Below are positions 1 to 64,000 of a stretch of 64,000 bases of DNA, one piece after another; within the stretch, counting starts at the first letter, position 1, and each line of letters starts with the position of its first letter. Under the pieces are notes generated by a model, which saw nothing but the letters and a program-made list of their open reading frames with translations, ran no database searches and had not been told where the DNA came from. The stretch comes from an uncultured virus (IMG/VR IMGVR_UViG_3300042393_000573). Its lineage: Duplodnaviria > Heunggongvirae > Uroviricota > Caudoviricetes. Position numbers and translations under genes: made by a program. The stretch is from IMG/VR virus record IMGVR_UViG_3300042393_000573, positions 1 through 64,000 of that record. One strand, given 5' to 3'.

Positions 1-2331
1 AAGGGTCCTGATAAAGAACTTGCAAAGGCTGCATTAGAAGGTTTGGTAGAAAGAGGTTTGTCAGAAAACCAAGAGTATCTTGACAGACTTGAAGAAGAGT
101 TAAAGATTATTAAGGATAAAAAGTTTGCTCCATATTTCCTTGTTGTAAGTAACATGATCAACTGGGCAAAGAAGGAAGAGATTATGGTTGGCCCAGGTCG
201 TGGTTCTTCTGCTGGTTCTCTTGTCTGTTATGCATTAAAGATTACAGACATTGATCCTATTGAGCACAATCTTTTGTTTTTCCGTTTTATTAATCCAGAA
301 CGTAATGACTTCCCAGATATTGATACAGATATTCAGGATACTCGTCGTGAAGAAGTTAAAGACTATCTTGTTAGACAGTATCGACATGTTGCATCTATTG
401 CTACCTTCCTTGAGTTTACTGGCAAGGGAATTGTTAGAGATGTTTCACGAGTATTAAATATTCCTTTATCAGATGTTAATAAGGTTTTAAAAACTGTAGA
501 CTCCTGGGATGATTTCTGCACATCAAAATCAACATATGAATTTCGTCAAAAGTATCCAGAAGTAGAAGTCTATGGAGAACAACTTCGTGGTCGCATTCGT
601 GGTACAGGTATTCACGCAGCAGGCGTAGTAACAAGCAAAGAGCCAATCTTTAGATACGCACCACTTGAAACAAGATCGTCTACTGGTTCTGATGAAAGAA
701 TTCCTGTAGTTGGTGTTGATATGGAAGAGGCTGAAAGAATTGGTTTAATTAAAATTGATGCTTTAGGTCTTAAAACTTTGTCTGTTCTTAAAAATACAAT
801 TGACATAATTAAAGAGCGAGATGGAAAAAAGATTGACCTTCTTAAGATTAAGATGGACGATGCAAATGTTTATCAGATGCTTTCTGATGGATACACAAAA
901 GGAGTCTTCCAATGTGAAGCAGCACCATACACAAACCTTCTTGTTAAGATGGGAGTTAAGAACCTAAATGAACTAGCAGCGTCTAATGCTCTTGTTCGTC
1001 CAGGTGCAATGAATACTATTGGAAAAGACTATGTTGATCGTAAGCATGGTCGTCAAAATATATCTTATACACACCAAGTATTAAAAGAATTTACGGAGGA
1101 CACTTATGGTTGTATTCTTTACCAAGAACAAGTTATGCAAGCATGCGTACACCTTGGCGGTATGTCCATGTCGGAAGCAGATAAAGTTAGAAAGATCATT
1201 GGAAAGAAAAAAGATGCTAAAGAATTTGATCAGTTTAAAGAGAAGTTCGTAGAGGGTGCATCAAAGTTTATCTCTCCTAACCTTGCTCGTGATTTATGGC
1301 ATGACTTTGAGGCTCACGCAGGGTACTCATTTAACAAGTCTCACGCAGTAGCATACTCAACGCTATCCTATTGGACAGCATGGCTAAAGTATTATTACCC
1401 ACTTGAGTTTATGTACTCAGTGCTAAAAAATGAAAAGGACAAAGATGCAAGAACTGAATACCTTATTGAAGCAAAAAGAATGGGCATTAGCGTTAAGTTA
1501 CCTCACATTAACGATTCGGATATTGATTTTAAGATTGAGGGTAAAGGCATTCGGTTTGGACTCAGTGCTATCAAGTTCATATCTGACAAAATTGGTGAAA
1601 GATACATATCTGCACGACCATTCAATTCGTACAAAGAACTTGAGGAATTTACATTTACCAAAGGAAATGGAGTAAACAGTCGTGCACTCCAAGCACTAAG
1701 AGCAATAGGCGCAGCAACCTTTAATGATAATCCTAGAAATGATCAGGAGATTAAAGAGAACCTATATGAATACTTAAACCTTCCAGAGTTTAATATTACT
1801 ATTCCTTCTCATTACTATGCATTTATTCAGGACATTGTTGACTTTGAAGAAAAAGGATCATACATTTTTATGGGTATGGTAAAATCAATTAAGCGAGGAA
1901 CAGGATGGTCACGAGTTGAAGTTTTGGACAAAACTGGCAGTGTCGGTATATTTGACGATGAAAATACGATTATTGAGACAGGTCGTTCTTATCTGCTTTT
2001 GTGTAATGACAACAGGATTGTTTCTTTCATACCTTCAGATGAAATAAAAGAATCATCTCACGCACTTGTAAAGTTCTTAAGTTACAAGCAGTTACCATAT
2101 AAAGATGATGAAATGTTTGTAGTTTCTTTTAAACCAAGAATTACAAAGACAGGAAAAAAAATGGCATCTCTGACACTTGCAGATACAAGCAGAGACTTGC
2201 ATTCTATTACAGTTTTCCCTACATCATTTGCAAAAGCATACATGCACATTGAAGAAGGAAAATCTTATAAGTTTGATTTTGGAAAGACAAAAGACGGAAC
2301 AGTAACATTGGAGGATGTACATGTCGGTTAG
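1..2331 (+). CDS. dnaE: DNA polymerase III alpha subunit (5' end outside window)
   Basis: GPGRGSSAGS, FPDIDTD, GIHAAG, GVFQCE and YSFNKSHA motifs; frame is open from base 1. Confidence 0.95.
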   Translation, partial: KGPDKELAKAALEGLVERGLSENQEYLDRLEEELKIIKDKKFAPYFLVVSNMINWAKKEEIMVGPGRGSSAGSLVCYALKITDIDPIEHNLLFFRFINPERNDFPDIDTDIQDTRREEVKDYLVRQYRHVASIATFLEFTGKGIVRDVSRVLNIPLSDVNKVLKTVDSWDDFCTSKSTYEFRQKYPEVEVYGEQLRGRIRGTGIHAAGVVTSKEPIFRYAPLETRSSTGSDERIPVVGVDMEEAERIGLIKIDALGLKTLSVLKNTIDIIKERDGKKIDLLKIKMDDANVYQMLSDGYTKGVFQCEAAPYTNLLVKMGVKNLNELAASNALVRPGAMNTIGKDYVDRKHGRQNISYTHQVLKEFTEDTYGCILYQEQVMQACVHLGGMSMSEADKVRKIIGKKKDAKEFDQFKEKFVEGASKFISPNLARDLWHDFEAHAGYSFNKSHAVAYSTLSYWTAWLKYYYPLEFMYSVLKNEKDKDARTEYLIEAKRMGISVKLPHINDSDIDFKIEGKGIRFGLSAIKFISDKIGERYISARPFNSYKELEEFTFTKGNGVNSRALQALRAIGAATFNDNPRNDQEIKENLYEYLNLPEFNITIPSHYYAFIQDIVDFEEKGSYIFMGMVKSIKRGTGWSRVEVLDKTGSVGIFDDENTIIETGRSYLLLCNDNRIVSFIPSDEIKESSHALVKFLSYKQLPYKDDEMFVVSFKPRITKTGKKMASLTLADTSRDLHSITVFPTSFAKAYMHIEEGKSYKFDFGKTKDGTVTLEDVHVG

Positions 2332-3331
2332 TATAGAAGAGGCTTTAGCACAACTTGATCCTAAGTTAAGAAAGAGATTAGGCAGTGGGGTTGGTATTAG
2401 TTATGAGTATCAGCCAACACCAAGTTATGGTTTAAACCGTGCTCTAGGAGGAGGTTTGCCATATGGTAGACAAGTTCTTATTTGGGGGTCTAAGTCTTCT
2501 GCAAAGTCCTCTATGTGCCTTCAGATGATTGCTTTAGCACAGGCAGAAGGAAAATTATGTGCGTGGATTGATTCAGAAATGTCATACTCAGAAGAGTGGG
2601 CTAGAACTCTTGGGGTAGATCCAGAAAAATTAATCTACTCACAAGCAAGAACTATTAGTGACATGGTAGATGTAGGTGTTGGATTAATGAACGCTGGTGT
2701 TGACTTAATCGTGGTAGACTCTATTACATCAATGCTTCCAGCAATCTATTTTGAAAAAGATACAGATGAGATGAAGGCATTAGAAAATACAAAGCAGATT
2801 GGGGCAGAATCTCGTGACTTTAGTAACGCATGGAAAATGCTTAATTATGCTAACAACAAGGTTAAGCCTACTCTTCTTGTTCTTATTTCCCAGTCTCGCA
2901 ATAATATTAACGCTATGTATACTAGCCAGCAGCCTTCTGGTGGTCAGGCTACTAAGTTTTATTCTTCTTGCATTGTTAAGTTATTTAGTTCCGAGTCAGA
3001 CAATCAAGCGATTAAAGGAAAGATTAAGGTAGGAGACAAATTAATTGAAGAAAAAATTGGTAGAACTATTAAATGGGAACTCCAGTTCTCAAAAACCTCC
3101 CCAGGGTTTCAATCTGGCGAGTATGATTTTTATTTTAGAGGTAATAATATTGGTCTTGACACCATCGGTGATCTTGTTACTACTGCTGAATTAAATGGTA
3201 TCGTAGAGCGTACAGGTGCATGGTACATTCTTCCTGATGGATCAAAAGTCCAAGGCAAAGAGGCATTTGTTAATCGTGTAAGAGAGGATCTTGATTTGCA
3301 AGAATCAATCAAGGCAAAACTCAGTGGCTAA
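2321..3331 (+). CDS. recA: RecA-like recombinase
   Basis: LGGGLPYGR, variant Walker A GSKSSAKS, WIDSE, IVVDSI, GGQATKFY; SD GGAGG before ATG 2321. Confidence 0.9.
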   Translation: MSVSIEEALAQLDPKLRKRLGSGVGISYEYQPTPSYGLNRALGGGLPYGRQVLIWGSKSSAKSSMCLQMIALAQAEGKLCAWIDSEMSYSEEWARTLGVDPEKLIYSQARTISDMVDVGVGLMNAGVDLIVVDSITSMLPAIYFEKDTDEMKALENTKQIGAESRDFSNAWKMLNYANNKVKPTLLVLISQSRNNINAMYTSQQPSGGQATKFYSSCIVKLFSSESDNQAIKGKIKVGDKLIEEKIGRTIKWELQFSKTSPGFQSGEYDFYFRGNNIGLDTIGDLVTTAELNGIVERTGAWYILPDGSKVQGKEAFVNRVREDLDLQESIKAKLSG

Positions 3332-3500
3332 CTTTACTGTTTACAATGGAAAGTTTATTTGTCATGAATGCAAAAATGATGTTAGATCTCTAAGGCTATA
3401 CCCAGAAACAAAAACAGCAACATGGATGTGTCCAAATAAACATCTTAGTACAGTTAAGTTTGGCAAGCAGAAATACAAAGGCAATGACAGAGAAGAGTGA
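3324..3500 (+). CDS. small zinc-ribbon protein
   Basis: CHEC...CPNKH; overlaps recA stop. Confidence 0.6.
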   Translation: MANFTVYNGKFICHECKNDVRSLRLYPETKTATWMCPNKHLSTVKFGKQKYKGNDREE

Positions 3501-3765
3501 GTCCAAGAGGATAGGTGCTAAACAGCACAAGAACTCTGGACGTAATACTCAAAAAGGAGATGCATCTTGGAAAAACTTTGTTGTAGACTTTAAAGAGGTC
3601 GGAAAATCTTTTACATTAAATAAAGAGGTTTGGGCAAAGGCTACTACCGATGCCATGAAGAACGGAAAGGACCCAGCCATAGTAGTCGTAATGGGCGAGG
3701 GTAACTCTAAAGTAAGACTTGCTATAATTGAGATGAGTATATTAGAAGATCTAGTGGAGGAATAA
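3484..3765 (+). CDS. Holliday-junction resolvase-like PD-(D/E)xK nuclease
   Basis: E..NSGR..KGD..VDFK pattern; lies after recA. Confidence 0.6.
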   Translation: MTEKSESKRIGAKQHKNSGRNTQKGDASWKNFVVDFKEVGKSFTLNKEVWAKATTDAMKNGKDPAIVVVMGEGNSKVRLAIIEMSILEDLVEE

Positions 3766-4070
3766 TGGAACAACAACAAACAACTATAGATATGGTAAAT
3801 GGTTTGGCAGAGATTGCAGACTACATGCAAGATGAGGAGTTGACTACTGCTTTAACATTTATTGCTAAGATAATTATTAAGCCAGACATTCCTTTAAATG
3901 TAGCACATATAGAGATTGTAAGACTTCAAGCAATAGCAGCAAAGATGGCATTTAAGGCAACATGGATGGCTAATGTTGACAAATCAGATCGCGGCAAAAA
4001 GAATCTTTATTATACGGCAGCAGAGTCGTTAAATAACTTGGTGTCTGCACTAAAGTACATAACCCGATAA
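3765..4070 (+). CDS. hypothetical protein
   Basis: TAATG-coupled ORF with GGAGG SD. Confidence 0.7.
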   Translation: MEQQQTTIDMVNGLAEIADYMQDEELTTALTFIAKIIIKPDIPLNVAHIEIVRLQAIAAKMAFKATWMANVDKSDRGKKNLYYTAAESLNNLVSALKYITR

Positions 4071-4101
4071 TCTGCTATACTTATACTAATAGAAACGAGA
4101 A

Positions 4102-4920
4102 ATGATGACAAAAAATTTATTGCATACGGTAATGATAAAGCCAGAAGAAAAGCCAATTCATCCTATAGATATAGCAGGGCTTGAGGCAAAGATTAAAGAA
4201 GGCTATACGATTACTCGTGTAGATAAGCATACAACAAAAAAGACTTTTGCTCCATCAACTATTGCTTACGGGCACGGAGAATGTGCTAGATATTGGTATC
4301 TTGCTTTTGACGGTCAGATGTTTGAAGACAACGCAGATGCTTATGGTGCAGCCAACATGACTGCAGGAACACTATCACATGCACGAATTCAAAATGCAAT
4401 GTTGAACGCTGGAATGGTAAAAGTTTATCGTGATGAGAATAACGAAGCCACTACAGAGTTTAAAATTATAAATCAAGATCCCCCTATCTTTGGATATGGC
4501 GATGTTATGTTTGATTGGCAAGGCCAAGAACTCATTGGTGAAATTAAAACAATGATGAACGAAGGATTCGAGTATAGAAAGGCATCTGGTAAGGCCAAGA
4601 ATGGTCACCTAATGCAGTTACTTATCTATATGAAAATCTTAAAGAGACCAGTTGGTGTAATGATTTATGAAAATAAAAATAATCATGAACTCCTTTTGAT
4701 CCCTGTAGATGTAAACGATCATTACCGTCGGTGGGTAGACCAGGCATTTGATTGGATGAGATTAGTTCGCAAGACATGGGAAGACAGAACCCTGCCAAAC
4801 AAAAACTATAGATCAAACTCCAAGATATGCAAGTCATGCCCAATTAAAAAAGCATGTGAGTCTGCAGGTCCAGGCGTGTTAAAAATAGCACCCTTGGAGA
4901 TTCTCGGTGAACAATTGTAA
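4102..4920 (+). CDS. Cas4-like / PD-(D/E)xK exonuclease
   Basis: CARY, GDV..GEIKT, QLLIY and CKSCP..C (Fe-S ligand pattern). Confidence 0.8.
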   Translation: MMTKNLLHTVMIKPEEKPIHPIDIAGLEAKIKEGYTITRVDKHTTKKTFAPSTIAYGHGECARYWYLAFDGQMFEDNADAYGAANMTAGTLSHARIQNAMLNAGMVKVYRDENNEATTEFKIINQDPPIFGYGDVMFDWQGQELIGEIKTMMNEGFEYRKASGKAKNGHLMQLLIYMKILKRPVGVMIYENKNNHELLLIPVDVNDHYRRWVDQAFDWMRLVRKTWEDRTLPNKNYRSNSKICKSCPIKKACESAGPGVLKIAPLEILGEQL

Positions 4921-5191
4921 ATGCTGCGACAATCAGTTTGAGCCCACTGTATCTTATCAGATATATTGCTCTCCACACTGTAGAGATATCGCAACAAAAG
5001 AAAAAATTGCAATAAGATATGTGCAATCAAAAAGGCAAAAAAGAAAGGGAAAAACAAGACTTTGCAAGTCATGTTTAACTCCACTTTCTATATACAATGA
5101 TGACTTAGTTTGTTCATCTTGCAGTATAAATCCTGATGCAGTTATCAAAGCAATTAAACAGATAAAAGGAAAAACAAATGGTAAAAAATAA
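4907..5191 (+). CDS. Cys-rich zinc-finger protein
   Basis: CKCC, YCSPHC, CKSC, CSSC. Confidence 0.6.
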   Translation: MNNCKCCDNQFEPTVSYQIYCSPHCRDIATKEKIAIRYVQSKRQKRKGKTRLCKSCLTPLSIYNDDLVCSSCSINPDAVIKAIKQIKGKTNGKK

Positions 5192-5768
5192 GTGGGGGCT
5201 AGAGGTTAAGCCACATACAATTTGCGCTATTGATGCCAGTACTAACAGCATGGCATTTTCTTTGTTTAATGGTGAAGATCTTGGTGTTGTTGGTAAAATT
5301 AATTTTGAAGGAAACAATACCTATGAAAAAGTTATGGATGCAGGTAAAAAAATAAAAGCATTCTTTGATTACTATGGTGGGTTTGAAGCAATTATTATTG
5401 AGCATACAGTGTTTATGAATAGTCCAAAAACGGCTGCCGACCTTGCTTTAGTTCAAGGAGCAATTCTTGGCGCAGCAGGGCAATCTGGAACTAAAGTAAT
5501 CGGAACGGTTTCACCAATCACTTGGCAAAACTATATAGGTAATAAAAAAATATCAAAAGATGAGCAGGTTGTTATAAGGTATCAACACCCAGCAAAATCT
5601 ATTTCTTGGTATAAGGCTTACGAAAGAAATCTACGTAAAGAAAGAACAATAAAATTTATTAATACAATCTATGATAGAACTATTACTGATAACGATGTTG
5701 CAGATGCTTGTGGCATTGGTCATTGGGCTGTAAAAAACTGGGGGAAAGCAATTGGAGTTGACAAATAA
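5178..5768 (+). CDS. RuvC-like resolvase
   Basis: AIDAS, IIIE and DVADACGI acidic motifs. Confidence 0.8.
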   Translation: MVKNKWGLEVKPHTICAIDASTNSMAFSLFNGEDLGVVGKINFEGNNTYEKVMDAGKKIKAFFDYYGGFEAIIIEHTVFMNSPKTAADLALVQGAILGAAGQSGTKVIGTVSPITWQNYIGNKKISKDEQVVIRYQHPAKSISWYKAYERNLRKERTIKFINTIYDRTITDNDVADACGIGHWAVKNWGKAIGVDK

Positions 5769-5772
5769 TATT

Positions 5773-5928
5773 ATGGCTGCTAAACTATATACAAGTGAAA
5801 CTTTTATGCGTAAGCGTTACCTTATGGATAAAAAGACGCCAGAGGAAATTGCAAAGGAGTGTGGGTGTTCATTGGAAACTATCTATGTATACCTTGCTAA
5901 ATTTGGATTAAGGAAATCAAGACGATGA
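5773..5928 (+). CDS. small HTH DNA-binding protein (not in ORF track)
   Basis: MAAKLYTSETFMRKRYLMDKKTPEEIAKECGCSLETIYVYLAKFGL. Confidence 0.7.
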   Translation: MAAKLYTSETFMRKRYLMDKKTPEEIAKECGCSLETIYVYLAKFGLRKSRR

Positions 5929-6062
5929 GTAAAGTTGAAAAAGCATTTATAGCACTTGCTATAGCAGGTACTGTTGGTTTTGCTTTTGCGTTTGCTGCGC
6001 TAAAAGGAATTCCAGAAGTATTTGATTGGGATCTAGAAGAGGAGATAGATGATGAGTTCTGA
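5925..6062 (+). CDS. small membrane protein (not in ORF track)
   Basis: ATGA overlap; one hydrophobic helix followed by an acidic tail. Confidence 0.5.
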   Translation: MSKVEKAFIALAIAGTVGFAFAFAALKGIPEVFDWDLEEEIDDEF

Positions 6063-6324
6063 GACACAGTTCACCATTGGTCAAGTTTGTGATGAGATTA
6101 AGGACATGCTTATTACAAAAAATAAATCCTACGGAGACTCAGCACTAAACCCAGTTCGTATTTTTTCTATTTCTGATAACATTGAACAGTTACATGTTCG
6201 AATTGATGACAAACTGTCTAGAATTACTAGAGGTGGATCATTCATTGGTGACAATGATATTGACGATTTGATTGGCTATCTTATACTATTAAAAATAGCA
6301 AGGGAGTTAAAACATGTCAACTGA
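6049..6324 (+). CDS. Nmad1/DUF1599-like nucleotide-modification-associated protein
   Basis: KNKSYGDS..RIDDKLSRI..DLIGY. Confidence 0.65.
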   Translation: MMSSETQFTIGQVCDEIKDMLITKNKSYGDSALNPVRIFSISDNIEQLHVRIDDKLSRITRGGSFIGDNDIDDLIGYLILLKIARELKHVN

Positions 6325-6850
6325 AGAAGATCTAGTTAAGCACCTTGATCAAGTAAATCAAGTTGTAGAAGAATACCTAAAAGGCAATGACCCAACTGTA
6401 ATATCAAAACAACTTGCAATACCAAGACAAAGAGTTGTGACATTAATTAACGAATGGAAAGTCATGGCATCTGCTAATGATGCTATTCGTGCCCGTGCTA
6501 AAGAGGCACTTGCTGCTGCAGACACACATTACAGTAAGTTGGTTTCTCGTACATACGAAGTTATTGATGAAGCATCCATGACTAATAACCTTAGCGCAAA
6601 GACTGCTGCAATTAAACTTGTAATGGATATTGAGTCTAAGCGTATTGATATGCTACAAAAGGCTGGTCTTCTTGAGAACAAAGAACTTGCAGAAGAAATG
6701 ATGGAGATTGAGCGACGCCAAGAGGTTCTTGTTTTAATATTAAAAGATATTGCATCTGAGTATCCACAGGTTCGTGATGAGATAATGCGTAGACTTTCTT
6801 CGTTTGCAAAAGACAACGAGGTGATTACGGTTGTCCACGACATTCAATGA
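6314..6850 (+). CDS. putative terminase small subunit / HTH protein
   Basis: N-terminal HTH-like segment, helical body, overlaps the large terminase gene. Confidence 0.5.
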   Translation: MSTEEDLVKHLDQVNQVVEEYLKGNDPTVISKQLAIPRQRVVTLINEWKVMASANDAIRARAKEALAAADTHYSKLVSRTYEVIDEASMTNNLSAKTAAIKLVMDIESKRIDMLQKAGLLENKELAEEMMEIERRQEVLVLILKDIASEYPQVRDEIMRRLSSFAKDNEVITVVHDIQ

Positions 6851-8627
6851 TTTTCTTGAAGTGCTTAAAGATAACCATTTTCAAGAGACACCTGTAAATG
6901 CAAGAACATTTGTTGAGGGCGAAAAATACTTAGGTCAGCCTCCACTTTCTGATATTCAGTACGATATTGTAGAAGCAATGAGTCAGATATATCGCAAAGA
7001 AGATCTCATTGATATAATGGGAGAAGAAGAAGGCATAAGATACTTTGATAAATATACTAAGAATGAGATTATTCTGCAACTTGGCAAGGGATCTGGTAAA
7101 GACTTTGTATCTACAGTATCGTGTGCATATATTGTATATAAACTATTATGTTTAAAAGACCCAGCAAAGTATTTTGGTAAGCCGTCAGGAGATGCCATTG
7201 ACTTAATCAATGTGGCTATTAACGCACAGCAGGCTAAGAATGTTTTCTTTAAAGGTTTTAAATCAAAGATTGAAAAATCCCCATGGTTTGCTGGAAAGTA
7301 TTATGCAAAAGCAGACTCAGTTGAGTTTGATAAGTCTATAACTGTTTACTCTGGACACTCAGAAAGAGAATCCCATGAGGGGTTAAACCTTCTTCTTGCA
7401 GTTCTTGATGAGATCTCTGGATTTGCATCTGAAGTTGGAACAGGTAACGAACAAGGAAAAACTGCTGAGAATATCTACAAGGCTTTCCGTGGATCAGTAG
7501 ACTCTCGTTTCCCAGACCTTGGCAAAGTTGTTTTGCTTTCATTCCCAAGATACCCAGGAGACTATATCTCAGAGAAATACGACGCAGTTGTTGCTGAGAA
7601 AGAAGTAATTGAAAGAACACACGAGTTTATTATTAATCCACTGCTACCTGATACAGACCCAAACAATAAGTTTGAAATTTCCTGGGATGAAGACCACATC
7701 ATCTCATACAAATACCCAGGAGTCTTTGCACTAAAAAGACCTACATGGGAAGTAAACCCAACAAGACAGATTGATGATTTTAAGATTGCTTTTATGACTG
7801 ACCTTGGAGATGCAATGATGCGCTTTACATGCGTACCAACTTTTGCTTCTGATGCATTCTTTAAGCAGCACGAAAAGGTTAGATCTTGTATGACACTTAG
7901 AAACCCTGTAGATAACTTTAGAAGGTTTGATGAAGCATTTAAACCAGATCCAACTAAGAAATATTATGTACACGCTGACCTTGCCCAGAAGCACGATAAG
8001 TGTGCTGTTGCTATTGCACATGTAGAAAAATGGGTAAACATACAAGTCATTAATAACTATGAACAAGTAGCACCAATTGTAGTAGTAGATGCAGTAGCAT
8101 GGTGGGAACCAAAGATTGAAGGCCCAGTTAATCTTTCAGAAGTTAAACAATGGATTCAGAACCTTAGAAGAATAGGGTTTGATATTGGAATGGTTTCCTT
8201 TGACCGTTGGCAATCATTTGATATTCAAAATGAACTAAAGCAAGTAGGAATGAATACTGATACTGTTTCTGTTGCTAAAAAACATTATGAAGATATGGCT
8301 ATGCTTGTATACGAGGAAAGACTTGCTATGCCTGCAATTGATTTATTATTTGATGAACTAACACAATTAAAGATTATGAAAAATGACAGAGTTGACCACC
8401 CCCGCAAAAAGTCAAAGGACTTGGCTGATGCTGTGTGTGGAGCAATATTTGGGGCAATATCACATACTCCAAAAAATATAGACACTGAAGTAGAGGTTCA
8501 CACCTTTAAAGACAGACCAAAGACTCCAGAAGAGCAATTTGACCTGGATAGTCGCAATGTGATACAATATAAACCTAGCCAAATAAAAGACATCGAAGAT
8601 TATTTGGATGGACTAAAAACACTATAA
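6831..8627 (+). CDS. terL: terminase large subunit
   Basis: Walker A GKGSGKD, Walker B VLDE, nuclease HADLA...KDLADA. Confidence 0.88.
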   Translation: MSTTFNDFLEVLKDNHFQETPVNARTFVEGEKYLGQPPLSDIQYDIVEAMSQIYRKEDLIDIMGEEEGIRYFDKYTKNEIILQLGKGSGKDFVSTVSCAYIVYKLLCLKDPAKYFGKPSGDAIDLINVAINAQQAKNVFFKGFKSKIEKSPWFAGKYYAKADSVEFDKSITVYSGHSERESHEGLNLLLAVLDEISGFASEVGTGNEQGKTAENIYKAFRGSVDSRFPDLGKVVLLSFPRYPGDYISEKYDAVVAEKEVIERTHEFIINPLLPDTDPNNKFEISWDEDHIISYKYPGVFALKRPTWEVNPTRQIDDFKIAFMTDLGDAMMRFTCVPTFASDAFFKQHEKVRSCMTLRNPVDNFRRFDEAFKPDPTKKYYVHADLAQKHDKCAVAIAHVEKWVNIQVINNYEQVAPIVVVDAVAWWEPKIEGPVNLSEVKQWIQNLRRIGFDIGMVSFDRWQSFDIQNELKQVGMNTDTVSVAKKHYEDMAMLVYEERLAMPAIDLLFDELTQLKIMKNDRVDHPRKKSKDLADAVCGAIFGAISHTPKNIDTEVEVHTFKDRPKTPEEQFDLDSRNVIQYKPSQIKDIEDYLDGLKTL

Positions 8628-8647
8628 ATAGAAAAGGAATACATTAA

Positions 8648-9826
8648 ATGAACTCATTTAAGAAAATCGCCCTAGCCATGGTTGCAGCCATGACTCTGGG
8701 CACAATCGTGGCAACGCCTGCAAACGCTGCTGTAATGACAGTCGCAGTAACTCTTGGAGCAAGTAACACAGATAAGTCATCTGCTTCAGCAATTGCTACG
8801 CCTGCTTCATTGCCAGTACCTGCAGACAACACAATTGACGTTGCTGACGCACTAAAGTTTGTCGCAACAGTTGACACAGGAACAGTAGTTTCTGTAGTAG
8901 CAACAAATGCAACAATCGTGTCTGCACTACACACAACTGCTGCACCAGTAGGAGCAACATCAGGATCTTCATCTTTGACAGTTGCAACTGGTACAGGAAC
9001 AACAGCAACTTTTTATGTCTACACAAAGACAACAGCAATTGGTACAGTTGTAATCACCAACGGTGGAACAACTCTTACTTACTACGTACAGGGTACTGCT
9101 GGTTTAATTAATAACCTAACAGTTTCTGCTCCAGTATCTGGTGCTGCTGGAACAAAGCAAGATATTTTAGTTACAGCAACAGACGTATTTGGCAACAAGG
9201 TGTCTGCACCAACTACTGGTACGTCAATTACTGCAACAGTATTTGCTGCAACAGCAACACTTGCTTCAGCAACAGCAACAACTGGTATTACACTTTCAGA
9301 TTTTGGAGTTGCAAAGTTTACTGCAACGCTTCCAACAACTGGTACACGAGCACTAATCATGTTTGCTCCAACAACTGCTGGCGAAGCAACAACTGCTGAT
9401 GTAGTTGGTTTAACTGCTCGCACACTAGCACCTTTTGCAGAAATTACAGTTCGTGATCTAGTATCAGAACTTGCTGCCGAAAAGTCTGCTAAGGATGCTG
9501 CACTTGCTGCTAAGGCAATTTCAGATGCTGCAGTCGTAAAGGCTGCTTCAGATGCTGTTGCTGCTAAGGCTGCTTCAGATGCTGCTCTTGCAGCAGAGAA
9601 GGCTGCTTCTGTAAAGGCACTTGCTGATGCAAAGGCTGTTTCAGATAAGGCTGCACTTGATGCAAAGACTGCTTCAGATGCAGTTGTTCTTGCTAAGGAT
9701 GCAACAATTGCTAAGTTAACAGCAGATAATGCTGCTGCACTTAAGGCAATTAAGACTGCTTTCAATGCACTTGCAAAGAAGTGGAATGCAAAGAATCCAA
9801 AGGCAAAGGTTACTTACATTAAGTAA
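8648..9826 (+). CDS. secreted Ala/Thr-rich surface protein with C-terminal Ala-rich coiled coil
   Basis: signal peptide MNSFKKIALAMVAA...PANA; repeated AAKAASDA units. Confidence 0.65.
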   Translation: MNSFKKIALAMVAAMTLGTIVATPANAAVMTVAVTLGASNTDKSSASAIATPASLPVPADNTIDVADALKFVATVDTGTVVSVVATNATIVSALHTTAAPVGATSGSSSLTVATGTGTTATFYVYTKTTAIGTVVITNGGTTLTYYVQGTAGLINNLTVSAPVSGAAGTKQDILVTATDVFGNKVSAPTTGTSITATVFAATATLASATATTGITLSDFGVAKFTATLPTTGTRALIMFAPTTAGEATTADVVGLTARTLAPFAEITVRDLVSELAAEKSAKDAALAAKAISDAAVVKAASDAVAAKAASDAALAAEKAASVKALADAKAVSDKAALDAKTASDAVVLAKDATIAKLTADNAAALKAIKTAFNALAKKWNAKNPKAKVTYIK

Positions 9827-9841
9827 TTAGTCCAACAATTG

Positions 9842-9873
9842 GGGGGATTGGCTTAACGCTAGTCCCCCTTTTT
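9842..9873 (+). terminator. intrinsic terminator
   Basis: GGGGGATTGGC-TTAAC-GCTAGTCCCCC then T5. Confidence 0.8.
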
Positions 9874-10006
9874 GTGGAATAAAATAATATAAAAATTGTA
9901 TATGATATAATTATAATATGGCAATAAAATATTTTGTGTATAAAGTTATATTTAAAATAAAAAATATTTTTAAGAAAAATAAAAATAAGAATAGGTTCAT
10001 ATACTA

Positions 10007-11002
10007 ATGAACCCTCTATTGGCAATGATTGATGGTTATGAAACCGATGAAGACTATTCAATGGCTAGTAAAAGATATAGAAATCTACTTTTAAAAAATA
10101 CTCTTACAAGATATATAAATATAAACACAACGAGATTTGGACAAAACAGGATAGACAATATCTTGGTAGATCCAAAAACAGAATATTCTATAAATAATTT
10201 TGGATATAGAGATGTTGACTGGATTGAAAAAGCAGAAATACTTGCAGTTGGTTGTTCAAATACCTGGGGCTATGGAGTTCCTGTAGATGGAAGATGGACA
10301 AATATTTTAGGTGAAAGAATTAATAAAGAAATTCGAAACCTATCATTTCCTGGAGGGTCCATAAATGACTTAGTGGCTAAATCATTTGAATATTTTAAAA
10401 TATTTGGTAACCCAGAAATTATGTTATGTTTGTTTCCAGATCCTTTTAGATTACGTCTACCAATTAAAAAAAATATAACTAAAGAGTTTAGACTTAATAA
10501 AGAAGATAGTAAGAATAATCTATCTATCCCTGATTTAACTTTTGGAGATATACAACTTGATGTTCATCCAGAACCAATTTCACAAAGAAATAAATATATT
10601 AAAAGACCTTATACTTATAGAGAGATATTGCCATTAGAGGTTCCGCTATTTTTTTCTATGCAAGCAATACACTTATTAGAGCAATACTGCAGATCAAACA
10701 ATATAAAACTTATCTGGTCATCTTGGCATGTTGATACAGTAAATGCTTTAACTAATGATAAAGAAAATATATTTAGTGATGTTGTTTTTAATAAAGATTT
10801 AGTTATTGGTCATTATTTAAATAATATAAATGAATTAGAAAATAAAGAATTTGATGAAGACTGTCATAAAGAATATGAAAATTATTTTAAACACTGTTTT
10901 CATATTGGTGGTGATGTTGAAGATGGACTTGACCAGGCACACCCAGGAGTTCATAAACATATTCATATTGCAGAAGGATTTTATCAGGAAATGAATAAAT
11001 GA
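10007..11002 (+). CDS. SGNH-hydrolase-like protein
   Basis: N.FGYR, GCSNTWGYG (block I-like), HPG..H (block V-like). Confidence 0.55.
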   Translation: MNPLLAMIDGYETDEDYSMASKRYRNLLLKNTLTRYININTTRFGQNRIDNILVDPKTEYSINNFGYRDVDWIEKAEILAVGCSNTWGYGVPVDGRWTNILGERINKEIRNLSFPGGSINDLVAKSFEYFKIFGNPEIMLCLFPDPFRLRLPIKKNITKEFRLNKEDSKNNLSIPDLTFGDIQLDVHPEPISQRNKYIKRPYTYREILPLEVPLFFSMQAIHLLEQYCRSNNIKLIWSSWHVDTVNALTNDKENIFSDVVFNKDLVIGHYLNNINELENKEFDEDCHKEYENYFKHCFHIGGDVEDGLDQAHPGVHKHIHIAEGFYQEMNK

Positions 11003-12420
11003 TAATTTTAGGAATTAACGAAACTTCCCACGACGCATCTGTATCTTTAATTAAAGATGGAGAAATACTTTTTGCGGGACATGCAGAAAGATATAGTAAA
11101 CAAAAGAATGATTGGTATAACAACAAAGATATTATCTTAGATGCATTAAACTATGGAACACCAGACTACATTGCTTACTATGAGAAGCCTTGGCTTAAAA
11201 GATCTAGAATAATGTTAAAGGGTGGCGCAGCAGACTGGAAGCCAAACATTCCTTTAGATGTTCCAGTACACTACTTTAAGCATCACTACTCTCATGCAGC
11301 AGCAGGATACTACACAAGCGCATTTAACGATGCTGTAATTGTTGTATTAGATGCAATAGGAGAATATAACACTTCAACTATTTGGGTTGGTGAGGGCGAC
11401 AAGATTAAACTTAAGTATAAGCAAAACTATCCAGTTAGTTTTGGACTATTTTATTCTGCTTTTACACAACTTATTGGACTTATGCCAAACCAAGAAGAAT
11501 ACATTATGATGGGAATGGCTGCCTATGGTGACTGGAAGCGTTACTACAAAGAGGTTGATGAATATTTTCCTTCATACGATAAACAAAAATATAATTTTCA
11601 TAAAGGAATTAATGACTGGGGAATGATAATTACAGAGCAAGATAGGTTTGATATTGCTGCAGCAGTACAAGTAGTGTATGAGCAAAGATTAAATCAGTTT
11701 ATGCGTATGGCAAAGTCCCTTACTGGTAAAAAGAACTTAGTATTTATGGGTGGTTGTGCCCTTAACTCTTCAGCAAATACATTGCTATGGAATATTTTTG
11801 ATATGATTTGGATCATGCCTAACCCAGGAGATGCTGGTAGTTCTTTAGGTGCAGCAGCAGCCTTGTACGGAAAGCACCTTGACTGGAAGACTCCGTATCT
11901 TGGCTATGATCTTGGAGGAGAGTATCCTGTTCAGCAAATTGTGGACGGTATATTAAAAGATGGAATCGTAGCAGTAGCAACAGGCAGAGCAGAATACGGT
12001 CCAAGAGCATTGGGCAATCGAAGCATTCTTGCTGACCCAAGAGATCCAAATATAAAAGATAAAGTTAATTTAATTAAACAAAGAGAGTTGTTTAGACCAT
12101 TTGCTCCAGTAGTTATGGAAGAGTGTGCGTCTAAGTGGTTTGATATGGATTTTGCAAGCCCTTATATGCAATATACAGTTAAGTGTCTTCAGCCAGATAA
12201 AATACCATCTGTAGTTCATGCTGATGGAACCTCAAGAGTTCAAACTGTAAATAAAGATCAACATCGTGGGTTATGGAGAGTTCTTAATAAGTTTTATATT
12301 GAAACTGGTGTTCCAATACTATTAAATACAAGCCTTAATATTAAAGGACAGCCACTACTAAATGATGAAAATGATATAGAAAAATGGCAAAAAACTTATA
12401 ACAATTTAGTGATAAGATAG
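10999..12420 (+). CDS. carbamoyltransferase (CmcH/NodU/TobZ family)
   Basis: HDAS, HHYSHAA, GGCALN, GPRALGNRS, RPFAP, LNTSLN. Confidence 0.92.
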   Translation: MIILGINETSHDASVSLIKDGEILFAGHAERYSKQKNDWYNNKDIILDALNYGTPDYIAYYEKPWLKRSRIMLKGGAADWKPNIPLDVPVHYFKHHYSHAAAGYYTSAFNDAVIVVLDAIGEYNTSTIWVGEGDKIKLKYKQNYPVSFGLFYSAFTQLIGLMPNQEEYIMMGMAAYGDWKRYYKEVDEYFPSYDKQKYNFHKGINDWGMIITEQDRFDIAAAVQVVYEQRLNQFMRMAKSLTGKKNLVFMGGCALNSSANTLLWNIFDMIWIMPNPGDAGSSLGAAAALYGKHLDWKTPYLGYDLGGEYPVQQIVDGILKDGIVAVATGRAEYGPRALGNRSILADPRDPNIKDKVNLIKQRELFRPFAPVVMEECASKWFDMDFASPYMQYTVKCLQPDKIPSVVHADGTSRVQTVNKDQHRGLWRVLNKFYIETGVPILLNTSLNIKGQPLLNDENDIEKWQKTYNNLVIR

Positions 12421-12424
12421 TTTG

Positions 12425-13264
12425 ATGATTAATAAAAAATCAAACTTAAAAACAATTCCAGATATTTTTGTAAATAGGTCTTTAGAAGAAATGAGTCAGC
12501 ATGCTATGCCTAAAACAGAAGCAGACTCTGTTTTTATTGAATATAAACTAAACTCTCAAGGATATAGGTGCAATGAGTTTAGCAATCAAGAAATTTTAAC
12601 TTTGGGATGTTCTCAAACAGAGGGACATGGAATGCCTATAGAACTTACATGGCCTTATCTAATATCACAAAAAATGAATAAGGATTATATTAATTTAGCA
12701 AAAGGAGGAGAAGGAATACAAGCACAAATAGTTAAAGCATTTCAGTTTTTTAAAGAATTTTATCATCCAAAATATATATTTGCAGTATTTCCAATAACAA
12801 GGCTGGAAGTTCCTTTGATAAACCTTAGAGTAAAAAATGAAGGTAATCATGAACGTGTAAAGTCTAGAGAAAATATAGGCAAAGCCATGCTATCTAACAA
12901 ATTACTTGAAAAATTTTCTAAAGAACCACATATAGTAGAAAATATTTTGCCAGAAGAATTTGCAATTTTTTATAATATGTTATTTTTAAAAATGTTTATT
13001 CAGTATTGCAAATCAAATAATATAATATTATTGTGGACCTACTGGAACGATTCGTCTTTAGAGCAATACTCATTTAAAGATTTTACAGATACATATTTTG
13101 AGACTAGTTCGCCAGAAAATAATTGTCACTTAGAGTTTTCAGATAATAAATTTTTTGAGTACGCAGCAGACTATGAGTATTGGCATCCTGGTCATTGGGC
13201 ATTTCACCAACAAATGCATATGGCAAATTCAATATATAGTACACTTTTTAAACAAACAGAATGA
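12425..13264 (+). CDS. SGNH-hydrolase-like protein (paralog of 10007)
   Basis: NSQGYR, GCSQTEGHG, HPGHW. Confidence 0.55.
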   Translation: MINKKSNLKTIPDIFVNRSLEEMSQHAMPKTEADSVFIEYKLNSQGYRCNEFSNQEILTLGCSQTEGHGMPIELTWPYLISQKMNKDYINLAKGGEGIQAQIVKAFQFFKEFYHPKYIFAVFPITRLEVPLINLRVKNEGNHERVKSRENIGKAMLSNKLLEKFSKEPHIVENILPEEFAIFYNMLFLKMFIQYCKSNNIILLWTYWNDSSLEQYSFKDFTDTYFETSSPENNCHLEFSDNKFFEYAADYEYWHPGHWAFHQQMHMANSIYSTLFKQTE

Positions 13265-13357
13265 TATAAGTGACTGGGAAAGACCTATAACTTTAAAATG
13301 CAGTAATAAAATGGTATAATAACCCTAACAGACATTGTCTGTCCTAGGGGGAAGGTA

Positions 13358-15478
13358 ATCAAAAAACTAATACGAATAGCAGCAGCCACATTATTAGCAT
13401 TTGGCTGGCTTCTTATTTCCCCAGAAGGTGCCCACTCTGATGATCCCCTCACAGTAGCAGCCCAAGAAATACAAGACCTTAACGATAGCATTGACGACCT
13501 TGGCTACAAGGATGAGTTCATATTTTTAATTGAAGAGGCAGAAGATAAGTATGCCCTTGCAGTATCTGCAAAAGAAACCCAGACCCAAACCTCTACCACA
13601 TATGATGCATCTCTTGTCTTAAAAGCCACGGCGGGAGAAGAAAAAGCATCAGCCCAAACAGCCGTAGACGAACAAACAGTAGTAGTGGCAACTGCATTAG
13701 AAGATAAGAATGATGCACAAGATGCTCTTGATATAGCCAATATAAACCTTTCAACCCAGTCTGGCTCAATGACTGATATCACAACAGAAGATTTTAATAA
13801 TAATAGTATAAATAATGGTAGACAAAATTGGCCAGCAGGTGCTCTTAGTATATTTATAGTTGGATCAATAGACTCAAATGGAAACTCTGTTGGCACTGAG
13901 GTTGCAATAACTTCAACAAATAATGGTGGATATTTTTATGGAAGCGACCAGGTTCCAAGTAATGATTATACAAACCCACCAGCGTTGCATCTTCAAGCCC
14001 CAAGTCAAACACTTGCTTTTCGTGTTGCCAATTGGAGTGAGGGAGCAGTTACTCAGGTTAAATTTTCCGTTTATGCAAAAAATGGAGATGCCACTGCTAT
14101 GGTCAGGCATACAGATGGAACAACATATAATTTTACAATTCAAAACAATGTTAATTCAGATTATCCAGGATTTGTCCATCAAGAGGTTTTAGATGCGCTT
14201 CCTGGTAAACAAATTCATGAGATATATTTTTGGGCAGACAACAATGACTGGTACATTATTGATAATGTAATTATAAAAACTATTATAGGAAGTGTTCCAA
14301 GCCAAGAATCAAGTACGGCGGTTGCCTCAGCACAGGCTGTATATAATGATAAATTAAATATTTACAACCAAGCAGTTTCAACATTAAATGCTTACAATCA
14401 AACCTTAACTAATAAAACAACTGAGGCTGAGAATGCAAGTTTAAATGTTGTAACGGCATTACAAAATAAAAATAATGCTATTAGTGCATACGATCAAGCA
14501 ATTAATAATGTTAATAGTGCAATTGATGATGCATGGCGTTGCTATGACGAGCAACTACAAAGAGAAATTCAATCTGCTATTGCCCAAGCAGCAGCCAACG
14601 CTGCAGCAAATCAACCCACCCCAGAGCCAAGTCCTGAACCAACTGCTGAAGAGCCACCTACTCCTGAGCCAAGTCCAGAACCTACTGCTGAGGAACCATC
14701 AACTCCAGAACCAAGTCCTGAGCCTACGGCAGAAGAGCCTCCTACGCCAGAGCCTTCTCCAGAGCCTACAGTGGACCCTACAGAGGAGCCTACACCTGAG
14801 CCTACCCCAGAGGAACCACCAACACCTGAGCCTTCTCCAGAACCAACTACAGAAACAACTGAAGAGCCTGCTCCAGAACCTTCACCAGAACCTGGCCCAG
14901 AGCCAAAGCCAGAAGAGAACCCTTGGACTGAACCAGATGTAGTAATTGAAGATGAGGTATTAGCAGCCCTTGTTCCTGAAAAAGGAACTGGAACAGAAGA
15001 AGATCTATCTAATGTTATTGCTAACCTTACAAGCAGTGATAATAAGTTAGTTACTCTTTCCCCTGAACAAGTAACAGCAGTTAGCCAAACACTTAGAGCC
15101 TTGACTCAAGAAGCAAAGGATGAGGTTGCAGAAGACCTTGGCATTAAGCCTTCAGAGGTTGCACAAATTGCTGAGCAGATGAAGTCTAACCCAGCACTGG
15201 CAGAAGCATTCGTTGAGTTTACAGATAGAGAGGCGGAGGCAGGAGAAACTCCAATGCCATTTACATTAGCAGATGCAGTAACAGAAGTACAAACAGAAGC
15301 ATTCTTAGCAGACCCACTTGGAGCGGTATTTGCGGTGGACCCAGTAGAACTCCTATCTAATTTCTCTGAATTAGGTATGGATATGACAGACGACCAGAGA
15401 GAAAAAGCGCAAGAAGTAATTGTCCCAGTGATCATCGTATCACAAATTGCAGGGGCAATGATAAGGAGGAACAAATGA
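13358..15478 (+). CDS. secreted, membrane-anchored Pro/Glu-rich protein; probable non-canonical ATC start
   Basis: frame is open from 13310; signal peptide IKKLIRIAAATLLAFGWLLISPEGAHS; PTPEPSPEPTAEE repeats; hydrophobic C-terminus followed by RRNK. Confidence 0.7.
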   Translation: MKKLIRIAAATLLAFGWLLISPEGAHSDDPLTVAAQEIQDLNDSIDDLGYKDEFIFLIEEAEDKYALAVSAKETQTQTSTTYDASLVLKATAGEEKASAQTAVDEQTVVVATALEDKNDAQDALDIANINLSTQSGSMTDITTEDFNNNSINNGRQNWPAGALSIFIVGSIDSNGNSVGTEVAITSTNNGGYFYGSDQVPSNDYTNPPALHLQAPSQTLAFRVANWSEGAVTQVKFSVYAKNGDATAMVRHTDGTTYNFTIQNNVNSDYPGFVHQEVLDALPGKQIHEIYFWADNNDWYIIDNVIIKTIIGSVPSQESSTAVASAQAVYNDKLNIYNQAVSTLNAYNQTLTNKTTEAENASLNVVTALQNKNNAISAYDQAINNVNSAIDDAWRCYDEQLQREIQSAIAQAAANAAANQPTPEPSPEPTAEEPPTPEPSPEPTAEEPSTPEPSPEPTAEEPPTPEPSPEPTVDPTEEPTPEPTPEEPPTPEPSPEPTTETTEEPAPEPSPEPGPEPKPEENPWTEPDVVIEDEVLAALVPEKGTGTEEDLSNVIANLTSSDNKLVTLSPEQVTAVSQTLRALTQEAKDEVAEDLGIKPSEVAQIAEQMKSNPALAEAFVEFTDREAEAGETPMPFTLADAVTEVQTEAFLADPLGAVFAVDPVELLSNFSELGMDMTDDQREKAQEVIVPVIIVSQIAGAMIRRNK
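14615..14910 (+). repeat. coding tandem repeat, about 39-bp unit (PTPEPSPEPTAEE)
   Basis: three near-identical units followed by degenerate copies. Confidence 0.85.
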
Positions 15479-15702
15479 AAATAATCAATAAGGCCACAAA
15501 CCTGGTAGGCAAAATGCTAAAGGGATTAACTAAATGGTTTAAAGACGCAGGTATGGAATTAATTGCACAAGCATTCACCCTCCTGGGCTTCTTTATCGCA
15601 TGGCTAACTTTGACGGGATCAGCAAGAGACATTGTTGGTATTGCTGTAATGGCAACAACAGTTATCTGGTTAATCACAATCCCGCTAAGGAAGGAGAAAT
15701 AA
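15475..15702 (+). CDS. small two-helix membrane protein
   Basis: two hydrophobic segments; ATGA overlap. Confidence 0.65.
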   Translation: MKIINKATNLVGKMLKGLTKWFKDAGMELIAQAFTLLGFFIAWLTLTGSARDIVGIAVMATTVIWLITIPLRKEK

Positions 15703-15703
15703 A

Positions 15704-15988
15704 ATGGCAACTAAAAAAATAGTAGAACCCCCAAAGCAGGAGCACCCACAGAAAGCAATAACAAATATTCTAATGAGAATTCTTGCGGTATTTGCAGCAT
15801 CAGGACTATCAGTCTTGGGAGCGGGAGCCGTAGTAGGAATTGACACAGTTCAGGCAGTTATGCTTGCAGGACTCTTAGGAGTAGCAACAGTTATTGAAAG
15901 ACTGGCAAGGGCTTTTTTGGACGATGGAAGGCTATCATTAGCAGAAATAAATGATGCCTTTAAGTCTGTAGACAAAAAGGCTAATTAG
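15704..15988 (+). CDS. holin-like membrane protein
   Basis: two hydrophobic segments, charged tail, SD AAGGAG. Confidence 0.5.
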   Translation: MATKKIVEPPKQEHPQKAITNILMRILAVFAASGLSVLGAGAVVGIDTVQAVMLAGLLGVATVIERLARAFLDDGRLSLAEINDAFKSVDKKAN

Positions 15989-16066
15989 TCATTATTGACG
16001 GTAGTTGACAGCCCTCTCTGGGCAATGGTATACTTGAGTATCACCTATCTGGAGAGGGCTTTTGCC

Positions 16067-16591
16067 ATGACTTGTATTGCTGTTGTTCGCCATGAAGATA
16101 AAATTTATATGGCAGGAGATCGTGGAGCATCAGATGATGGTACCATTCTAGCACTTGAAGCACCAAAGGTTTGGAAGATAGGCCCATACCTAATTGGATA
16201 TGCTGGAGCAATGGACGGAGAAAGAATCCGCTATAACTTTAAACCAACTGCTCCTAACATTAAAGACACAGATAGATTTATGCAAACAAAGTTTGTTAAA
16301 GAACTAAAAGAATTTTATAATGAGTTTTGGGTAGACACATCTAAAGATGGAGACCTTGGTTTAATCATTTCAGTTCGTGGTCAAATCTATGAGCACAGTT
16401 CCGCTGACATGTCTTTATCTAAGTACACACTGCCATACCTTGCTATGGGTTCAGGAGCAGAGTATGCTTACGGGGTTTTATATGCAACAGATAAACAAAA
16501 AAATGCAAGAAATAGAGTGATTCAAGCAGTAAATGCTGCTATTAAATTTAACCCATCATGTATGGGTCCAGTTGACATTGTCAGTATTTAG
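16067..16591 (+). CDS. HslV/proteasome-beta-like Ntn hydrolase
   Basis: begins M-T-C-I-A; AGDR, IGYAG, AMGSGA. Confidence 0.75.
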   Translation: MTCIAVVRHEDKIYMAGDRGASDDGTILALEAPKVWKIGPYLIGYAGAMDGERIRYNFKPTAPNIKDTDRFMQTKFVKELKEFYNEFWVDTSKDGDLGLIISVRGQIYEHSSADMSLSKYTLPYLAMGSGAEYAYGVLYATDKQKNARNRVIQAVNAAIKFNPSCMGPVDIVSI

Positions 16592-16606
16592 AGATATACT
16601 TTATAT

Positions 16607-16828
16607 ATGAGCGAAGAATTTGAAGAGATTCTAAAGGGTATTCAAGAAAATGAGTTAGATTATGATGAGTTTGAAATCTGGCTAAACAATGGAATTGAAC
16701 GGGGATGGATAACAGAACCTTTCTGTAATACTCATGATGGCGATCCATATATGAGTGAAGAAGAGCAACAAGAGTGGGAAGATGGCGGAGATCCTTGCCA
16801 GGTAGTATTTAAAATAAAGGAGCAGTAA
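16607..16828 (+). CDS. acidic hypothetical protein
   Basis: TATACT-N6-ATG leaderless start. Confidence 0.65.
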   Translation: MSEEFEEILKGIQENELDYDEFEIWLNNGIERGWITEPFCNTHDGDPYMSEEEQQEWEDGGDPCQVVFKIKEQ

Positions 16829-16833
16829 TTTAA

Positions 16834-18015
16834 ATGTGTATAGTTTGTGTATCTGCAGTAACAGTTGCGTCTTTGCTTGCACCAACCCAAGTACCAGTTG
16901 AAGTAAAGCCTATTCAAAAAAATATTCAAGAGTATGAGTTTACTAATAAGTCATGCTCTAAGTCTAACTTAAATAAAGTTAAAAACAATACAATATGTTT
17001 AAAAAATGGAAAAGTTTATAGATGGGCTGTAAAAAAATCACCTGTTGTTAAGCCAACACCAACACCAACACCCACGCCAACACCTACTCCAACACCTACT
17101 CCAACTCCGACTCCCACGCCAACACCTACTCCAACACCTACATTCAAACCATTATCACAAATTGAAAAACTTCAAATTAAAATAGTAGATTCTTTTAAAA
17201 TTAAAAAAGATATTAATGAAATAAATTTTACAATTATACAAAGTCCATCAGTTGATAAAAATAGAGTAGAAAAAATTGTAAATTCATACAAGACAGCACT
17301 GGCAACATTTAATAGTCCAACAAATAAAAAAATAAACTTAGTGTTTATGAGTGAAACTGATAAAGATTGGTGGCTTCAAACTTCTAGAAAATTAGATGGT
17401 TCAGCACACAATGATAATTGGTGGAACAATTCATCTTGCAGAATAAGTGTTACAGCACTTTGTGCTTACAGTCCTGGAGGGATGCCTCACATAAGTCTTT
17501 ATACAATGATAGGTTCTTCTACTTCCCCAAATGGATTAGAAGAGATGGTTTGGTATCATGAAGCAACTCACTTGTATCAGTTCCAATTACAGATTGATCA
17601 AAAAGGTTATCCAAATTGCTGGATTATTGAAGGACAGGCCCATGCTTTAGGGTTTGCTTTTGCTTCCAAATCATTTGATAACTCAAAAGAAAGAAGTATG
17701 ATGTTGCCTCACGATATTGCAAGAATATTTCCTAACTATAAGCAGTATTCAAAAGAGGATTGGATCAATAATTTTATTAAATTAACAAGTGATTTTTCAT
17801 ACTGTACAGGTCTTTCGGCTGGGTACAGTGTAGGAATGCTTGCGGTTGAATCTTTATATTATTACAACGATGCTGAGAAAGTAAATAGTTTTATAGCGCA
17901 CTATTACTCTACCCCAGACACATTTGAAATTTCTTTAAAATCTATTCTTGGAATAGACCTAAATCGTTTTTATAGCAATTTTGCAGAATACTCAATGATT
18001 ACACTCAATAGTTAA
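16834..18015 (+). CDS. putative Zn-metallopeptidase with (PT)n linker
   Basis: HEATH plus WIIEG (gluzincin-like); about 15 PT repeats at 17053-17141. Confidence 0.6.
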   Translation: MCIVCVSAVTVASLLAPTQVPVEVKPIQKNIQEYEFTNKSCSKSNLNKVKNNTICLKNGKVYRWAVKKSPVVKPTPTPTPTPTPTPTPTPTPTPTPTPTPTPTFKPLSQIEKLQIKIVDSFKIKKDINEINFTIIQSPSVDKNRVEKIVNSYKTALATFNSPTNKKINLVFMSETDKDWWLQTSRKLDGSAHNDNWWNNSSCRISVTALCAYSPGGMPHISLYTMIGSSTSPNGLEEMVWYHEATHLYQFQLQIDQKGYPNCWIIEGQAHALGFAFASKSFDNSKERSMMLPHDIARIFPNYKQYSKEDWINNFIKLTSDFSYCTGLSAGYSVGMLAVESLYYYNDAEKVNSFIAHYYSTPDTFEISLKSILGIDLNRFYSNFAEYSMITLNS

Positions 18016-18083
18016 GGCTTAGAGTGTCAGATATCCTATAACCCTATTATGGTATAATTAAATATAAACTTAGGAGGTTTATT

Positions 18084-18293
18084 ATGACAAATACAATAGA
18101 TCCATCAGATGATAGACAAGAGGCAGTCTTAAGAGCCAAGGCTTGGAAAGATGCTGCAGCAAAAGAAGTTAAAGCAGAGCCAGTTGTTGTTAATGCTCCA
18201 GATGATAGACAAGAGGCAATTTTAGAAGCAAAAAAATGGAATAAGCCAATTGCAAAAATTATTAAAAAAATTACTACAAAAAAGAAAAAGTAG
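18084..18293 (+). CDS. small basic protein with internal repeat
   Basis: DDRQEA(V/I)L twice; SD AGGAGG. Confidence 0.6.
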   Translation: MTNTIDPSDDRQEAVLRAKAWKDAAAKEVKAEPVVVNAPDDRQEAILEAKKWNKPIAKIIKKITTKKKK

Positions 18294-18306
18294 AAAGGGT
18301 TAAGTC

Positions 18307-18936
18307 ATGGCAGCAAAAGGATCAGTAGAAGCAATCATTGAGGTTGCAAAGAAAGAAGTGGGTACAATTGAAGGCCCAAAAGACAACGAAACAAAGTACG
18401 GTGCATGGATTAAGGTTAACTTCCAGCCATGGTGCCAATCATTTGTTTCTTGGTCAGCATTTACAGCGGGAGTTAAATCATTCCCCAAGTCTGCATCAAC
18501 AGTAGCAGCATCAGATTGGTTTAAGAAGGCTGAGCGTTGGTCAGATGCTCGTAATGATGATCCACAAGCAGGAGATTGGATCTATTTTGATTTCCCAGAA
18601 GATGGTGTAAATCGTATTTCACATGTTGGCATTTGTATCAAAAACAATGGAGATGGAACAATTCAAGTTATTGAAGGAAATACATCAGGAACTGCAAAGG
18701 GAGACCAACGCAACGGAGGAATGTGTGTTGAGAAGACTCGTGGTTATGTAAAAAATAACAAGAAAAAGTTAGTTAATGCTGTTGTTGGTTGGGGTCGTCC
18801 AGTTTATACTGGTGAAGAAAATGCTCAACTACTAAATAAAATTGCAGAATCTACGTCAACAATTGCAACAAATAAGGCTGCAAAGCCTGCTGCAAAGAAA
18901 TCTTCTGGCGGATCAAAGTCAAAGGTATCATCATGA
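18307..18936 (+). CDS. CHAP-domain endolysin / cell-wall hydrolase
   Basis: PWCQSFVSW, SHVGI, IEGNT. Confidence 0.85.
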   Translation: MAAKGSVEAIIEVAKKEVGTIEGPKDNETKYGAWIKVNFQPWCQSFVSWSAFTAGVKSFPKSASTVAASDWFKKAERWSDARNDDPQAGDWIYFDFPEDGVNRISHVGICIKNNGDGTIQVIEGNTSGTAKGDQRNGGMCVEKTRGYVKNNKKKLVNAVVGWGRPVYTGEENAQLLNKIAESTSTIATNKAAKPAAKKSSGGSKSKVSS

Positions 18937-19151
18937 TTGAGTCAAACAAGAGAAGCCTGTATAAAACTTTTACTTGGCCAGCGGTTCATATTGGATTTGT
19001 TGGCACTTTAGTCTATTTCTTTGAAAAGGTTATTACTGGCGAAGCCCACTGGGAATACGCTGGTGCCTTTGCAATAGTTTATACTCTATGCGAGATGATT
19101 GGCTATTTCTTGCATGAAAGAGCCTGGGCTAAATTTGGTAAAAAGGTTTAA
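18933..19151 (+). CDS. DUF2061-like membrane protein
   Basis: RSLYKTFTW...YFLHERAW. Confidence 0.65.
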   Translation: MIESNKRSLYKTFTWPAVHIGFVGTLVYFFEKVITGEAHWEYAGAFAIVYTLCEMIGYFLHERAWAKFGKKV

Positions 19152-19155
19152 ATAA

Positions 19156-19815
19156 GTGAACATTGACATGTGGGCAAAGGATCCAAATGAATCGGACTCT
19201 GAAATATACAAACTTGTTAAAGATATAGATGGCAAACTTTTTATAGTAGAGAATTTTATATTTCCAGAAACTTGTGAATTTATTATTAAAGAGTTTTCAA
19301 AAAATTTAGAAAATTTAGAAAATATTGGAAAACCTGGAATTCTTGGTGGTCCTGGAGGGTCTGCAAACAGTAAAGCACACCTAACATCATCTTTAAATAA
19401 AATAAAAGATAGGACAGACGATCTAGATTACAATGTTGGAATTGATTTCTTTACATCCATATGTACGAATATTGAAAAAACTGCTTCATTAATTTTTAAA
19501 AAAAATCTTGTCTTAAAGTCTTATTTTTATAGTCATATGCAAGAGGGCGGTTCAAATTCTTTGCATCTGGACAACTACTCTGAAGAATATGCAAATGACT
19601 ATTCAGCACTATTGTATCTATCTGATTCTTACGAGGGTGGATTAATAAGTTTTCCTCAACTAGAAATAAAATTAAAACCAGCGCCAGGAACATTTTTAAC
19701 ATTTTCTGGAACACAAGAACTAGAACATGAAGTAGAGGTAGTGTCTGGTGGAAACAGAGTTAATATTATATTATTTTTAACTGAAAGGATAAATAATGAG
19801 AATCAAAATAATTAG
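19156..19815 (+). CDS. 2OG-Fe(II) oxygenase (prolyl-4-hydroxylase-like)
   Basis: HLD..YEGG..HEV..R. Confidence 0.85.
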   Translation: MNIDMWAKDPNESDSEIYKLVKDIDGKLFIVENFIFPETCEFIIKEFSKNLENLENIGKPGILGGPGGSANSKAHLTSSLNKIKDRTDDLDYNVGIDFFTSICTNIEKTASLIFKKNLVLKSYFYSHMQEGGSNSLHLDNYSEEYANDYSALLYLSDSYEGGLISFPQLEIKLKPAPGTFLTFSGTQELEHEVEVVSGGNRVNIILFLTERINNENQNN

Positions 19816-19906
19816 GTTTGTTGTAAAAGCGCTTGGTTATGAGTGGGGCGGAGATTTACTTAATGCACCAATCTGGACAGTAAAAGCAAAAAAGAAAAAG
19901 TAGTAT

Positions 19907-20092
19907 ATGGCACTGTACGAATATGACTGCATGCCATGTGCAAAACGATACATCAAAGATCGTTCTATTAAAGAAGACGACCCTGGATATAAATGTGATA
20001 CTTGCAATTTTTCTTTAGTTCGTGTATACTCTAATGTAGGAGCAGTTTTCAACGGTAGTGGATTTTATTCCACCGATAACAGAAAGAAATAG
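19907..20092 (+). CDS. FmdB-family zinc-ribbon protein
   Basis: YEYDC..C...C..C..FNGSGFYSTD. Confidence 0.8.
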   Translation: MALYEYDCMPCAKRYIKDRSIKEDDPGYKCDTCNFSLVRVYSNVGAVFNGSGFYSTDNRKK

Positions 20093-20102
20093 GCAGTATA
20101 CT

Positions 20103-20336
20103 ATGAATACAATGATTGATGAAGAAGTAGAATCAAGGAAATGGACACTATCTCCACTAGATAGGTGTGATGTTTGCTCTGCTGAGGCTTTAGTTCAGGT
20201 AAATGGTATTTCTGGTAACTTGATATTTTGTGGTCACCATTATAATAAGATAATGGATAATGCAGAAGGTTATAAGAAAATGATGTCTTTTGCATTAACT
20301 ATTGTTGATGAGCGAGAAAAACTAGTTAAGGAATAA
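20103..20336 (+). CDS. small zinc-binding protein
   Basis: DRCDVC..FCGHH. Confidence 0.6.
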   Translation: MNTMIDEEVESRKWTLSPLDRCDVCSAEALVQVNGISGNLIFCGHHYNKIMDNAEGYKKMMSFALTIVDEREKLVKE

Positions 20337-20338
20337 AA

Positions 20339-21100
20339 ATGATTATTCAGATTATAGGTCTTCCAGGTTCAGGAAAGACAGAGTTAGCCAAAGAACTCAA
20401 AGAAAGAATTAACGCTATTCATCTTAATGCAGATGAGGTTCGTGCAACTGTAAATTCAGATTTAGGATTTGCACCAGAAGATAGACTTGAGCAGGCTCGT
20501 CGCATGGGTGAAATGGCAAGACTTATTGCCAAGCAGGGTGTTGCTCCAGTCATTGTTGATTTTGTGTGCCCCACTGAATTAACTCGTGCAGCATTTGGCA
20601 AACCAGACATATTAATATTTATGGATACTATTTCTGAGGGTAGATTTGAAGACACCAATAAAATGTTTGAGCGACCAACCCAGTATGCCATAACATTCAT
20701 TAGTCACACATTAGATGCAGAAGCAAAGGCATCTTACATTATTAATAAGTTTGGCCTACATGATTGGTCTGCACCTACAACTCTTATGCTGGGTAGGTAC
20801 CAGCCATGGCACGAAGGCCACCACGCACTCTACAAGGAGGCTGGCAAGAGAACTGACCAAGTACTTCTTGGAGTCCGTAATACCTACAACACAAGCGAAA
20901 AAGACCCTCTTAAGTTTGATCAAGTAAAAGAGTATATTGCTAAAGATGAATTTATGGACGGGGCATTAGTATTAAGATTACCTAACATTACCAACATTGT
21001 CTATGGTCGTGATGTAGGGTATAAGATTGAGCAAGTAGATTTGGGGGCAGACATTCATGCTATTTCGGCTACTGAAAAACGCAAGCAGTTGGGTCTTTAA
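20339..21100 (+). CDS. adenylylsulfate-kinase-like domain fused to a HIGH-family nucleotidyltransferase
   Basis: GLPGSGKT, ADEVR..DLGF..DR; GRYQPWHEGH...ISAT. Confidence 0.8.
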   Translation: MIIQIIGLPGSGKTELAKELKERINAIHLNADEVRATVNSDLGFAPEDRLEQARRMGEMARLIAKQGVAPVIVDFVCPTELTRAAFGKPDILIFMDTISEGRFEDTNKMFERPTQYAITFISHTLDAEAKASYIINKFGLHDWSAPTTLMLGRYQPWHEGHHALYKEAGKRTDQVLLGVRNTYNTSEKDPLKFDQVKEYIAKDEFMDGALVLRLPNITNIVYGRDVGYKIEQVDLGADIHAISATEKRKQLGL

Positions 21101-21180
21101 AAAATTAGAACAGTCAGGACAAGCAATGAATGATGCCGAAGACAGAATGGTAGCAGCAATGTTTAAAAAGAAAGATAAAG

Positions 21181-21384
21181 ATGACAGTAACTAAGGCCAG
21201 GTCTTTTGCAAAGGCATTAAGTTATCGCATATGGGGAACTCTTTCCTCTGTTGCTGTTGCCTATGTTATTACAAAAAACGCTTCTCTCTCTGTGACAATT
21301 GCATTTTGGGAAACGGTAGTTAAAGTATTTATCTACTACGCACATGAGCGTGGATGGAACTATATACAATGGGGGAGAAAATAA
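21181..21384 (+). CDS. DUF2061-like membrane protein
   Basis: RSFAKALSYRI...YYAHERGW. Confidence 0.75.
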   Translation: MTVTKARSFAKALSYRIWGTLSSVAVAYVITKNASLSVTIAFWETVVKVFIYYAHERGWNYIQWGRK

Positions 21385-21791
21385 TGTATGAATACTATGT
21401 AAGAAAAGTAGAGAATGTCGTAGATGGAGATACCATAGACGTTCTTATTGATTTAGGGTTTGATATCCTGTTTGCATCTCGTGTTAGACTGGCTGGTATT
21501 GATACCCCAGAGTCTCGCACAAAGGATCTTGCAGAAAAGGCTCTTGGTCTTGAAGCCAAAGAGTACCTAAAGAAGTCTCTAAAGGACGCTAAGTCTGTTG
21601 TAATTAAGACTGAAAAGATGGACTCATCTGAAAAGTATGGTCGCATTTTAGGCTGGGTATATATTAATGGAGACACAGTATCTCTTAATGACATGATGAT
21701 CAATGATGGTTATGCATGGGGATATCTTGGAGATACTAAGGTTAAAGATTTTGTAGCACTGGCTAAGGCAAGAAAGAAGTCTGGAAAATGA
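21384..21791 (+). CDS. thermonuclease (SNase-like)
   Basis: VVDGDTI, RLAGIDTPE, KYGRIL. Confidence 0.9.
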   Translation: MYEYYVRKVENVVDGDTIDVLIDLGFDILFASRVRLAGIDTPESRTKDLAEKALGLEAKEYLKKSLKDAKSVVIKTEKMDSSEKYGRILGWVYINGDTVSLNDMMINDGYAWGYLGDTKVKDFVALAKARKKSGK

Positions 21792-22411
21792 AAAGAAATA
21801 TTTTAGAAAAGCATGTTTATTATTATGAAAATGTTATTGAAAACCCTAAAGAACTTCTTGAAAAAATAGAAGCCACTGATCATCTACTGGGAGAAGATAC
21901 TGGAGTAAGCAAGTGGGCTGATTGGACAGCCTATCAGTCAGATTATGCATTTGGAAAACAAAAAATGATTCGTGAGCATTTATTTAATAAAGCCCATCCA
22001 GCATACAGTGAGTGTCGAGAAATTGAAAAAGAAATTACAGATTCAATTATTGCTGTATCAAAAGACTATGAGTCTATGCATCCAGGGCTAGATATTGGAA
22101 TGCTCTGCCCACTATCTATTAGTAAGTATTTTGTTGGTAGCATGATGGGCAAACATACGGATACCCATGACGATGATGAAGGCAAAACTGTGTCTGTGGT
22201 CTTATATTTAAATGACGATTATACAGGCGGAGAGATAGAATTACCAGATCATGACATTGTTGTAAAACCAACTCCAGGAAGCATTGTTGTTTTCCCATCA
22301 AGAAAACCATATTTCCATCAATCAAACACCATACTATCTGGAGAAAAATATATTGTTCCTGGGTTTTGGGAGAATAGAGTTAAATTTCAAACTGGGTGGA
22401 CTAATGGATGA
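21788..22411 (+). CDS. 2OG-Fe(II) oxygenase (P4H-like)
   Basis: HTD..YLNDDYTGGE..HQS..K. Confidence 0.88.
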   Translation: MKRNILEKHVYYYENVIENPKELLEKIEATDHLLGEDTGVSKWADWTAYQSDYAFGKQKMIREHLFNKAHPAYSECREIEKEITDSIIAVSKDYESMHPGLDIGMLCPLSISKYFVGSMMGKHTDTHDDDEGKTVSVVLYLNDDYTGGEIELPDHDIVVKPTPGSIVVFPSRKPYFHQSNTILSGEKYIVPGFWENRVKFQTGWTNG

Positions 22412-22733
22412 ATTTGACATTGTCGATAATCTAATTTTAAATGGAGGCCTAGAGTTTGCAGGAAAAGATTCTGAAACTGGTGAGTCACTATACAAGCCTA
22501 CAGAAAGGCTTAAGGAAATAGATGCTCAACTTAGCGATGAACTATCAATATACTTTTCAGATATAACTTTAAAACTTTGGGAAAAGGGTTTTCTTAACAT
22601 GGACGTAACAAATAAAGATCCTTTAGTAAAATTAGGACCAAAGTCTTTTGATGCCATGGCTATAAAATCTTTACCAAGTGATGAAAGAGTAATCATAGAA
22701 GAAATAATCAAGGTTCTTTTTAATAAAAACTGA
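22404..22733 (+). CDS. hypothetical protein
   Basis: coupled ORF with phage-like composition. Confidence 0.6.
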   Translation: MDEFDIVDNLILNGGLEFAGKDSETGESLYKPTERLKEIDAQLSDELSIYFSDITLKLWEKGFLNMDVTNKDPLVKLGPKSFDAMAIKSLPSDERVIIEEIIKVLFNKN

Positions 22734-22757
22734 TATACTTGATATCTGGGAGTATTA

Positions 22758-23174
22758 ATGAATAACTTATATGGTGCTATCGGGACAGTAGTGACTCTTG
22801 TGCTGCTTTTTTATGTATATGTACTAAGGAATAGAGAAAGAAATAATAAGCCTATTATTGTTAGCCAATCAATGCTTCAATATCGGTATAGCAATCGCAA
22901 AAAAAATTCAAGAAAATTAAATGTTAGATCTCAGTCAAAAGTTCATCATGATAAAACCAACATAAGGGTTATTATTGTTGAAAATAATGCCTATTGGATT
23001 AAAGATAATATATTTTATAAAGCCCCACTTGTTAATGAACTTATTGATAAAGAGTCTGCAGAGCAAGTTGACACAATCAGTATGGATAAGGTACAATTAG
23101 ATAAGATGTTGTTCATAATGGACAAATTACGAGAAGGGATTAACGATGATAGTAGGGGTTCAGGGAACAAGTAG
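22758..23174 (+). CDS. membrane-anchored hypothetical protein
   Basis: N-terminal hydrophobic helix. Confidence 0.6.
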   Translation: MNNLYGAIGTVVTLVLLFYVYVLRNRERNNKPIIVSQSMLQYRYSNRKKNSRKLNVRSQSKVHHDKTNIRVIIVENNAYWIKDNIFYKAPLVNELIDKESAEQVDTISMDKVQLDKMLFIMDKLREGINDDSRGSGNK

Positions 23175-23496
23175 TTTTGATAACTACAATGTCTTCCTTA
23201 GATCAATGGCCGTTGCCCTTTCTGAGTTAAAAGAAGAGGATAAGGTTTTTCATGTATACTCTGCAGGACCAAACAATATTAGCATGATGGCAATGGAGTT
23301 TTCAAACTTATCAGAAAAAGGAATGAAGTCAAGAGGAAAGTCTATTAAGTTTATTAAGGTTACTCCTGAATGGATGCAAGAAAATATATTACAAGTTGAT
23401 CATTTTGCTTTTTTGTCTAATCCAAAAGAGCCAGTATCAAAGATTGTTCATGTATCAAAATTAAATAATATAAATACAAACGTATATAATTTCTAA
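23146..23496 (+). CDS. hypothetical protein (SLOG-like N-terminus)
   Basis: MIVGVQGTSSF start resembles SLOG/YspA proteins. Confidence 0.4.
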   Translation: MIVGVQGTSSFDNYNVFLRSMAVALSELKEEDKVFHVYSAGPNNISMMAMEFSNLSEKGMKSRGKSIKFIKVTPEWMQENILQVDHFAFLSNPKEPVSKIVHVSKLNNINTNVYNF

Positions 23497-23579
23497 TCAG
23501 CCTTGACATAAGTTGTTATAACTGATAGACTTTATTATGTGACACTCGTGCTCTAGCACATCAACAGAATGGAAAGATA

Positions 23580-23792
23580 ATGAAAATAGTTAACTCTTTA
23601 TCCACTATGGAATCAATAGTGAATAAGCACAGACAACTATCCTGGAACGGATGGACAGTAGTTGAGACATTTCCTTCAGAGAAAGCCTACTACTCAAAAT
23701 TTGGAGTATACAAAAATAATAAATGGCAAATGAAAAAAGAATTTATTCCTTCTAATCAAGGATGGGAAATCCCTGACAAGTATGTGATCTAA
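23580..23792 (+). CDS. hypothetical protein
   Basis: first ORF after a TTGACA/TAGACT promoter near 23503-23531. Confidence 0.6.
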   Translation: MKIVNSLSTMESIVNKHRQLSWNGWTVVETFPSEKAYYSKFGVYKNNKWQMKKEFIPSNQGWEIPDKYVI

Positions 23793-24074
23793 ATGAATAA
23801 ATTTAAATGGAAAGATAATGCTTCTTGCTTAGACTATGATACAAATTTATTCTTTGAAAAGTATGAAGAAAGTGAGTCGTTAAGGCCAGCAATAGATGCA
23901 CTTTGTTCTTCGTGTCCAGTAAGAAAAGATTGTTTTTCTGTTGGGATTTCAGGCAAAGAGTGGGGTGTTTGGGGTGGAGTATTTTTAGAGAATGGTGAAA
24001 TATCAAAAGAGTTTGCCAGCCACAAAAACAAAGACGATTGGGGAATGACTTGGCAATCATTAACAATGGAGTAG
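23793..24074 (+). CDS. whiB: WhiB-family Fe-S transcription factor
   Basis: W..ASC...LFF...CSSCPV..C...GVWGG. Confidence 0.9.
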   Translation: MNKFKWKDNASCLDYDTNLFFEKYEESESLRPAIDALCSSCPVRKDCFSVGISGKEWGVWGGVFLENGEISKEFASHKNKDDWGMTWQSLTME

Positions 24075-24075
24075 T

Positions 24076-24321
24076 ATGTACACAGATGCAATGAAAAGAG
24101 CCTTTAGGTCTGTTCAACTTTACTGCCCAAATAATTTTTCTTTACAGATTATAGATAATGATCATTTTATAACAGTAAAAGCAAAAGAAAAAGACTTCAT
24201 GTCATTAGAAACGGTGGAATTAAAAAGACAGGCAATTGAGTATATGGTTCGTGTTAAAAAAGCATTAGAAGATAATGGTGCAATTGTTCTTCTTGTTCGA
24301 GAGGGTGGAAAGGAATTATGA
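24076..24321 (+). CDS. hypothetical protein
   Basis: ORF in the whiB operon. Confidence 0.65.
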   Translation: MYTDAMKRAFRSVQLYCPNNFSLQIIDNDHFITVKAKEKDFMSLETVELKRQAIEYMVRVKKALEDNGAIVLLVREGGKEL

Positions 24322-24716
24322 TTGAAACGGTAGCCTTAGTTATATTATCAGTCTTATCAACAACATTTGCTTTTCTTTTTTATATTCAAAAGAAAAAAAA
24401 TATACAAATACTTGCTCAAACTCTTGAATTCTTTATGCTCCAAGAAGCACAAGAAGCACAGGCAAAAACAGATAAAGAAAAATTTAATGAGGATTTTTTA
24501 AAATTTATTTCAGATTCTCGTGACTGGGCTTATACTTATATTGAAACTACACAGGAAAAGATTAATAGTTTTATCAATGATGTTGGACCAGTGATTGATT
24601 ATTTAGAAAAATATGCCTCTCCAATATTGATTGAGCAGCAAAGGCTGTCCATAATTGAAGGGTATAAAGTAATTAAAAGCATTCTACCAGAGGACTATGG
24701 TAAAATAGAAACATGA
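24318..24716 (+). CDS. membrane-anchored hypothetical protein
   Basis: N-terminal hydrophobic helix; ATGA overlap. Confidence 0.65.
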   Translation: MIETVALVILSVLSTTFAFLFYIQKKKNIQILAQTLEFFMLQEAQEAQAKTDKEKFNEDFLKFISDSRDWAYTYIETTQEKINSFINDVGPVIDYLEKYASPILIEQQRLSIIEGYKVIKSILPEDYGKIET

Positions 24717-24873
24717 TCAAATTCAAGTCATACGAAGATCTGGCATATGATGCTTTTTATTCATGCCATGTATTGGGCTGTGAACTTGAAGCAGAAAAAA
24801 TATACGCTACTGAATCTAACATTATAGATGTGTGCGTAATCCACTATAAAGACTTAATTGAAAAAGGTTATCA

Positions 24874-25032
24874 ATGAAAGATGTTTTGTTATCAACATTA
24901 ACAGGTTTTGGGTGTGGCGTAGTATTTGCTGCATTCAAATTGCCAGTACCAGCACCACCAGTTTTTGCGGGAGTCGCAGGAATTATTGGATTATGGATTG
25001 GCTTTACAGTACTAACAAAAATAATATCCTAG
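24874..25032 (+). CDS. XapX/DUF1427-like membrane protein (not in ORF track)
   Basis: GVVFAAFKLPVPAPPVFAGVAGIIGLWIG. Confidence 0.75.
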   Translation: MKDVLLSTLTGFGCGVVFAAFKLPVPAPPVFAGVAGIIGLWIGFTVLTKIIS

Positions 25033-25042
25033 GAGGAAAATT

Positions 25043-25312
25043 ATGAATCAACAAATCAAAAACGCACTAGCATCATATGGAAGATCAGTTCTTGGAGCAG
25101 CAACAGCAATGTATGCTTCTGGAGTAACAGATCCACAGACACTAGCATACTCACTACTTGGAGCACTTGTTCCCGTTGTATTGAGAGCAGCCAATCCTAA
25201 CGACTTGGCTTTTGGCAAGATGCCAGATGTTAAGGAAATTGAAGTAGCACTCAAGACTGCCAAGGTAGTTAAGAAGGCACCTGCAAAGAAAACAGCAGTA
25301 AAAAAGAAGTAG
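25043..25312 (+). CDS. holin-like membrane protein
   Basis: two hydrophobic segments, NPND.AFG, basic tail; SD AGGAGG. Confidence 0.55.
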   Translation: MNQQIKNALASYGRSVLGAATAMYASGVTDPQTLAYSLLGALVPVVLRAANPNDLAFGKMPDVKEIEVALKTAKVVKKAPAKKTAVKKK

Positions 25313-25324
25313 TATAATAAATTA

Positions 25325-25426
25325 TTCCGTCATGATACATGCAGTTGCTTATAGCAACCCTATTGCTGAGTACGGATAAGCCCAGGATCGCTACCTGGGG
25401 GACCTGAGCAGGTCTATAAACTGCTC
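25325..25426 (+). ncRNA. candidate structured small RNA ending in the repeated pseudoknot
   Basis: TATAAT at 25313; stems TCCGT/ACGGA, GTTGC/GCAAC, CCCAGG/CCTGGG; no ORF. Confidence 0.5.
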
Positions 25427-25436
25427 ATTCTTTGTG

Positions 25437-26012
25437 TTATCTAGTCCACCAAGCAAGATTATATCTTATTTCTTTCGTTACGTCATTAACTCCATGTTCG
25501 TATTCTTTATTTCCAGGATGCATAACTAAAGACAAAGCCTTTGGTTTCATAATTATATTTTTTTTTGGATAAAAAATTTCTCCACCACTATAGTTATTGT
25601 TAATATAAACTACAAAACCGTGAGTAATAATTGGTAGAGATGCATCATATTGAGGGTGATCTTTATCAACTTCATCAGTATGAACATCCAGTCCATGACC
25701 CGTTCTTCTAAAAATTGAGGTTATTGGTAAAAAAGAAAAATCTGAAATACCATATTCTTTAGAAAATATCGGCTTTGCTCTTTCTTCAAGCATTTTAAAG
25801 AACCAATTGTAGTCACGATACCTATCTCTTAAATTGTATTCGTCAATTTGTAGCCTATTGCCATATTGCTCTGTAAGTCCAGATCCATCATTTGAGGCAT
25901 CCCACAAGGAAATGTCTTTTGTTGCTAAATCAAGAATGTAGTCAGCCTCATCTTGAGTCAAAAAGTTTTCAACTACGACAATTTCATTATTAAATGGTCT
26001 CGATATATGCAT
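25437..26012 (-). CDS. 2OG-Fe(II) oxygenase (P4H-like)
   Basis: HTD..YSGGE..HGV..R. Confidence 0.88.
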   Translation of the reverse strand: MHISRPFNNEIVVVENFLTQDEADYILDLATKDISLWDASNDGSGLTEQYGNRLQIDEYNLRDRYRDYNWFFKMLEERAKPIFSKEYGISDFSFLPITSIFRRTGHGLDVHTDEVDKDHPQYDASLPIITHGFVVYINNNYSGGEIFYPKKNIIMKPKALSLVMHPGNKEYEHGVNDVTKEIRYNLAWWTR

Positions 26013-26052
26013 ATATTAATTATATCATACTAGAAACTGCTATAATATATAC

Positions 26053-26674
26053 ATGAATAATGACTTTGACCCTAACAGACTGTCAGTTTTGCCATCTAGA
26101 TATTTTGGAACTTCTTCAGATTTAATATATAAGGTTGATAATGATAAAACAATATTATAATTTTACTACAGAAGAAGAAATTGTTTATGCTTTACAAATA
26201 TTTAAAAAATTAGAAGGTCTTTATAGAGGTAACAATAAGGGAGATAGGTATACAACATTATTTCAGGATCAGTATGATTTAGATTTCCTTACTCTTGTTT
26301 CACTCTATACTGAAAAAATAAAAAAAATATTAGAAAAAGATATATACATTCACTCATCAGCAATTGTGAAATATAATGTAGGAGATAGTATGTGCTTGCA
26401 TTCTGATATTCAAAAAGGTTGTGATGAAGATATTCTTGGTATGCTAGTTTATTTTGACGATGAATATGAAGGTGGTCAAATTGTCTTTCCAAATCAAAAA
26501 AATATTGTTAAAATAAAACCATCAAAAGGTGTTTCAATAACTTTTCCATCTCATGGAGATGAGTCTATGCACTATGTTGAAGAAGTTACAAGTGGAGTCA
26601 GGTATGCCATGACATTTTGTTTTACTACAAATAAAGTATACACAAAAGATTGTTACAGTAGCCTATACATGTAA
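26053..26674 (+). pseudogene. 2OG-Fe(II) oxygenase with an apparent frameshifting 19-nt insertion near the 5' end
   Basis: leaderless ATG 26053 frame stops at 26160; catalytic part (HSD..HYV..R) is in another frame. Confidence 0.55.
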
Positions 26675-26692
26675 TGATGATATAATTTAATT

Positions 26693-26776
26693 GTCCCACA
26701 TAGGACCTTAGCGATGGCATAGTTACCCATTGGATAGAGACCGTGGCGCAAGTCAGGTGAATTGCCTGTGTGGGGC
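26693..26776 (+). ncRNA. candidate structured small RNA (three-way junction)
   Basis: starts 6 nt after TGATATAAT; 12-bp closing stem; GCAA tetraloop hairpin. Confidence 0.55.
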
Positions 26777-26796
26777 CTTAATATTTTCACGGTATA

Positions 26797-27078
26797 ATGA
26801 TAGCAATGACTGAAAAAGAGTTGGAAAATTATAACAAGCAGCAGTATAAGAAGATGCTTGCTAAGATAAAAGAGGATTCTGGCTGTGTAGACTGTGGGGT
26901 TGGTAACCATATAATCTTAGACTTTGATCACATAAGAGACAAGAAATATAATGTATCGAGAATGATCCATGATGGTTTTTCATGGAGGGCTATAAAGAAA
27001 GAGATTGAAAAGTGTGAAGTGGTTTGTGCTAACTGCCACAGGATCAGGACACACAACAGGCTTAACGGTATGATATAA
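26797..27078 (+). CDS. HNH endonuclease
   Basis: CVDC..DFDH..CANCHR.RTH. Confidence 0.8.
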   Translation: MIAMTEKELENYNKQQYKKMLAKIKEDSGCVDCGVGNHIILDFDHIRDKKYNVSRMIHDGFSWRAIKKEIEKCEVVCANCHRIRTHNRLNGMI

Positions 27079-27216
27079 TTATATAATGCCAAAGAAAAAA
27101 GCAGCAGCGTTTAATCCTGTTCAGATCAAAGACGGTTGGATTGTTAGATTATATAAAGATGGTCGTATTAAGTCTAAGATTGCACCATACGAAGTAAAGC
27201 ATCCTAAAAAGTAAAG

Positions 27217-27289
27217 TACCCCTGGCAAGAATCGAACTTGCGACGCATGGCTTAGAAGTCCATCGTTCTGTCCACTGAACTACAAAGGT
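27217..27289 (-). tRNA. tRNA-Arg(TCT)
   Basis: cloverleaf ACCTTTG...CTTCTAA...GTTCGATTC...CAGGGGT; no encoded CCA; two G-U pairs in the acceptor stem. Confidence 0.85.
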
Positions 27290-27372
27290 ATTATTAAGCA
27301 GTTTTACCACCTTTTATAGTATATCATAAATTAAAAAAGGGAGGTATAATTGCTTAAGAAACACAAAAGGAG

Positions 27373-27996
27373 ATGTATATGTCTGTATATGATGTAAAGA
27401 TTAAGTCCGCAGATCAAGAAGAGGATTTTTTAAATAACTTTAAAGGGAAAGTAACTTTGATTATTAATGTTACTGGTGACTGTGGTAATGCTCCTCAATA
27501 TGGAGTTATTGAAACAATATACAGAAAATACAAAGATAAAGGTTTTGAAGTAATTGCTATTCCAACCAATGATTATTGTGGCGTTGGTTTAACGTATGGA
27601 GATCATGTTTATGGAACAGACACTGCAGAATCAGCAAGAGAATTTGCAAAAACAAATTATGGAGTCACATACAAGTTTACTGAATTAATTGAATCTAACC
27701 CTTGCGAAAACCAACTTATCCCAGGATTGCCATCTAAACATGGTAAGGTTACTCCTCATGAAGTTTATAATGTTTTATGCAAAATGTCAGAGGAACTTTG
27801 GAAGAAGGATCCAACATCTGCAGATGGTGGAGGAACTTTGGGCGGTAATTTTGAAAAATATTTGGTAGGAAAAGATGGAAAATTATTAAAAAATTATGAT
27901 AATGGAGCACTGCTAAATTATTCTGAGAAGGCTGGCAGAGCAGATTTAGCATACATCAGAATTTGTAATGATATAGAAAACGCATTAGCAAAATAG
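27373..27996 (+). CDS. glutathione-peroxidase-like protein
   Basis: KGKV..INVTGDCG..QY, GFEVIAIPTND, GNFEKYLV. Confidence 0.8.
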   Translation: MYMSVYDVKIKSADQEEDFLNNFKGKVTLIINVTGDCGNAPQYGVIETIYRKYKDKGFEVIAIPTNDYCGVGLTYGDHVYGTDTAESAREFAKTNYGVTYKFTELIESNPCENQLIPGLPSKHGKVTPHEVYNVLCKMSEELWKKDPTSADGGGTLGGNFEKYLVGKDGKLLKNYDNGALLNYSEKAGRADLAYIRICNDIENALAK

Positions 27997-28220
27997 TTTT
28001 AAATTAAAACTTTCTATATCCTTTAAGATGCTCTTCAATCTCATCCATATATTGCATATATGTTTTGTTACATTTTTCACACTTGAGCACACTGTCTTTA
28101 TCTACACTAAAAATATGCTCATAAACTTTACAGATATTTGATTCCATAAAACCATTATACTACACTTTACAGTTAATGTGTTAGTTGTTAGGCAGTTTTA
28201 GTCATACCCAGGACTTTTTT

Positions 28221-28733
28221 TTATGCTGAAAGTATCTTTGCTAATGCATTGATGGTTGCAGAAATTCGTCCAATATCACGTAATTGATCAACACTGTAAC
28301 CTTCTTGTTTTAATGTATCATAGTGTGCTTTAACACAGAAATGACATTTTCCTATGATTGAAGACGATAAAGAGTAGGCTTCAAACTTACCCTTAGTTGT
28401 TCCACCATGAGAAGTAATAGCATTCATTCTTAGTTGGGCTGGTAAGCCTTTTAAGTTTGCATCCCCAGCCATTTCTACATATGGATACCATGTATTATTT
28501 TGTGCCATAATAGCGCCAGCAGATAGTGCAGCATTTTTTTCTACTTCATCTGTTGCATTAGATACCAAAAATGTAAGTAGTTTTGAATTACCAGTTGCAA
28601 ATGCTGCTGCAATTGCAATATACAATGCATCATTAGCATCAATGGTAGATCTGTTAATTACAGCATCAAGATTAAGCCTAATATCTTTGGCATATTCGGG
28701 AAGGTTTTCGTTTAATTGTTCAACCCAAGTCAT
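28221..28733 (-). CDS. ahpD: alkyl hydroperoxide reductase AhpD
   Basis: LPEYAKDIRLN, MAQNN.WY, LRMN, CHFCVKAH. Confidence 0.9.
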   Translation of the reverse strand: MTWVEQLNENLPEYAKDIRLNLDAVINRSTIDANDALYIAIAAAFATGNSKLLTFLVSNATDEVEKNAALSAGAIMAQNNTWYPYVEMAGDANLKGLPAQLRMNAITSHGGTTKGKFEAYSLSSSIIGKCHFCVKAHYDTLKQEGYSVDQLRDIGRISATINALAKILSA

Positions 28734-29269
28734 TATAAAGTGTCTCCACCTAGCGGTCTATTGCATGCACAAAGTTCTCCAGTTTGCAGGGCATCAAGAA
28801 CTCGAAGTGCTTCATCTGCATTACGACCTACATCAAGGTTATTAACAGTTACATGCTGAATAGTATTGTCAGGATCAACAATAAAGGTTGCACGATAAGC
28901 AACTCCAGATGAGTGATGAACTCCAAGATCTCCAGCCAGTTGATGTGCTGTGTCTGCAAATGACCATGAGTTAGTTCTCTTAAGATCGTCATGAGCATTA
29001 CGCCATGCAATCTTACAAAATTCATTATCAACTGATCCAGTCATAAGGACTGTATCACGATCATTAAAATCATTAACTAAAGCATCATATGCAACAATTT
29101 CTGTTGGGCATACAAATGTAAAGTCTTTTGGATAAAACATAATTATTTTCCATTTTCCTGGAAAAGAATCTTGTGTTATAGTTTCAAATGATGAATCATC
29201 ATATGTTAATGCTCCAGGTTTAACTCCAGTTACTGCAAAGTTACCTAACTTATCTCCAACTGTTTTCAT
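28733..29269 (-). CDS. ahpC: peroxiredoxin AhpC
   Basis: FYPKDFTFVCPTE, GRN..E.LR, LCACN (actinobacterial type). Confidence 0.92.
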   Translation of the reverse strand: MKTVGDKLGNFAVTGVKPGALTYDDSSFETITQDSFPGKWKIIMFYPKDFTFVCPTEIVAYDALVNDFNDRDTVLMTGSVDNEFCKIAWRNAHDDLKRTNSWSFADTAHQLAGDLGVHHSSGVAYRATFIVDPDNTIQHVTVNNLDVGRNADEALRVLDALQTGELCACNRPLGGDTL

Positions 29270-29341
29270 TTTTTCTCTTTCTGTTAGTAGGGTAGGTTGG
29301 ATTTGCACCAACTTTCTTATCTTACCCTTATTATAATTATA

Positions 29342-30079
29342 CTATAGCGACTTGTATCTGTCAACTAAAGCATTTGTCTTATCTATTTCTGTAATGTTTT
29401 CATATGTATTTGAAATCAATATGTCGGTTATCCCCATTGCCTCAAGTTCTTTTATTTTATTAATAATATAGTCTTCTGTACCACATATAGAGTTATTAAA
29501 TTCTCTATCTGTAGTCATTTGAGACTTATCTACATCAATACCTATTGATACTCTAAGCATTATATTATTGTCTTTGTTTAGTTTGTCTAAGTCTTGAATG
29601 AGTGCTATGTTTATTGCAGAGAACTCAGAGCATAAACTGATTAACTTATCACTTGCACCACTTATCGCAATATCAGAATATAGTGTACCCTTTAAATCTT
29701 CAACAAATGATTTGATGTACCCAGATAATTCATCTTTACGTTCTTCACGTGTAGAAGTTTTATTTGTAAAAAGTTCATACTCATTATCATATGTTCCAGA
29801 AACAAAATTAATAATTAGTTTATTATTAAAGTAGTCATAAAATGTTTTTGCTATCATGGATAAATGTCTGGAAGAAATGGTGTAGGGTCTAACTGCTATC
29901 ATAAACCTTTGATTTGGAAAATTGTTTGTTAAAAACATTGCTGAAACCATTGGTTCATTTTGATCTAATTGAAATGTTAAAAGTATTGACTCGTATCTAT
30001 TACTGCCAAGACCTTCAACAACTGTTTTTAATATATTGCTAGTTGAGTATGACCCATTTAGCATCCAATGAAACTTCAT
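29342..30079 (-). CDS. luciferase-like (LLM) flavin monooxygenase, short form
   Basis: MKFHW, FMIAVRPYTIS, INFVSG; C-terminal GT...I..L...GITD. Confidence 0.55.
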   Translation of the reverse strand: MKFHWMLNGSYSTSNILKTVVEGLGSNRYESILLTFQLDQNEPMVSAMFLTNNFPNQRFMIAVRPYTISSRHLSMIAKTFYDYFNNKLIINFVSGTYDNEYELFTNKTSTREERKDELSGYIKSFVEDLKGTLYSDIAISGASDKLISLCSEFSAINIALIQDLDKLNKDNNIMLRVSIGIDVDKSQMTTDREFNNSICGTEDYIINKIKELEAMGITDILISNTYENITEIDKTNALVDRYKSL

Positions 30080-30097
30080 ACTCCTCCTAAATATTTT

Positions 30098-30169
30098 GAG
30101 CGGATGATGAGAATTGAACTTGCCCCTTTTTCTTGGAAGGCAGAAGTGCTACCAATATTCAATATTCTC
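30098..30169 (-). pseudogene. degenerate tRNA-Gly(TCC)
   Basis: CTTCCAA anticodon loop, GTTCAATTC T-loop and 3' ATCCGCTC kept; acceptor, anticodon and T stems mismatched. Confidence 0.7.
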
Positions 30170-30181
30170 ATTACTTAATTG

Positions 30182-30255
30182 TACACCAGGTAGGACTTGA
30201 ACCTACGATAGCCGAATTATGAGTTCGGTGCCTTAACCAACTTGGCTACTGGTGC
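30182..30255 (-). tRNA. tRNA with CAT anticodon (elongator Met or Ile2)
   Basis: GCACCAG...CCGAA-CTCATAA-TTCGG...GTTCAAGTC...CTGGTGT; lacks initiator GGG/CCC stem. Confidence 0.9.
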
Positions 30256-30308
30256 ATAGTTCAATTATAGCAAATAATCAAATAAATGTCAACCTTCATT
30301 AATTTATT

Positions 30309-31097
30309 TTATTCTTCTAGCACATTTACTGTAAACATAACTTCATTATTTTCATTTTTAATTTCTTTTATAACGTAAATTTTATCATCTAGATTTGAAT
30401 AATATTGATCAACATTTCCAGAATACACATCTTCTATTGTTTTTCCTAAATATTTGTGATTTGAACAAGACAAAACAGAAATCCAATCTGTATGATTCTT
30501 GTCAGTCCTTTTATTTAGAGATATCCAGTGTTCAGGTTTTTTATTACAAAAATAACATTCAGGGGCCTTTAATCTGTTTAAAGTAACAGACCATTCACCA
30601 TCTTTATCAAAGGCAATCAAATCATTGACATCATATGCCGAATCTTTATCTCTATCTTTTTGTAATGTTGTTGTATGTTCTTTAGTTTTACTTATAGAAT
30701 AGGTATAATCAAAAAGCCCAAGACCGTCTTGAGGAATAGCAGGAGCAGAAAAATGATCTATGATTAGGTCAATATCAGGCAAATCATTTTCTAAAAAAAG
30801 ATCAAATTGAATTTTTGCAGGGTAACAGTTTTCCCAAATTCTACAAGAATAGTATCCATTTTCTAGGATACCTTGAACAATACTTCCAGCATTATCAGAA
30901 TCTATATCTGGTATTTTTGTTCCTACAGGTCCAAAAATTGGCTTTCCTAAATAGTTTTTATGTATTGGCCCGTCTGATCCTGTATCGCACTTATGTTTTA
31001 TGCTATATTCTGTAAGTCCTCTAAAAATATTTATTAAATGAGGAAGATGTGTCACAGGGTTTATAGTAAAACCATTTAAAGTAAGTCTAGTTGGCAT
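30309..31097 (-). CDS. hypothetical protein; N-half resembles a degenerate SAM decarboxylase
   Basis: LNGF...GILENGY.SCRIWE..PAKIQFDLF; C-terminal CYFC..C..H. Confidence 0.4.
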   Translation of the reverse strand: MPTRLTLNGFTINPVTHLPHLINIFRGLTEYSIKHKCDTGSDGPIHKNYLGKPIFGPVGTKIPDIDSDNAGSIVQGILENGYYSCRIWENCYPAKIQFDLFLENDLPDIDLIIDHFSAPAIPQDGLGLFDYTYSISKTKEHTTTLQKDRDKDSAYDVNDLIAFDKDGEWSVTLNRLKAPECYFCNKKPEHWISLNKRTDKNHTDWISVLSCSNHKYLGKTIEDVYSGNVDQYYSNLDDKIYVIKEIKNENNEVMFTVNVLEE

Positions 31098-31101
31098 ATG
31101 T

Positions 31102-31902
31102 TTATCCTTGTGTATTTAAAACGTCATAGTCTAAAATTAAAGATGCTCTTGGAAAATTTGCAACAGCACTATGAAAAACACCAATAGGTATATACATAAC
31201 ATCTCCAGGTTTCATAATGTATGAATCATAAGTCAAAGTTCTTTGTTGTTCATAAGTTAATGAATCTCTTTCTGTACTGTTTTTAATATGATAAATTCTA
31301 TATTCAACTTCTCCAGCGCATGTCCAAGAAACGACAGACTGCCTATCTGAATGACCAGTTCCAACATATTCATTTCCAGCAAAATTTATTAAAGACTTTA
31401 CAGTGTTTAGCATATCCTGTTTATAGAATATAGATAAAAAATTATCAAGATATGGCATGTTGTACCAACTATGTTCAAAAGAAGGTGTCTGTATGGAAAA
31501 ATTTATTTGCTTTATACGTAAAACATGTAAATCTAATTTTTTTAATGAATACATGTTTGTACTTTTGTTGTTATTATTTAACAAAATCTTTGGCCCGTGA
31601 TCCCCATGTTCTTCTTTTTTTGATTCATCATAGATATTTTCACTTACTTCATCAATTATTGGGTTATTATATTGATGATTTATTAAGCCAACAAAATCAC
31701 CCCATTCAGGAGATTGACTCATAAAACCTTTTAAAAATAAAACTTTGCCAGTTTTATCTGATTCTTTCATTTTTAATAATATAGTTTCTCTTATGTTGTT
31801 GTCGGTTGAGGAGAGGGTGAGATCTTCAGAATTTACCTTTGTTTTGTGAGTATTGTCACAATAGGGATAGGTTTTTGACCTACCACAGGTGCATTGCCTC
31901 AT
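31102..31902 (-). CDS. CDGSH Fe-S finger fused to a JmjC/cupin oxygenase
   Basis: CTCGRSKTYPYCDNTH; HSD..MKPGDVMYIP.GVFH. Confidence 0.75.
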   Translation of the reverse strand: MRQCTCGRSKTYPYCDNTHKTKVNSEDLTLSSTDNNIRETILLKMKESDKTGKVLFLKGFMSQSPEWGDFVGLINHQYNNPIIDEVSENIYDESKKEEHGDHGPKILLNNNNKSTNMYSLKKLDLHVLRIKQINFSIQTPSFEHSWYNMPYLDNFLSIFYKQDMLNTVKSLINFAGNEYVGTGHSDRQSVVSWTCAGEVEYRIYHIKNSTERDSLTYEQQRTLTYDSYIMKPGDVMYIPIGVFHSAVANFPRASLILDYDVLNTQG

Positions 31903-31976
31903 ATTACAATTATACCATAGGCCTAAAGTCGGGAATATATTGAAGTATAGTCTAAAAATTGTGCTATAATAAAGTC

Positions 31977-32693
31977 ATGACTATATCACATCCAAACCTT
32001 CAAAGGCTAGACGAGAAACTCTATTACATTCCTAATTTTATTAGTAAGGAAGAGGTTGATTTTGTAAATAAAGTATTAAAAGAGCGAGAAGATAAATCTA
32101 CAAAACACCCATTTGGAGTGGTAAACTACGGTGTCACAGAATCTATCCCAGAAGTTTTTCCTGTTTGGGAAAAGGTTTCTGAACTACTTGCTCCACAATA
32201 TGTTGTTCACCCATTGTTAAGCATGCTTCATTATAAAGAGGGCGCAGGAATGGAACCTCATTGGGATAGTCCTGGTGAAGGAAATCATGAAAACCTAACA
32301 TTACCAGACATATGGTCAACATGTTGCCTATTAGAATTTGGAGTTTGTGTTTACTTTGGGGAGTTTACTGGAGGAGAAGTTTTTTATCCAAAACAAGACA
32401 TAGTTGTACCCGTTCAGCCAGGGGATTTAGTTATTCATGGCGCATTAGAAGATTATGCTCATGGAGTTAAACCAGTCCTTTCTGGATCAAGATACTCATA
32501 TTCAAACTTTTGTTTAGAAGCAATTAAAAATCCAGGAACTTTTAACAATTATGGTACTGAAGAATATAAACTTCAAACAGCAGACCCTTCTCGTATAGAA
32601 GAAACTTGGCTAGACCCACTAAAGAAAAATGATCAACTGGTTATATTACCAGACGAAATGGTTGAAAGAGAAAAACTTCCTTACATTTCTTAA
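31977..32693 (+). CDS. 2OG-Fe(II) oxygenase
   Basis: HWD..FTGGE..HGV..R. Confidence 0.88.
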   Translation: MTISHPNLQRLDEKLYYIPNFISKEEVDFVNKVLKEREDKSTKHPFGVVNYGVTESIPEVFPVWEKVSELLAPQYVVHPLLSMLHYKEGAGMEPHWDSPGEGNHENLTLPDIWSTCCLLEFGVCVYFGEFTGGEVFYPKQDIVVPVQPGDLVIHGALEDYAHGVKPVLSGSRYSYSNFCLEAIKNPGTFNNYGTEEYKLQTADPSRIEETWLDPLKKNDQLVILPDEMVEREKLPYIS

Positions 32694-32701
32694 TTTTATA
32701 A

Positions 32702-33367
32702 TTAAAATTTATTTTTATTGTAAAAATCTTTTGTTTTTATAAATCCAACAAGAACGTATCTTGTAGGTCCAGGATTTACAACTGTTACGCCATGTTTAAA
32801 TTCTTCCGTTCCTGGAAAAAGCACAAGAGATCCAGCCTTTGGTTTTAAAGATATGTTTAAGTTTTCAAAGAAAAGTTGTCCACCTTCATAATTATCATTA
32901 AGGTAAAAAATCGCTGCATACTGAATTGAAGGGTCTGTATGTACATCTGTATGAGAAAATAGTTCAACACCATCATACATTCTTTGAATAGTGTGGCAAC
33001 CAATCAATGCAAGAGACTGGTCTGTTTTTTCTATCAGATCATTTATTCTTTTTATAATTGTTTTAGCAATCAAAGAGTCTGGAATATAAAGATTTTTATC
33101 GGCCCAGTTTTCAGTAATTTCAAATTTACCTTCAGCAACAAGGTTTTCAACATCATCTCTGTTAAATTTTTCCATACAGAAAGTTTTTAAATTTTCTAAA
33201 TAAAAAGAACTCCACTCTGATTCTGTGGTTTTATTTATGATAGCAAGACAGGCATCTATCGTTTCTTGAGGAATAAAATCTTCTACTATAAAAATATTGC
33301 TATGTATTTCTTTAAAACTAACTTCTGATTCTGACAATTCTTTGGCAAAACCTTTTAAAAATGTCAT
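32702..33367 (-). CDS. 2OG-Fe(II) oxygenase
   Basis: HTD..YLNDNYEGG..HGV..R. Confidence 0.88.
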   Translation of the reverse strand: MTFLKGFAKELSESEVSFKEIHSNIFIVEDFIPQETIDACLAIINKTTESEWSSFYLENLKTFCMEKFNRDDVENLVAEGKFEITENWADKNLYIPDSLIAKTIIKRINDLIEKTDQSLALIGCHTIQRMYDGVELFSHTDVHTDPSIQYAAIFYLNDNYEGGQLFFENLNISLKPKAGSLVLFPGTEEFKHGVTVVNPGPTRYVLVGFIKTKDFYNKNKF

Positions 33368-33703
33368 GATTATTTAACTTTTACCCATTAATGATAAAGC
33401 AGGGAGTAAGAGTTCTTCTCTTATTCTATTTTGTTGTATTTCAAATTTAGAAAGATAGGGCTTATTCTTTATTCTTTTTTTATTTTTCGTTGCTCTATTA
33501 ATTTTATGTTGAGATACTTTGTTATTAGATTTTTTCAATTAACTCACTGGCTTTCTGCTACTTTGTCACAAGGACAAATAATTGATTCGGGTAGTTCGTG
33601 AACCTTTGTTACAATAGTAATCATAGTCTCACATTCAACGCATTTATAAATTTTCTTAACTCTTTTGGTCATAAACTAATCATACCATATTCAAATGTAC
33701 ATA

Positions 33704-34153
33704 TCAAGACTTTTGCCCATCCCATGTTCCTATTTTGGTTGTAGCAATGTTGTGATCTTCCCATAGTTTTATTACATTTGGATTGTCATCTACAGCATGA
33801 GTTACATTCCATAGTAAAGTTATTTTATCAAGTATATCTTTTTTTGCTTCATAGTCTGGTCTATTATCGTTATCTGCCCTCATAAATAAACCATGAGATC
33901 TAATATTATTTTTAGCAAGCCACATAGATGTAAGTCCACGATATTTCTCTTTACGTGAAGTAACAACAAGGATAGAATGACCATCACTAACAGAATTATT
34001 TAACATTTCTAAAACATTTACATTTGGCAGGGCATCTATAGAAGCCTCATGAAAGGCATCGTAGTCCCTATTAGAGCCACGAACATGATGCAGATAGGGA
34101 TCTATATTGGCAAGCGTTCCGTCTACATCGTATATATGTGCTGTTGGTTTCAT
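33704..34153 (-). CDS. HAD phosphatase (PseT 3'-phosphatase-like)
   Basis: DVDGTL, VTSR, K, VDD. Confidence 0.85.
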   Translation of the reverse strand: MKPTAHIYDVDGTLANIDPYLHHVRGSNRDYDAFHEASIDALPNVNVLEMLNNSVSDGHSILVVTSRKEKYRGLTSMWLAKNNIRSHGLFMRADNDNRPDYEAKKDILDKITLLWNVTHAVDDNPNVIKLWEDHNIATTKIGTWDGQKS

Positions 34154-34228
34154 ATTATCTATTATATCAAAAATTAAAGTCTGTGTCAAATTGATAATTT
34201 TGACAGCGAATAATGATATAATGTAAAT

Positions 34229-34801
34229 ATGATACCTTTTAATTTAAATAATTTAACTCAAATTGGTGAAGACATATATGTATGTAAAAATTTTTTATCT
34301 AATAAAGATTTGTTAATCATAAATGATGAAATTAATTTAAAGAAAGAATTCTTGTTGGATACTAAAAATACTAGTAAAGAAATTAAAAGTCTTACCATTA
34401 TATATAATAAAATCAAACAAATAGTAAAAGATCCATATAATATTACAAATTCTAGCACCATGAATATATTAAGTGTAGGAGATACCTGGGGTCTACATGC
34501 GGACAATGGTGCCTTTTTAGATATAAGAAAGCAAAGTTTGCTTTTAAAAGAAGGGGAAGAGTTTATATTAAAAAATAATAACATTTTTGGTACTGTTGCC
34601 TATATAAACGATTTTGGTGGTGGAGAACTTAGATACCCAAACCAGTCAATTACTTATAAACCAGAGCCAGGTGATTTAGTTATTCATAGCGCAGAAGATC
34701 ATTGCACTCACGAAGTCCTTAAAGTTACATCGGGAGTTCGATATTCTTATTCAAATGGAATATATGAAAAAATAAAGGTTCCAAAGAATTTAGTTATTTA
34801 A
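34229..34801 (+). CDS. 2OG-Fe(II) oxygenase
   Basis: HAD..FGGGE..HEV..R. Confidence 0.85.
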   Translation: MIPFNLNNLTQIGEDIYVCKNFLSNKDLLIINDEINLKKEFLLDTKNTSKEIKSLTIIYNKIKQIVKDPYNITNSSTMNILSVGDTWGLHADNGAFLDIRKQSLLLKEGEEFILKNNNIFGTVAYINDFGGGELRYPNQSITYKPEPGDLVIHSAEDHCTHEVLKVTSGVRYSYSNGIYEKIKVPKNLVI

Positions 34802-35323
34802 ATCTTTTTTCCACGCATCTAAGTCTAGGCATGCTTCAGCATCTCTAGGTACCCATACTTTCTTTCCATCTTTCCATATAGGCCAGTAGCCTAGGGAACG
34901 CCAATCCATTTGAGCAATCTTAGGTTCTTTACTCAAAGTCAACTTGGCTTTCAAAGATATTTGTCATATAGTTATCTTCTCCTCTTGCTACCTTTGCAGC
35001 AAGCATACGCATGCCAAGAGCGTTGGTAACAGAATCTTGAATCATAATTGATTCAATAGACCTTGCAATCTCTTCTCGTAATGCCATTTCATCTACGCTC
35101 ATACTATTGCTCTACTTTATATGTCATTACAATATAACAAGCAATATACCCTGTAATAAGCGCTGGTATAAGAAATAGTGCGTGTATCATAATTCCTCCA
35201 ATAGTTTTACTTTATATATTTATTATACAGTACAAGTCTTGAGGTGTCAAGTCAGGCATAGAAAGTAGGGCTGATTTAATATAAAAGGTGTATAATAAAC
35301 CTATAATTCTTAGGAGGACTCAT

Positions 35324-36010
35324 ATGACAACATCTATTTATGATATTCCACTAAAATCGTGGGATGGGCAAGAAAATATGCTAAATTCCTATAAAGGCAA
35401 GGTAACAATGTTTATTAATGTTACTGCAGATTGTGGCAATGCCCCTCAATACGGCATCATAGAAATGCTATATCAAAAATACAAAGATCAAGGATTTGAA
35501 GTAGTTGCCATACCAACCAACGACTATTGTGGTCCAGGAATTACTTATGACCAGTATGAATGTGGGATTGATGGTCCAGAAGAGGCAAGAGATTATGCAA
35601 AAGAACTATACAATGTAACCTATGGGTTTTCTGAACTAGTTACATCTATGGTTGGTACATCAATCTCAAATCAAGCATTAAAAAAATTATATCCAGGTAG
35701 AACAGAATCCTTTCCAAGAAAACTGTTAGAGGGAGAAGATGTACATCCAATTTACCAAAACCTTGCAAAAAGTCTGCCAATGTTTGGAAATTTTGAAAAA
35801 TTCCTTGTTAATAAAAATGGCAAGGTTATTATAAGATATGCTAATTCTACTTTGATGGATGCTGCTACAAAAAATGGCTTTAAAGAAACAAGTTCAGGAG
35901 AAGACTTTAAGAATATATCAAATGCAATTGAAGAATTATTAGAAGATAAAGATATAACTTATTACACACACCCTGCTGGAACATTAGCGCCATATGCAAT
36001 AGTTCTCTAA
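35324..36010 (+). CDS. glutathione-peroxidase-like protein (paralog of 27373)
   Basis: INVTADCGNAPQYG, PTNDYCG, GNFEKFLV; SD AGGAGG. Confidence 0.8.
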   Translation: MTTSIYDIPLKSWDGQENMLNSYKGKVTMFINVTADCGNAPQYGIIEMLYQKYKDQGFEVVAIPTNDYCGPGITYDQYECGIDGPEEARDYAKELYNVTYGFSELVTSMVGTSISNQALKKLYPGRTESFPRKLLEGEDVHPIYQNLAKSLPMFGNFEKFLVNKNGKVIIRYANSTLMDAATKNGFKETSSGEDFKNISNAIEELLEDKDITYYTHPAGTLAPYAIVL

Positions 36011-36195
36011 GACTTCTTGTTATTTCTATAGTCTTTAATAAAAACTTCTAAGTCTTCCTGATACTCTTCAAATGTTTTTGAACATTTTGAACAAATAAGG
36101 GTCAGTCCACCATTTTCAAATAAATGTTTTTTTAAGTCACATGACTCTATATTTGCTTTCATATTTAGTATCTTCCAAAACAGTTATTATATTTT

Positions 36196-36417
36196 TTATT
36201 TGCCATGAGTTTTTATCCAAGTTCCTATCTTTCCTTTTTTAACTTTTTCCCTTAACATTTCTGCAAAGCCAGTTTCTACTTCAGATCCAAGGTATTCTTC
36301 TCCTGTTTCTAAATCAATTAGTTTCCATTTTCCAGGTGCTTTTGTATGTATAATTAAATCAACTGGAGTCTCAAATGAAATTACTTCTGATTCATCTTTA
36401 AGGATTCTTCTGTTCAT
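36196..36417 (-). CDS. hypothetical protein
   Basis: ORF track; TKAPGKWKLIDLETGEEY. Confidence 0.55.
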   Translation of the reverse strand: MNRRILKDESEVISFETPVDLIIHTKAPGKWKLIDLETGEEYLGSEVETGFAEMLREKVKKGKIGTWIKTHGK

Positions 36418-36612
36418 ATTATGAAATAAGACCCATAGACAAATGATTTAAGCAGACATCTGCAACTATATATTCGGCGTGATCTACTACCACATCGTAA
36501 TGAGTTGCGTCTTTATCGCAAAAAAAACATTTAGCATTGTTCATATAATAATTATATCATATCCAGAATTATCCAAGTAGGCTTGAAGTGTCAAGTCAGG
36601 TATAAGTTGTTT

Positions 36613-37329
36613 TTATTCTTCTAAAATAAAATTTTGTGGACTGTATAAATCCATAATATACTTGTTTATCTGCTTGAGACTTAGATCTGGTATTTTTAAA
36701 CTATAATCATTTCTAAATTTTGACCAAGAATTATATCTTTCAATTAACCGATATTCTAATGACCAAAACCATAAATTATTAAATTTTATATTATTACAGA
36801 TTTTCTCTATTTCCTGCTTGGTTGGCTGTGTTTCACCTTCATAATGATCAAAAATTGCCCAATCATAAGTCTTTGTATCTTTGTATAGTCCTATATCTTG
36901 AACAACTAATTTAATTTTTTCATGTAATTTGTTGTTTTCTAAAAATATATCTACAACATCTTGACTAAATTCAATTACTGTAACAGATTTAACTTCTGGT
37001 TTAGAGGCTATCCATTGAGCCAATACTCCAAAACCTAAACCAGACAATAAGACATCTCCATAACTTAAATCATATGAAGAATAAAGTTCATTAACTTCAT
37101 TTTTATTGTTCATGTCTAAAGCCATCCATTGTTTTTCTCCAATATATAATCTATAAACATCTTTGTATTCAATTATTTTTGCATTACCTTTAATTGATTG
37201 TTTTATAATAGGAAAAGGCAAATCTAAATGATCTAGCATATTCGGATTATCTTTTAGATTCATAACATTTATTTTTTCTCCTAGGTCAAAGTGAATCGTA
37301 TCGCAAGAAGCACACTTAAAATTGTTCAT
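36613..37329 (-). CDS. class I SAM-dependent methyltransferase / spermidine-synthase-like protein
   Basis: VLLSGLGFG..VTVIE..D..YD.AIFD. Confidence 0.7.
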   Translation of the reverse strand: MNNFKCASCDTIHFDLGEKINVMNLKDNPNMLDHLDLPFPIIKQSIKGNAKIIEYKDVYRLYIGEKQWMALDMNNKNEVNELYSSYDLSYGDVLLSGLGFGVLAQWIASKPEVKSVTVIEFSQDVVDIFLENNKLHEKIKLVVQDIGLYKDTKTYDWAIFDHYEGETQPTKQEIEKICNNIKFNNLWFWSLEYRLIERYNSWSKFRNDYSLKIPDLSLKQINKYIMDLYSPQNFILEE

Positions 37330-37384
37330 ATACTAAGTATAACATATCTAGAATTATCCACGGCATATCAAGTATAATAGACCT

Positions 37385-37699
37385 ATGACCCTACTCTATA
37401 TACTCTATAGCCCACGACATAAGGCTATCAAGATAGGTATATCAGATGTAAGCGGAAGAAGGTTTGCAAGCCATAGGACCAAGGGTTGGATATTGATTAA
37501 GTATTGGTGGTTTTCCGAACGGGATAAAGCAAGAACAGTAGAAACCCTAGTACTAAGAACACTAAGGGCAAAGCATGGTTCTTTCCTGGATAAGGCAGAT
37601 ATGCCACAAGGAGGTTATACAGAGACCTTTGATGCATCCAAGATAACTCGTAGGGGTTTGATCCGTATGGTTAATAAGGCAGCAAAAGATTCATCGTAA
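37385..37699 (+). CDS. GIY-YIG/T5orf172-like nuclease
   Basis: LYILY..IKIGIS..RR..E..GYTETF. Confidence 0.6.
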   Translation: MTLLYILYSPRHKAIKIGISDVSGRRFASHRTKGWILIKYWWFSERDKARTVETLVLRTLRAKHGSFLDKADMPQGGYTETFDASKITRRGLIRMVNKAAKDSS

Positions 37700-38451
37700 T
37701 CTTTTATTAGCAGCACAAGTAAGACATACAAAAGGCTCGTCATCTTGTTTGATATATAATTGATCACATTTGCTACAGGCTATTTTATATGGCTCCCACT
37801 TAGCAAACTTACTATATGATGACTCAAACCTGTCCATTGATCTATTATATCATTACTCAAAGTCTGTTTGTGTTTCAAAGATATCCACAGGCTGTCTATC
37901 ATCATCCATAGCCCCACAGACAGCACAGGTTACCTGGCCATCAAGGTCTAATTGGTAGTCGCACCCATACTTTGTACATGTCATATATACATCATACCAT
38001 TCGGCGAAAAAATTGTCAAGTCTTTAAAGTTCGGCGAAAATAGAGGTAGTAAACCTCTCTATGCCCTACACGGGCACTATTGGTGAGTAGCCTTCATATG
38101 CCGAGCAAGGGAATCATGAGCAAAGATACCCCATCTTAGATCCCATTCCTTCTTACAAATCGGACAGATTAATATCCTCATCACTCTCCCATATAACTAA
38201 ACATTTTGTACACTGTATCCCTGGCTCACGCATATACCAGGTGTGATCGCATTTACCAACCATTTAAACACTCATTCCTGCTGTGGTATAGTCTAATCTT
38301 GGTCAATATTTTGCGGGACGGACCAGAAATATCATCCTTACAAGTACTACACCTATAAGACCATTCTCCAGTAAAGAAGTCATGCACATAGCCCTTAGCG
38401 TTAGCATATTTCTTGGCTACAAAGGTTTGGAATGGATCAGGTATCTCCATG

Positions 38452-38736
38452 TTAATCATTACGGTCCCAAACTAACTTGGTAAAACTCCTCCAAGACAAC
38501 TGTTCTTTGTCTAAAGCCTTCCAGTGCCTATGTGATTGAACATATACTGCTGCATATGCAAGGGCAGAGAAGATAAAACCATATTGCTCAGTAGTAATAG
38601 CGTATATCATCCATAGGGTCTCATTGAATAGAAGAATATACCAGCCGAAGAAACTCTTACGGCCAACAAAATATATACCTGCGACCCCAATGACAGCGAG
38701 GACCCATGAGGCATAGTCTTGCATAAATTGGTTCAT
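38452..38736 (-). CDS. PnuC-like small membrane protein
   Basis: three hydrophobic segments, GW..NE.LW.IYA..QYGF. Confidence 0.5.
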   Translation of the reverse strand: MNQFMQDYASWVLAVIGVAGIYFVGRKSFFGWYILLFNETLWMIYAITTEQYGFIFSALAYAAVYVQSHRHWKALDKEQLSWRSFTKLVWDRND

Positions 38737-38792
38737 ATATTGATTGTATCAGAAATTGCGGGGGATGTCAAGAAAGGATCGTAATCCCTATA

Positions 38793-39392
38793 CTAGTAAG
38801 TATTCCCTATAGCGTCAGAATCTGGAAAATATTGAAATACTAAAGATGCTCTAGGTTTGTTATTAATAACCTGATGTACCACCCCAGCAGGCACATATAC
38901 CACATCTCCTGGTTCAAGGACTACGGAGTCATACTCGGCACCTTCAATGCTTATTTTCTCCATATCCTCTTCTTTAACATTTTTATAGAATCTCCACTCA
39001 ATGGTACCAACACAGTGCCAGGAGATAACAGCGTGGTCATCACTATGGATCCAGTATTCCTGCTCATTGCCTAGGAAGTTAATAATACTTTTAATTGAAC
39101 TGATTTTATTTTTTGTCAAACCTTTTATAAGGCTTTGTGCCTCTAATGACTTATCAAATAGTCTAGTGGTTTTGTCTTCTATAGCATTAAAGATGATGGG
39201 GTCAAACTTATTATAAACCATAATGTGGTCTGTAAGGTATCTACGGTCTGGATTATTTTTATTTTTGTCTTTGTCTCTATTGTAGTTATAATCAAAGTTT
39301 TCTATGAAATCTGACCAGTTAGGCACATCTTTGCATAGCCCCCTAAATAGGGCATATGTCTTGTTGTTGGAGGCTTCTATAATTTTATCCAT
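38793..39392 (-). CDS. JmjC/cupin oxygenase
   Basis: HSD..LEPGDVVYVPAGVVH. Confidence 0.8.
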   Translation of the reverse strand: MDKIIEASNNKTYALFRGLCKDVPNWSDFIENFDYNYNRDKDKNKNNPDRRYLTDHIMVYNKFDPIIFNAIEDKTTRLFDKSLEAQSLIKGLTKNKISSIKSIINFLGNEQEYWIHSDDHAVISWHCVGTIEWRFYKNVKEEDMEKISIEGAEYDSVVLEPGDVVYVPAGVVHQVINNKPRASLVFQYFPDSDAIGNTY

Positions 39393-39622
39393 GTATATAT
39401 CATACCATAGGGGGAAGTATCTGGTGTATCGTAATCTTTATTTACCGTCGCATTTTTGACATTGTTTTGTAACATCTTCTCTACCATACTGGGTTTGATA
39501 CATACCACCACATTCATAGCATAGGACATTGATCATAGGGTTTGTATAGCCTAAAGAGAATTTGTTATATGATGATTCGAATCTGTCCATTGGTCTATTT
39601 TATCACATTATGGTTAACAGAG

Positions 39623-39811
39623 TTATACATAGTCTGGATGGTCTAATGGAGTAGGAGCAGTGATAAGACACTTACATTCTACACATTGGGCATCATCCAA
39701 AAGATACATCTGAATCTCATAAGTTTGTGGATCAAACTCTACAGTAACCCTCAAGAGTGTAGAGCCACAACAAGGACATGCAGGTGTTGGGATGCCTCTG
39801 ATATCTAACAT
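39623..39811 (-). CDS. small zinc-ribbon protein
   Basis: CPCCG..CVEC. Confidence 0.6.
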   Translation of the reverse strand: MLDIRGIPTPACPCCGSTLLRVTVEFDPQTYEIQMYLLDDAQCVECKCLITAPTPLDHPDYV

Positions 39812-39864
39812 ATATCTATCATATCATAGAGTTATCCACAGGTCAATTATGGTACAATATTTGT

Positions 39865-40413
39865 ATGTCAATAACAAGAATAAATAACATTTTTTCAAAA
39901 AAAGAAATAGATCATATAAAGAAAATAATATCAGAAAGCCCAACAATTATTGATAATGAGTTAGGCAGGATTCAGGTTCGTGATTTAGAAAGCCTACTAC
40001 TCCCAGAGACTATTGAGAAACTAAAGGAGATTGGCAAACCTTTAGAGATGGGCTCTGCCATGTCTGTAGAGTATAGCCTTTTATATGGAAACCCTGAACT
40101 AAATCCTCATTTTGATGGAGACACTAATGACCTGATTGTTAGTATACAGTTAGAGTCTAATACCGTTTGGGATATAGGGTTAAACCTAGAAACTTATAAG
40201 TTAGAGGATAACTGTGCCTTAATCTTTAATGCAAATAAAGAAATTCATTGGAGGGTTTTGAAGCATTTTAAAGAAGGAGAGTATATTAGGATGATGTTTG
40301 TAAGGTTTTTAAATCCAGAGAATTTGTCAGATTACTCTCACCTTTCAGTCCCAAATAATCCAATGCTTGATGAGGCATATAGGTTTAGAGATAGCCTAGG
40401 CTTTATTTCATAA
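39865..40413 (+). CDS. 2OG-Fe(II) oxygenase (HWR type)
   Basis: PHFD...IHWR. Confidence 0.7.
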   Translation: MSITRINNIFSKKEIDHIKKIISESPTIIDNELGRIQVRDLESLLLPETIEKLKEIGKPLEMGSAMSVEYSLLYGNPELNPHFDGDTNDLIVSIQLESNTVWDIGLNLETYKLEDNCALIFNANKEIHWRVLKHFKEGEYIRMMFVRFLNPENLSDYSHLSVPNNPMLDEAYRFRDSLGFIS

Positions 40414-40415
40414 AG

Positions 40416-40436
40416 TTATCCACAGGTTTATCCACA
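40416..40436 (+). promoter_or_regulatory. two DnaA boxes
   Basis: TTATCCACA at 40416 and 40428. Confidence 0.7.
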
Positions 40437-40474
40437 GATTAATCTTACTGATTATCTTATTAGACACCCTAGAA

Positions 40475-40500
40475 GTGGAGTGAAGTGGAGGATAGTGGAG
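40475..40500 (+). promoter_or_regulatory. MraZ-box-like triple direct repeat
   Basis: GTGGAG-N4-GTGGAG-N4-GTGGAG. Confidence 0.5.
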
Positions 40501-41105
40501 AATGGGGCGCTTTTAACGATGCGTTCGTAATGTCTTGGGGGCCCCAAACCTCAAACCTTCAAACCTCATATACCAAACCTTACAAACTATCTCGCAGCCG
40601 ATGATACCACAGATATAATGGTTTGTCAAACCCTAAAACCATATAAAAAAATCCCCAGAAACCAGGGAGAAATTTGCACATATCGTAATGTTTTTTTAAC
40701 AAACCTTTATGTTATTTAAAGAAACCAGGAGATAATGGTTTGTTATTCTATAGGGGTTTGTTTTGTTCTTCTTGATCCCCGCCGTTGCCGTCAGTGATAG
40801 GATTATCAGTCATCGCTGGGGCGGGGGACTTAGGAAAGAAAGCCTTAAGAGTTACAACACTATACAACATACCACATATAGCACCAAAGTCTTTATTAAA
40901 TATATCACCATCACTTGGGCTATCATGGCGATGGGAGGTTTGCTTATAAAGGTTTGCAAAATGTCTTGGACTCATATATAAAGTATACACCTAGTTTGGG
41001 GAAACAAAGGTTTGGATCGTAATGTTCTGGAGGGGGAAAGATTTGGAGGTTCGTAATGTCTTTTGGCTATAAGGTTTGATGGTTTGTTATTGAATGATAA
41101 TGCAC

Positions 41106-41122
41106 GTGCCCTTTCGGGGCAC
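41106..41122 (-). terminator. hairpin closing the minus-strand gene block
   Basis: GTGCCC-CGAAA-GGGCAC just after the 41125 stop; weak T tract. Confidence 0.5.
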
Positions 41123-41124
41123 AG

Positions 41125-41385
41125 TTACTCTTCTGTGAAGATATCTTCCAGTCGTGCAAAACCTTCATCTTCAATACCCAAACCTTCAATAAACAAATCC
41201 CATGTCTCGTTTATGTATTGTTCAAGTGATGGTGTGTGATTGACAATGCCTTCAGCAAAAGAGAAAGCAAGTGGCAAACCTAAATCGCTATAAGCGAAGA
41301 AGTCTGTCCATTCGTCATCACTTTTATAATTGACCCATAACTGTCCAAGAATTAAAGCCCTGCTATCAAAATCCGTTAATGGCAT
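41125..41385 (-). CDS. hypothetical protein
   Basis: YSDLGLPLAF; overlaps upstream ORF. Confidence 0.65.
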   Translation of the reverse strand: MPLTDFDSRALILGQLWVNYKSDDEWTDFFAYSDLGLPLAFSFAEGIVNHTPSLEQYINETWDLFIEGLGIEDEGFARLEDIFTEE

Positions 41386-41572
41386 AATTTGTACCTTCCT
41401 TAGTTTCTTTGGCTGACTCTGCTATTGTCTGTAATCTATTATACACGACATAGGGCTGAGACTTTGCTAGGTATTCCCCGACTAATTCCAAATCAACTCT
41501 GAGGTCAGATACCATGTTGCCTAACTTCATGGCTACCTTCTCCTCATCTGTGACTCGTCTGCTTATACGCAT
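41366..41572 (-). CDS. hypothetical protein
   Basis: SD GGGAG; ORF track. Confidence 0.6.
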   Translation of the reverse strand: MRISRRVTDEEKVAMKLGNMVSDLRVDLELVGEYLAKSQPYVVYNRLQTIAESAKETKEGTNYAINGF

Positions 41573-41664
41573 AGTTCTCCCTTGTATCTATTGTACCAAA
41601 AAGTGGGGGAAAGAGCAAGCCCCACGCCTGCCCCTTCCACCCTATAATCTAGAGGACCCACTCC

Positions 41665-42030
41665 CTAGATTTGCTCCATTAAAACTGGTCGATATGCTGC
41701 TATGAATAGGTCCCAATTAACATAGGTGTCTGAGCCCAGTTCATTAATAGTCTTAGTATTGAAGTCGATGATTACAGTGGTGTCCCAAAATTCATAGTCA
41801 CCGTTATTAATAGCATAGATACCAAAGCCTGTCTCATCCAAGACTGAGTCTTGCGTAAGATAACTAATCATCATGCGGGTACCATAGGAGGCGTCTATCC
41901 ACCTAGGTTTTGAATGCTGCAGGGCCATTGCTAGGTCCCGTTGCCATTCGGTCTCACCCCAGTGACTATAGAGTACAACTGAAGGCTTAGTTAATGAATC
42001 TTTAAATACATAGTTGATCCGTGCACCCAT
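41665..42030 (-). CDS. hypothetical phage protein
   Basis: MGAR..LYSHWG; TAATG-coupled. Confidence 0.65.
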   Translation of the reverse strand: MGARINYVFKDSLTKPSVVLYSHWGETEWQRDLAMALQHSKPRWIDASYGTRMMISYLTQDSVLDETGFGIYAINNGDYEFWDTTVIIDFNTKTINELGSDTYVNWDLFIAAYRPVLMEQI

Positions 42031-42368
42031 TAGTCTTGCTCCTCATCTAGGTCGCCTTCGAAGTCAATTACTACCTTTACAACTCGTCCGTCTTGATTTG
42101 TCTTTATATAAACAGGATAGTAGCCGTCACCATAGCCTGTGTTAAATACAATTGCGCTACCAATTCCTAACTCCCCTGCGTTAGAGTTAATCGTTGTAGC
42201 ACTAGCACCTTGATAAGAGTATTCTCCTATCTTGCCTTCCATATCCCATGGCTCACCCTCATTTGTTTTCCATTGGTCAAGGTAGCATGGGTCGCCCACC
42301 ATTGCTTGGCCTGAGTCAACAGCAAAACTTCCTACTAAGGTAAGTTCATCTATTACATATTTTGTCAT
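42030..42368 (-). CDS. DUF4241-like protein
   Basis: VDSGQ..GDP...TGYGDG.YPVY. Confidence 0.6.
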   Translation of the reverse strand: MTKYVIDELTLVGSFAVDSGQAMVGDPCYLDQWKTNEGEPWDMEGKIGEYSYQGASATTINSNAGELGIGSAIVFNTGYGDGYYPVYIKTNQDGRVVKVVIDFEGDLDEEQD

Positions 42369-42805
42369 TTGTTATCCAATCCTACTAGGGTCATTTCTTC
42401 AATGGTAGCACAGTTAGGGCATTTTTCCAAATCCTCTTCTTGGAAGGCATCTCTAATAAGATTATCAGGGTCTTCCCATTCTGAGTCACAGGCCTCACAG
42501 TAATACCAAGGTATACCTACTTGGACCTGAATAGTCGTGTCAGGTGGGCAGGGTACCTCAGTGACAAAGTATCCTATTCTATTTACAAATCCCCAGCCGT
42601 TCCAGATGTACATGCCACCGTCGTCACCGTCACCAAGCATCCAGATACGGTCTTCAGGGATAGATTTAACAAACTCTACCTCTGAGCCATATGTCTCAAA
42701 CATGTGTCCGTCAAATGAGGAGGTAGTCTCAAGATGATTCTTAACAGGCTTATAAGTCTCAAACCATTCTTCCTCAGTCATTTCGATAAACCGTTCGTTA
42801 TTCAC
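42365..42805 (-). CDS. hypothetical protein with C-terminal zinc ribbon
   Basis: FETYG..VNRIGY..CEAC..CPNC. Confidence 0.65.
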   Translation of the reverse strand: MNNERFIEMTEEEWFETYKPVKNHLETTSSFDGHMFETYGSEVEFVKSIPEDRIWMLGDGDDGGMYIWNGWGFVNRIGYFVTEVPCPPDTTIQVQVGIPWYYCEACDSEWEDPDNLIRDAFQEEDLEKCPNCATIEEMTLVGLDNK

Positions 42806-43085
42806 CTAGAATCTCCTTGCGGTTCTTTACTTCTTCCTTGGCAAAAGCAATAGCATAAGTTAGGGCATAGACTTCACACAGTGCGTCAAAATAGCCATTG
42901 GCCTCTGTACGAGCCATTGAGTCCATTGCTTCTTCTGAATACTCCTCTGCTTCAATGCACAGGTCTAATTGCTTCTCTGCCTCAACCATTAAAACTTTAA
43001 GGTGACCGTGCAGGATATCTGCTCCGTCCATACCAAGTTCTACTAGTTTCATTAGGTATGGGTCAAGGGTAGTGTTATCGTTCAT
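42798..43085 (-). CDS. acidic hypothetical protein
   Basis: SD GGAGG; coupled to the next ORF. Confidence 0.6.
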   Translation of the reverse strand: MNDNTTLDPYLMKLVELGMDGADILHGHLKVLMVEAEKQLDLCIEAEEYSEEAMDSMARTEANGYFDALCEVYALTYAIAFAKEEVKNRKEILGE

Positions 43086-43233
43086 TGGTTACCTCCAAAT
43101 AGTGGCGGGATACATCAATGGCTCCTTCAAGGTAAGGAACAATGCTATCAGCACCGTCCTCGCTTTCCAAATCCTGTTCAAGGGATATGGCATGCAATCG
43201 GATATATTCTCGGAATGTGTTTAGGTCCATATA

Positions 43234-43536
43234 TTAATTATACGGGTTGGTGTTGATTTTTACAAGTTGTGGGGGTGTGACCTTCATCACATCCAAAGAG
43301 TCTATGGCTATGCCTGCTTGCTTCTTAAAATCATTAAGCATCTCTATAGTATCAATGATGGGGGACCAAACCTCTTCAATGCTAATGTAAGCCATCCAGC
43401 GTCCACATGGGCATTTCATCTCTACAGATCCCAGGGGAAAGCCAAAGCCATCTCTAGCGGTAAACTCAAGAAGAGCGTCACACTCATCAGGGTCACAAAC
43501 AAATGTATACTTACTCCACATAGTCATCATCCTCAT
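43234..43536 (-). CDS. hypothetical zinc-binding protein
   Basis: CDPDEC..CPCG. Confidence 0.55.
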   Translation of the reverse strand: MRMMTMWSKYTFVCDPDECDALLEFTARDGFGFPLGSVEMKCPCGRWMAYISIEEVWSPIIDTIEMLNDFKKQAGIAIDSLDVMKVTPPQLVKINTNPYN

Positions 43537-44110
43537 CTAAGAAATCATTATAGGACCCAAAGGTTGGGGTAGCCCAGTCAGGAGCATCAATGCCCCAATT
43601 ATCAGGGGAGTAAACAACATCTCTTGTGCCATCAGGATTCATTAGTCAAAGTACCCTTCTGCCCATAGGCCTTGAAGAAACTGTTGTGCCATGAGAATAC
43701 CTTCTTTATCATCAGGGTCACTTAAATACTTATATGAGTTATGAACGGCATTGCTCATCTTATCTAAATCATCAATGTCATAGCCTAACATCAGTTCTCC
43801 TCATCCCACCAGTATTTGACTATTGTATTCAAGGTAGTGTGGATGTTACAATCACAATCCCCACCGTTCATATTCTCCATGTATTCGAGATGTGGCTCAT
43901 TGTCCATGTACATCTCATTGACTAATTCGTCAATCGTTCTCATTGTTTGGGTCATGTATTAATTATCGCAGAGATTGGGGGAAATGTCAAGTCGTTCGTA
44001 AAGATTTTTAGGTTTGACATTTTTGGGGAAAAGGTTTGACTATCGTAAAGTTTATTTTATTTGACATTTTTATGTCCGATTTGTACTAATTTCCACACGT
44101 GGCGATTTTG

Positions 44111-44184
44111 CGAAGTGTACGGGACTTGAACCCGTGATCTCTACCGTGACAGGGTAGCGCATTAACCAACTATGCTAACACTCC
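44111..44184 (-). tRNA. tRNA-Asp(GTC)
   Basis: GGAGTGT...CTACC-CTGTCAC-GGTAG...GTTCAAGTC...ACACTTC-G. Confidence 0.92.
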
Positions 44185-44226
44185 AATTAAGGAAAGCAGT
44201 TTTAAATCATGCTTAGGATTTTTTTG

Positions 44227-45243
44227 TTATGCGAGTTGCATTACATTCTGTACAACTTTTAGCAAACGATTCTTTTCTGCATTGATAGCAGGGTCAAATC
44301 CTGATGCTGATGCAAGGATTGATTCGTTAGAACCACCACGAGCAGAACGATACCAGTCAAGGCGCTCAGTTAGTGCATTGAAAGCACCCCATGCACTACC
44401 AGCAATCATACCATTGAACTCGCCTGTGTAAATATCATTGATTGAATCAATTTTATTCTCCCACTTTTTTAGCGAACCCTTAGCATCTGTTTCTGGTTTT
44501 GCATATGCAGCCAATACAATATCATTGAATTGCTTAGCATTGACTTCTTTTTCAATCATAGCCTTAGCCATAATATCAAATGCGTCCATGTACTTGTTAG
44601 CCATTCCAAGAGTCTCACGAGCAACTGCAACCTTACCGCTTGCAGTCTGTGTATGACGAATCTTGAATGATTGCTTAACGCCATTCTTTTTCTTGATTGA
44701 GCCAAGAGCAAGATTGAGAGTGTTAGCGCACACAACACGAACAGGTGTGATGCTTGCTTGAATAGCGATTGAGCCATCATGTGATGTGTTGATAAGTAAA
44801 TAAGTCTTTACCTTATCGGCAACACCGCTAGGGTCTAGGACAGTCTCACGCTCTAGTGCCAACGCACCGAACACAACACGGCCACCCTTAATTGAGCCAG
44901 CAGTCTCCCAACGGCCTCCGCCGTCTAGAATGTTGTCACCGAATGAGAATAAATCTTCATTCTGCATTACATGGTAACGCTCACCAACGACACCAAGAAT
45001 GTCGGTCTGTGTTGTATCTGTAGGGTTAGTACGCAATACATATTGATAATTCTTATCTGATGATAAGTGGGTCGGTACTGTTAAATCTTCAAGACGAACA
45101 TTCCAATTAGAAAGATTAGCAAGCGCCAACATTTCTGATGTAGTTTTTTCTTCTGTGAATACAGTACCCAATCCATGCCAAGCAGGTTCACGGAATGATG
45201 CAAATGATGCAACGCCGTTTTGTGTTTCTAGGTCATGTGCCAT
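44227..45243 (-). CDS. DUF932-family phage/plasmid protein
   Basis: MAH..PAWHGLG, ETAGS..GGR, SHDGS, TPVRVVCANTL. Confidence 0.88.
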   Translation of the reverse strand: MAHDLETQNGVASFASFREPAWHGLGTVFTEEKTTSEMLALANLSNWNVRLEDLTVPTHLSSDKNYQYVLRTNPTDTTQTDILGVVGERYHVMQNEDLFSFGDNILDGGGRWETAGSIKGGRVVFGALALERETVLDPSGVADKVKTYLLINTSHDGSIAIQASITPVRVVCANTLNLALGSIKKKNGVKQSFKIRHTQTASGKVAVARETLGMANKYMDAFDIMAKAMIEKEVNAKQFNDIVLAAYAKPETDAKGSLKKWENKIDSINDIYTGEFNGMIAGSAWGAFNALTERLDWYRSARGGSNESILASASGFDPAINAEKNRLLKVVQNVMQLA

Positions 45244-45273
45244 GAGTTTCTCTTTTCTGTTGTTGTTAATCTA

Positions 45274-45295
45274 AGTATACATGGGTGGACTGACA
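45274..45295 (-). promoter_or_regulatory. RecA-NDp/PafBC-type promoter (also has TTGACT -35)
   Basis: TGTCAG-N10-TATACT. Confidence 0.65.
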
Positions 45296-45494
45296 AAGTC
45301 AAATCGTATAAGTATACATGGGGCAATTCGGACATTTCTTAAAGGTGATCTTAATCACAGCCTGTGGATAAACCTGTGGATAACCCCCACGTGCAAATTA
45401 AAATAAAAAGTGAACAGTTTTACATCGTGTTCAGGATGTTTCGCCACTTATTTATACTGGCTGTACGGTGGCCAGTTGTATTAGTAGCCCCCTA

Positions 45495-45923
45495 CTAAAT
45501 ATCTATTCTATCAACACTCGATGATAACCAAGAAATATTATCTGAGTCATATTGCACGGTATCAAAATCAATATCGTGAATTACATTCTGTGCAGACTCT
45601 TCATCACGAGCATTAACAGTAACTGAATAAAGAACTGTAACTTCCAATTCAAACTCTGTTGTTAATTCAAAGCCCATGATTTCAGCAATTTGTTCTGCTT
45701 GAGATTCAGTGATGTCTTCATTACTTAATTCACTAAGGGTCCAGTCCTTCATTCCCTCAACCATACGGTTACGGTCTGCTGAATCGGAATAAGAGCGCTG
45801 GGTTACTTTTTGAGTGTGCTCTTCAAGTTGAGCAATACGCTCATCTTTTATTTTAATCTGAGATAAAAGGAATTCTTGCGTTGTGTTTGGTATTACTGTT
45901 ACTGATTCTTCTGTTTGGTCCAT
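45495..45923 (-). CDS. acidic hypothetical protein
   Basis: start moved to the ATG after purine-rich SD AGAAAGAGG. Confidence 0.65.
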   Translation of the reverse strand: MDQTEESVTVIPNTTQEFLLSQIKIKDERIAQLEEHTQKVTQRSYSDSADRNRMVEGMKDWTLSELSNEDITESQAEQIAEIMGFELTTEFELEVTVLYSVTVNARDEESAQNVIHDIDFDTVQYDSDNISWLSSSVDRIDI

Positions 45924-45954
45924 GGGGGCCTCTTTCTGTAGTTGGTTTAATTTA

Positions 45955-45976
45955 ATTGTACAGGGCACCACTGACA
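45955..45976 (-). promoter_or_regulatory. RecA-NDp/PafBC-type promoter (also has TTGACA -35)
   Basis: TGTCAG-N10-TACAAT. Confidence 0.65.
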
Positions 45977-46131
45977 TTTGTCAAGTCCCCTTAAGGGTGA
46001 GCCTTTTTGGATCGTGCTCAGGATGTCTGCTTCTTTAGGCCTGCAGGAGCCTTGCTCTATAGTATTTCTATTATCGCCCTAATCAGCCTGGCGAAAGTTG
46101 AGGGAGGTTTTTACGCCTCCCCCAATTTCAT

Positions 46132-46554
46132 TTATAGGTACTGTGCGATTGCGTTGTAGGTTGAGGTATTAACTGTTTCCTCATCTGTCATCTTTAACAG
46201 ACGAATTGCGTTTGTTATTTCTTTCTTTGACTCACGATAAGTGCTAATGTGAATTGTCTCAAAGTCCTTCTCAGGCTCTGTTGGCATTTCTTTTTCTGTA
46301 ACTGTTAAGTCAAAGTCAATGTTAAGATTGTTTGACCAATGACGATAGTTAGTACGGAAGTTTTCTGCCTTTGAGATGTTTGCTACGGCATAGGCACAAA
46401 GTGCTTCCTGCCATGCCTTGCGAGCAATTTCATACTTTGCTTCTTTTGCTTCTTGTGTTGCGTAGTCTGTTTCTAGTGTAGCAAGTGCTTGCTCTAGTCC
46501 TGCGATTACTCGAACTGTTGGGATTTTTACATTTATTGCTTTTGCTCTAGCCAT
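46132..46554 (-). CDS. hypothetical protein
   Basis: ORF track; AGAAAAGAG leader. Confidence 0.7.
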   Translation of the reverse strand: MARAKAINVKIPTVRVIAGLEQALATLETDYATQEAKEAKYEIARKAWQEALCAYAVANISKAENFRTNYRHWSNNLNIDFDLTVTEKEMPTEPEKDFETIHISTYRESKKEITNAIRLLKMTDEETVNTSTYNAIAQYL

Positions 46555-46636
46555 CTGTTTATCTCTTTTCTTTTATGGGGTATTAGTTGGGGGAGGTTGA
46601 GCAGTTTGTATTCCTACTCAGGAATTAGTAATTAGA

Positions 46637-46801
46637 TTACTTAGCCGTCCAAGTTGTGTAACGGGCTGAACCATTTACATCTAACTTAACTCGCACATTA
46701 CCATTTGGTAGTGGGTTAATTTCTTGGATAACTCCTGTTACCTTTGACTTCTGTGTCGTGAAAGTATCGCCGACCTTGTATGTTGCTGTTGCTACTGACA
46801 T
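46637..46801 (-). CDS. small beta-rich protein (not in ORF track)
   Basis: MSVATATYKVGDTFTTQKSKVTG...; own promoter. Confidence 0.65.
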   Translation of the reverse strand: MSVATATYKVGDTFTTQKSKVTGVIQEINPLPNGNVRVKLDVNGSARYTTWTAK

Positions 46802-46907
46802 TGTTTTTCTCTTTTCTGTTTAGGGGTTGTTATTTAGTTATACCTAAGTATAACATTTTGGTTGTAGAAATGTCAAATCGAAACTTAACATTTCTCACAT
46901 TGTGAGA

Positions 46908-47078
46908 TTACTTAGAGGTCTTAACCATAGCAAGGCGTTGTGCGCCATTTGCCAAGATGAGGCTAACTCTAGTAACCTTATTAGACATTGGTGTAAATCC
47001 TGCGATACGACCTGTAACGCCTGTCTTGCTTGTTGTGAATAAATCACCAATTTGGTAAGTGTATCCGTGTAGTGTCAT
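46908..47078 (-). CDS. small beta-rich protein, paralog of 46637 (not in ORF track)
   Basis: MTLHGYTYQIGDLFTTSKTGVTG... Confidence 0.65.
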   Translation of the reverse strand: MTLHGYTYQIGDLFTTSKTGVTGRIAGFTPMSNKVTRVSLILANGAQRLAMVKTSK

Positions 47079-47317
47079 TTGGGTCTTGCCTTTCTGTTGT
47101 GGGGGTTAATTGCTTATAGTATAATTTTAGCATAAAAATGTCATAAATACCAATCCAGCGGGGGATTTGCGGTGTGTCCTTAATCACATCTTAAAAGCCT
47201 ATCATAAACTTGACAAACCTGGATCTTTGCGACGTGCACCCTTTTATTTTATTGATGGAAAAATAAAAGAAGCAACAACCAAAATAAAAGTATAACTTGA
47301 GTACTACGCATGTTATC

Positions 47318-48058
47318 TCATTTCTTACTCGATGAAAAAATTATGTCACTCTTAGAGTATACACAAAGTGAGCAAGAAACGCAAGCGCTTCCATTTGTTG
47401 AGATAAGTGGAATCTGTTTATTATTCTCAGGACACTTAGCAGCAGGCTTACCAATCATTTCTTTTATGTCTGCCTTACCAATTGCAAAATTCTTAGCAAG
47501 GTATGCCATGCGTACACCACTGTTAATTTTTAAATCAACGGCAGTTTTTACATTCTCACTATCAGCAGAAAAATAAAGACTAAGATTATCAATGTCCTTA
47601 AGTAGGAGGGCTGCAGATTTTACACGAGTGTATACCCAAAATTGAATATCAGGATTAAGTTTGATTACATCGGACCATGCAGTGGTATAAGTATCATTAA
47701 AGAAGTCACCGTCCCAGTGAATGCGGAATAGCATGGGGGCGTCTTTCTTTATACAATCAGCCTTGAAGTCTGCAATCATCTCAGCAATGAGATTAAGCAT
47801 AGTTAAATAGTCTGCGTCTTTTAGCAGGGCCCAATTGTGTAGCAGGTTAACTTTTACGGTTGGGAAGATCTTTTCGAGTTTTCCTGCATAGCATACGGAT
47901 TCACATACACTCGTGGCACCAGGACACGAGAAAGCCTTTCCAGCAGGGAGGCCAAAGGTATTTGCGATACTTGCTTGTTTTCCATTAGGTGTGACGGCAT
48001 TAGCAACCTTTCTATCTTTAGAGCGTTTTAGTTTAAGTGTATTAGTAGTCAAGGCCAA
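47318..48058 (-). CDS. GP88-family protein
   Basis: FGLPAG..SCPGAT..C...CYA, FRIHWDGDF, FWVYTR. Confidence 0.75.
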   Translation of the reverse strand: MALTTNTLKLKRSKDRKVANAVTPNGKQASIANTFGLPAGKAFSCPGATSVCESVCYAGKLEKIFPTVKVNLLHNWALLKDADYLTMLNLIAEMIADFKADCIKKDAPMLFRIHWDGDFFNDTYTTAWSDVIKLNPDIQFWVYTRVKSAALLLKDIDNLSLYFSADSENVKTAVDLKINSGVRMAYLAKNFAIGKADIKEMIGKPAAKCPENNKQIPLISTNGSACVSCSLCVYSKSDIIFSSSKK

Positions 48059-48245
48059 GACTCATTTCTAGAGCAATGTCTTCGTTATAGGTTGCGGACA
48101 TTTCTTCTAGTAAACAATGAGTGCATTTTTCTTCATATGCGTCTACCGCATTTTCTTTACATTCAGGGCAGGTTGTTGCATAGTATTCATCATAGAATTC
48201 ATCTGCGATATTTCCCATGGGGCTATTCTCCTTCTTGTTGTTTTA

Positions 48246-48267
48246 ATTGTAGCATTTCGGACTGACA
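48246..48267 (-). promoter_or_regulatory. RecA-NDp/PafBC-type promoter
   Basis: TGTCAG-N10-TACAAT. Confidence 0.65.
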
Positions 48268-48410
48268 TTTCCTACGGTTATAGGATTTCTTAGAGGGCAC
48301 GGCAGAGGCCGCATTGCTACGGCGTAATTCCATAAGCCTGCGTAATTCCTCTGGTGTTTTCTTCATAAATTAATCTTAGCATACATGGGAAAAAATGTCA
48401 ATATCTTAAA

Positions 48411-48426
48411 TGTGATAAATCTCACA
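48411..48426. promoter_or_regulatory. CRP-family box
   Basis: TGTGA-N6-TCACA. Confidence 0.6.
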
Positions 48427-48478
48427 CAGGCGCCACGTGCATTTTTATGCGGGGAAGCACATAAAAATACTTTAGTGA

Positions 48479-49409
48479 TTAGTCTTCTTCAAAGAATACA
48501 TACCACTCAATAGTTTCATCATCAAATAAATAAATGTGACCCTCTTCGTTAAAATCATTTCTAGTATAAATATTAAATCCATCTTCATTTTCTGTAATGG
48601 TTTCAATAGTTACATATTCATCATCAACCTTAATTAGATCGCCTTCTATAAGTTGAGATGGTTTTAAGTTATCAGCAAATCTAAGTTCCATATTGTTTAT
48701 TGTATCAGACATTTAGTCCTCCTCTGGTAGCCAAAAAGATAAATGGTGTTGCTCAATTATTGCATCTGCTGGTGCAGTAACCTGCCCACGCCACAACACT
48801 CCTTGAGGCAAATCTATCTCTCTGCGGTAGTCCTCATCATAGTATGCGTCAATAGCATCTATGCAAGGTTGCACCATAGATAGCGGTACTGGAGGATAGT
48901 GATTACCCTGCAAGTGATATGCTAATTGTGTTTCTAAATCAAGTACGGTATCTTGAATACCGAGTGCAGTTACGCTTCCCATTATTTTGTTACGACCTTT
49001 CGTCCTTCACGATAGAAAGTGCGGGTGTGCATCTTTCCACTTGGTTCAGATAAATTAACTGTTGAATATTCATCAGCAAATCCCCAATCAACAATTTCGT
49101 TGAAAGCATTAACTGCACTTAGTGCATCAGAGTAACGACCCGTCCAATGAACGGGGTTACTATCATACGATACTGTTACTGCGTATAGGTATTCGTTATT
49201 CATTACTCACCAACCTTTACTGCTACTGTTGCAAACTTACTTCGCAAAGTGCGGTCATAGACTTCAACGACATACGCCTCAGTATTTTCTCCATACCAAA
49301 TTGCAGGGCGTGGAGAGGCAGAAATAATTTCTCCCTCAAAGTGACGATTACGGGAACGATAGTTTTTACCAATTAGTAAATCCTGTATTGTGTATAGTTT
49401 AGTAGCCAT
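48479..49409 (-). CDS. operon of four small hypothetical ORFs (48479-48712, 48713-48982, 48982-49203, 49203-49409)
   Basis: abutting or TAATG-coupled ORFs. Confidence 0.65.
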
Positions 49410-49443
49410 TGGGCAACCTCTTTCTTTTTTTGTTATTAACTTT

Positions 49444-49465
49444 ATCCTACCATAGGGGTCTGACA
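49444..49465 (-). promoter_or_regulatory. RecA-NDp/PafBC-type promoter
   Basis: TGTCAG-N10-TAGGAT. Confidence 0.65.
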
Positions 49466-49567
49466 AATCTTGCTTATTTATTTTTTCTTACTATGTAAGT
49501 CTAGCCTATTAGTCATAAATTATCAACCTACTAGCGAGTAGTCTTAAATAATGAGACGCTCAGAGAG

Positions 49568-49616
49568 TGTGAGAAAAATCACATGCTACTTAAAGTTATA
49601 CACAGCCTGTGGATAA
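49568..49616. promoter_or_regulatory. CRP box plus two DnaA boxes
   Basis: TGTGA-N6-TCACA at 49568; TTATACACA at 49596; TGTGGATAA at 49608. Confidence 0.65.
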
Positions 49617-49687
49617 GTCACACGTGCATTTTTTTTGTTAAAAGATCGAGCAGTTTTAAATCATGCTCAGGATAATTTATTATAGGA

Positions 49688-49981
49688 TTAGTATTCCATA
49701 TCGCTAAGAAGATAATCCCAAAACAAAACAGTAAAAACTGCTTGCACTATTGCAATAATTAAACCTGCAGTTGCAAGACCTTTACCTCTGTTCCAGTTTT
49801 CACCATTTCTTTTAAATTGGCTAAGTGCTATTGGACTAAAGATAAAAGCCATTGGCCAAATAGTAAGTGAAAGAACAAAGCCCGAAATTGCAAATCCATT
49901 CCATGGCAAGAGAGTTGCAGTTGCAGTAGTTGTAACTGTTGCTGGGTTTGTTGATGTAGTTGTCGTTGTTGTTGTTGTCAT
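49688..49981 (-). CDS. DUF4190-like membrane protein with Thr-rich N-terminus
   Basis: NGFAISGFVLS..IALSQ..GKGLATAGLII. Confidence 0.7.
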   Translation of the reverse strand: MTTTTTTTTSTNPATVTTTATATLLPWNGFAISGFVLSLTIWPMAFIFSPIALSQFKRNGENWNRGKGLATAGLIIAIVQAVFTVLFWDYLLSDMEY

Positions 49982-50734
49982 TACACTAACTCCATTTCCT
50001 TATGGCAAGCATTGAAAAACTTTACATGGTCAAATCTTTCGTTATCGCTTTCAAACATTAGCGAAAACTCATCGACCAAATCTTCAAAAACTAATTGGTC
50101 ACCGATTAAATCTTTAAATCCGTGCAGGATTTCTGCGGTTGCTACATAGTCTTTGCGTGTCATCATTATTTGACCACCTTAAGAATTGCATATGAACCAT
50201 TAGCATTTAATTCATCAATGGCGGGTTGAATGCGGGGAGCAAGTAACTCTTTTAGCATTCCTTCAAGCATTACAATTTGCATTGACTCTGAAAGTCTAAG
50301 CAGTTGCATTCCTACGGGGTGAGTCTCGTCTACCTCTGTGATAAACTTTAGGTTGTGTTCGATTGATACTGTCATTTTTTTATTTCCTATTCTTTAGTTT
50401 GATTCGGGTGTATTGAATAAATTAAGGTCTTGCTCCATGCCAAAATCGCATACGCAAGATTCTACATCGAAATTATCTTCATCGCCAAAAAAGATTAAAC
50501 CTGTTGCGTGGCATTCTTCGCAAGGGATAGAGAGTACTGAGTTTATCATTAGATAAGTGCCTTTCCTCTAAGTGTTCCACGAATACCTAGCATGTCGCAA
50601 GATACTTTAACAGATACGCCAACAGGTAACGCATTAGGATAGTTAGAGATAAAATCTGCAACCTGTCCTTTAGTTGATAGGGGGATATTTTTTACGGAAC
50701 CTGAATAGGTTTCGAGTTTTATAGTGTAAGTCAT
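49981..50734 (-). CDS. operon of small hypothetical ORFs (49981-50166, 50166-50375, 50549-50734)
   Basis: TAATG coupling, SD motifs. Confidence 0.6.
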
Positions 50735-50767
50735 TTAGTGACTACCTTTCGTTTGTTTGTTAATATA

Positions 50768-50789
50768 AGTATAACAGGGGGGTCTGACA
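50768..50789 (-). promoter_or_regulatory. RecA-NDp/PafBC-type promoter
   Basis: TGTCAG-N10-TATACT. Confidence 0.65.
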
Positions 50790-51653
50790 AATTGGGCACT
50801 TATTTGCTTAGGCTCACTGTGATACTCGTCACATTTATTTGCTAAGGCTCATTGCTTTATTAGTCATTATTTAATTGTTATACTAGAAGTATAGCAAAGA
50901 AATGTCAAAAAAGCAAATCGACACGCCGTAAATGGGGGAAATAATTGTGTGACCTTAAACACATTAGTTATACACACCCCCTGTGGATAACCGCCACGTG
51001 CAAAAATCGCAGGGTATTTATCCATGCGATCTTTACTACTAGAGTGAATACAAAAAGCCAAACACAATCATTGCAATTAAAACTAATAACAATTTATTTA
51101 TCCTCGATTTCATTTAGTAATTCCCAAAGTACTGGCTCTAACTCTAACGCTACTGCGTCAAGTTTTTCTTGAAGTGTTTTCATTCGCTTATCCCCAAATC
51201 TTTTATATCTGCACAATAAACATTATCTTTATTCATTCCGTATTTTAATTGAAACTCAAATACATCAATGGCCTCATCATAGGACTCTGCCTCTACTGTT
51301 ACATAGACATTAAACTCATAGTTATTCATTACTTAACCTCCTTGTATAGAAAATCCCAAGCCTTACGGCATAACACGATAGAGTTACAGTTATCGCAACA
51401 GATAACACCATGAGGGTTTAGGTCATAGTCATACTGGTCGATTGTGGTAGTTACCGCACCACATACGGATTTGATAGGTACATAGGTACTCATTTATTTA
51501 CTCCTTCGAATAAGTCTTTACATTTGTTAGGGTTAGTCATGTATGACTGCCCCTCATGGTATAGCGCAGGGGCTAATACCACCTGACCACATGGGCATAG
51601 GTTCATCATGCCCTTTGGGTAATTGCTAGTGGTAGCAATTCTAGTCCAAATAC

Positions 51654-51836
51654 TCATTTAGTAACCGACCAATCTGACCACTCTGGTAGTCGTTCCATTC
51701 CATAGTCTAGCCAAAAGCGGTCTATATTCTGTTCGCAATCTTGGCAGAATGTGTATTGCACATCGGCTACCTCTGAGATAGCGGTGAAATAAGGGTTATG
51801 CTCTACGCATACTGTTGTTTTATCTAATGTAGTCAT
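51654..51836 (-). CDS. small zinc-binding protein
   Basis: CVEH..CQDC; SD AAAGGTGG. Confidence 0.6.
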   Translation of the reverse strand: MTTLDKTTVCVEHNPYFTAISEVADVQYTFCQDCEQNIDRFWLDYGMERLPEWSDWSVTK

Positions 51837-51892
51837 TTATGACCACCTTTCTTTAGCGGATTTCTTTACCGCTTGTGTTTCTTTATACTGTA

Positions 51893-52115
51893 AGTATAGC
51901 AGGGGGGTCTGACAAATTGAGGGGTGCAAAACGGACATTAGGGACATTATGAGGTGTATCACATGAGAGGTAGGTCACATTAGTAGGGGGAATTATAACG
52001 ATTGCGTAACAATAGTGAGGTTATCGGTGTGTCGATTTGACACGTGCCGTGTGACGGACATCACATGCGACACGCCGTGCTAGGACTTGACTTTTTGACA
52101 TTTCTCTGTTATACT
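51893..52115. promoter_or_regulatory. divergent promoter region at the strand switch
   Basis: minus strand: TGTCAG-N10-TATACT (51893-51914); plus strand: TTGACT-N17-TATACT (52087-52115); CRP box at 52050; GACAC sites at 52025 and 52068. Confidence 0.7.
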
Positions 52116-52138
52116 TGCAGTATACAAAATAAAGAAAG

Positions 52139-52649
52139 GTGTTCAAGATGAATACACTAAATAGAATACAAGCCGAGCAAGCGATTGCTCGCCATGAAGC
52201 CCATGAGAAGGCTATGGCTAAGTCACCATGGATAAGAGAAACAATTAACGCTTATCGCAACGCTACACCTGAGCAAATCGCTAAGGCTCAAGAATTACTA
52301 AAGAAAAGAGGGCTTATCAAATGACTATCACTTACTCACTATGGGACGGCGCACAATTACTAGGCGCAGGGCTTACTGCTAACTCAGCAGATGAAATGAA
52401 CAAGGTAGTAGCAGACCTACAAAAGGTTTCTGTCAATGTAGTAGCACACATGCGAAAGGTAACACAATGATTAAATTAACACTAACAACAACAAGCGGTA
52501 CAACGCGGGGTATGGAATTCGATACCAAGGAGCATGTACACGAGTTCATTGAATTGATGGGAAGCACCCTACACCAAGGTGTGGCGGTATGTATTGATGC
52601 ACCCATCATAGGTATACACAATGGATGGATACAGGGTAGAATGAAGTAG
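52139..52649 (+). CDS. short operon of small hypothetical ORFs (52139-52324 to 52467-52649)
   Basis: ATGA-coupled ORFs after the divergent promoter. Confidence 0.55.
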
Positions 52650-52666
52650 AAGGTTTTCCCAAGATC

Positions 52667-52698
52667 TAGTGCGTCTGTTATGGGCGCACTATTTTTTT
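52667..52698 (+). terminator. intrinsic terminator
   Basis: TAGTGCGTC...GGCGCACTA then T7. Confidence 0.8.
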
Positions 52699-52803
52699 GT
52701 GTGTATTTTCTGTATAGTGTGTATCGTACATCTGAATAAAATATTCCAAAAAGTGTAAATATAGAAATCTGAATAAATCTGAATTTTATGATATACTTAT
52801 AAT

Positions 52804-53400
52804 ATGAGAAAAGAATACACAAAAGTTCAATACAATGACAAAAATCAAAAACAATGTACAAATTGCAGGGAATATAAAAACCTATTACATTTTCACAAGT
52901 ACTCTAAAGCACAAGATAAACTAAAGCCTTGGTGCAAGGTTTGTGTAAAGGCATATGACATTAAAGAAAATGATGCCACACGTATATTTCCTAGAAAATT
53001 AGACTCTTCTGGCAATATTCATTGTCGCAACTGTGGAGAGTATTTTCCTCAAGAGGAAATGAAGCAATCTAAAAACGTTAAATATAAAGAATTATCATAT
53101 TGTATTACTTGTGCTCCCATACTTAGACATACAAGAAATATTGAAAGATATGGTTTGACAATGGAGCAATATCATAAAATGCTAGAAGATCAAGACTATA
53201 GTTGTAGGATTTGTGGTTTAAAAGAAAGTACATTTAGAAAGCGCCTATCTGTAGACCATAATCATTCCTGCTGTCCTGGAACTAGGGCCTGTGGTAATTG
53301 TATTAGAGGTTTGTTGTGTCATCACTGTAATGCTGCGCTAGGTAATGCCAAAGACAGCGTAGAGATCCTTCAAAGAATGATAGATTACTTAAAAAAATAA
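52804..53400 (+). CDS. endonuclease VII-like nuclease with N-terminal zinc fingers
   Basis: YGLT..Q..C.IC..LSVDH.H..IRGLLC..CN..LG. Confidence 0.85.
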   Translation: MRKEYTKVQYNDKNQKQCTNCREYKNLLHFHKYSKAQDKLKPWCKVCVKAYDIKENDATRIFPRKLDSSGNIHCRNCGEYFPQEEMKQSKNVKYKELSYCITCAPILRHTRNIERYGLTMEQYHKMLEDQDYSCRICGLKESTFRKRLSVDHNHSCCPGTRACGNCIRGLLCHHCNAALGNAKDSVEILQRMIDYLKK

Positions 53401-53850
53401 TTTTTCAGAATGGTGCTATAATAGATCTATGACCGAAACAAATTATGATGGCGATAACTGCTGCAAAGCATGCACATGCACTAATCCTCATATGAGTGCA
53501 CCACAGGAATAATTAAATGGGAATTCTGGACAATCTAGAAAATGCCTGGGATGAAAATTTCTTATTCGAATCCAAACCTATGCAATCAACAGACAATATG
53601 GGCAGACCTACAGACTACTCTTCGTTGGCTGTAAAAATATTTTCAGAAACTTGTTGCTCAGGATGTTCTTGCAAAAATGAATAGCGATCATCAAGAGTTA
53701 ACTCCAGAACAAAAACAAGCGGTTTTGCTATTTAATATTGAGCAAAGACTTAGACAACATATTGCAAACCAGATCGAGTTAAAATTTCACGGTACACATC
53801 ATGAAGCAGCACATGAGATAGCCCAATTTGTAAAAAATATGGCCTAAACC

Positions 53851-54238
53851 TTAATCCTTAATTTGATATAATTTCCACATACCTACATCAATAAACCCAT
53901 AGCAAATCATATTTGCATGCTCTTCTGAATCTGCATTTACAACAATATCCACATTAGACTCAATATAAATTCCTGGCTCGTAGTCTTTTTTGGCATTTGC
54001 CAGATATGCTTCTTGGACTTTTTCAAAAATTGGTTTGTAATAATATTTAGGCAAGTGCGCCACCTTCTTTCAATTTTGTGTAAATATTTGAAGCCATGTA
54101 TACTAACGTTGGATGTACTTGTGAAATTTGCGCTTCTGCTTCTTCATCGCTCATATTGTTTTGCTTGCAAAGTTCTCTGTTATCAGCAGTAATACTCTCT
54201 ACCATCATGTCAATAATTTCTTCTTTATTCATACCCAT
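53851..54238 (-). CDS. two small hypothetical ORFs (53851-54063, 54047-54238)
   Basis: overlapping ORFs downstream of 54229. Confidence 0.55.
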
Positions 54239-54999
54239 TCCTTTTCTTGGTTGTAAGTTACAGAATACTCTCCTGTAAATATCTCTGCATAAGAGATGAT
54301 ATCTCTATTATACCTTATAACGGTTTCTTTGCCAACTTTGTCGCATATGTACTTACTACCCATAGTTAGTGGTTTAAACTTCATACCCTGACCTTCTAGG
54401 GCGTTATTAAGGGTATCCAGGTATCGTTGCTTGCCGTATCGTTTAGAAGTAAATGATTGATCAACATAATCAAACCTTGCCTGTGCATCATTTTTTCTTG
54501 CAATGTCCGAATTGTCCATTATGTACTGTACTGCAGGATGATCCATCCGTGTTGACCAATTTCGCATGTTCTCGCTATATTTCTCCATGTTCTTGAGAGT
54601 TGAGTCAGCGAAAGCCATGCGTATGAGGTCAAGATTGGAGGTTTGAACCTCTGTTGCGAAACTTATCAAAAAGGCGGTTGCGAAAGGAAACTTGTCGCTA
54701 TATGTCGTGACGCCAAAGTGAACATTTGGATTAAACGACTCGACGGACATATTATCTTCCAAGAGTCGCATATGATTGCCGAGAGATACATACTCTTGCC
54801 GATTCATATCGCAGTCGACAAACAGACATTCTTCTGGATTGATCCCGTCGGCGAGACATAAAATATTTTTGTCGTATGAGCCTACTATTTGCGAACCGTT
54901 AAAACGCTCTAATAATTTTGCGGTCATAAAGCCATCCATGTCAGGGGATATAATAAGATTCGTCGAATGCTCTAATGTATTGAGTATGTCTGTCTTCAT
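54229..54999 (-). CDS. DHH-phosphoesterase-like protein
   Basis: ISPDMDG, FVDCD, GNH, FADS. Confidence 0.45.
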   Translation of the reverse strand: MKTDILNTLEHSTNLIISPDMDGFMTAKLLERFNGSQIVGSYDKNILCLADGINPEECLFVDCDMNRQEYVSLGNHMRLLEDNMSVESFNPNVHFGVTTYSDKFPFATAFLISFATEVQTSNLDLIRMAFADSTLKNMEKYSENMRNWSTRMDHPAVQYIMDNSDIARKNDAQARFDYVDQSFTSKRYGKQRYLDTLNNALEGQGMKFKPLTMGSKYICDKVGKETVIRYNRDIISYAEIFTGEYSVTYNQEKEWV

Positions 55000-55031
55000 T
55001 TTTAATAAACTCCATGTATAATAATATAGTT

Positions 55032-55298
55032 ATGACAATTCAAGACTGGGCTTCCTTAATAGTAGCAATACTTACAATTGTATCATCAATTGCCTTTGGA
55101 ATCAAGTGGCTTGTAAAGCATTATCTTTACGAACTTAAAACTAATGGCGGATCATCGGTAAAAGATCAAATTAATAGATTAGAAAGTGCTGTTGACGAAC
55201 AGAGAATTGACTCTATCAAATCTAGAGATCGCCAAGAAAAGAAACTTGACGAAATGTACGAAATTCTAATTAAGCACATTGCTGCTAATGATAAATAA
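55032..55298 (+). CDS. single-helix membrane protein (lysis-associated type)
   Basis: N-terminal hydrophobic helix, EL..NGGSS.KDQ..RLE. Confidence 0.6.
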   Translation: MTIQDWASLIVAILTIVSSIAFGIKWLVKHYLYELKTNGGSSVKDQINRLESAVDEQRIDSIKSRDRQEKKLDEMYEILIKHIAANDK

Positions 55299-55495
55299 TT
55301 TGCTATATACTATATATAAAGATAGTTTGTAAAACTATAAAGATAGTTCTTTTTTTTCTTATATATATTTAGTATACACTATTCAATACCTGGCATAAAA
55401 GACATATGGTAACAAATCGGACATTGTCTATTATAACAATTTGATAACTTTAAATGTTATGTCCGTTTTGTCTATTATGGTATACTTTTATTACT

Positions 55496-55548
55496 GGCTA
55501 ATACCTTGGTTTGTCCTATACCCACCAATCAAGGTATTAGTCTTTTTT
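55496..55548 (+). ncRNA. candidate hairpin sRNA or terminator with its own promoter
   Basis: TGGTATACT at 55478; 16-bp stem, C-rich loop, T6. Confidence 0.4.
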
Positions 55549-55564
55549 ATGGTATAATCACATT

Positions 55565-55945
55565 ATGACTATGCATGGACCAGAAGTTTTTGGAGCAGAT
55601 CCAGCCAGAATTAAATGGCAAATCGTTAGAGGAGATACCTCCCCGCTTCGTGTTGAATTTTTAGAAGATGACGAAGTAACATATTTTGATACTTCTGATT
55701 GGACCTTTGAGGCTACTACTTATGATCCTCAGTCTGATGCTCTTGATACCCTGGAAGTTACGGCAGGAAGTGGATATGTAGACATTATGGCTCCAGCATC
55801 TATTACTGAATTATGGGGTACTGGTTATAAATCAGTTGTAACAGAATTAACTTTTGACCTTCAAGTAACTATTGACGTAGAAACAATTTGGACACCTTTG
55901 ATTGGAACCATCTCAGTAATTGGAGATGTAACAGGTAGTCTCTAA
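55565..55945 (+). CDS. putative virion/baseplate-associated beta protein
   Basis: RGDT..FDLQV..GTI.V..DVT. Confidence 0.5.
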   Translation: MTMHGPEVFGADPARIKWQIVRGDTSPLRVEFLEDDEVTYFDTSDWTFEATTYDPQSDALDTLEVTAGSGYVDIMAPASITELWGTGYKSVVTELTFDLQVTIDVETIWTPLIGTISVIGDVTGSL

Positions 55946-56043
55946 TGGCAGTAGTTAAAATATCAACTCCAAGACCTGAGTTGCCCACGCTGGTTAGAAT
56001 TAAAGATAAAACTTTCAAAGTAAATAGGTGATATAATCTAGGC

Positions 56044-56316
56044 ATGACAACTCATGCCCTTACAACTCTTAGTAGCGCTTCTGCTACCAGACTAACTCCA
56101 AACGGAATGCATTCTGGAATGGATATTACAATTCAAAATGTAGATGCTTCTGCATATGTATACCTTGGAGGAGAAGGAGTGACAGCATCTGATTACGGAT
56201 ACCGTCTTGCCCCTGGCTCAGCATGGTCTGTAGAACTACCTGGACTAGATGCGCTATATGCAATCACAGATACCAACAACTCTAAAGTTGCATTATTTAA
56301 AATGGGACTTGATTAA
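56044..56316 (+). CDS. putative virion structural protein
   Basis: IQN..VYLGG..V....GY.L.PG. Confidence 0.5.
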   Translation: MTTHALTTLSSASATRLTPNGMHSGMDITIQNVDASAYVYLGGEGVTASDYGYRLAPGSAWSVELPGLDALYAITDTNNSKVALFKMGLD

Positions 56317-56318
56317 TC

Positions 56319-57143
56319 ATGGCACGTTTTACTACAACAGGTGGTAGCGGAGACGGGACTCCAGGAGCACCTGGTACACCAGGAGAAGATGGGGCAGATG
56401 CTATTTGGAATTACACTGGAGAATACAGTGGTGGCGCAGCATATGCTGTTGGAGATTTAGCAACATACGATGGACAACTTTGGTACCGTGCTAATGCAAA
56501 TGGTGGAAACGTTGGAGACACACCTGCACAAGGATTTATCTGGAACTTGCTTGCAGCAAAAGGTGCAGATGGAACAAATGGTTCTAGCGGACTTGTATAC
56601 TTAGGAAACTATATTTCAGGTAATGGATACATTACAGATCTTGCAGTTGTAAGAGGAAGCGATAACAATCTATACATTGCAAAAGCAAATGGTGGTTTAG
56701 CAGATCCAGTTGGTAACACTGCCGAGTGGGACATTTTCTCTAAAAACAGCACTTTTGTTATTGGTGGAGAAAGAAATAAAGTTCTTGTTTCTGATGAAGA
56801 AAGATTAGTATTGGTAAGCACAAGACCGCCTGGAGAAGAAGTATCTGAAAACCAATGGGTATTTGGATCTGATGGATTATTAACTGGCCCAGCACCAGAC
56901 AGTTTAATAAAAGTTAATGGACTTTATGGTAAAGATGCAGATCCTTTATTTTTACTTGCTCCTGACACTGTTGTTATATCTGGAGATGGTGGAGAATTCT
57001 TAGATGATCCAACTGTTGCTGATAATCAAATTGCAACTATTGGTGATTTACCAACGGGAGCAACAGGAACATTCCAAACCTCAGATAGCAAGATGGTTAC
57101 AGTTACCAACGGAATCATTACATCTATAGAGTCACTGACTTAA
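56319..57143 (+). CDS. tail-fibre-like protein with short collagen-like segment
   Basis: GTPGAPGTPGEDG; two Y..GD-type modules; VTVTNGIITSI tail. Confidence 0.6.
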   Translation: MARFTTTGGSGDGTPGAPGTPGEDGADAIWNYTGEYSGGAAYAVGDLATYDGQLWYRANANGGNVGDTPAQGFIWNLLAAKGADGTNGSSGLVYLGNYISGNGYITDLAVVRGSDNNLYIAKANGGLADPVGNTAEWDIFSKNSTFVIGGERNKVLVSDEERLVLVSTRPPGEEVSENQWVFGSDGLLTGPAPDSLIKVNGLYGKDADPLFLLAPDTVVISGDGGEFLDDPTVADNQIATIGDLPTGATGTFQTSDSKMVTVTNGIITSIESLT

Positions 57144-57163
57144 TATAGTGAGATAATAACTCC

Positions 57164-57895
57164 ATGGCTGTTTCTAAATCTATGGATTTCCCAGGTGCAA
57201 AAAAATCTTCTTATGCTGCACAAGTAGAACAAAGTCAAACATATCCTACTGTAGATAATGCTATTTCATTTCTTCCAGTCCCTGGCCCAGTCGGACCACA
57301 AGGACCTGCAGGTAGAGATGGCAGAAATGGCGAACAAGGATTGCAAGGAGCACAGGGAAATCCTGGCCCTAAAGGAGATCGTGGTCCAGCAGGAGTCAAT
57401 GGCCAAAGTTCATTGTCATCATCTGGACAACAAGCAGGTTGGGCCTCATATACAAACACTATTGAAAAACCAATCAAACTTGGTATCTCTCAAGGAGACG
57501 ATGGTTGGGTAACTCTTTTATTAGACACAAAAGATAAGAGTCAAAATGAAAAATACCTTCCAGCAGGCTGTACCAGTCTTTGGAATAGCCACCAGAGAGC
57601 CTTAAACTTTCACGGTATAAAAGAAGGCTCCCAAGTATCCGTAACATATAACTTTGAACTAACCACATATACCTCAAATACAGAGGTTTGGCTAAGAACC
57701 TATTTTGCAAGCAATGATCAGGAGTTTGTACAATTAGTAGGATCATTTAAATATCAGAATACTTATAATCTTTCAGTCACTCAACAAATATTTATTGAAA
57801 ACCAAGCAATGTGGGGCAATGGCGCTGTTCCACAAATTAGAACAGACTTTGATTCATCTGTAATATTCAATTCTGTCTACGTCAGCGTGGTATAA
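57164..57895 (+). CDS. collagen-like (Gly-X-Y) virion protein
   Basis: GPVGPQGPAGRDGRNGEQGLQGAQGNPGPKGDRGPAG. Confidence 0.75.
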   Translation: MAVSKSMDFPGAKKSSYAAQVEQSQTYPTVDNAISFLPVPGPVGPQGPAGRDGRNGEQGLQGAQGNPGPKGDRGPAGVNGQSSLSSSGQQAGWASYTNTIEKPIKLGISQGDDGWVTLLLDTKDKSQNEKYLPAGCTSLWNSHQRALNFHGIKEGSQVSVTYNFELTTYTSNTEVWLRTYFASNDQEFVQLVGSFKYQNTYNLSVTQQIFIENQAMWGNGAVPQIRTDFDSSVIFNSVYVSVV

Positions 57896-57902
57896 TAAAA
57901 CC

Positions 57903-58358
57903 ATGGCATTTCCAGCAACCTACGACTTTAATTACTATAAGGGTGACACCTTTGAGTTTCGTATCTACCCGAAAAAGAACGATGGAACGGTTTTTGACCT
58001 AAGTCCATTTTATGACAGCAATATTCTATATAACACAAACACTATTGATGGTGTTACTGGAGTCGCTCCATATGAGCAAGCAAGGTTTTCAATTGCCACA
58101 GCAAGAGGAAGTGCAGAATCAGCAACAATTAAATGTTTTGCTAGAGTTGATGTTGAGACTAATACTTTTGTCCAATGTGCAATTAGACCAACAGAAGGAA
58201 ATCAACTTGTTGCTGGCACAGAATATGTTTATGATGTTGAAGTAAGATATCCTGCTGGAGGACCAGATAGCCCATTTTATGAAAAAGTAATTACACTTAT
58301 GACTGGAACAATCACAGTTACTGATCAAGTCACACGAGATCCAGTCCCTGGAGATTAA
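57903..58358 (+). CDS. putative virion/baseplate-associated beta protein
   Basis: KGDTF..YVYDVE..GTITV..QVT; resembles 55565. Confidence 0.55.
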   Translation: MAFPATYDFNYYKGDTFEFRIYPKKNDGTVFDLSPFYDSNILYNTNTIDGVTGVAPYEQARFSIATARGSAESATIKCFARVDVETNTFVQCAIRPTEGNQLVAGTEYVYDVEVRYPAGGPDSPFYEKVITLMTGTITVTDQVTRDPVPGD

Positions 58359-58360
58359 CA

Positions 58361-58957
58361 ATGGCAGATATATTAGTATCAAATGACGATTTAACAGTTT
58401 TTGGTGGTCCAGTAGAAATAAGTCTTGACCTAGACATAGGGCCACAGGGTGATCGTGGAAGTATTATTGTGGGATCAAACGGAAATCCACAAGATGCAAA
58501 TGTTCATGCAGATATCCTTAACCTTCCAACAGGAATTGAAGCGCTAGATATTGCAATTGACTATAATCCATACTCAGATACATATAAAACAGTATTTCAA
58601 AGAATAGCGACAACAACTGGAACACAGTGGACTGAAATGCTTAGTTTAAAAACAAATTTTTATTCTGCTGTAAAAGATGTAACTGCTGCAAATGGAAAAC
58701 TAACTATTCCACCAATTAACGTAACAGAAATTGCAAGCGACGTAAACCTTACATCTGCAAGTTTTAGTATTCAGTATTCTATTTCATCTCCAGATACTGC
58801 TGGACCATTAGCAACAAATCTTGTAGTAAAAGATGTAGTAGATAGCGGAAGCATTAGAGCACTACCACTTGAAATAGAGGGTGTAGAATATGATGGAACA
58901 ACTTGGGGACCGATAACTGGTACTAAGCGTGTCCACCTATTTATTACGGTGGTATAA
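58361..58957 (+). CDS. putative tail protein
   Basis: GPQGDRGS; lies in the structural cluster. Confidence 0.5.
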   Translation: MADILVSNDDLTVFGGPVEISLDLDIGPQGDRGSIIVGSNGNPQDANVHADILNLPTGIEALDIAIDYNPYSDTYKTVFQRIATTTGTQWTEMLSLKTNFYSAVKDVTAANGKLTIPPINVTEIASDVNLTSASFSIQYSISSPDTAGPLATNLVVKDVVDSGSIRALPLEIEGVEYDGTTWGPITGTKRVHLFITVV

Positions 58958-58976
58958 TGAAAAAGGGTGATTTATA

Positions 58977-59735
58977 GTGGCAGCAGAGAATATTGACAAT
59001 ACCGTTGGTGGTACTGGGCTATTCAATGCCAAAATACCTGGACTTTCAGATGCAGCCGATATTCAAGCAGCGCTAAGACTTTACCACTATGGATCTTATG
59101 CCTATGACGGTTCAAATACAAATACCGCAAACCTTTTAACCCCATCTATTGCAAAACATTTACAGAATCTTGTAGATGCAGATGCTCTTGAAGTAGTAAA
59201 TAGAACTGCAGCAGATGCAGCAGAAGTATTAGCCAGAAATGCTGCAATTACAACACATAATTCATCTACAACAAATGTCCATGGCATAGCAGATACTTCT
59301 CTTTTAGCAACAAAGTCTTATGTAGACGGAGTTGATAAATCTTCACTTGTATCACCAAAAGAATTAACAACTATTTCTGCAACAGCAGCAACTGGAGCAA
59401 TTGATATTGATGTTGCTACTTCTTCTATTGATATTCGTACTTCCAATGCCGTCGCAAATTGGACAATAAATATTCGTGGCAATGCAACAACTACTCTTAA
59501 TTCATTAATGGCAACAGGTCAGCAAATCTCTGTTGTATTTGAATCTCCTCAAAGTGGAACTGCATATTACCCAACAGCACTTACTGTTGATGGTGCATCA
59601 GTAACTCCTAAATGGTTAGGTGGAATAGCCCCTTCTTCAGGAAACATTAACTCAACAGATGTTTATGTTTATACAATTAGGAAAACAGGTGCAGAAACAT
59701 TTACTGCTCTTGCATCACAGAACAAGTTTGCTTAG
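58977..59735 (+). CDS. putative tail-fibre protein
   Basis: HGIADT motif; C-terminal KW.GG.AP..D.Y.Y. Confidence 0.6.
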   Translation: MAAENIDNTVGGTGLFNAKIPGLSDAADIQAALRLYHYGSYAYDGSNTNTANLLTPSIAKHLQNLVDADALEVVNRTAADAAEVLARNAAITTHNSSTTNVHGIADTSLLATKSYVDGVDKSSLVSPKELTTISATAATGAIDIDVATSSIDIRTSNAVANWTINIRGNATTTLNSLMATGQQISVVFESPQSGTAYYPTALTVDGASVTPKWLGGIAPSSGNINSTDVYVYTIRKTGAETFTALASQNKFA

Positions 59736-59753
59736 TAGTAAACAGGTAGAATC

Positions 59754-61475
59754 ATGAGTCCATTATTTCGTGGCCCAAGTGGTATAGGAATATTTTTAGC
59801 AGCAACTCCTACTCCTGTAGCACCTACTCCTGTAGCACCTACTCCTGTAGAACCTACTCCTGTAGCACCTACTCCTGTAGCACCTACTCCTGTAGAACCT
59901 ACTCCTGTAGCACCTACTCCTGTAGCACCTACTCCTGTAGAACCTACTCCTGTAGCACCTACTCCTGTAACACCAACACCAGAGGTTACAATTTATGATA
60001 TTTATGTAACATGTAACGGATCAACGACTGCTTATTCAGGCGCTTATGGAACACCTCCTACAGGATCAGGAATTACAAACATTACAGGAACAACTACAAT
60101 ATCAAACTTGTCAAGTGCTGAAATTGTTACTTTATTGGGAATTCCTGCAGCATGTGTACCAACACCAACACCAACACCTGTTACTTGGTACATCTCTGGT
60201 TGCGTTAATGGAAGTCCTGTTTATGGAGAAGGTCCAACATCAGGAAGAGCCCTTGATAATCTTCTAGAAGTTCACCCAACTGCAACCAATATTACTGCAG
60301 CAAGTTCTTCAGGATATCCATCAGTAACTTGTACAACACCTACTCCAACACCTGTTGCAACAACTTGGTATATCTCTGGTTGTGTTGGTGGAACTACGGT
60401 TACTGACACAGGAGCAACATCAGGACAGGCATTAGATAATTTATTAGCAACATATCCAACTGCAACCAATATTACTGCAGCAAGTTCTTCAGGATATCCA
60501 TCAGTAACTTGTACAACACCTACACCAACTGCACCAGTTGCACCAGTTGCACCAGTTGCACCAGTTGCACCAACATGTGTACCAACCTGGACAACAACAA
60601 CAACTTACGGTGAGTGGGGTCCTTGGGGTGCTTGTGTAAGAGTTGGTGGCCCAGATGAATATGCACAAACAAGAACTAGATCGTATACTATAACAGAAAC
60701 TGCAAGTGGATGTTCTCCAAACCCAGCCCCAATTGTTACAACAGGAACAGATTCGGACACACAAGACTGTACGCCTCCAGCAACAGGACCATTCTTCCCA
60801 CCGTTCTTCCCACCGTTCTTCCCACCGTTCTTCCCACCATCATTCTGTCCGTTCTTCCCACCAGTATTCTGTCCATTCTTCCCACCAGTATTCTGTCCAT
60901 TCTTCCCACCAGTATTTACCCCAACTCCAACTGAACCAACACCAGTTGCACCAATTGATGGATGTGTACAGGGTGATGTTCTTGTAAGAACAACTAGTGG
61001 ATATGTTAAAGCAAGAGATTTGTTTATAGGACAAAGTCTAGTATCCTACAGTTTCAATGAATTACCAGATAACTCATCTGTTGATTTTGCTGAGACATGG
61101 GTATCTGATACTCTAACTGGATCATCAGTTGTTGAAACAACTATTAGTGCAATTAAGGCAAGAGATGTTGCAACTACTGTAATGTTTAATGGTAGTAAGC
61201 AAAGAAGATTCTCTCTAGAGCACTTAATGCTAGTTAAGAGAGATGGAGTATACGCATTTATTCAGGCTGGTGTAATTAAACTTGGCGACTATTTAGTTTA
61301 TGACATAAATAATCAAGCAACAGATGTACTTGTTGAAGTATTGGGTTATGTTGATGAAACAACAGATGTTTATGACATCACTGTAAATCCTTATTCACTC
61401 TTTATTGCAGGAGATCTAATCTCTCATAATAAGAAGGGTGTCTTCCAAGGCCTAACACAAAGAGATTCAGAATAA
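59754..61475 (+). CDS. Pro/Thr-rich repeat protein with C-terminal Hint domain
   Basis: (xPTPV)n, duplicated Cys domains, WGPWGAC..RTR, (PPFF)n, C..SLEH..VYDI..HN. Confidence 0.8.
   Translation: MSPLFRGPSGIGIFLAATPTPVAPTPVAPTPVEPTPVAPTPVAPTPVEPTPVAPTPVAPTPVEPTPVAPTPVTPTPEVTIYDIYVTCNGSTTAYSGAYGTPPTGSGITNITGTTTISNLSSAEIVTLLGIPAACVPTPTPTPVTWYISGCVNGSPVYGEGPTSGRALDNLLEVHPTATNITAASSSGYPSVTCTTPTPTPVATTWYISGCVGGTTVTDTGATSGQALDNLLATYPTATNITAASSSGYPSVTCTTPTPTAPVAPVAPVAPVAPTCVPTWTTTTTYGEWGPWGACVRVGGPDEYAQTRTRSYTITETASGCSPNPAPIVTTGTDSDTQDCTPPATGPFFPPFFPPFFPPFFPPSFCPFFPPVFCPFFPPVFCPFFPPVFTPTPTEPTPVAPIDGCVQGDVLVRTTSGYVKARDLFIGQSLVSYSFNELPDNSSVDFAETWVSDTLTGSSVVETTISAIKARDVATTVMFNGSKQRRFSLEHLMLVKRDGVYAFIQAGVIKLGDYLVYDINNQATDVLVEVLGYVDETTDVYDITVNPYSLFIAGDLISHNKKGVFQGLTQRDSE
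59806..59970 (+). repeat. 15-bp tandem repeat, 11 units, with 45-bp higher-order period
   Basis: CCTACTCCTGTAG(C/A)A units encoding APTPV, APTPV, EPTPV. Confidence 0.9.
60788..60917 (+). repeat. PPFF / FCPFFPPV coding repeats
   Basis: 12-bp and 24-bp units built on TTCTTCCCACC. Confidence 0.85.
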
Positions 61476-61476
61476 A

Positions 61477-61674
61477 ATGAACGAAGTAAATCCTTTACAC
61501 ATGCTTAATTTAAAAAATTATGTAAAGGAATCAGATCTCTCTAATCAAAGATTTAATATATGCAAACAATGTCCAGAACTAATAAAATTAACAAAACAAT
61601 GTAAAAAATGTGGATGTTTTATGAAAGCAAAAGTAATGTTAGAAGCAGCATCGTGTCCGTTAGGAAAATGGTAA
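61477..61674 (+). CDS. small Cys-rich protein (DUF6171-like)
   Basis: R..ICKQCP..CKKCGCFM..K..CPLGKW. Confidence 0.7.
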   Translation: MNEVNPLHMLNLKNYVKESDLSNQRFNICKQCPELIKLTKQCKKCGCFMKAKVMLEAASCPLGKW

Positions 61675-62189
61675 TGATAAAAGAAGAAATTGCTCCAGGA
61701 ATTGTTGTATATGATAATGTAATTCCAGATAATGTTTTTTTATATAAAGAAATTCAAAAATTGATGATGGATTCTAAATGGATTACACCTAAATGGTCTT
61801 ATGCAGAAGTTGAAGATTTAGAAAAAATAACTTCTTTAAAATTAAACAGGTTGTTCTTTGATCATTTTGATCCAATAGAGAAAGACTATAAAGAGTATTA
61901 TAAGATATTTCCTGAATGGCATGACGTATACGGAATAATGAAATATAGTCCAGGACAAGGTTTTATTAATCATGTAGATGACGGAACCGAATATCATAGA
62001 AGAGTTTCAGTTGTATATTATTTAAATGATGATTATATTGGTGGAGAAATAAACTTTCCAAGATTTAATATTAAACTTAAACCAAAAACTAATCAAATAA
62101 TTATATTTCCATCTATATATGTTTATAATCACTCAGTATCCCCAATTATTGAAGGCGATAAATATGCAGTAGTTAGTTTTCTACGATGA
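61674..62189 (+). CDS. 2OG-Fe(II) prolyl-4-hydroxylase-like oxygenase
   Basis: HVD..YLNDDYIGGE..HSV..K; TAATG-coupled start. Confidence 0.88.
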   Translation: MIKEEIAPGIVVYDNVIPDNVFLYKEIQKLMMDSKWITPKWSYAEVEDLEKITSLKLNRLFFDHFDPIEKDYKEYYKIFPEWHDVYGIMKYSPGQGFINHVDDGTEYHRRVSVVYYLNDDYIGGEINFPRFNIKLKPKTNQIIIFPSIYVYNHSVSPIIEGDKYAVVSFLR

Positions 62190-62746
62190 AAGCGCCATAT
62201 TTATTAAAAACCGTTCTTCCAGAAAAAGAACATAAGGAATTACAAGATCTAGCAATGCATCTTTGGTCAACAGATAAAAGTACATTTGACGAAGGTTTTG
62301 GTAGACATCAATGGGCAATTTGGGACGGAACACATAGAGAAAATATAATACCACTTAGAAAATTTCATCAGATGCTTCTACCACTGGCAAAAGAAGAATT
62401 TGAATCAGAAACATTACTTCCTTCCTGGTGTTTATTAAGTATCTATGAAGGAGAAAAGGCTAGACTTTGGAAACATGTTGATGATAATGCTTGTACATAC
62501 CATATGAATTATACAATTTTTCATAAAACACCTTGGGATTTTTATGTTGAAGGAATAAAGTTTCAACCAGAAGAAAATGATATGGTTATTTCATACGGGA
62601 ATGATCAACAACACTGGAGAGAGGAATTCCCTGACCCAAAGAATAACCTAGTTGCAAATGCTTTTTTCTTTTATGTAGAGCCAGATCATTGGTTTTTTAC
62701 AAAAGGCCCACAACATTTATATACTGGAATAAGAAATAAGGGATGA
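62186..62746 (+). CDS. 2OG-Fe(II) oxygenase (HWR type)
   Basis: KHVDDNAC...QHWREEF. Confidence 0.75.
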   Translation: MKAPYLLKTVLPEKEHKELQDLAMHLWSTDKSTFDEGFGRHQWAIWDGTHRENIIPLRKFHQMLLPLAKEEFESETLLPSWCLLSIYEGEKARLWKHVDDNACTYHMNYTIFHKTPWDFYVEGIKFQPEENDMVISYGNDQQHWREEFPDPKNNLVANAFFFYVEPDHWFFTKGPQHLYTGIRNKG

Positions 62747-63696
62747 AAAAAATATTAGTTAGTGTTGTCAATTATTGTGACCCAGAGTTTTATTCTACAA
62801 TGTTTTCTTTGTGGCATCAGGCAAAAAATAAAGAGGATCTGTATTTTTCTATAGTTTCAGAAGATAATACTAAATATGATTTATCTTTTATACCAAAAGA
62901 ACAGTTATTATATAGGCACTTTGATCTTTCAGAGTATAGGGGTGGTGTCTGTTGGGCTAGAAACTTGGCAACTCAAGTTAATGTAGATTATAACTATTTT
63001 ATACAGTTTGATTCACACACCTATGCAGCACCAGAATGGGATAGGTTTGCTGTTGAAAGATATGAAAAATTAAATATTAATAATGAAAAATTTATTATTG
63101 CATATGCCCCAGCAGAGTATAAAATAATGTCAGACGGGTCAATTAATTTTGTTACAGACTGTAAAGTATCACTGTATGGATTTTTATTTAATAATTTAGT
63201 TCCAGGATTTCAGTTTCCAGGATACAGGGTTTTAGAAATAGAGGAAATAGTTCGTTCGTATTGGGCTACATGTTGTTACCTTTTTGCACCCAAGCAATGG
63301 ATTGATGAAGTTGGTATTAGCGGTAAAGAATCATTCAATACTGAAGAGTTTGCTTTATCTTTAAGAACTTATGCAAAAGATTGGAAAATTTACTCTATTG
63401 GCACAAGGGATGTTTTTCACAATCAGTCGCATGGACAGGCAAATGGATCTGTAACAAGAGAAACGCTTAGGCCTTGGGCAGACGGCAGAAAAGAACACTA
63501 CTGGAGCCATGTTGAAGAATCAACTAATAGACTGTCTATGCTAATGTCTGGTCAATTAGAAATTCCAAAAGAAAAAGTTTACAATTTTCTTAAAGAGTCT
63601 GGTATAGACACAAAATACACAGACTTTATTCCAAACTACAGTTCACATGTTGTAGTTGAGCCTAGGGCACTTGGCATGCCACCAAGAAGGAATTAG
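62743..63696 (+). CDS. GT-A glycosyltransferase, GT60 (Skp1-hydroxyproline GlcNAc-transferase)-like
   Basis: ILVSVVNYCDPE..T..L...A, GVCWARNL, YFIQFDSH..WD, EE..LSLR.Y..W. Confidence 0.75.
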   Translation: MKKILVSVVNYCDPEFYSTMFSLWHQAKNKEDLYFSIVSEDNTKYDLSFIPKEQLLYRHFDLSEYRGGVCWARNLATQVNVDYNYFIQFDSHTYAAPEWDRFAVERYEKLNINNEKFIIAYAPAEYKIMSDGSINFVTDCKVSLYGFLFNNLVPGFQFPGYRVLEIEEIVRSYWATCCYLFAPKQWIDEVGISGKESFNTEEFALSLRTYAKDWKIYSIGTRDVFHNQSHGQANGSVTRETLRPWADGRKEHYWSHVEESTNRLSMLMSGQLEIPKEKVYNFLKESGIDTKYTDFIPNYSSHVVVEPRALGMPPRRN

Positions 63697-64000
63697 CGAG
63701 GAAACTTAGCCATCCATTCCTTAGTCTTTGGAGTGATGCCTTTCCAAGAAGACCAGTCGTCCCCACCCTTTGTCATGTAGTATGCAATTTCAGCATTCTT
63801 GACGGGATTAAATAATTCAGCGTTAGAGTCAAGATCAAACTTGTCCCTACGATCAGGACCAAGTGTATCAATCATATTAATTTGGAACATACCATAAGAC
63901 GAATCCCCAGTCTTGTGATTGCCATTAAAGGCCAATGGTCGTCCATTAGATTCTTTCTTTGCTACTGCCCAAGCCACAACAAGGTCTTTACCCTTGAAGC
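63693..64000 (-). CDS. lysozyme-like / lytic transglycosylase (5' end outside window)
   Basis: AKKESNG..DSSYGMFQIN..NP..NA..A..WSSW. Confidence 0.8.
   Translation of the reverse strand, partial: FKGKDLVVAWAVAKKESNGRPLAFNGNHKTGDSSYGMFQINMIDTLGPDRRDKFDLDSNAELFNPVKNAEIAYYMTKGGDDWSSWKGITPKTKEWMAKFPR

What the first reader, a model, noticed from the sequence alone, without database searches (positions are those of the whole stretch)
25401..49673. Seven copies of a small covarying H-type RNA pseudoknot downstream of genes
Seen on the transcribed strand: S1-CU-S2-N-S1'-(A-rich linker, usually AAAC)-S2'. Copies: 25401-25426(+) GAC/GUC, GAGCA/UGCUC; 28190-28215(-) AGUC/GACU, GGGUA/UGCCU; 44194-44221(-) AAAUC/GAUUU, AAGCA/UGCUU; 45412-45439(-) ACAUC/GAUGU, GAACA/UGUUC; 45999-46024(-) AUC/GAU, GAGC/GCUC; 46599-46625(-) AUUC/GAAU, GAGUA/UGCUC; 49648-49673(-) AUC/GAU, GAGCA/UGCUC. 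Both stems show compensatory changes while CCU and the A-tract are kept. All are in sense orientation; four start 5-14 nt after a stop codon and one ends about 10 nt before tRNA-Asp. I do not recognise the family. Inference: an exonuclease block, a processing or termination signal, or a protein- or ligand-binding element.
Basis: seen in the sequence. Interest (0 to 1): 0.82.

Follow-up and report, generated by a model that had tools for sequence, protein, structure and literature searches.

The report
Widespread gene-end RNA pseudoknot in phages
Seven copies of a 26-base knotted RNA fold sit just behind genes of this uncultured phage; they belong to a very widespread family that is in no RNA catalogue and probably marks and protects the ends of message segments, though that function is untested.

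Summary
All seven copies exist as described (7 pattern matches against 0.05 expected). They form a compact H-type pseudoknot: S1 (3-5 bp, closing C-G), CU, GAGCA, one non-G base, S1', an A-rich linker ending AAAC, then UGCUC.

Both stems are strongly supported. In 95 distinct sequences the inner pairs have no mismatches, show compensatory changes, and hold 16 G-U pairs against 0 A-C. That points to RNA on the sense strand.

The family matches no Rfam 15 model. It occurs in at least 136 viral contigs and in assemblies of many bacterial phyla and a methanogen.

Copies sit between co-directional genes and hug the upstream stop codon (mode 5-7 nt). They lie 4-14 nt before tRNAs but not behind them, and promoters lie downstream of them. 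About one in six is followed by a U-tract.

Best reading (about 0.4): a protein-independent barrier at the 3' boundary of the upstream message, sometimes doubling as a terminator hairpin. A barrier to 5'-to-3' enzymes that shields downstream RNA is the main rival.

The closest known relative is the plant-virus coremin motif, but two of its defining features are not met.

Earlier notes of this scan describe what seems the same family on other DNA. I found no publication on it.

The parts
25400..25426 (+). Pseudoknot copy 1: S1 GGAC/GUCU (one G-U), L1 CU, S2 GAGCA/UGCUC, L2 G, L3 AUAAAC. It lies at the end of the plus-strand gene block, 10 nt before the end of a convergent minus-strand gene, and a U-rich stretch follows.
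   Evidence: (R1 E=3.6e-8)
28190..28215 (-). Pseudoknot copy 2: S1 AGUC/GACU, S2 GGGUA/UGCCU, L3 AAAAC. It starts 5 nt after the stop codon of gene 28221-28733 (CMD family).
   Evidence: R1 did not find it at E<=0.01.
44194..44221 (-). Pseudoknot copy 3: S1 AAAUC/GAUUU, S2 AAGCA/UGCUU. It starts 5 nt after the stop codon of the DUF932 gene (44227-45243) and ends 9 nt before tRNA-Asp.
44110..44184 (-). tRNA-Asp(GUC). It lies directly downstream of copy 3, so it must be co-transcribed through the pseudoknot.
45412..45439 (-). Pseudoknot copy 4: S1 ACAUC/GAUGU, S2 GAACA/UGUUC. It is followed by a U-rich tract, then CACGTG, then two TTATCCACAGG boxes.
45999..46024 (-). Pseudoknot copy 5, of the subclass with AAAAAGGCUC (S2 GAGC/GCUC, A facing G). 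It ends 15 nt upstream of a near-consensus promoter.
45955..45984 (-). Sigma-70-like promoter match (TTGACA, 18 nt, TACAAT; 11 of 12) just downstream of copy 5.
46599..46625 (-). Pseudoknot copy 6: S1 AUUC/GAAU, S2 GAGUA/UGCUC (one U-G). It starts 11 nt after the stop codon of gene 46637-46801 and ends 44 nt before the start of gene 46132-46554.
49648..49673 (-). Pseudoknot copy 7: S1 AUC/GAU, S2 GAGCA/UGCUC. It starts 14 nt after the stop codon of gene 49688-49981 and is followed by a U-rich tract, CACGTG and one TTATCCACAGG box.
27296..27305 (-). Possible remnant: only the 3' half of the motif (AAAAC UGCUU), 6 nt before tRNA-Arg. No 5' half is present.
   Evidence: read by eye, no statistics

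Best explanation
The seven repeats are copies of a real cis-acting RNA: a 24-28 nt H-type pseudoknot transcribed as part of the phage's multi-gene messages.

Shown here: both stems are kept by evolution; the element is read on the sense strand; it belongs to a very widespread family of phages and other mobile elements; and it lies in non-coding DNA tight against the end of the upstream gene.

Inferred: the knot works without a dedicated protein as a mechanical barrier at the 3' boundary of the upstream message. After a cut or a transcript end further downstream (for example the RNase P cut at a tRNA 4-14 nt away), 3'-to-5' exonucleases would trim back to the knot and stop. The finished upstream cistron would then be stable, and the transcript would be divided into units of different lifetime.

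In roughly one copy in six a U-tract follows directly, and there the knot probably also serves as the hairpin of an intrinsic terminator.

The same fold may also hinder enzymes that come from the 5' side. The direction of the block is not settled. My confidence that the structure and family are real is about 0.95. The 0.4 given is for the 3'-boundary barrier function.
For: Structure, S1. On 76 sequences whose S1 was not constrained by the search pattern, the third S1 pair is paired in 76 of 76 with four pair types (AU 30, UA 19, GC 18, CG 9). The covariation score is 0.274 against 0.071 in shuffles (0 of 500 reach it) and at most 0.079 when partners are slid.

Structure, S2. On 95 distinct rows found by a model that scores S2 by sequence only, four of the five S2 pairs have 0 unpaired cells, with AU, UA, GC, GU and UG replacements. 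The closing C-G pair is present in 93 of 93. The inner pairs hold 16 G-U against 0 A-C, which indicates sense-strand RNA.

Breadth. The motif occurs in 136 or more viral loci. The model gave 145 matches in 50 of 50 viral records. In prokaryote assemblies 82 of 121 pattern matches also form S1.

Tie to the upstream gene end:
- In 88 dereplicated instances with one clear upstream frame, the stop-to-S1 distance peaks at 5-7 nt. 38 of the 88 lie at 3-7 nt and none at 0-2 nt.
- With gene calls for 89 copies, the median upstream gap is 13 nt and the median downstream gap 92 nt.
- tRNAs lie 4-14 nt downstream in 9 of 138 instances. Only 1 of 138 has a tRNA upstream (28 nt away), and none are antisense.
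- Sigma-70-like promoters lie between the knot and the next gene in 10 of 84 copies (1 antisense), against 1 of 84 between the stop codon and the knot. In the window, copy 5 lies 15 nt upstream of a -35 box.
- Copy 1 lies at a convergent gene junction with nothing downstream to serve.

U-tract. One follows within 0-6 nt in 24 of 138 instances, against 5-9 of 138 at control offsets (Fisher p 0.009 to 0.0003).

Tandem copies. Three copies stand in one intergenic region, as expected of additive barriers.
Against: - No RNA ends were mapped.
- The closest characterised relative, coremin, blocks enzymes that move 5' to 3': Xrn1, scanning ribosomes and elongating ribosomes (PMC10520033, PMC10321173). 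It is not known to block 3' exonucleases.
- The fold is small (8-10 bp in all). Whether it can stop PNPase, RNase II or RNase R is unknown.
- Most copies (84 of 89) simply lie between two co-directional features. The decisive layouts are rare: 2 convergent against 3 possibly divergent.
- In a Ligilactobacillus prophage the knot precedes the scaffold and major head genes, which would suit protection of the downstream message.
- The tight upstream spacing could merely reflect compact genomes. The median gap between co-directional genes in these loci is 13.5 nt.
- Gene calls came from my own crude caller, and the promoter test uses the E. coli-type consensus.
Confidence: 0.4

Rival explanations
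1. A barrier to 5'-to-3' enzymes, as in viral xrRNAs and coremin. The knot stops RNase J, or RNase E scanning from a 5' end, and so shields the RNA downstream (the next cistron or the pre-tRNA) from decay that starts on the upstream cistron.
For: - It shares with coremin the sequence-specific C-G closing pair, a pyrimidine as first loop base, the linker AAAC followed by U, and an A-U pair at the junction.
- Coremin and its Watson-Crick variant stall Xrn1 and ribosomes (PMC10520033 abstract and results; PMC10321173 passages).
- 59 of 129 non-tRNA instances have a Shine-Dalgarno sequence plus start codon 13-88 nt downstream.
- In a prophage the knot precedes the scaffold and major head genes.
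Against: - The knot hugs the upstream stop codon, not the downstream start (median gaps 13 against 92 nt).
- Promoters lie downstream of it.
- It stands before tRNAs, which RNase P trims anyway, and is almost never found behind tRNAs, where a new 5' end would need cover (9 against 1 of 138).
- Copy 1 has no downstream gene on its strand.
- The hairpin hp2 that coremin needs for Xrn1 resistance is not enriched: 18 of 138 against 27-36 of 138 at control offsets.
- Carriers include assemblies labelled Polynucleobacter and Coxiellaceae. By my recall these groups lack RNase J.
Confidence: 0.25
2. A translation-linked element. The knot sits at the mRNA entrance of the ribosome that is terminating on the upstream stop codon. 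It either insulates the next unit from post-termination ribosomes or modulates termination, readthrough or frameshifting.
For: - The stop-to-S1 distance peaks at 5-7 nt. This is the spacing used by frameshift and readthrough pseudoknots (established knowledge; spacing recalled).
- Coremin promotes -1 frameshifting and blocks scanning ribosomes (PMC10321173, PMC10520033).
Against: - Second and third copies of a tandem array, and 3 of the 7 window copies, lie 55-107 nt or more from any stop codon.
- The frame of the motif's own UGA relative to the upstream stop codon is about uniform (22, 33 and 26 of 81).
- No conserved extension frame or slippery site was seen.
- Stop-codon use is ordinary (TAA 57, TGA 16, TAG 15).
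- The tight spacing is also what compact genomes give.
Confidence: 0.1
3. A general transcription terminator or pause signal in which the pseudoknot replaces the usual hairpin.
For: - U-tracts are enriched right after S2': 24 of 138 against 5-9 of 138.
- The minus-strand block 44-50 kb has several strong promoter matches but no canonical terminator near the knots.
- Canonical terminators are not enriched near copies elsewhere: 7 upstream and 12 downstream of 138, against 8 and 9 on the antisense strand.
Against: - 114 of 138 instances have no U-tract.
- tRNAs 4-14 nt downstream, and genes 13-40 nt downstream, must be transcribed through the knot.
- The motif also occurs in a methanogen assembly. 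Archaeal termination needs no hairpin (recalled).
Confidence: 0.07
4. A tRNA-acceptor-like processing signal. The coaxial S2-S1 stack mimics an acceptor/T stem, and RNase P cuts in loop 1, between the invariant U and the G that starts S2. The downstream RNA would then begin with a hairpin flush at its 5' end.
For: - U before and G-C at the outer end of S2 are nearly invariant.
- The base after S2' is A in 84 of 138 instances. ACC follows in 11 of 138 against 1.7 expected.
- RNase P is universal, which matches the host range. That RNase P cleaves viral tRNA-like pseudoknots is recalled, not checked here.
Against: - The stack is only 8-10 bp and has no T-loop.
- CCA is present in a small minority.
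- The conserved A-rich linker and the inner S2 sequence are not explained.
- The test was not run.
Confidence: 0.07
5. A binding site for a ligand or a protein: a miniature riboswitch, or the operator of a phage or host RNA-binding protein.
For: The sequence of S2, of loop 1 (CU) and of the linker (AAAC) is conserved far beyond what pairing alone requires. The architecture is that of small pseudoknot aptamers such as preQ1-I.
Against: - The junction loop is one unconserved base (U 69, A 49, C 19, G 1), which leaves no evident pocket.
- No Rfam riboswitch model matches.
- Neighbouring genes are of many unrelated kinds.
- Carriers range from CPR bacteria to a methanogen, so no single phage protein partner is likely. 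No co-occurrence test was run.
Confidence: 0.08

Closest known systems
Coremin motif (xrRNA-C) of beny-, cucumo- and other eukaryotic RNA viruses, and its Watson-Crick variant xrRNA-WCC (PMC6546385, PMC10520033, PMC10321173)
   Same: - Both are tiny H-type pseudoknots with a short S1 (3-5 bp).
- The loop-closing pair is a sequence-specific C-G, while the next pairs need only to pair.
- The first loop base is a pyrimidine.
- The linker is A-rich and contains AAAC followed by U.
- An A-U pair sits at the junction.
- The outer S2 pairs, GAG with CUC, are as in the WCC variant.
- Location is just behind reading frames, in 3' UTRs or intergenic regions.
   Different: - The loop here is 8 nt, CUGAGCAH. 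Its second base is U, not the G required by YGAD or YGNNAD.
- S2 is a full 5-bp Watson-Crick helix, followed by one junction base that avoids G.
- Loop 1 is CU, where coremin has one base and WCC has G.
- The downstream hairpin hp2, which coremin needs for Xrn1 resistance, is not enriched here.
- The hosts are DNA phages and mobile elements of prokaryotes, which have no Xrn1.
- I saw coremin only through the papers' text. Their figures with the sequences are not held.
Luteoviral -1 frameshifting pseudoknots (BWYV, PLRV), as described in PMC10321173
   Same: Similar size and layout: a short loop 1 with a C that inserts into the S2 major groove, a 0-1 nt junction, and an A-rich loop in the S1 minor groove. 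The spacing to the preceding decoded codon is 5-9 nt.
   Different: Here the knot follows a stop codon and no slippery site was seen. 81 of 88 upstream frames end before the knot. S2 is 5 bp rather than 3. According to PMC10321173 these frameshifter knots do not stall Xrn1.
3' stabilising stem-loops and processing sites of bacterial and phage messages (REP hairpins, phage T7 RNase III sites) and protein barriers at chloroplast intercistronic sites (PPR proteins blocking RNase J; PMC3799425, abstract in search listing only)
   Same: This is the proposed working principle. A fixed obstacle between cistrons stops exonucleases and so defines the ends and lifetimes of message segments.
   Different: Those are simple hairpins or bound proteins and are lineage-specific. 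Here it is one conserved pseudoknot sequence shared across phages of many phyla. The function is inferred, not shown. REP and T7 are recalled, not checked here.
preQ1-I riboswitch aptamer (Rfam RF00522)
   Same: A minimal H-type pseudoknot with an A-rich 3' linker.
   Different: No match to the Rfam model at E<=10. There is no conserved C in the junction loop and no link to queuosine genes. The motif is multicopy and sits behind genes and before tRNAs.

Membership tests
Coremin / xrRNA-C | 5' hairpin (hp1) of 3-5 bp whose loop-closing pair is a sequence-specific C-G, while the lower pairs need only pair (PMC6546385, results) | tested here: met
   The closing C-G is present in 93 of 93. The next pair is UA 67, AU 24, CG 3. 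The third pair has four pair types and 0 unpaired cells.
Coremin / xrRNA-C | hp1 loop consensus YGAD (4 nt) or YGNNAD (6 nt); 7-8 nt loops starting CG are also active (PMC10520033) | tested here: not met
   The loop is CUGAGCAH. The first base C fits Y, the second base is an invariant U rather than G, and the last base avoids G (U 69, A 49, C 19, G 1).
Coremin / xrRNA-C | Conserved spacer in which A16 to A20 (A, A, C, U, A by the paper's numbering) are essential | tested here: inconclusive
   AAAC followed by U is invariant or nearly so here. The next base is G, paired within a longer S2, rather than A. Homology and convergence cannot be told apart.
Coremin / xrRNA-C | A second hairpin (hp2, at least 4 bp) directly after the spacer, required for Xrn1 resistance | tested here: not met
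   A hairpin of at least 4 bp starts 0-6 nt after S2' in 18 of 138 instances, against 27-36 of 138 at control offsets.
Coremin / xrRNA-C | Stalls a 5'-to-3' exoribonuclease at the base before hp1 | not testable with these tools
xrRNA-WCC (Watson-Crick coremin variant) | A 3-bp Watson-Crick S2 between the hp1 loop and the spacer (GAG with CUC), with a required G as the single loop-1 base | tested here: not met
   S2 is Watson-Crick and starts GAG/CUC, but it is 5 bp long, and loop 1 is CU, not G (PMC10321173 passages).
preQ1-I riboswitch | Match to RF00522, a conserved C in the junction loop, and placement upstream of queuosine or preQ1 genes | tested here: not met
   No Rfam match. The junction loop is one variable base. 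Neighbouring genes are unrelated.
-1 frameshift stimulatory pseudoknot | A slippery heptamer inside an open frame 5-9 nt upstream, with the frame continuing through the knot | tested here: not met
   81 of 88 upstream frames end before the knot. A sense frame is open through flank, knot and 30 further nt in only 5 of 138 instances. A slippery-site scan as such was not run.
Intrinsic (factor-independent) terminator | A stable hairpin immediately followed by a U-tract, with no obligatory read-through | tested here: inconclusive
   A U-tract is present in 24 of 138 instances, which is enriched, and absent in 114. tRNAs and genes close downstream require read-through.

The most novel reading that the evidence does not exclude
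Phages and other mobile elements of bacteria, CPR bacteria and at least one methanogen share one 26-nt RNA knot. It acts without any protein as a barrier to the enzymes that travel along RNA. It would be the prokaryotic counterpart, and possibly a relative, of the nuclease-resistant RNAs of eukaryotic RNA viruses. Phages would use it to punctuate their multi-gene transcripts into separately stable units.
Probability: 0.3. Interest if true: 0.9.

Novelty: new variant of a known kind. Interest (0 to 1): 0.77.

Why it matters
If the knot is a self-sufficient barrier, it would be the first nuclease- or translocase-blocking RNA fold described for DNA phages. It would also be one of the most widely shared small structured RNAs of mobile elements.

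It would give a simple rule for where phage messages end. It would help annotate transcription units in uncultured phages. It would open the question of common origin or convergence with the coremin elements of plant and fungal RNA viruses.

At 26 nt it would also be a handy part for stabilising or insulating cistrons in synthetic operons. Cultured carriers exist, so the question is directly testable.

Tried and rejected
- **Rfam.** The gathering scan of the window gave only three tRNAs. At E<=10 on 44000-50000, and on 66 nt around copy 7, nothing lay at the motif apart from a 13.7-bit snoRNA chance hit.
- **Whole-phage similarity.** No near match was found; only short distant matches to Streptomyces and Mycobacterium phages appeared.
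- **Literature.** Searches for the motif's letters, 'coremin', pseudoknot with phage and antitermination, xrRNA with RNase J and bacteriophage, and pseudoknot with phage, RNases and stabilizer found no description of this element. One preprint on mining non-coding elements was checked by passages and does not mention it.
- **Model phages with published transcriptomes.** No R1 match in Syn9 or Patience, and only weak ones (E 0.02-0.05) in P-SSM2 and S-PM2. Published end maps could therefore not be used.
- **Downstream hairpin (coremin hp2).** Not enriched.
- **Canonical terminators beside the knot.** Not enriched.
- **The motif's UGA as an in-frame back-up stop.** Frames are uniform.
- **Convergent against divergent junctions as a test of direction.** Too few cases: 2 against 3 of 89.
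- **Functions of neighbouring genes (PHROGs).** 12 of 46 upstream and 13 of 46 downstream proteins matched a family. Upstream these include three Gp2.5-like ssDNA-binding proteins, two ribonucleotide reductases and Hsp20. Downstream they include four endonucleases or homing endonucleases, two PhoH, a helicase and an ATPase. This is suggestive but too thin to count.
- **A triple tandem array first scored as a convergent junction.** It proved to lie between co-directional genes.

Full report
**The observation.** Reading the seven stated places shows the same layout each time on the sense strand. S1 has 3-5 bases ending in UC. Then come CU, a 5-base S2 strand (consensus GAGCA), one base, the S1 partner starting GA, an A-rich linker ending AAAC (AAAAAG in copy 5), and the S2 partner (consensus UGCUC).

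A letter pattern for this layout matches 7 times in the window (1 plus, 6 minus). The mean in 500 dinucleotide-preserving shuffles is 0.052, and no shuffle gave more than 1. A purely structural descriptor is much less specific: 11 sites against a shuffle mean of 3.7. The conserved letters therefore matter.

Four copies start 5, 5, 11 and 14 nt after a stop codon. Copy 3 ends 9 nt before tRNA-Asp. All copies share the strand of the gene upstream.

**The genome.** The window is the first 64 kb of a 72,334-nt IMG/VR virus record rated 66% complete, with 36% G+C. Its genes include DNA polymerase III alpha, RecA, DUF932, GP88 and a long run of 2OG-Fe(II) oxygenases and redox enzymes. No close relative is in the GenBank phage collection.

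**Family size.** These held 145 matches, 144 of them distinct by local flank.

I aligned 76 of them, including six window copies, without gaps (A1). From this I built a covariance model that pairs only S1 and treats S2 as plain sequence (R1). R1 found 145 matches at E<=0.01 in 50 of 50 viral records searched. In the window's own record it found 6 of the 7 copies and missed copy 2.

About 150 chance matches are expected there by my own arithmetic. 39 of the 121 matches do look like chance, with no S1 and long spacers. The other 82 also form S1 with the usual spacing.

The titles of those 82 records name many groups: Lachnospiraceae, Clostridium, Ligilactobacillus, Lacticaseibacillus, Eggerthellaceae, several Saccharibacteria and other CPR bacteria, Anaerolineae, Calothrix, Bacteroidota, Polynucleobacter, Coxiellaceae, Hyphomicrobiales, Desulfobacterota and Methanobrevibacter.

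I looked at the surroundings in four of these genomes:
- In Ligilactobacillus the copy is in a prophage head module, between the minor head protein and the scaffold and major head genes.
- In Calothrix two copies follow an anti-restriction gene and its neighbour, near a transposase-like gene.
- In Methanobrevibacter the copy precedes a gene matching metalloprotease and anti-restriction families.
- In Clostridium it precedes a DNA-binding protein gene.

Cultured phages with a copy are Mycobacterium phage Labelle (Patiencevirus), Paracoccus phage ParMal1 (Autographiviridae), cyanophage S-RIM4 and Synechococcus phage S-EIVl (S-EIVl by the BLAST row only).

**Is the fold real?** The search pattern fixed only the closing C-G and the following A of S1. 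The rest of S1 was free.
- The third S1 pair is paired in 76 of 76 sequences, with AU 30, UA 19, GC 18 and CG 9.
- The fourth is paired in 64 of 76, with six pair types.
- The covariation score is 0.274, against 0.071 in shuffles (0 of 500 as high) and at most 0.079 with slid partners.

For S2 I needed copies not chosen by their S2 letters. I fetched 20 stretches of 10-20 kb around multi-copy sites and searched them and the window with R1. This gave 97 matches at E<=1, of which 95 rows are distinct (A2).

R1 penalises any S2 change whether or not it is compensated, so it does not favour pairing. The result:
- Four of the five S2 pairs have no unpaired cell.
- Pair 1 is GC 77, AU 6, GU 4, UA 2.
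- Pair 2 is AU 87, GC 2, GU 1.
- Pair 3 is GC 87, AU 3, GU 1.
- Pair 4 is CG 80, UG 10, UA 1.
- Pair 5 is A-U in 79 rows. In 12 rows, a recurrent subclass with AAAAAGGCUC to which copy 5 belongs, an A faces a G.

Over the inner pairs there are 16 G-U or U-G pairs and no A-C. The sense strand is therefore the folding strand, as expected of RNA.

The core is 24 nt long in 116 of 138 dereplicated instances, although the patterns allowed about 19-29 nt. The single junction base is U 69, A 49, C 19, G 1. The base after S2' is A in 84 of 138, and G is rare at the next three positions.

Limits of this evidence: the harvest is seeded by the consensus S2, so variation is under-sampled. The last few rows of A2 (E above 0.001) are probably false, and their gapped cells were set aside by the tool.

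**Context.** I pooled the viral and genomic pattern hits that form S1 (213) and removed look-alike flanks, which left 138 instances: 76 viral and 62 genomic.
- *Upstream stop codon.* In 88 instances exactly one frame is open through the whole upstream flank and ends within 60 nt of, or inside, the knot. The distance from the stop codon to the first S1 base is 3-7 nt in 38 of them, with a mode at 5-7, and never 0-2. In 7 the first in-frame stop lies inside or beyond the knot, 4 times at the motif's own UGA.
- *tRNAs.* Sense-strand tRNAs (Arg, Asp, Ser, Met, Leu, Gln) start 4-14 nt after the knot in 9 of 138. None are antisense. Only one tRNA lies upstream, 28 nt away.
- *Start codons.* A Shine-Dalgarno-like word plus a start codon opening a frame to the end of the flank lies 13-88 nt downstream in 59 of 129.
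- *Gene calls.* With my own codon-usage gene caller on the 20 long loci and the window, 84 of 89 copies lie between two features on the same strand. Three have an opposite-strand gene upstream and two have one downstream, one of these being window copy 1. The median gap is 13 nt upstream and 92 nt downstream, and 12 of 13 downstream tRNAs are 4-9 nt away.
- *Promoters.* Within these intergenic regions, sigma-70-like promoter matches (at least 10 of 12) lie between the knot and the next gene in 10 of 84 copies, against 1 on the antisense strand. Between the stop codon and the knot there is 1 of 84.
- *The window.* Copy 5 ends 15 nt before a TTGACA-18-TACAAT match. Copies 4 and 7 are followed by a U-rich tract and a second conserved motif. 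No canonical terminator lies near any copy on the minus strand of 44-50 kb, although several strong promoter matches do.
- *U-tracts and hairpins.* A U-tract (at least 6 U in 8) starts 0-6 nt after S2' in 24 of 138, against 5-9 of 138 at control offsets. A further hairpin directly downstream is not enriched: 18 of 138 against 27-36 of 138. Canonical terminators are not enriched on either side.
- *Tandem copies.* One locus has three knots in a row in a 260-nt gap between co-directional genes.

**What it most likely does.** The constant partner of the knot is the end of an upstream reading frame. What follows varies: a gene start, a tRNA, a promoter, another knot or, rarely, a convergent gene.
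- The tRNA cases show that transcription runs through the knot, so it is not a general terminator. They also show that it need not serve translation of what follows.
- The knot stands before tRNAs and not behind them, and it stands upstream of promoters. Both points argue that it belongs to the upstream message. An RNase P cut at the tRNA would leave that message ending in the knot plus a 4-14 nt tail.
- I therefore favour a protein-independent barrier at the 3' boundary of the upstream cistron. Where a U-tract follows, it probably doubles as a terminator hairpin.

These steps are inferred, not shown.

The main rival is a block to enzymes moving 5' to 3', which would shield the downstream RNA. 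The biochemistry of the closest known motif supports this rival, as does the prophage case where the knot precedes the scaffold and major head genes. Both directions could hold at once, as for the protein barriers at chloroplast intercistronic sites (PMC3799425, abstract start in a search listing; otherwise recalled).

**Comparison with what is known.** Earlier notes of this scan pointed me to the coremin motif. I read three papers:
- PMC6546385: abstract and results, part 1;
- PMC10520033: abstract, introduction and results, part 1;
- PMC10321173: first part and passages.

Their figures, which carry the sequences, are not held, so the comparison rests on the text.

Features shared with coremin:
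- a 3-5 bp first hairpin whose closing pair must be C-G while the lower pairs need only pair;
- a pyrimidine as first loop base;
- an essential A-rich spacer with AAC followed by U;
- a proposed H-type pseudoknot in which the A-rich spacer lies in the S1 minor groove;
- in the Watson-Crick variant, GAG paired with CUC.

Features not shared:
- The loop here is CUGAGCAH, with U where G is required.
- S2 is a full 5-bp helix plus a junction base.
- Loop 1 is CU.
- The second hairpin that coremin needs to stall Xrn1 is absent as a rule.

I therefore call it coremin-like in architecture but not a member. Common descent and convergence cannot be told apart. It is also close in build to luteoviral frameshifter knots, but it lies behind stop codons. 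It is not a preQ1-I aptamer.

**Novelty.** No Rfam 15 family matches, and five literature searches found no description. The library lacks most subscription journals, so a description elsewhere cannot be excluded. Many earlier notes of this scan report what is evidently the same 26-28 nt knot in other phages, with both the gene-end and the next-gene readings. Those are unchecked AI notes, and I scored only on my own tests.

**Verdict.** The fold and the family are real with high confidence. The function is inferred: 3'-boundary barrier about 0.4, 5'-to-3' barrier about 0.25, others smaller.

Noticed in passing
window 39832-39842(+), 40416-40438(+), 45361-45383(-), 49606-49616(-), 50980-50990(-): A second dispersed motif, TTATCCACAGG, has 6 exact and 4 one-mismatch copies against 1.42 expected. 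It contains the letters of a DnaA box (recalled). Three minus-strand sites share GCACGTG about 5 nt upstream, and two of them also share TGTGTATAAC just downstream. Two sites follow pseudoknot copies 4 and 7. Related contigs show GTCGTCCACAGG or TTATCCACAGG after their knots. It may be an operator, a phage promoter or a host DnaA site.
   Followed up: partly
window 27296-27305(-): Only the 3' half of the pseudoknot motif (AAAAC UGCUU) lies 6 nt before tRNA-Arg (27216-27289). No 5' half is present. It may be a decayed copy.
   Followed up: no
window 30256-30295(-): tRNA-Met (30181-30255) has its own TTGACA-17-TATAAT promoter match ending a few bases before the tRNA. tRNA-Asp, by contrast, is fed through pseudoknot copy 3.
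   Followed up: no
window 45999-46024(-); also 12 of 91 rows of alignment A2: A recurrent subclass replaces AAAAC UGCUC with AAAAA GGCUC. The C-to-A and U-to-G changes go together, leaving an A facing a G at the junction pair. This hints at a specific tertiary contact there.
   Followed up: partly
window about 45480-45496(-); same letters in L024 and L129: A small hairpin, TAGTAG-GGGG-CTACTA, lies upstream of copy 4. It is conserved directly in front of the knot in other contigs.
   Followed up: no
window 25381-25399(+): A GC-rich hairpin (CCCAGG, 7 nt, CCTGGG) abuts pseudoknot copy 1 at the convergent gene junction. It has no U-tract of its own, but a U-rich stretch follows the knot.
   Followed up: no
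L187 5252-5427 (+): Three pseudoknots stand in tandem in a 260-nt gap between co-directional genes of a GC-richer viral contig. The third has a 4-nt junction loop.
   Followed up: partly
window 19156-39392 and 61608-62189: There is an unusual load of redox and oxygenase genes. Eight ORFs match 2OG-Fe(II) oxygenase, two are JmjC/cupin, two are glutathione peroxidase-like, and there are also AhpC, a CMD-family protein and a carbamoyltransferase.
   Followed up: no
L322 about 4032-4064 (Ligilactobacillus salitolerans prophage): A copy of the knot sits between the minor head protein gene and the scaffold and major head genes of a prophage. The family is therefore not confined to early regions.
   Followed up: partly

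What the first reader, a model, noticed from the sequence alone, without database searches (positions are those of the whole stretch)
45274..51914. Six phage promoters match the actinobacterial PafBC (RecA-NDp) DNA-damage promoter
Seen: six minus-strand promoters read TGTCAG-exactly 10 nt-TAnnnT (45274-45295, 45955-45976, 48246-48267, 49444-49465, 50768-50789, 51893-51914), each about 30-60 nt upstream of a gene start. Two also have a normal -35 element; the other four lack a clear one. Established: the mycobacterial RecA-independent promoter TGTCRG-N10-TAnnnT is activated by the WYL-domain regulator PafBC, which responds to single-stranded nucleic acid. Inference: the phage has placed its putative early genes under the host DNA-damage activator, so injected or damaged DNA could switch them on.
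Basis: partly seen in the sequence, partly recalled or inferred. Interest (0 to 1): 0.88.

Follow-up and report, generated by a model that had tools for sequence, protein, structure and literature searches.

The report
Phage promoters mimicking PafBC DNA-damage promoters
A widespread group of uncultured phages of actinobacteria drives a block of small, probably early genes from promoters built exactly like the host promoters that the DNA-damage activator PafBC switches on, which suggests that the phage borrows the host's alarm for single-stranded DNA.

Summary
All six minus-strand TGTCAG-N10-TAnnnT sites exist at the stated coordinates, 27-56 nt before start codons. The window holds 9 matches against 0.94 expected.

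In 80 metagenomic relatives the motif occurs 627 times on the gene strand at exactly N10, against 3-66 at other spacings. In complete relatives (108-118 kb) it is confined to one 8-10 kb block on one strand.

The phage has low GC (about 37%) and encodes WhiB. It is kin to Streptomyces Stanwilliamsviridae phages. Neither it nor five complete relatives carry a WYL (PafBC-like) gene, and those relatives also lack a sigma region-4 match.

The architecture equals the published PafBC "sigma adaptation" promoter: tGTCgg-N10-tA-N3-T, with a -26 element and no -35. A CC/GG preference just after the hexamer is shared with bacterial sites. In the sampled Actinomycetota genomes, the motif goes with adjacent WYL gene pairs. 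A phage contig with no detectable protein similarity carries the same promoters.

Not shown: the host's identity, PafBC binding, induction by damage, and early timing. Two cultured relatives (Jay2Jay, BillNye) lack the motif. I found no paper linking PafBC promoters to phages.

Verdict: a real promoter class, most likely PafBC-dependent (about 0.6). It is a new variant of a known kind.

The parts
51893..51914 (-). Promoter 1: TGTCAG-N10-TATACT with TGc before the -10 and no -35. It is the first of the leftward block. The ATG at 51836 lies 56 nt downstream.
50768..50789 (-). Promoter 2: TGTCAG ACCCCCC TGt TATACT. The ATG at 50734 lies 33 nt downstream. A canonical promoter lies about 120 nt upstream of it.
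49444..49465 (-). Promoter 3: TGTCAG-N10-TAGGAT with TGg. The ATG at 49409 lies 34 nt downstream.
48246..48267 (-). Promoter 4: TGTCAG-N10-TACAAT with TGc. The ATG at 48218 lies 27 nt downstream. A canonical promoter at 48373-48401 lies upstream.
45955..45984 (-). Promoter 5, composite: TGTCAG-N10-TACAAT shares its -10 with TTGACA at an 18-nt spacing. The ATG at 45923 lies 31 nt downstream.
45274..45302 (-). Promoter 6, composite: TGTCAG-N10-TATACT shares its -10 with TTGACT at a 17-nt spacing. It drives the DUF932 gene (ATG at 45243, 30 nt downstream). The site is conserved before this gene in 76 of 80 relatives.
44227..45243 (-). DUF932 protein gene (PF06067, phrog_1221). Its homologue in Streptomyces phage Jay2Jay has 2 matching places in that record, the listed one about 1.6-2.6 kb from one end.
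45495..51836 (-). Leftward block of about 20 small genes served by promoters 1-5. In PHROGs, 18 of 18 small proteins tested from this block have no family. Exceptions by Pfam: GP88 family at 47318-48058 and a DUF4190 membrane protein at 49688-49981.
50880..50908 (-). Canonical promoter TTGACA-17-TAGTAT, in tandem upstream of promoter 2. Further canonical ones lie at 48373-48401 and 46847-46876 (-), and a near-canonical one (TTGACT) at 52087-52115 (+, divergent).
45363..45395 (-). TGCACGTG followed by two perfect DnaA boxes (TTATCCACA), upstream of promoter 6. The same module lies at 50982-51002 and 49608-49628. TGCACGTG alone lies at 48434-48441.
23793..24074 (+). WhiB-like gene (93 aa, CxxCxxxxxC), a marker of phages of Actinobacteria.

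Best explanation
The six sites are promoters of a class used throughout this phage family. Each has a sigma-A type -10 (TAnnnT, usually preceded by TGn) and a non-palindromic TGTCAG exactly 10 nt upstream, at about -28 to -23, where most sites have no -35. This is the architecture of the actinobacterial PafBC-dependent ('RecA-NDp', sigma adaptation) promoter. The phage is an actinophage that encodes WhiB but no WYL/PafBC-like protein. Five complete relatives also have no sigma region-4 match. The most likely mechanism is therefore that the host's own PafBC, once it has bound single-stranded DNA, sits between sigma-A region 4 and the TGTCAG element. The housekeeping polymerase can then start about 7 nt after the -10. 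This fires at least six short operons of orphan genes, plus the DUF932 and GP88 genes, in one leftward block of about 7 kb. Single-stranded DNA made during injection, nuclease attack or phage replication would be the trigger. Canonical TTGACA promoters, in tandem or overlapping, give some operons an activator-independent input. Shown here: the motif, its exact spacing, its conservation across diverged relatives, its restriction to one block, the absence of a phage WYL gene, its presence in a phage contig with no detectable similarity, and the co-occurrence of the motif with PafBC-like gene pairs in bacteria. Inferred: PafBC binding, the single-stranded DNA trigger, early timing, and which bacterium is the host.
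For: (1) Architecture. PMC8635444 (passages) gives tGTCgg(N10)tA(N3)T, with the 5' part at -23 to -28, no -35, a GTC triplet strictly conserved across actinobacteria, and a non-palindromic site. The phage sites read TGTCAG-N10-TAnnnT.
(2) Spacing. In 80 relatives (1.34 Mb) there are 627 gene-strand matches at N10, against 3-66 at N6-N15 and 61 on the other strand. Anchored on TGTCAG alone, 446 of 624 unique sites have TAnnnT at N10. Anchored on TGnTAnnnT alone, the hexamer 7 nt upstream is TGTCAG in 259 of 2818 cases, and the next commonest hexamer occurs 24 times.
(3) Selection rather than copying. Before the DUF932 gene, 76 of 80 loci keep the site while the spacer varies; there are 54 unique contexts. 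G000 and the complete relative G004 align over only 38% of G000 at 76% identity.
(4) One block. In five complete relatives the sites cluster in 8-10 kb on one strand, for example G004 with 10 forward and 0 reverse at 69.2-76.7 kb.
(5) No -35 in 4 of 6 window sites. In the family, 345 of 439 sites lack a match of 5/6 or better to TTGACA at 16-18 nt. The same phages also use canonical TTGACA-N17/18 promoters (197 and 138 unique sites).
(6) Actinobacterial host. WhiB is in the window and in 5 of 5 complete relatives. DnaE is 60% and DUF932 54% identical to Streptomyces phage proteins.
(7) No phage activator of this kind. WYL is found in 0 of 5 complete relatives and 0 in G000. Sigma70_r4 is found in 0 of 5.
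(8) Shared flank. Positions 7-8 after the T of TGTCAG are CC or GG in 269 of 414 phage sites, in a genome of about 37% GC. They are CC or GG in 27 of 27 bacterial recA-upstream sites and in 15 of 19 bacterial TGTCAG sites.
(9) The motif tracks PafBC-like pairs. The six bacterial genomes picked for TGTCAG excess or a TGTCAG site before recA all have two adjacent WYL genes. Of 30 small low-GC genomes, only G345 has the pair, and only G345 has GTC-N2-N10-TAnnnT before recA, 1 of the 29 with a recA hit.
(10) A second phage lineage. Contig G698 has no tblastx hit at E<=1e-3 to G000 or G004 and a different portal. It carries 5 such sites in 1.8 kb before small genes.
Against: The host is unknown, so its pafBC could not be checked. 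The nearest cultured relatives lack the motif, although Streptomyces-sized genomes are rich in it: Jay2Jay has 2 matches against 5 in the control and BillNye has 0. Many small low-GC Actinomycetota lack WYL genes (25 of 30). Thirty genomes of 1.0-1.1 Mb and 33% GC show no clear site before recA. A streamlined host might therefore have no PafBC. About 62% of phage sites have TGn (257 of 414) and 21% have a good -35 (94 of 439), so many could fire without an activator. The phage element is stricter (AG after GTC: 424 sites; GG: 18) than bacterial sites, where these two bases vary. G698 is only 20% complete and encodes its own sigma factor. No expression data were available.
Confidence: 0.6

Rival explanations
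1. TGTCAG is read by a different factor: a phage-encoded adaptor made from the canonical promoters or injected with the DNA (as MotA/AsiA is in T4), or another host regulator. The likeness to the PafBC motif would then be convergent.
For: The motif is specific to this lineage and absent from the cultured relatives Jay2Jay and BillNye. The block is full of orphan small proteins that could include a DNA-binding adaptor: 18 of 18 have no PHROG family. The phage encodes a WhiB-like protein, and such proteins are recalled to bind sigma-A region 4. In the distant relative G697, WhiB lies just downstream of a TGTCAG site. The hexamer is stricter than in bacterial regulons.
Against: G698 shares no detectable protein with G000 or G004, yet has the same promoters with the same flanks. 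The first operon of the block already depends on a TGTCAG promoter without a -35. The CC/GG flank is shared with bacterial PafBC-type sites. No WYL or sigma region-4 gene was found. The phage WhiB has no basic tail or AT-hook.
Confidence: 0.2
2. The sites are activator-independent sigma-A promoters. Either they are extended -10 promoters in which TGTCAG is an operator or spacer signal, or TTGTCA is a -35 lying 17 nt from a second, downstream -10 (TAnAnT).
For: TGn precedes the -10 in 6 of 6 window sites and in 257 of 414 family sites. TAnnnT also occurs at N16 in 145 of 624 sites, which places TTGTCA at 17 nt; the scan lists these pairings for 5 of the six window sites at 17 nt and the sixth at 16 nt. 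The site overlaps the polymerase footprint, as a shut-off repressor's operator would.
Against: The N10 hexamer is far better conserved than the N16 one (446 against 145). The base before TGTCAG is A as often as T (45% and 53%), so half the sites would read ATGTCA. The invariant final G lies outside that hexamer. The same phages use perfect TTGACA elsewhere. A non-palindromic element locked to 1-nt precision relative to the -10 is what a promoter element looks like, not an operator.
Confidence: 0.13
3. Chance, or recent duplication of one promoter cassette with no shared regulatory meaning.
For: Two sites (50768 and 51893) share TGTCAGACCCCCCTG.
Against: 0 of 100 shuffles reach the observed count. 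Spacers and flanks differ among sites and among relatives while the two elements stay fixed. There are hundreds of independent sites.
Confidence: 0.02

Closest known systems
PafBC-dependent ('RecA-NDp') promoters of Mycobacterium, Streptomyces and other Actinobacteria (sigma adaptation)
   Same: A GTC-containing hexamer at -28 to -23, exactly 10 nt before a TAnnnT -10. Usually no -35, and non-palindromic. The hexamer is followed by CC/GG in the bacterial sites examined here.
   Different: The sites lie on a phage genome, clustered 6-15 per genome in one block before orphan genes rather than before repair genes. The hexamer is almost invariant TGTCAG. The sequence context is AT-rich and TGn is frequent. 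PafBC dependence is not shown.
T4 middle promoters (MotA box plus AsiA, 'sigma appropriation')
   Same: A phage promoter class in which the -35 is replaced by an activator-specific element at a fixed distance from a normal -10. PMC8635444 itself makes this comparison for PafBC.
   Different: In T4 the activator and co-activator are phage-encoded and remodel sigma region 4. Here no candidate phage activator was recognised, and the element equals a host regulon's motif.
LexA/SOS-controlled promoters of temperate phages and prophage induction (recalled knowledge)
   Same: Phage gene expression is wired to the host's DNA-damage signal.
   Different: Those act through loss of a repressor, in temperate phages, and decide on induction. 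Here the control would be positive, through a single-stranded-DNA-sensing WYL activator. No integrase or repressor family was among the Pfam and PHROGs matches to the window ORFs scanned.
Host-takeover modules in terminal repeats of SPO1- and T5-like phages (recalled), and the terminal repeat of Streptomyces cluster BE phages
   Same: A block of many small orphan genes in short operons, each with its own promoter and terminator. The DUF932 homologue in Jay2Jay has 2 matching places in that record, the listed one about 1.6-2.6 kb from one end.
   Different: Those modules use canonical strong sigma-A promoters. Jay2Jay has no TGTCAG-N10 excess.

Membership tests
PafBC-dependent (RecA-NDp / sigma adaptation) promoter | Upstream element containing the conserved GTC triplet (tGTCgg / TGTCRG) at about -28 to -23 | tested here: met
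   6 of 6 sites read TGTCAG. In the family, GTC-AG occurs 424 times and GTC-GG 18 times, against 41 and 2 on the opposite strand. The motif definition comes from PMC8635444.
PafBC-dependent (RecA-NDp / sigma adaptation) promoter | Exactly 10 nt between the hexamer and a sigma-A -10 (TAnnnT) | tested here: met
   There are 627 sites at N10 against 3-66 at N6-N15. Of 624 unique TGTCAG sites, 446 have TAnnnT at N10.
PafBC-dependent (RecA-NDp / sigma adaptation) promoter | No -35 consensus | tested here: met
   4 of 6 window sites lack one. In the family, 345 of 439 lack a match of 5/6 or better to TTGACA at 16-18 nt. The remaining 21% are composite promoters.
PafBC-dependent (RecA-NDp / sigma adaptation) promoter | The organism that transcribes it encodes PafB and PafC (adjacent wHTH-WYL-WCX genes) | not testable with these tools
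   The host is unknown. Indirect evidence: WhiB points to an actinobacterial host. Adjacent WYL pairs occur in 6 of 6 bacterial genomes with the motif, including low-GC genomes of 1.5-1.6 Mb (G345, and G006), but in only 1 of 30 small low-GC genomes overall.
PafBC-dependent (RecA-NDp / sigma adaptation) promoter | PafBC occupancy, PafBC-dependent transcription, and induction by DNA damage or single-stranded DNA | not testable with these tools
   Needs reporters, in vitro transcription or ChIP.
Phage of Actinobacteria (actinophage) | Encodes a WhiB-like protein. PMC10202952 (whole text read) says WhiB-like factors are exclusive to Actinobacteriota and have been suggested as a key indicator of actinophages. 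| tested here: met
   PF02467 matches at 23808-23981, and the ORF 23793-24074 matches WhiB PHROGs. It is present in 5 of 5 complete relatives.
Stanwilliamsviridae (Streptomyces phages such as Jay2Jay and BillNye) | Shared core genes at family-level similarity | tested here: inconclusive
   DnaE-like polymerase is 60% identical and DUF932 54% identical. Megablast finds no nucleotide match. GC is about 37%. No proteome-wide comparison was made.

The most novel reading that the evidence does not exclude
At least two phage lineages with no detectable sequence similarity, both infecting uncultured Actinobacteria, have copied the host's PafBC '-26 element' and so hijack sigma adaptation. The single-stranded DNA made when the phage genome enters, is attacked or replicates activates host PafBC, which then fires the phage's host-takeover or counter-defence genes. 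The 6-15 strong sites per genome may also draw PafBC away from the host's repair and defence promoters. This would be the first case of a phage using a WYL-domain DNA-damage activator as its own transcription factor.
Probability: 0.5. Interest if true: 0.85.

Novelty: new variant of a known kind. Interest (0 to 1): 0.72.

Why it matters
PafBC and sigma adaptation are known only as a bacterial DNA-damage response. If phages use the same element, three things follow. It would be a new way for a virus to take over the housekeeping polymerase without encoding any factor. It would link infection timing to single-stranded DNA sensing. It would also give a sequence signature (TGTCAG-N10-TAnnnT clusters) that predicts a PafBC-bearing actinobacterial host for hundreds of uncultured phage genomes. 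The idea is directly testable with existing in vitro PafBC-polymerase assays and pafBC deletion strains of laboratory actinobacteria. Literature searches for RecA-NDp with phage, PafBC with bacteriophage, WYL/actinobacteriophage/promoter, and PafBC/phage/early genes returned no paper describing phage promoters of this type. One paper on pafBC and mycobacteriophage resistance (Rafique 2025) was seen only as a citation and could not be read.

Tried and rejected
- Host through an auxiliary gene. The AhpC protein searched against genome contigs gave mostly Burkholderiales at 59-68% identity and a few Actinomycetota MAGs, so it says nothing about the host. It was useful only as a way into Actinomycetota genomes (G006).
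- Host through shared DNA. A 20-kb stretch of the phage compared with five candidate genomes gave only that AhpC gene at 70% identity.
- Names of bacterial clades are withheld for genomes reached this way, so candidate hosts could be described only by size, GC, WYL genes and motif.
- recA promoters as a guide. In the order of G006 they read TGTC(AC/GT)ACCCC at N10, not TGTCAG. The two bases after GTC vary among bacteria, and this did not identify the host.
- A palindrome TATAC-N5-GTATA overlapping three promoters in the window looked like an operator. It is rare in the family: 8 of 437 TGTCAG promoters and 7 of 331 canonical ones. I dropped it as a general feature.
- The reading 'TTGTCA as -35 plus a second -10' was considered and ranked low.
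- Megablast of the block against GenBank phages gave no match.
No expression evidence could therefore be obtained.
- No structure prediction or complex prediction was run. The question concerns DNA elements, and none of the orphan proteins was singled out as a candidate.

Full report
**Observation.** One search finds TGTCAG-N10-TAnnnT at all six stated minus-strand positions. The window holds 9 matches against 0.94 expected (sd 1.04, largest 4), and 0 of 100 shuffles reach 9. Relaxing A to R adds nothing. The whole record (G000, an IMG/VR virus contig of 72,334 bases, 66% complete) has 2 forward and 7 reverse matches, and none for the reversed control. Each of the six sites is followed, after 56, 33, 34, 27, 31 and 30 nt, by an ATG that opens an ORF behind a purine-rich ribosome-binding stretch. 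All six carry TGn before the -10. Two share their -10 with a -35 at 17-18 nt (TTGACA at 45979-45984, TTGACT at 45297-45302). Four have none.

**What the genome is.**
- GC is 31-43% along the window, which at first argues against an actinobacterial phage.
- The proteins say otherwise. The DnaE-like polymerase is 60% identical to those of Streptomyces phages BillNye and Circinus.
- The DUF932 protein behind promoter 6 is 54% identical to a protein of Streptomyces cluster BE-type phages (family Stanwilliamsviridae). In Jay2Jay the match lies 1.6-2.6 kb from one end and occurs at two places in the record.
- The window also encodes a GP88-family protein, a DUF4190 protein and a WhiB-like protein at 23793-24074.
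- WhiB is present in 5 of 5 complete relatives. PMC10202952 (whole text read) states that WhiB-like factors are exclusive to Actinobacteriota and have been suggested as a key indicator of actinophages.
- Megablast to GenBank phages finds nothing.
- The phage belongs to a large uncultured group: 354 IMG/VR stretches encode a relative of the DUF932 protein. The best 80 are 88-100% identical, on contigs of up to 118 kb.

**Is the motif a real, selected element?**
- In those 80 loci (1,344,481 bases, oriented by the gene), TGTC[AG]G-Nx-TAnnnT occurs 627 times at N10 on the gene strand. It occurs 5, 11, 12, 16, 3, 35, 7, 5 and 66 times at N6-N9 and N11-N15, and 61 times at N10 on the other strand.
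- Anchoring on TGTCAG alone: 624 unique gene-strand contexts, against 190 on the other strand. Of these, 446 have TAnnnT at N10, 145 at N16 and at most 71 at any other spacing.
- Anchoring on TGnTAnnnT alone: the hexamer 7 nt upstream is TGTCAG in 259 of 2818 cases, and the next commonest hexamer occurs 24 times.
- After GTC the two bases are AG in 424 unique sites (41 on the opposite strand) and GG in 18 (2 on the opposite strand). All other pairs are at background.
- The profile of 428 unique cores is A-W-W-TGTCAG-(T/A/C)-S-S-...-T-G-n-TAnAMT.
- Before the DUF932 gene, 76 of 80 loci keep the site while the 10-nt spacer varies; there are 54 unique contexts.
- G000 and the complete relative G004 align over only 38% of G000 at 76% identity, so the conservation is not simply recent common descent.
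- In five complete relatives (108-118 kb, CheckV 99-100%) the sites form one cluster of 8-10 kb on one strand. G004, for example, has 10 forward and 0 reverse at 69.2-76.7 kb. Controls are 0-2.

**A second promoter class in the same phages.** TTGACA on the gene strand is followed by TAnnnT at N17 in 197 unique contexts and at N18 in 138. In the window such canonical promoters, mostly with TGn, serve the auxiliary-gene region at 29-41 kb. They also lie in tandem about 120-135 nt upstream of promoters 2 and 4. The polymerase these phages use therefore reads an ordinary -35/-10 pair, and the TGTCAG class is a separate geometry. Only 94 of 439 unique TGTCAG sites have a match of 5/6 or better to TTGACA at 17-18 nt.

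**Comparison with the known promoter.**
- PMC8635444 (passages) gives the PafBC in vivo motif as tGTCgg(N10)tA(N3)T.
- Its 3' part is the SigA -10 and its 5' part lies at -23 to -28 (the '-26 element'). There is no -35.
- The GTC triplet is strictly conserved across actinobacteria and is read by two arginines of PafB. PafBC sits between DNA and sigma region 4.
- PMC6789036 (passages) calls the site RecA-NDp and non-palindromic.
- PMC11804915 (title and abstract in the listing) shows that single-stranded DNA triggers PafBC.
- PMC5087735 (passages) documents RecA-NDp promoters in Streptomyces.
- The phage element matches on hexamer, spacing, -10, lack of -35 and asymmetry.

**Tests that separate a host factor from a phage factor.**
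1. There is no WYL domain gene in G000 or in five complete relatives, and none in the Pfam scan of 96 window ORFs. There is no sigma region 4 in the five relatives.
2. The flank is shared. Positions 7-8 (counting from the T of TGTCAG) are CC or GG in 269 of 414 unique phage sites, although the genome has about 37% GC. In bacteria they are CC or GG in 27 of 27 recA-upstream sites of one order and in 15 of 19 TGTCAG sites of three small genomes. A and T are almost excluded at position 7 in all three sets.
3. In bacteria the motif goes with PafBC-like genes.
   - In a sample of 401 Actinomycetota genomes, TGTCAG-N10-TAnnnT greatly exceeds the reversed control in 7-10 Mb genomes (for example G349, 73 against 0) and in some small ones: G579 21 against 0, G531 17 against 1, G345 13 against 2, G614 8 against 0.
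   - These four, plus G132 and G086 (which have TGTCAG sites directly before recA), all have two adjacent WYL genes (6 of 6).
   - Of 30 small low-GC genomes, only G345 has such a pair, 4 have a single WYL gene and 25 have none.
   - Only G345 has GTC-N2-N10-TAnnnT before recA, that is 1 of the 29 with a recA hit.
   - In G345, TGTCAG sites precede an AddB-N (AdnB-like) gene and a DUF763 gene.
4. The promoter type occurs outside this phage family. Most are relatives.
   - G697 (17 kb, 43% GC, 11 sites against 0 in the control) is distant kin. Its DUF932 is 60-70% identical, and it has a WhiB gene directly behind one site.
   - G698 (30 kb, 20% complete, 5 sites in 1.8 kb before small genes) has a different portal and terminase and a sigma factor. 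It has no tblastx hit at E<=1e-3 to G000 or to the complete relative G004. Its portal finds nothing in five complete relatives, though that search had no positive control.

**Results against the reading.**
- Jay2Jay (2 matches against 5 in the control) and BillNye (0) lack the motif, so it is not a trait of the whole phage group.
- The host is unknown, and clade names were withheld.
- Many streamlined low-GC Actinomycetota have no WYL gene. Thirty genomes of 1.0-1.1 Mb and 33% GC show no convincing site before recA.
- recA promoters in the order of G006 read TGTCAC or TGTCGT rather than TGTCAG (28 of 30 loci have a TGTC-NN-N10-TAnnnT site). The phage's strict AG is therefore not explained.
- With TGn in 62% of sites and a -35 in 21%, part of the class may work without any activator.
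- There are no expression data. 'Early' is inferred from the block's make-up: about 20 small genes, 18 of 18 tested without a PHROG family. It is also inferred from the near-terminal, twice-matched position of the homologous gene in Jay2Jay.

**Conclusion.** The six sites are genuine members of a family-wide promoter class. Their anatomy equals the PafBC/sigma-adaptation promoter. Dependence on the host's PafBC is the best-supported mechanism (about 0.6). A different factor that reads TGTCAG (about 0.2) and activator-independent promoters (about 0.13) remain open. Four literature searches found no description of phage promoters of this type. One possibly relevant paper (Rafique 2025, pafBC and mycobacteriophage resistance) was seen only as a citation.

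**Unpublished genomes.** The samples include unpublished genomes (G060, G301, G283, G438, G488, G687, G536, G371, G343, G637, G403, G621, G644, G409). No individual claim here rests on them, and G644 was left out of the counts.

Noticed in passing
window 45363-45395, 49608-49628, 50982-51002 (-); 39832-39840, 40416-40436 (+): G000 holds seven perfect DnaA boxes (TTATCCACA) against about 0.55 expected. The four on the minus strand are each preceded by TGCACGTG and sit after an operon end, upstream of a TGTCAG promoter. In 80 relatives there are 163 and 233 boxes on the two strands against about 5 expected per strand. TGCACGTG-N3-8-TTATCCACA occurs 23 times on the gene strand and 0 on the other. 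The median distance to the next TGTCAG promoter is 106 nt. Possible roles are DnaA titration, DnaA-dependent control, or an origin.
   Followed up: partly
window 29336-40629 (-) and elsewhere: A second, canonical promoter class, TTGACA-17/18-(TGn)TAnnnT, serves the auxiliary-gene region and lies in tandem with some TGTCAG promoters. In the family there are 197 unique sites at N17 and 138 at N18.
   Followed up: partly
window 16572-16600 (+): A seventh composite site lies in the structural region: TTGACA-17-TATACT with TGTCAG at N10 from the same -10, just before the ORF at 16607. It may be real or chance.
   Followed up: no
window 19156-39392: A large set of redox and oxygenase auxiliary genes. 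It includes an AhpC/TSA gene with an adjacent CMD (AhpD-like) gene (28221-29311), two glutathione peroxidase domains, at least seven 2OG-Fe(II) oxygenases and JmjC/cupin proteins. The nearest bacterial AhpC homologues are mostly Burkholderiales.
   Followed up: partly
L237, L247, L236 (genomes G531, G579): In small high-GC actinobacterial genomes with a PafBC-like gene pair, TGTCAG-N10-TAnnnT sites lie directly before a type I methylase (HsdM), a Cas9-like protein and a DUF2779 protein, as well as before ordinary genes. This suggests that defence genes may belong to PafBC-type regulons.
   Followed up: no
window 45303-45345 (-) and the same place in relatives: A conserved element ATGTCCRnATTGYCC..TGnTWWACT lies about 40 nt upstream of promoter 6. 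It looks like a degenerate copy of the promoter with a 12-nt spacing.
   Followed up: no
window 44195-44217, 45412-45435, 49648-49671 (-): The motif CCTRAGCAYGATKTAAAACTGYT recurs just after operon ends. It is a short hairpin (GAGCA...TGCTC) without a T run. It was seen by eye.
   Followed up: no
window 50879, 51884, 52110: The palindrome TATAC-N5-GTATA overlaps three promoters at the start of the block. It is rare in relatives: 8 of 437 TGTCAG promoters and 7 of 331 canonical ones.
   Followed up: yes
L449 14371-15453 (-) and L450 593-8566 (-) (contig G698): The unrelated phage contig that carries the same promoter class encodes a sigma factor (phrog_5767) fused to a zinc-finger or endonuclease VII-like end, and an ORF of about 2650 aa.
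   Followed up: no

What the first reader, a model, noticed from the sequence alone, without database searches (positions are those of the whole stretch)
59754..63696. Candidate hydroxyproline O-glycosylation operon acting on a Pro-rich virion protein
Seen: five genes joined by a 1-nt gap, TAATG, ATGA and ATGA encode a mucin- or extensin-like protein with (A/E)PTPV repeats, a small Cys-rich protein, a P4H-like oxygenase, a second 2OG oxygenase and a GT60-like glycosyltransferase with the QFDSH motif. Established: in Dictyostelium and Toxoplasma a prolyl-4-hydroxylase (PhyA) and a GT60 enzyme (Gnt1) add GlcNAc to hydroxyproline of Skp1; trypanosomatid GT60 enzymes modify Thr in mucins. Inference: the phage carries a substrate plus modifying enzymes for eukaryote-like glycosylation of its tail appendage, which could stiffen it, shield it or alter host range.
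Basis: partly seen in the sequence, partly recalled or inferred. Interest (0 to 1): 0.85.

Follow-up and report, generated by a model that had tools for sequence, protein, structure and literature searches.

The report
Phage fibre glycosylation gene cassette
An uncultured phage encodes, right behind a mucin-like tail-fibre-region protein, a small set of enzymes (two oxygenases and a protein-type sugar transferase) that most likely decorate that protein with sugars; this has been shown for only a few phages, and not with these enzyme families.

Summary
Five translationally coupled genes (59754-63696) encode: A, a 573-aa protein with 11 PTPV(A/E) repeats; B, a 6-Cys DUF6171 protein; C, a P4H-like oxygenase (PF13640); D, a second 2OG-oxygenase-fold protein with no Pfam family; and E, a PF11397 (GT60) transferase with the DxH motif, whose model best matches mucin-type polypeptide GalNAc-transferases.

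- A ends in a complete bacterial-intein-like (Hint) self-cleaving domain, preceded by FFPP repeats.
- B is fused to E or to D in other phages.
- The operon is one allele of a hypervariable sugar-modification island between the fibre gene and a lysozyme-like gene. Related phages carry other transferases, NDP-sugar enzymes, a sulfotransferase and cupins there.

Pro/Thr-linker fibre proteins were never seen without such enzymes (0 of 24 architectures). C is optional. B and D are the steady partners of E.

Most likely the cassette hydroxylates and O-glycosylates the linkers of the adjacent fibre protein in the host cytoplasm. Whether the sugar sits on Thr or on hydroxyproline is open, and nothing here is biochemical. 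I rate it a new variant of a known kind (phage virion glycosylation; protist GT60 pathways). Earlier notes of this scan describe similar cassettes in other genomes.

The parts
58977..59735 (+). Fibre-anchor-like protein (252 aa). Its N-terminal domain is fused to the Pro/Thr-linker protein in related phages.
   Evidence: phrog_5906, E 9e-26. In L018-L022, L045 and L061 the homologous N-terminus and the PT-linker/Cys-domain part form one ORF of 783-993 aa.
59754..61475 (+). Gene A: modular mucin-like protein (573 aa), the candidate substrate.
   Evidence: ORF. No PHROG family. Hypervariable between phages whose GT is 100% identical: 570, 573 and 633 aa.
59808..59974 (+). PTPV(A/E) linker: 15-bp unit x11.1.
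   Evidence: Tandem Repeats Finder, 95% matches, score 306; translation.
60183..60529 (+). Two copies of a 60-aa Cys-containing domain (TWYISGC...), separated by TPTPTP.
   Evidence: 180-bp period x1.9. A third copy is present in L008/L010. No Pfam family at E up to 10.
60576..60785 (+). Small Cys domain with a W-x-x-W-x-x-C pattern. The resemblance to thrombospondin type 1 repeats is unconfirmed.
   Evidence: Only a sub-threshold Pfam hit: TSP1_CFP_C, E 0.057, 14.3 bits against a cut-off of 27.
60788..60916 (+). FFPP / FCPFFPPV aromatic-proline repeats just before the Hint domain.
   Evidence: 12/24/48-bp periods. Analogous aromatic repeats (FGA, GFYH, FSPFG, FSVFGF) precede the Hint-like domain in relatives.
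60963..61430 (+). C-terminal bacterial-intein-like (Hint) domain, Cys404 to His558-Asn559, followed by a 14-residue tail.
   Evidence: The alignment shows block A Cys, block B S/T-x-x-H, block F and a terminal HN. Profile against PDB: BIL domain 2lwy E 1e-7, gp41-1 intein 5e-7, RadA intein 2e-6. Pfam Intein_splicing only 22.4 bits against a cut-off of 35.8.
61477..61674 (+). Gene B: DUF6171 protein with six invariant Cys. It is a constant companion of the fibre gene and is fused to E or D elsewhere.
   Evidence: PF19668, E 5e-8. Invariant C29, C32, C42, C45, C47 and C60. Fusions: P0110, DUF6171+PF11397; L069, 400 aa; P0151 and P0153, DUF6171+D; an Atlas cluster of 52 fused members. Present in 33 of 36 island architectures.
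61674..62189 (+). Gene C: P4H-like 2OG/Fe(II) oxygenase (optional in relatives).
   Evidence: PF13640, 51.4 bits against a cut-off of 27. Best PDB sequence hits: Bacillus anthracis P4H 3itq/5hv0 at E 2.5e-4, PBCV-1 P4H 5c5t at 0.0099, then PHD2. Present in 14 of 31 GT clusters.
62186..62746 (+). Gene D: 2OG-oxygenase-fold protein of an unnamed family. It is the steady oxygenase partner of E.
   Evidence: No Pfam or PDB sequence hit. Model pLDDT 95.1. Foldseek: PHD2, AlkB, P. putida P4H, Dictyostelium PhyA, E about 2e-7. VIA-align: 6n1f Z 16.9, HalB 16.0, PHDs 14.7-15.4. H97, D99, R145 and H168 are invariant and H143 nearly so. 1,824 cluster representatives at E up to 1e-3. Present in 26 of 31 GT clusters.
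62743..63696 (+). Gene E: PF11397 (GT60-type) polypeptide HexNAc-transferase-like enzyme with the D90-S91-H92 motif.
   Evidence: PF11397, 73.6 bits against a cut-off of 21. Model pLDDT 95.6. All listed rows among the top 50 Foldseek PDB ranks are GT27 polypeptide GalNAc-transferases, E 2e-10. VIA-align wide: GalNAc-T1 Z 19.1 over 265 residues, T. gondii GalNAc-T3 Z 18.5, then SpsA Z 17.0. DxH conservation.
63693..64000 (-). Convergent lysozyme-like (SLT_3) gene that bounds the island. It runs on to G000 position 64283.
   Evidence: PF18896, E 2e-14. Full ORF of 196 aa at L002 4694-5284. Conserved next to the cassette in relatives.

Best explanation
The five genes are one allele of a phage 'fibre glycosylation island'.

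Gene A encodes a hypervariable, modular adhesin-like protein of the tail-fibre module. It is built of small Cys-containing domains strung on Pro/Thr linkers.

During infection the cytoplasmic enzymes encoded just downstream modify those linkers. The 2OG oxygenases (D always, C in some phages) hydroxylate linker residues, most plausibly proline. The GT60/GT27-like transferase E adds a HexNAc from a host UDP-sugar to linker Thr and/or hydroxyproline, giving a mucin- or extensin-like stiff, protease-resistant, shielded stalk.

B, a six-Cys and probably metal-binding protein, travels with the fibre gene and is fused to E or D elsewhere. It probably docks the enzymes on the fibre protein or helps the fibre assemble.

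The C-terminal Hint domain of A probably removes itself by N-S acyl shift at Cys404 and Asn559 cyclisation once it has served in folding or assembly.

Shown here: gene order, family and fold assignments, catalytic motifs, fusions and co-occurrence. Inferred: every enzymatic step, the substrate, the acceptor residue and the virion location.
For: 1. Tight coupling of A-B-C-D-E: a 1-nt gap and 1- and 4-nt overlaps.

2. E belongs to the only GT-A clade known for polypeptide Ser/Thr (and Hyp) O-HexNAc initiation. PF11397 scores above its cut-off. The DxH motif replaces DxD as in GT27/GT60 (passages of PMC7185993). GT27 enzymes are the best structural matches by two aligners.

3. C is P4H-like by sequence. 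D has a 2OG-oxygenase fold with a conserved HxD...H.

4. Rosetta-stone fusions tie the genes together: DUF6171+GT, DUF6171+D, and D+PF13640 oxygenase in P0271, P0329, P0333 and P0352.

5. Linkage survives divergence and gene-order change. In 31 GT clusters (33-100% identity to E), D occurs in 26 and B in 25. Of the 21 clusters with at least 2.5 kb upstream, 17 have a PT-linker protein within 7 ORFs.

6. Anchoring instead on the neighbouring lysozyme-like gene gave 36 distinct architectures. PT-linker protein with enzymes: 24. PT-linker protein without enzymes: 0. Enzymes without a PT score: 7. Neither: 5. Fisher p = 0.002, not corrected for relatedness. At least 3 of the 7 are misses of my metric: (PAVT)n in L068 and Thr-rich linkers in L075 and L116.

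7. The same slot in relatives holds NDP-sugar epimerase/dehydratases, GT61, a GT2-like protein, a nucleotidyltransferase, a methyltransferase, cupins and a sulfotransferase. That is a sugar-building and tailoring repertoire.

8. Precedent: phage-encoded glycosylation of capsid and tail-tube proteins in mycobacteriophages (Freeman et al. 2023). I saw this only as a cited passage in PMC12619734.
Against: - There is no biochemical or proteomic evidence.
- PT-rich linkers occur in at least two other proteins of this phage (13685-15478 and 16834-18015). They are therefore a common idiom here, and A need not be the only target, or the target at all.
- One GT lineage (L024-L026, 51% identity) sits in an oxygenase/DUF6065 island with no fibre gene nearby.
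- C is missing from 17 of 31 GT clusters (5 of the 17 have under 1 kb upstream).
- D's substrate class is undetermined. The top VIA rows include an uncharacterised oxygenase, an amino-acid halogenase and sugar-acting AviO1/EvdMO1 within 2.5 Z of the prolyl hydroxylases. 8 of 43 family members give weak AlkB-type (PF13532) hits.
- Only 5 of the 24 PT-positive architectures carry a PF11397 transferase.
- The association counts are not phylogenetically independent.
Confidence: 0.5

Rival explanations
1. Strict Skp1-like route. C (or D) makes 4-hydroxyproline in PTPV, and E transfers GlcNAc only to that hydroxyproline, as PhyA and Gnt1 do in Dictyostelium and Toxoplasma.
For: - A P4H-like gene and a GT60-type gene sit in one operon.
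- Dictyostelium PhyA (6t8m) is among the fold matches of D: Foldseek rank 10, VIA Z 14.7.
- 23 of 24 PT-linker architectures carry C and/or D.
Against: - PF11397 transferases occur beside poly-Thr or PT-linker proteins with no oxygenase in the slot: L027/L028/L055, L037, L070.
- C is optional.
- The literature describes GT60/GT27 as sharing polypeptide Ser/Thr O-glycosylation (passage of PMC7185993).
- Thr, not Pro, is common to nearly all the linker types seen.
Confidence: 0.2
2. The cassette is an auxiliary gene set aimed at something other than the phage's own fibre: host envelope proteins or polymers, or other phage proteins with PT linkers. Its place next to the fibre gene is inherited synteny.
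For: - The L024-L026 GT lies in an oxygenase island without fibre genes.
- The window holds five PF13640 genes above cut-off, two just below it, and two JmjC-type cupins scattered elsewhere.
- Other PT-linker proteins exist in the phage.
Against: - Translational coupling to A.
- The slot stays next to the fibre gene while its content turns over.
- No PT-linker fibre protein occurs without enzymes, 0 of 24.
- B stays with the fibre gene even where no enzymes are present: L072, L079, L086, L136, L140.
Confidence: 0.12
3. DNA or nucleotide hypermodification: the oxygenases oxidise a base and E glycosylates it, as in phage TET-plus-glycosyltransferase systems.
For: - 8 of 43 D-family members give weak AlkB-type PF13532 hits, and AlkB is among D's Foldseek matches.
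- Two other oxygenases of the window give sub-threshold Tet_JBP hits.
Against: - E matches the polypeptide-transferase family and fold, not known DNA glycosyltransferases.
- The cassette lies in the fibre module, not the replication module.
- Co-variation with protein linkers.
Confidence: 0.04
4. B is itself the substrate: a small Cys-rich peptide tailored by C, D and E, like a glycocin or other modified peptide.
For: B is small and Cys-rich, and it directly precedes the enzymes.
Against: - B is fused N-terminally to E or to D as a domain.
- B occurs beside fibre genes with no enzymes at all.
- No leader-core organisation is visible. The six Cys are invariant, as in a metal site.
Confidence: 0.04

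Closest known systems
Mucin-type O-glycosylation initiation by GT27 polypeptide GalNAc-transferases and GT60 polypeptide alpha-GlcNAc-transferases (Trypanosoma cruzi, Dictyostelium)
   Same: - GT-A fold with DxH in place of DxD (PMC7185993 passages).
- Best structural matches are GT27 enzymes.
- The candidate acceptor is a Thr/Pro-rich repeat.
   Different: - Encoded by a bacteriophage, with no signal peptide or lectin domain.
- 317 aa, the catalytic domain only.
- Partnered with a DUF6171 Cys-rich protein and 2OG oxygenases.
- The sugar and the acceptor residue are unknown.
Skp1 hydroxyproline glycosylation pathway of Dictyostelium and Toxoplasma (PhyA P4H, then Gnt1 of GT60, then further transferases)
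   Same: Cytoplasmic oxygenase(s) plus a GT60-type transferase encoded together. PhyA is among D's fold matches.
   Different: - The candidate substrate is a repetitive fibre-region protein, not Skp1.
- C resembles collagen-type or bacterial P4Hs rather than PHD-type by sequence.
- The oxygenase is dispensable in some lineages.
- This operon has no chain-extending transferases.
Virion glycosylation in mycobacteriophages (Freeman et al. 2023; seen only as a cited passage in PMC12619734)
   Same: Phage-encoded glycosyltransferases acting on the phage's own structural proteins. The host here is probably also an actinobacterium. That is inferred from a DnaE-type polymerase 60% identical to those of Streptomyces phages and from PASTA domains in relatives' fibre proteins.
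   Different: - The reported targets are the C-termini of capsid and tail-tube subunits. Here the candidate is a modular fibre-region protein with internal linkers.
- The enzyme set here includes 2OG oxygenases, DUF6171 and a GT60-type enzyme.
- I could not read the paper to compare transferase families.
PBCV-1 viral prolyl 4-hydroxylase acting on virus-encoded proline-rich repeats (recalled; the structure 5c5t appears)
   Same: A virus-encoded P4H-like enzyme together with virus-encoded Pro-rich repeat proteins.
   Different: That is a eukaryotic giant virus, with no linked GT60-type transferase known to me. Here the virus is a tailed phage.
Bacterial intein-like (BIL) domains and Hedgehog-type C-terminal autoprocessing domains
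   Same: - Blocks A, B, F and G are present, with Cys1 and a terminal His-Asn.
- The best PDB profile hit is a BIL domain.
- The domain sits in a hypervariable surface-type protein, as a review states for BILs (PMC7765530 passages).
   Different: - It lies at the C-terminus of a phage fibre-module protein, preceded by aromatic short repeats.
- A Cys-less, HN-less variant is a conserved separate gene in the same phages.
- Its function in phages is not described in the papers I searched.

Membership tests
CAZy GT60 / Pfam PF11397 (gene E) | Match to the family profile above its curated cut-off | tested here: met
   73.6 bits against a cut-off of 21, E 2.6e-20. All 120 listed homologues carry PF11397.
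CAZy GT60 / Pfam PF11397 (gene E) | DxH metal-binding motif in place of DxD (shared by GT27 and GT60) | tested here: met
   D90-S91-H92 is invariant in 24 of 24 sequences and is D-x-H in 40 of 46. The 6 exceptions are the most distant group, with C-[GA]-H. The motif rule comes from passages of PMC7185993.
CAZy GT60 / Pfam PF11397 (gene E) | GT-A fold closest to the polypeptide GalNAc-transferases (GT27) | tested here: met
   Foldseek: every listed row among the top 50 PDB ranks is a GT27 enzyme, E 2e-10. VIA-align wide: GalNAc-T1 Z 19.1 (265 aligned, rmsd 3.6), TgGalNAc-T3 Z 18.5, next SpsA Z 17.0. The margin over generic GT-A folds is about 2 Z.
CAZy GT60 / Pfam PF11397 (gene E) | Placement in a tree with characterised members (Gnt1, TcOGNT) | not tested
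   No reference sequence of a characterised GT60 was available from any tool. No solved structure matched by sequence.
CAZy GT60 / Pfam PF11397 (gene E) | Retaining transfer of GlcNAc from UDP-GlcNAc to a polypeptide hydroxyl | not testable with these tools
   Needs an enzyme assay.
Skp1-type PhyA/Gnt1 pathway | The hydroxylase is an obligatory partner of the transferase | tested here: not met
   C is absent from 17 of 31 GT clusters (5 of them with under 1 kb upstream). Neither C nor D lies in the slot in L023, L027/L028/L055 and L037, nor in L070.
Skp1-type PhyA/Gnt1 pathway | The substrate is Skp1 | not tested
   I ran no search for Skp1. The adjacent candidate substrate is a PT-repeat protein. 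That bacteria lack Skp1 is recalled, not tested.
Skp1-type PhyA/Gnt1 pathway | Further transferases extend the first sugar | tested here: not met
   Only one glycosyltransferase is in this operon. Relatives do carry extra sugar enzymes in the same slot.
Prolyl 4-hydroxylase-like 2OG oxygenases, PF13640 (gene C) | Profile match above cut-off, and an HxD...H...K pattern | tested here: met
   51.4 bits against a cut-off of 27. H-V-D, a later His, and a Lys about 10 residues after it can be read in the translation. The best solved relatives are P4Hs, E 2.5e-4.
Prolyl 4-hydroxylase-like 2OG oxygenases, PF13640 (gene C) | Hydroxylates peptidyl proline | not testable with these tools
   Needs an assay. 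PF13640 members have diverse substrates.
2OG/Fe(II) oxygenase superfamily (gene D) | Double-stranded beta-helix fold with a conserved HxD...H | tested here: met
   Model pLDDT 95.1. All 500 counted Foldseek matches are at E up to 0.001, and the listed ones are 2OG oxygenases. VIA Z up to 16.9. H97 and D99 are invariant, H143 nearly so.
2OG/Fe(II) oxygenase superfamily (gene D) | Membership of a named Pfam family | tested here: not met
   No hit for D. Among 43 family members there are only sub-threshold PF13532 hits in 8 and a PF05118 hit in 1. hhalign against C is not significant, probability 0.5%.
Hint superfamily, bacterial intein-like type (C-terminus of A) | Blocks A (Cys1), B (TxxH), F and G (terminal His-Asn) | tested here: met
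   Alignment A4 of 9 sequences. Profile against PDB: BIL domain 2lwy E 1e-7, then inteins.
Hint superfamily, bacterial intein-like type (C-terminus of A) | Pfam Hint-clan model above its cut-off | tested here: inconclusive
   Intein_splicing at 22.4 bits against a cut-off of 35.8. Relatives give weak Hint or Hom_end_hint hits.
Hint superfamily, bacterial intein-like type (C-terminus of A) | Autocatalytic cleavage | not testable with these tools
   Needs expression of wild type and Cys404/Asn559 mutants.

The most novel reading that the evidence does not exclude
These phages run a complete, eukaryote-like hydroxyproline-rich-glycoprotein pathway in the bacterial cytoplasm. 2OG oxygenases convert linker Pro to Hyp. 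A GT60-type enzyme (or, in sister phages, GT61-type and other transferases with their own NDP-sugar supply) then glycosylates Hyp and Thr. The C-terminal Hint domain uses its thioester intermediate not just to cut itself off but to ligate the glycosylated fibre covalently to another virion protein or to a cell-wall amine. That would be a Hedgehog-like transfer reaction in a phage.
Probability: 0.1. Interest if true: 0.9.

Novelty: new variant of a known kind. Interest (0 to 1): 0.62.

Why it matters
Glycosylation of phage particles by the phage's own enzymes has been demonstrated for only a few actinophages. If this cassette works as proposed, an abundant group of uncultured phages coats a hypervariable adhesin with glycans that differ from phage to phage. 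At least 586 IMG/VR stretches carry the flanking lysozyme-like gene. Such coats would bear on host recognition, particle stability, and escape from proteases or receptor-blocking defences.

It would also be a prokaryotic-virus setting for enzyme families (GT60/GT27-like, P4H-like) otherwise studied in protists, plants and animals. It offers compact, soluble, single-domain enzymes for peptide glycoengineering. It gives first functional contexts for DUF6171 and for an unnamed 2OG-oxygenase family of about 1,800 clusters. The Hint-terminated fibre proteins raise a separate, testable question about self-cleaving or self-ligating phage fibres.

Tried and rejected
Whether B binds E or D is untested.
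- The search for related loci with the wide GT alignment A1 failed because no conserved stretch was found. I used the narrower A3 instead.
- Scanning one genome per prokaryote species with A3 found no relative. So I cannot say whether cellular genomes carry this cassette.
- GenBank phages: no near-identical DNA. Only one distant protein match to E: Xanthomonas phage XacN1, 24%.
- The search for longer proteins containing B found only 2. The fusions came from other searches.
- hhalign of D against C was not significant.
- NCBIfam gave nothing useful for A, B, D or E.
- The thrombospondin-type reading of the Cys domain at 60576-60785 stays a resemblance only.
- Promoter and terminator scans were at chance level.
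- Read-through from the upstream anchor gene into A is rejected, because three stops intervene.
- Freeman et al. 2023 (PMC10527164) is not held.
- Literature searches found nothing describing this system: 'GT60'+'bacteriophage', 3 papers, judged from titles and abstract starts in the listing; five terms on P4H, phage, glycosyltransferase, tail fiber and hydroxyproline, 10 papers, same basis; 'DUF6171', 0 papers; 'bacterial intein-like'+phage+tail, 5 papers on toxins and inteins. Subscription journals are not covered.

Full report
**Context.** The window is the first 64 kb of a 72,334-bp linear IMG/VR virus record, estimated 66% complete. It encodes a DnaE-type polymerase about 60% identical to those of Streptomyces phages. 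It also encodes RecA/UvsX, a large terminase, a carbamoyltransferase and an endolysin. Five PF13640 oxygenases score above cut-off (including gene C), two more score just below it, and there are two JmjC-type cupins and an APS-kinase-like gene. From about 56 kb onward the genes are fibre-like: collagen-repeat and tail-fibre PHROGs. Long fibre-like ORFs continue past the window.

**The observation.** The five ORFs, their junctions and their repeats are as described.
- A (573 aa) has 11 PTPV(A/E) units, two copies of a 60-aa Cys-containing domain, an (APV)n stretch, a further small Cys domain and FFPP/FCPFFPPV repeats.
- B is a DUF6171 protein.
- C is a PF13640 oxygenase.
- E is a PF11397 transferase, 73.6 bits against a cut-off of 21.
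- D has no Pfam or PDB sequence match.

**What the enzymes are.**

*Gene E.*
- The model is confident, pLDDT 95.6.
- Every listed row among the top 50 Foldseek PDB ranks is a GT27 polypeptide GalNAc-transferase, E about 2e-10.
- An aligner that does not depend on Foldseek also puts GalNAc-T1 first (Z 19.1, 265 residues) and Toxoplasma GalNAc-T3 second (Z 18.5). Generic GT-A enzymes such as SpsA follow at Z 17.0.
- D90-S91-H92 is invariant among closer relatives. It is D-x-H in 40 of 46 across the wider family; the six most distant sequences have C-[GA]-H.
- Passages of Taujale et al. 2020 (PMC7185993) state three things: DxH replaces DxD in GT27 and GT60; the two families are sister groups sharing polypeptide Ser/Thr O-glycosylation; and GT60 is known from prokaryotes and protists.
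- In the viral structure library the nearest models are uncharacterised 'Glycosyltransferase, GlcNAc' proteins of uncultured tailed phages.

*Gene C.* Its best solved relatives by sequence are Bacillus anthracis P4H (E 2.5e-4), PBCV-1 P4H and PHD2.

*Gene D.*
- It models at pLDDT 95.1 as a double-stranded beta-helix.
- Foldseek lists PHD2, AlkB, Pseudomonas P4H, Dictyostelium PhyA and PBCV-1 P4H at E about 2e-7.
- VIA-align puts an uncharacterised Burkholderia oxygenase first (Z 16.9) and HalB next (16.0). Prolyl hydroxylases score 14.4-15.4 and sugar-acting AviO1/EvdMO1 14.4-14.6.
- H97, D99, R145 and H168 are invariant and H143 nearly so.
- D is therefore a 2OG oxygenase of an unnamed family with 1,824 cluster representatives at E up to 1e-3. 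Its substrate cannot be read from the fold. Weak AlkB-type hits occur in 8 of 43 members.

Residues 404-559 are a Hint domain.
- Aligned with relatives, they show Cys1, the S/T-x-x-H block, block F and a terminal His-Asn.
- A profile of nine such domains hits a solved bacterial intein-like domain (2lwy, E 1e-7) and then mini-inteins.
- Pfam alone is sub-threshold.
- The residue after His-Asn is Lys and only 14 residues follow. Splicing is therefore unlikely, and self-excision by N- and C-terminal cleavage is the expected chemistry. A review attributes that chemistry to BIL domains in hypervariable bacterial proteins (PMC7765530).
- A second gene at the contig end (L002 12400-13335) joins two FN3 domains, FFPP/FCPFFPPV repeats and the start of the same Hint domain. 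It is 75-85% identical to A in DNA over the repeats and the Hint start.
- In relatives the Hint-like domain is always preceded by short aromatic repeats: FGA, GFYH, FSPFG, FSVFGF. A Cys-less, HN-less form exists.

**Linkage, anchored on E.** Searches with E and three distant homologues brought 59 loci, which form 31 clusters at 95% GT identity.

| Feature | Clusters (of 31) |
|---|---|
| D | 26 |
| B | 25 |
| C | 14 |
| Hint-terminated upstream protein | 8 |
| Sulfotransferase (PF03567, 22.8 bits against a cut-off of 22) | 2 |

- Of the 21 clusters with at least 2.5 kb upstream, 17 have a protein with at least 30 residues of Pro-rich linker within seven ORFs.
- Exceptions: a DUF6171-GT fusion beside a poly-Thr protein with no oxygenase (L027/L028/L055); a C-x-H variant GT beside an (SPVGV)n-Hint protein (L023); a truncated case (L057); and a GT inside an oxygenase/DUF6065 island with no fibre gene (L024-L026).
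- The upstream proteins are strikingly modular. They carry PASTA or FN3 domains or the anchor domain of gene 58977-59735, then many small Cys domains separated by PT-type linkers.
- They differ in domain number even between phages whose GT is 100% identical.

**Fusions.**
- DUF6171+PF11397: P0110, L069 and an Atlas cluster of 52 members.
- DUF6171+D: P0151 and P0153.
- D+PF13640: four representatives.

**Linkage, anchored on the neighbour.** A profile of the convergent lysozyme-like gene matched 586 viral stretches, of which the best 80 were kept. In 38 of these the fibre anchor or at least 8 kb was visible, giving 36 distinct architectures.

| | PT-linker protein present | PT-linker protein absent |
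|---|---|---|
| Enzymes present (C, D, PF11397 GT or sulfotransferase) | 24 | 7 |
| Enzymes absent | 0 | 5 |

- Fisher p = 0.002. The rows are related, so this is not a probability of independence.
- Three of the seven 'enzymes only' cases have linkers my metric missed: (PAVT)n in L068 and Thr-rich mucin-like stretches in L075 and L116.
- 23 of the 24 PT-positive architectures carry C and/or D. Only 5 carry a PF11397 GT.
- The others hold GT61 transferases, NDP-sugar epimerase/dehydratases, a nucleotidyltransferase, a GT2-like protein, HtrL/YibB, a methyltransferase, cupins, and several families of 320-350 aa with no name.
- B is present in 33 of 36 architectures, including all five without enzymes. 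B therefore belongs first of all to the fibre gene.

**Reading.** The slot between the fibre gene and the lysozyme-like gene is a variable glycosylation island, and the finding is one of its alleles.
- The strongest inference is that the island acts on the adjacent linker-rich protein.
- The acceptor is open. Thr is the commonest feature of the linkers, and GT60/GT27 enzymes are Ser/Thr transferases. But oxygenases track Pro-containing linkers closely, and the one characterised Hyp transferase is also GT60 (established knowledge, recalled).
- I put about 0.5 on 'hydroxylation plus O-glycosylation of the fibre linkers, Thr and/or Hyp' and 0.2 on the strict Hyp-only route. The remainder goes to other targets.
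- None of the enzymes has a signal peptide or membrane segment in its translation, so the chemistry would take place in the host cytoplasm before assembly.

**Against my reading.**
- There is no experimental datum.
- PT linkers also occur in two unrelated proteins of this phage.
- One GT lineage has no fibre neighbour.
- D may act on a sugar or on another residue.

**Novelty.**
- Phage-encoded virion glycosylation is known from mycobacteriophages. I saw this as a cited passage only; the paper itself is not held.
- My four literature searches found no description of GT60-type enzymes, DUF6171 or Hint domains in phage fibre modules. Subscription journals were not searched.
- Earlier notes of this scan describe similar cassettes in at least eight other genomes. 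Those are unchecked AI notes and not independent support. They agree on the fibre-linker association, and one had already singled out the small Cys-rich protein as the steady partner.

Noticed in passing
L002:12400-13335 (= G000 71399-72334, beyond the window; cut by the contig end): A second Hint-terminated gene: two FN3 domains, long FFPP/FCPFFPPV repeats, then the same Hint start as gene A (75-85% DNA identity over the repeats). Relatives keep a gene of this type about 7 kb downstream of the island, some with a Cys-less, HN-less Hint-like domain preceded by FGA, GFYH or FSPFG repeats.
   Followed up: partly
window 16834-18015 (+): A 393-aa protein with a lipoprotein-like N-terminus, a (PT)14 linker and an HExxH metallopeptidase motif. 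It matches no PHROG or Pfam family. It is another possible substrate for linker modification.
   Followed up: no
window 13685-15478 (+): A 597-aa protein with a stretch of about 100 residues of PEPSPEPT-type acidic Pro-rich repeats. It matches no family.
   Followed up: no
window 20339-21100 (+); L017:1958-2749 and L021:5832-6626: An APS-kinase-like gene in the window (PF01583, E 8e-15). Related phages carry a Sulfotransfer_2-type gene inside the island, between the fibre gene and B. Together these hint at sulfation of the fibre or its glycan in some lineages.
   Followed up: partly
window 19156-19815, 21788-22411, 25437-26012 (-), 26135-26674, 32702-33367 (-), 34229-34801; 31102-31902 (-), 38793-39392 (-): Six further P4H-like PF13640 genes (four above cut-off, two just below) and two JmjC-type cupins are scattered through the genome. 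Two of the PF13640 genes give sub-threshold Tet_JBP hits. Their targets are unknown.
   Followed up: no
window 27373-27996, 35288-36010 (+); 28221-29311 (-): Redox genes unusual for a phage: two glutathione-peroxidase-like genes, an AhpC/TSA peroxiredoxin and a CMD-family (AhpD-like) protein.
   Followed up: no
L066:10643-12256 (-), L068:11236-12273 (-), L074:11624-12640 (-): In sister phages the island holds GT61-family transferases (46 bits against a cut-off of 27), one of them fused to a cupin. A 339-aa protein gives a sub-threshold hit to protein O-fucosyltransferase. From recall, these families are known for glycosylating small Cys-rich domains in eukaryotes.
   Followed up: partly
L130:11774-13228 (-), L111:10894-12162 (-): The fibre-region Hint proteins of relatives use quite different short repeats as linkers: (INT)n and (TPAYTF)n.
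   Followed up: no
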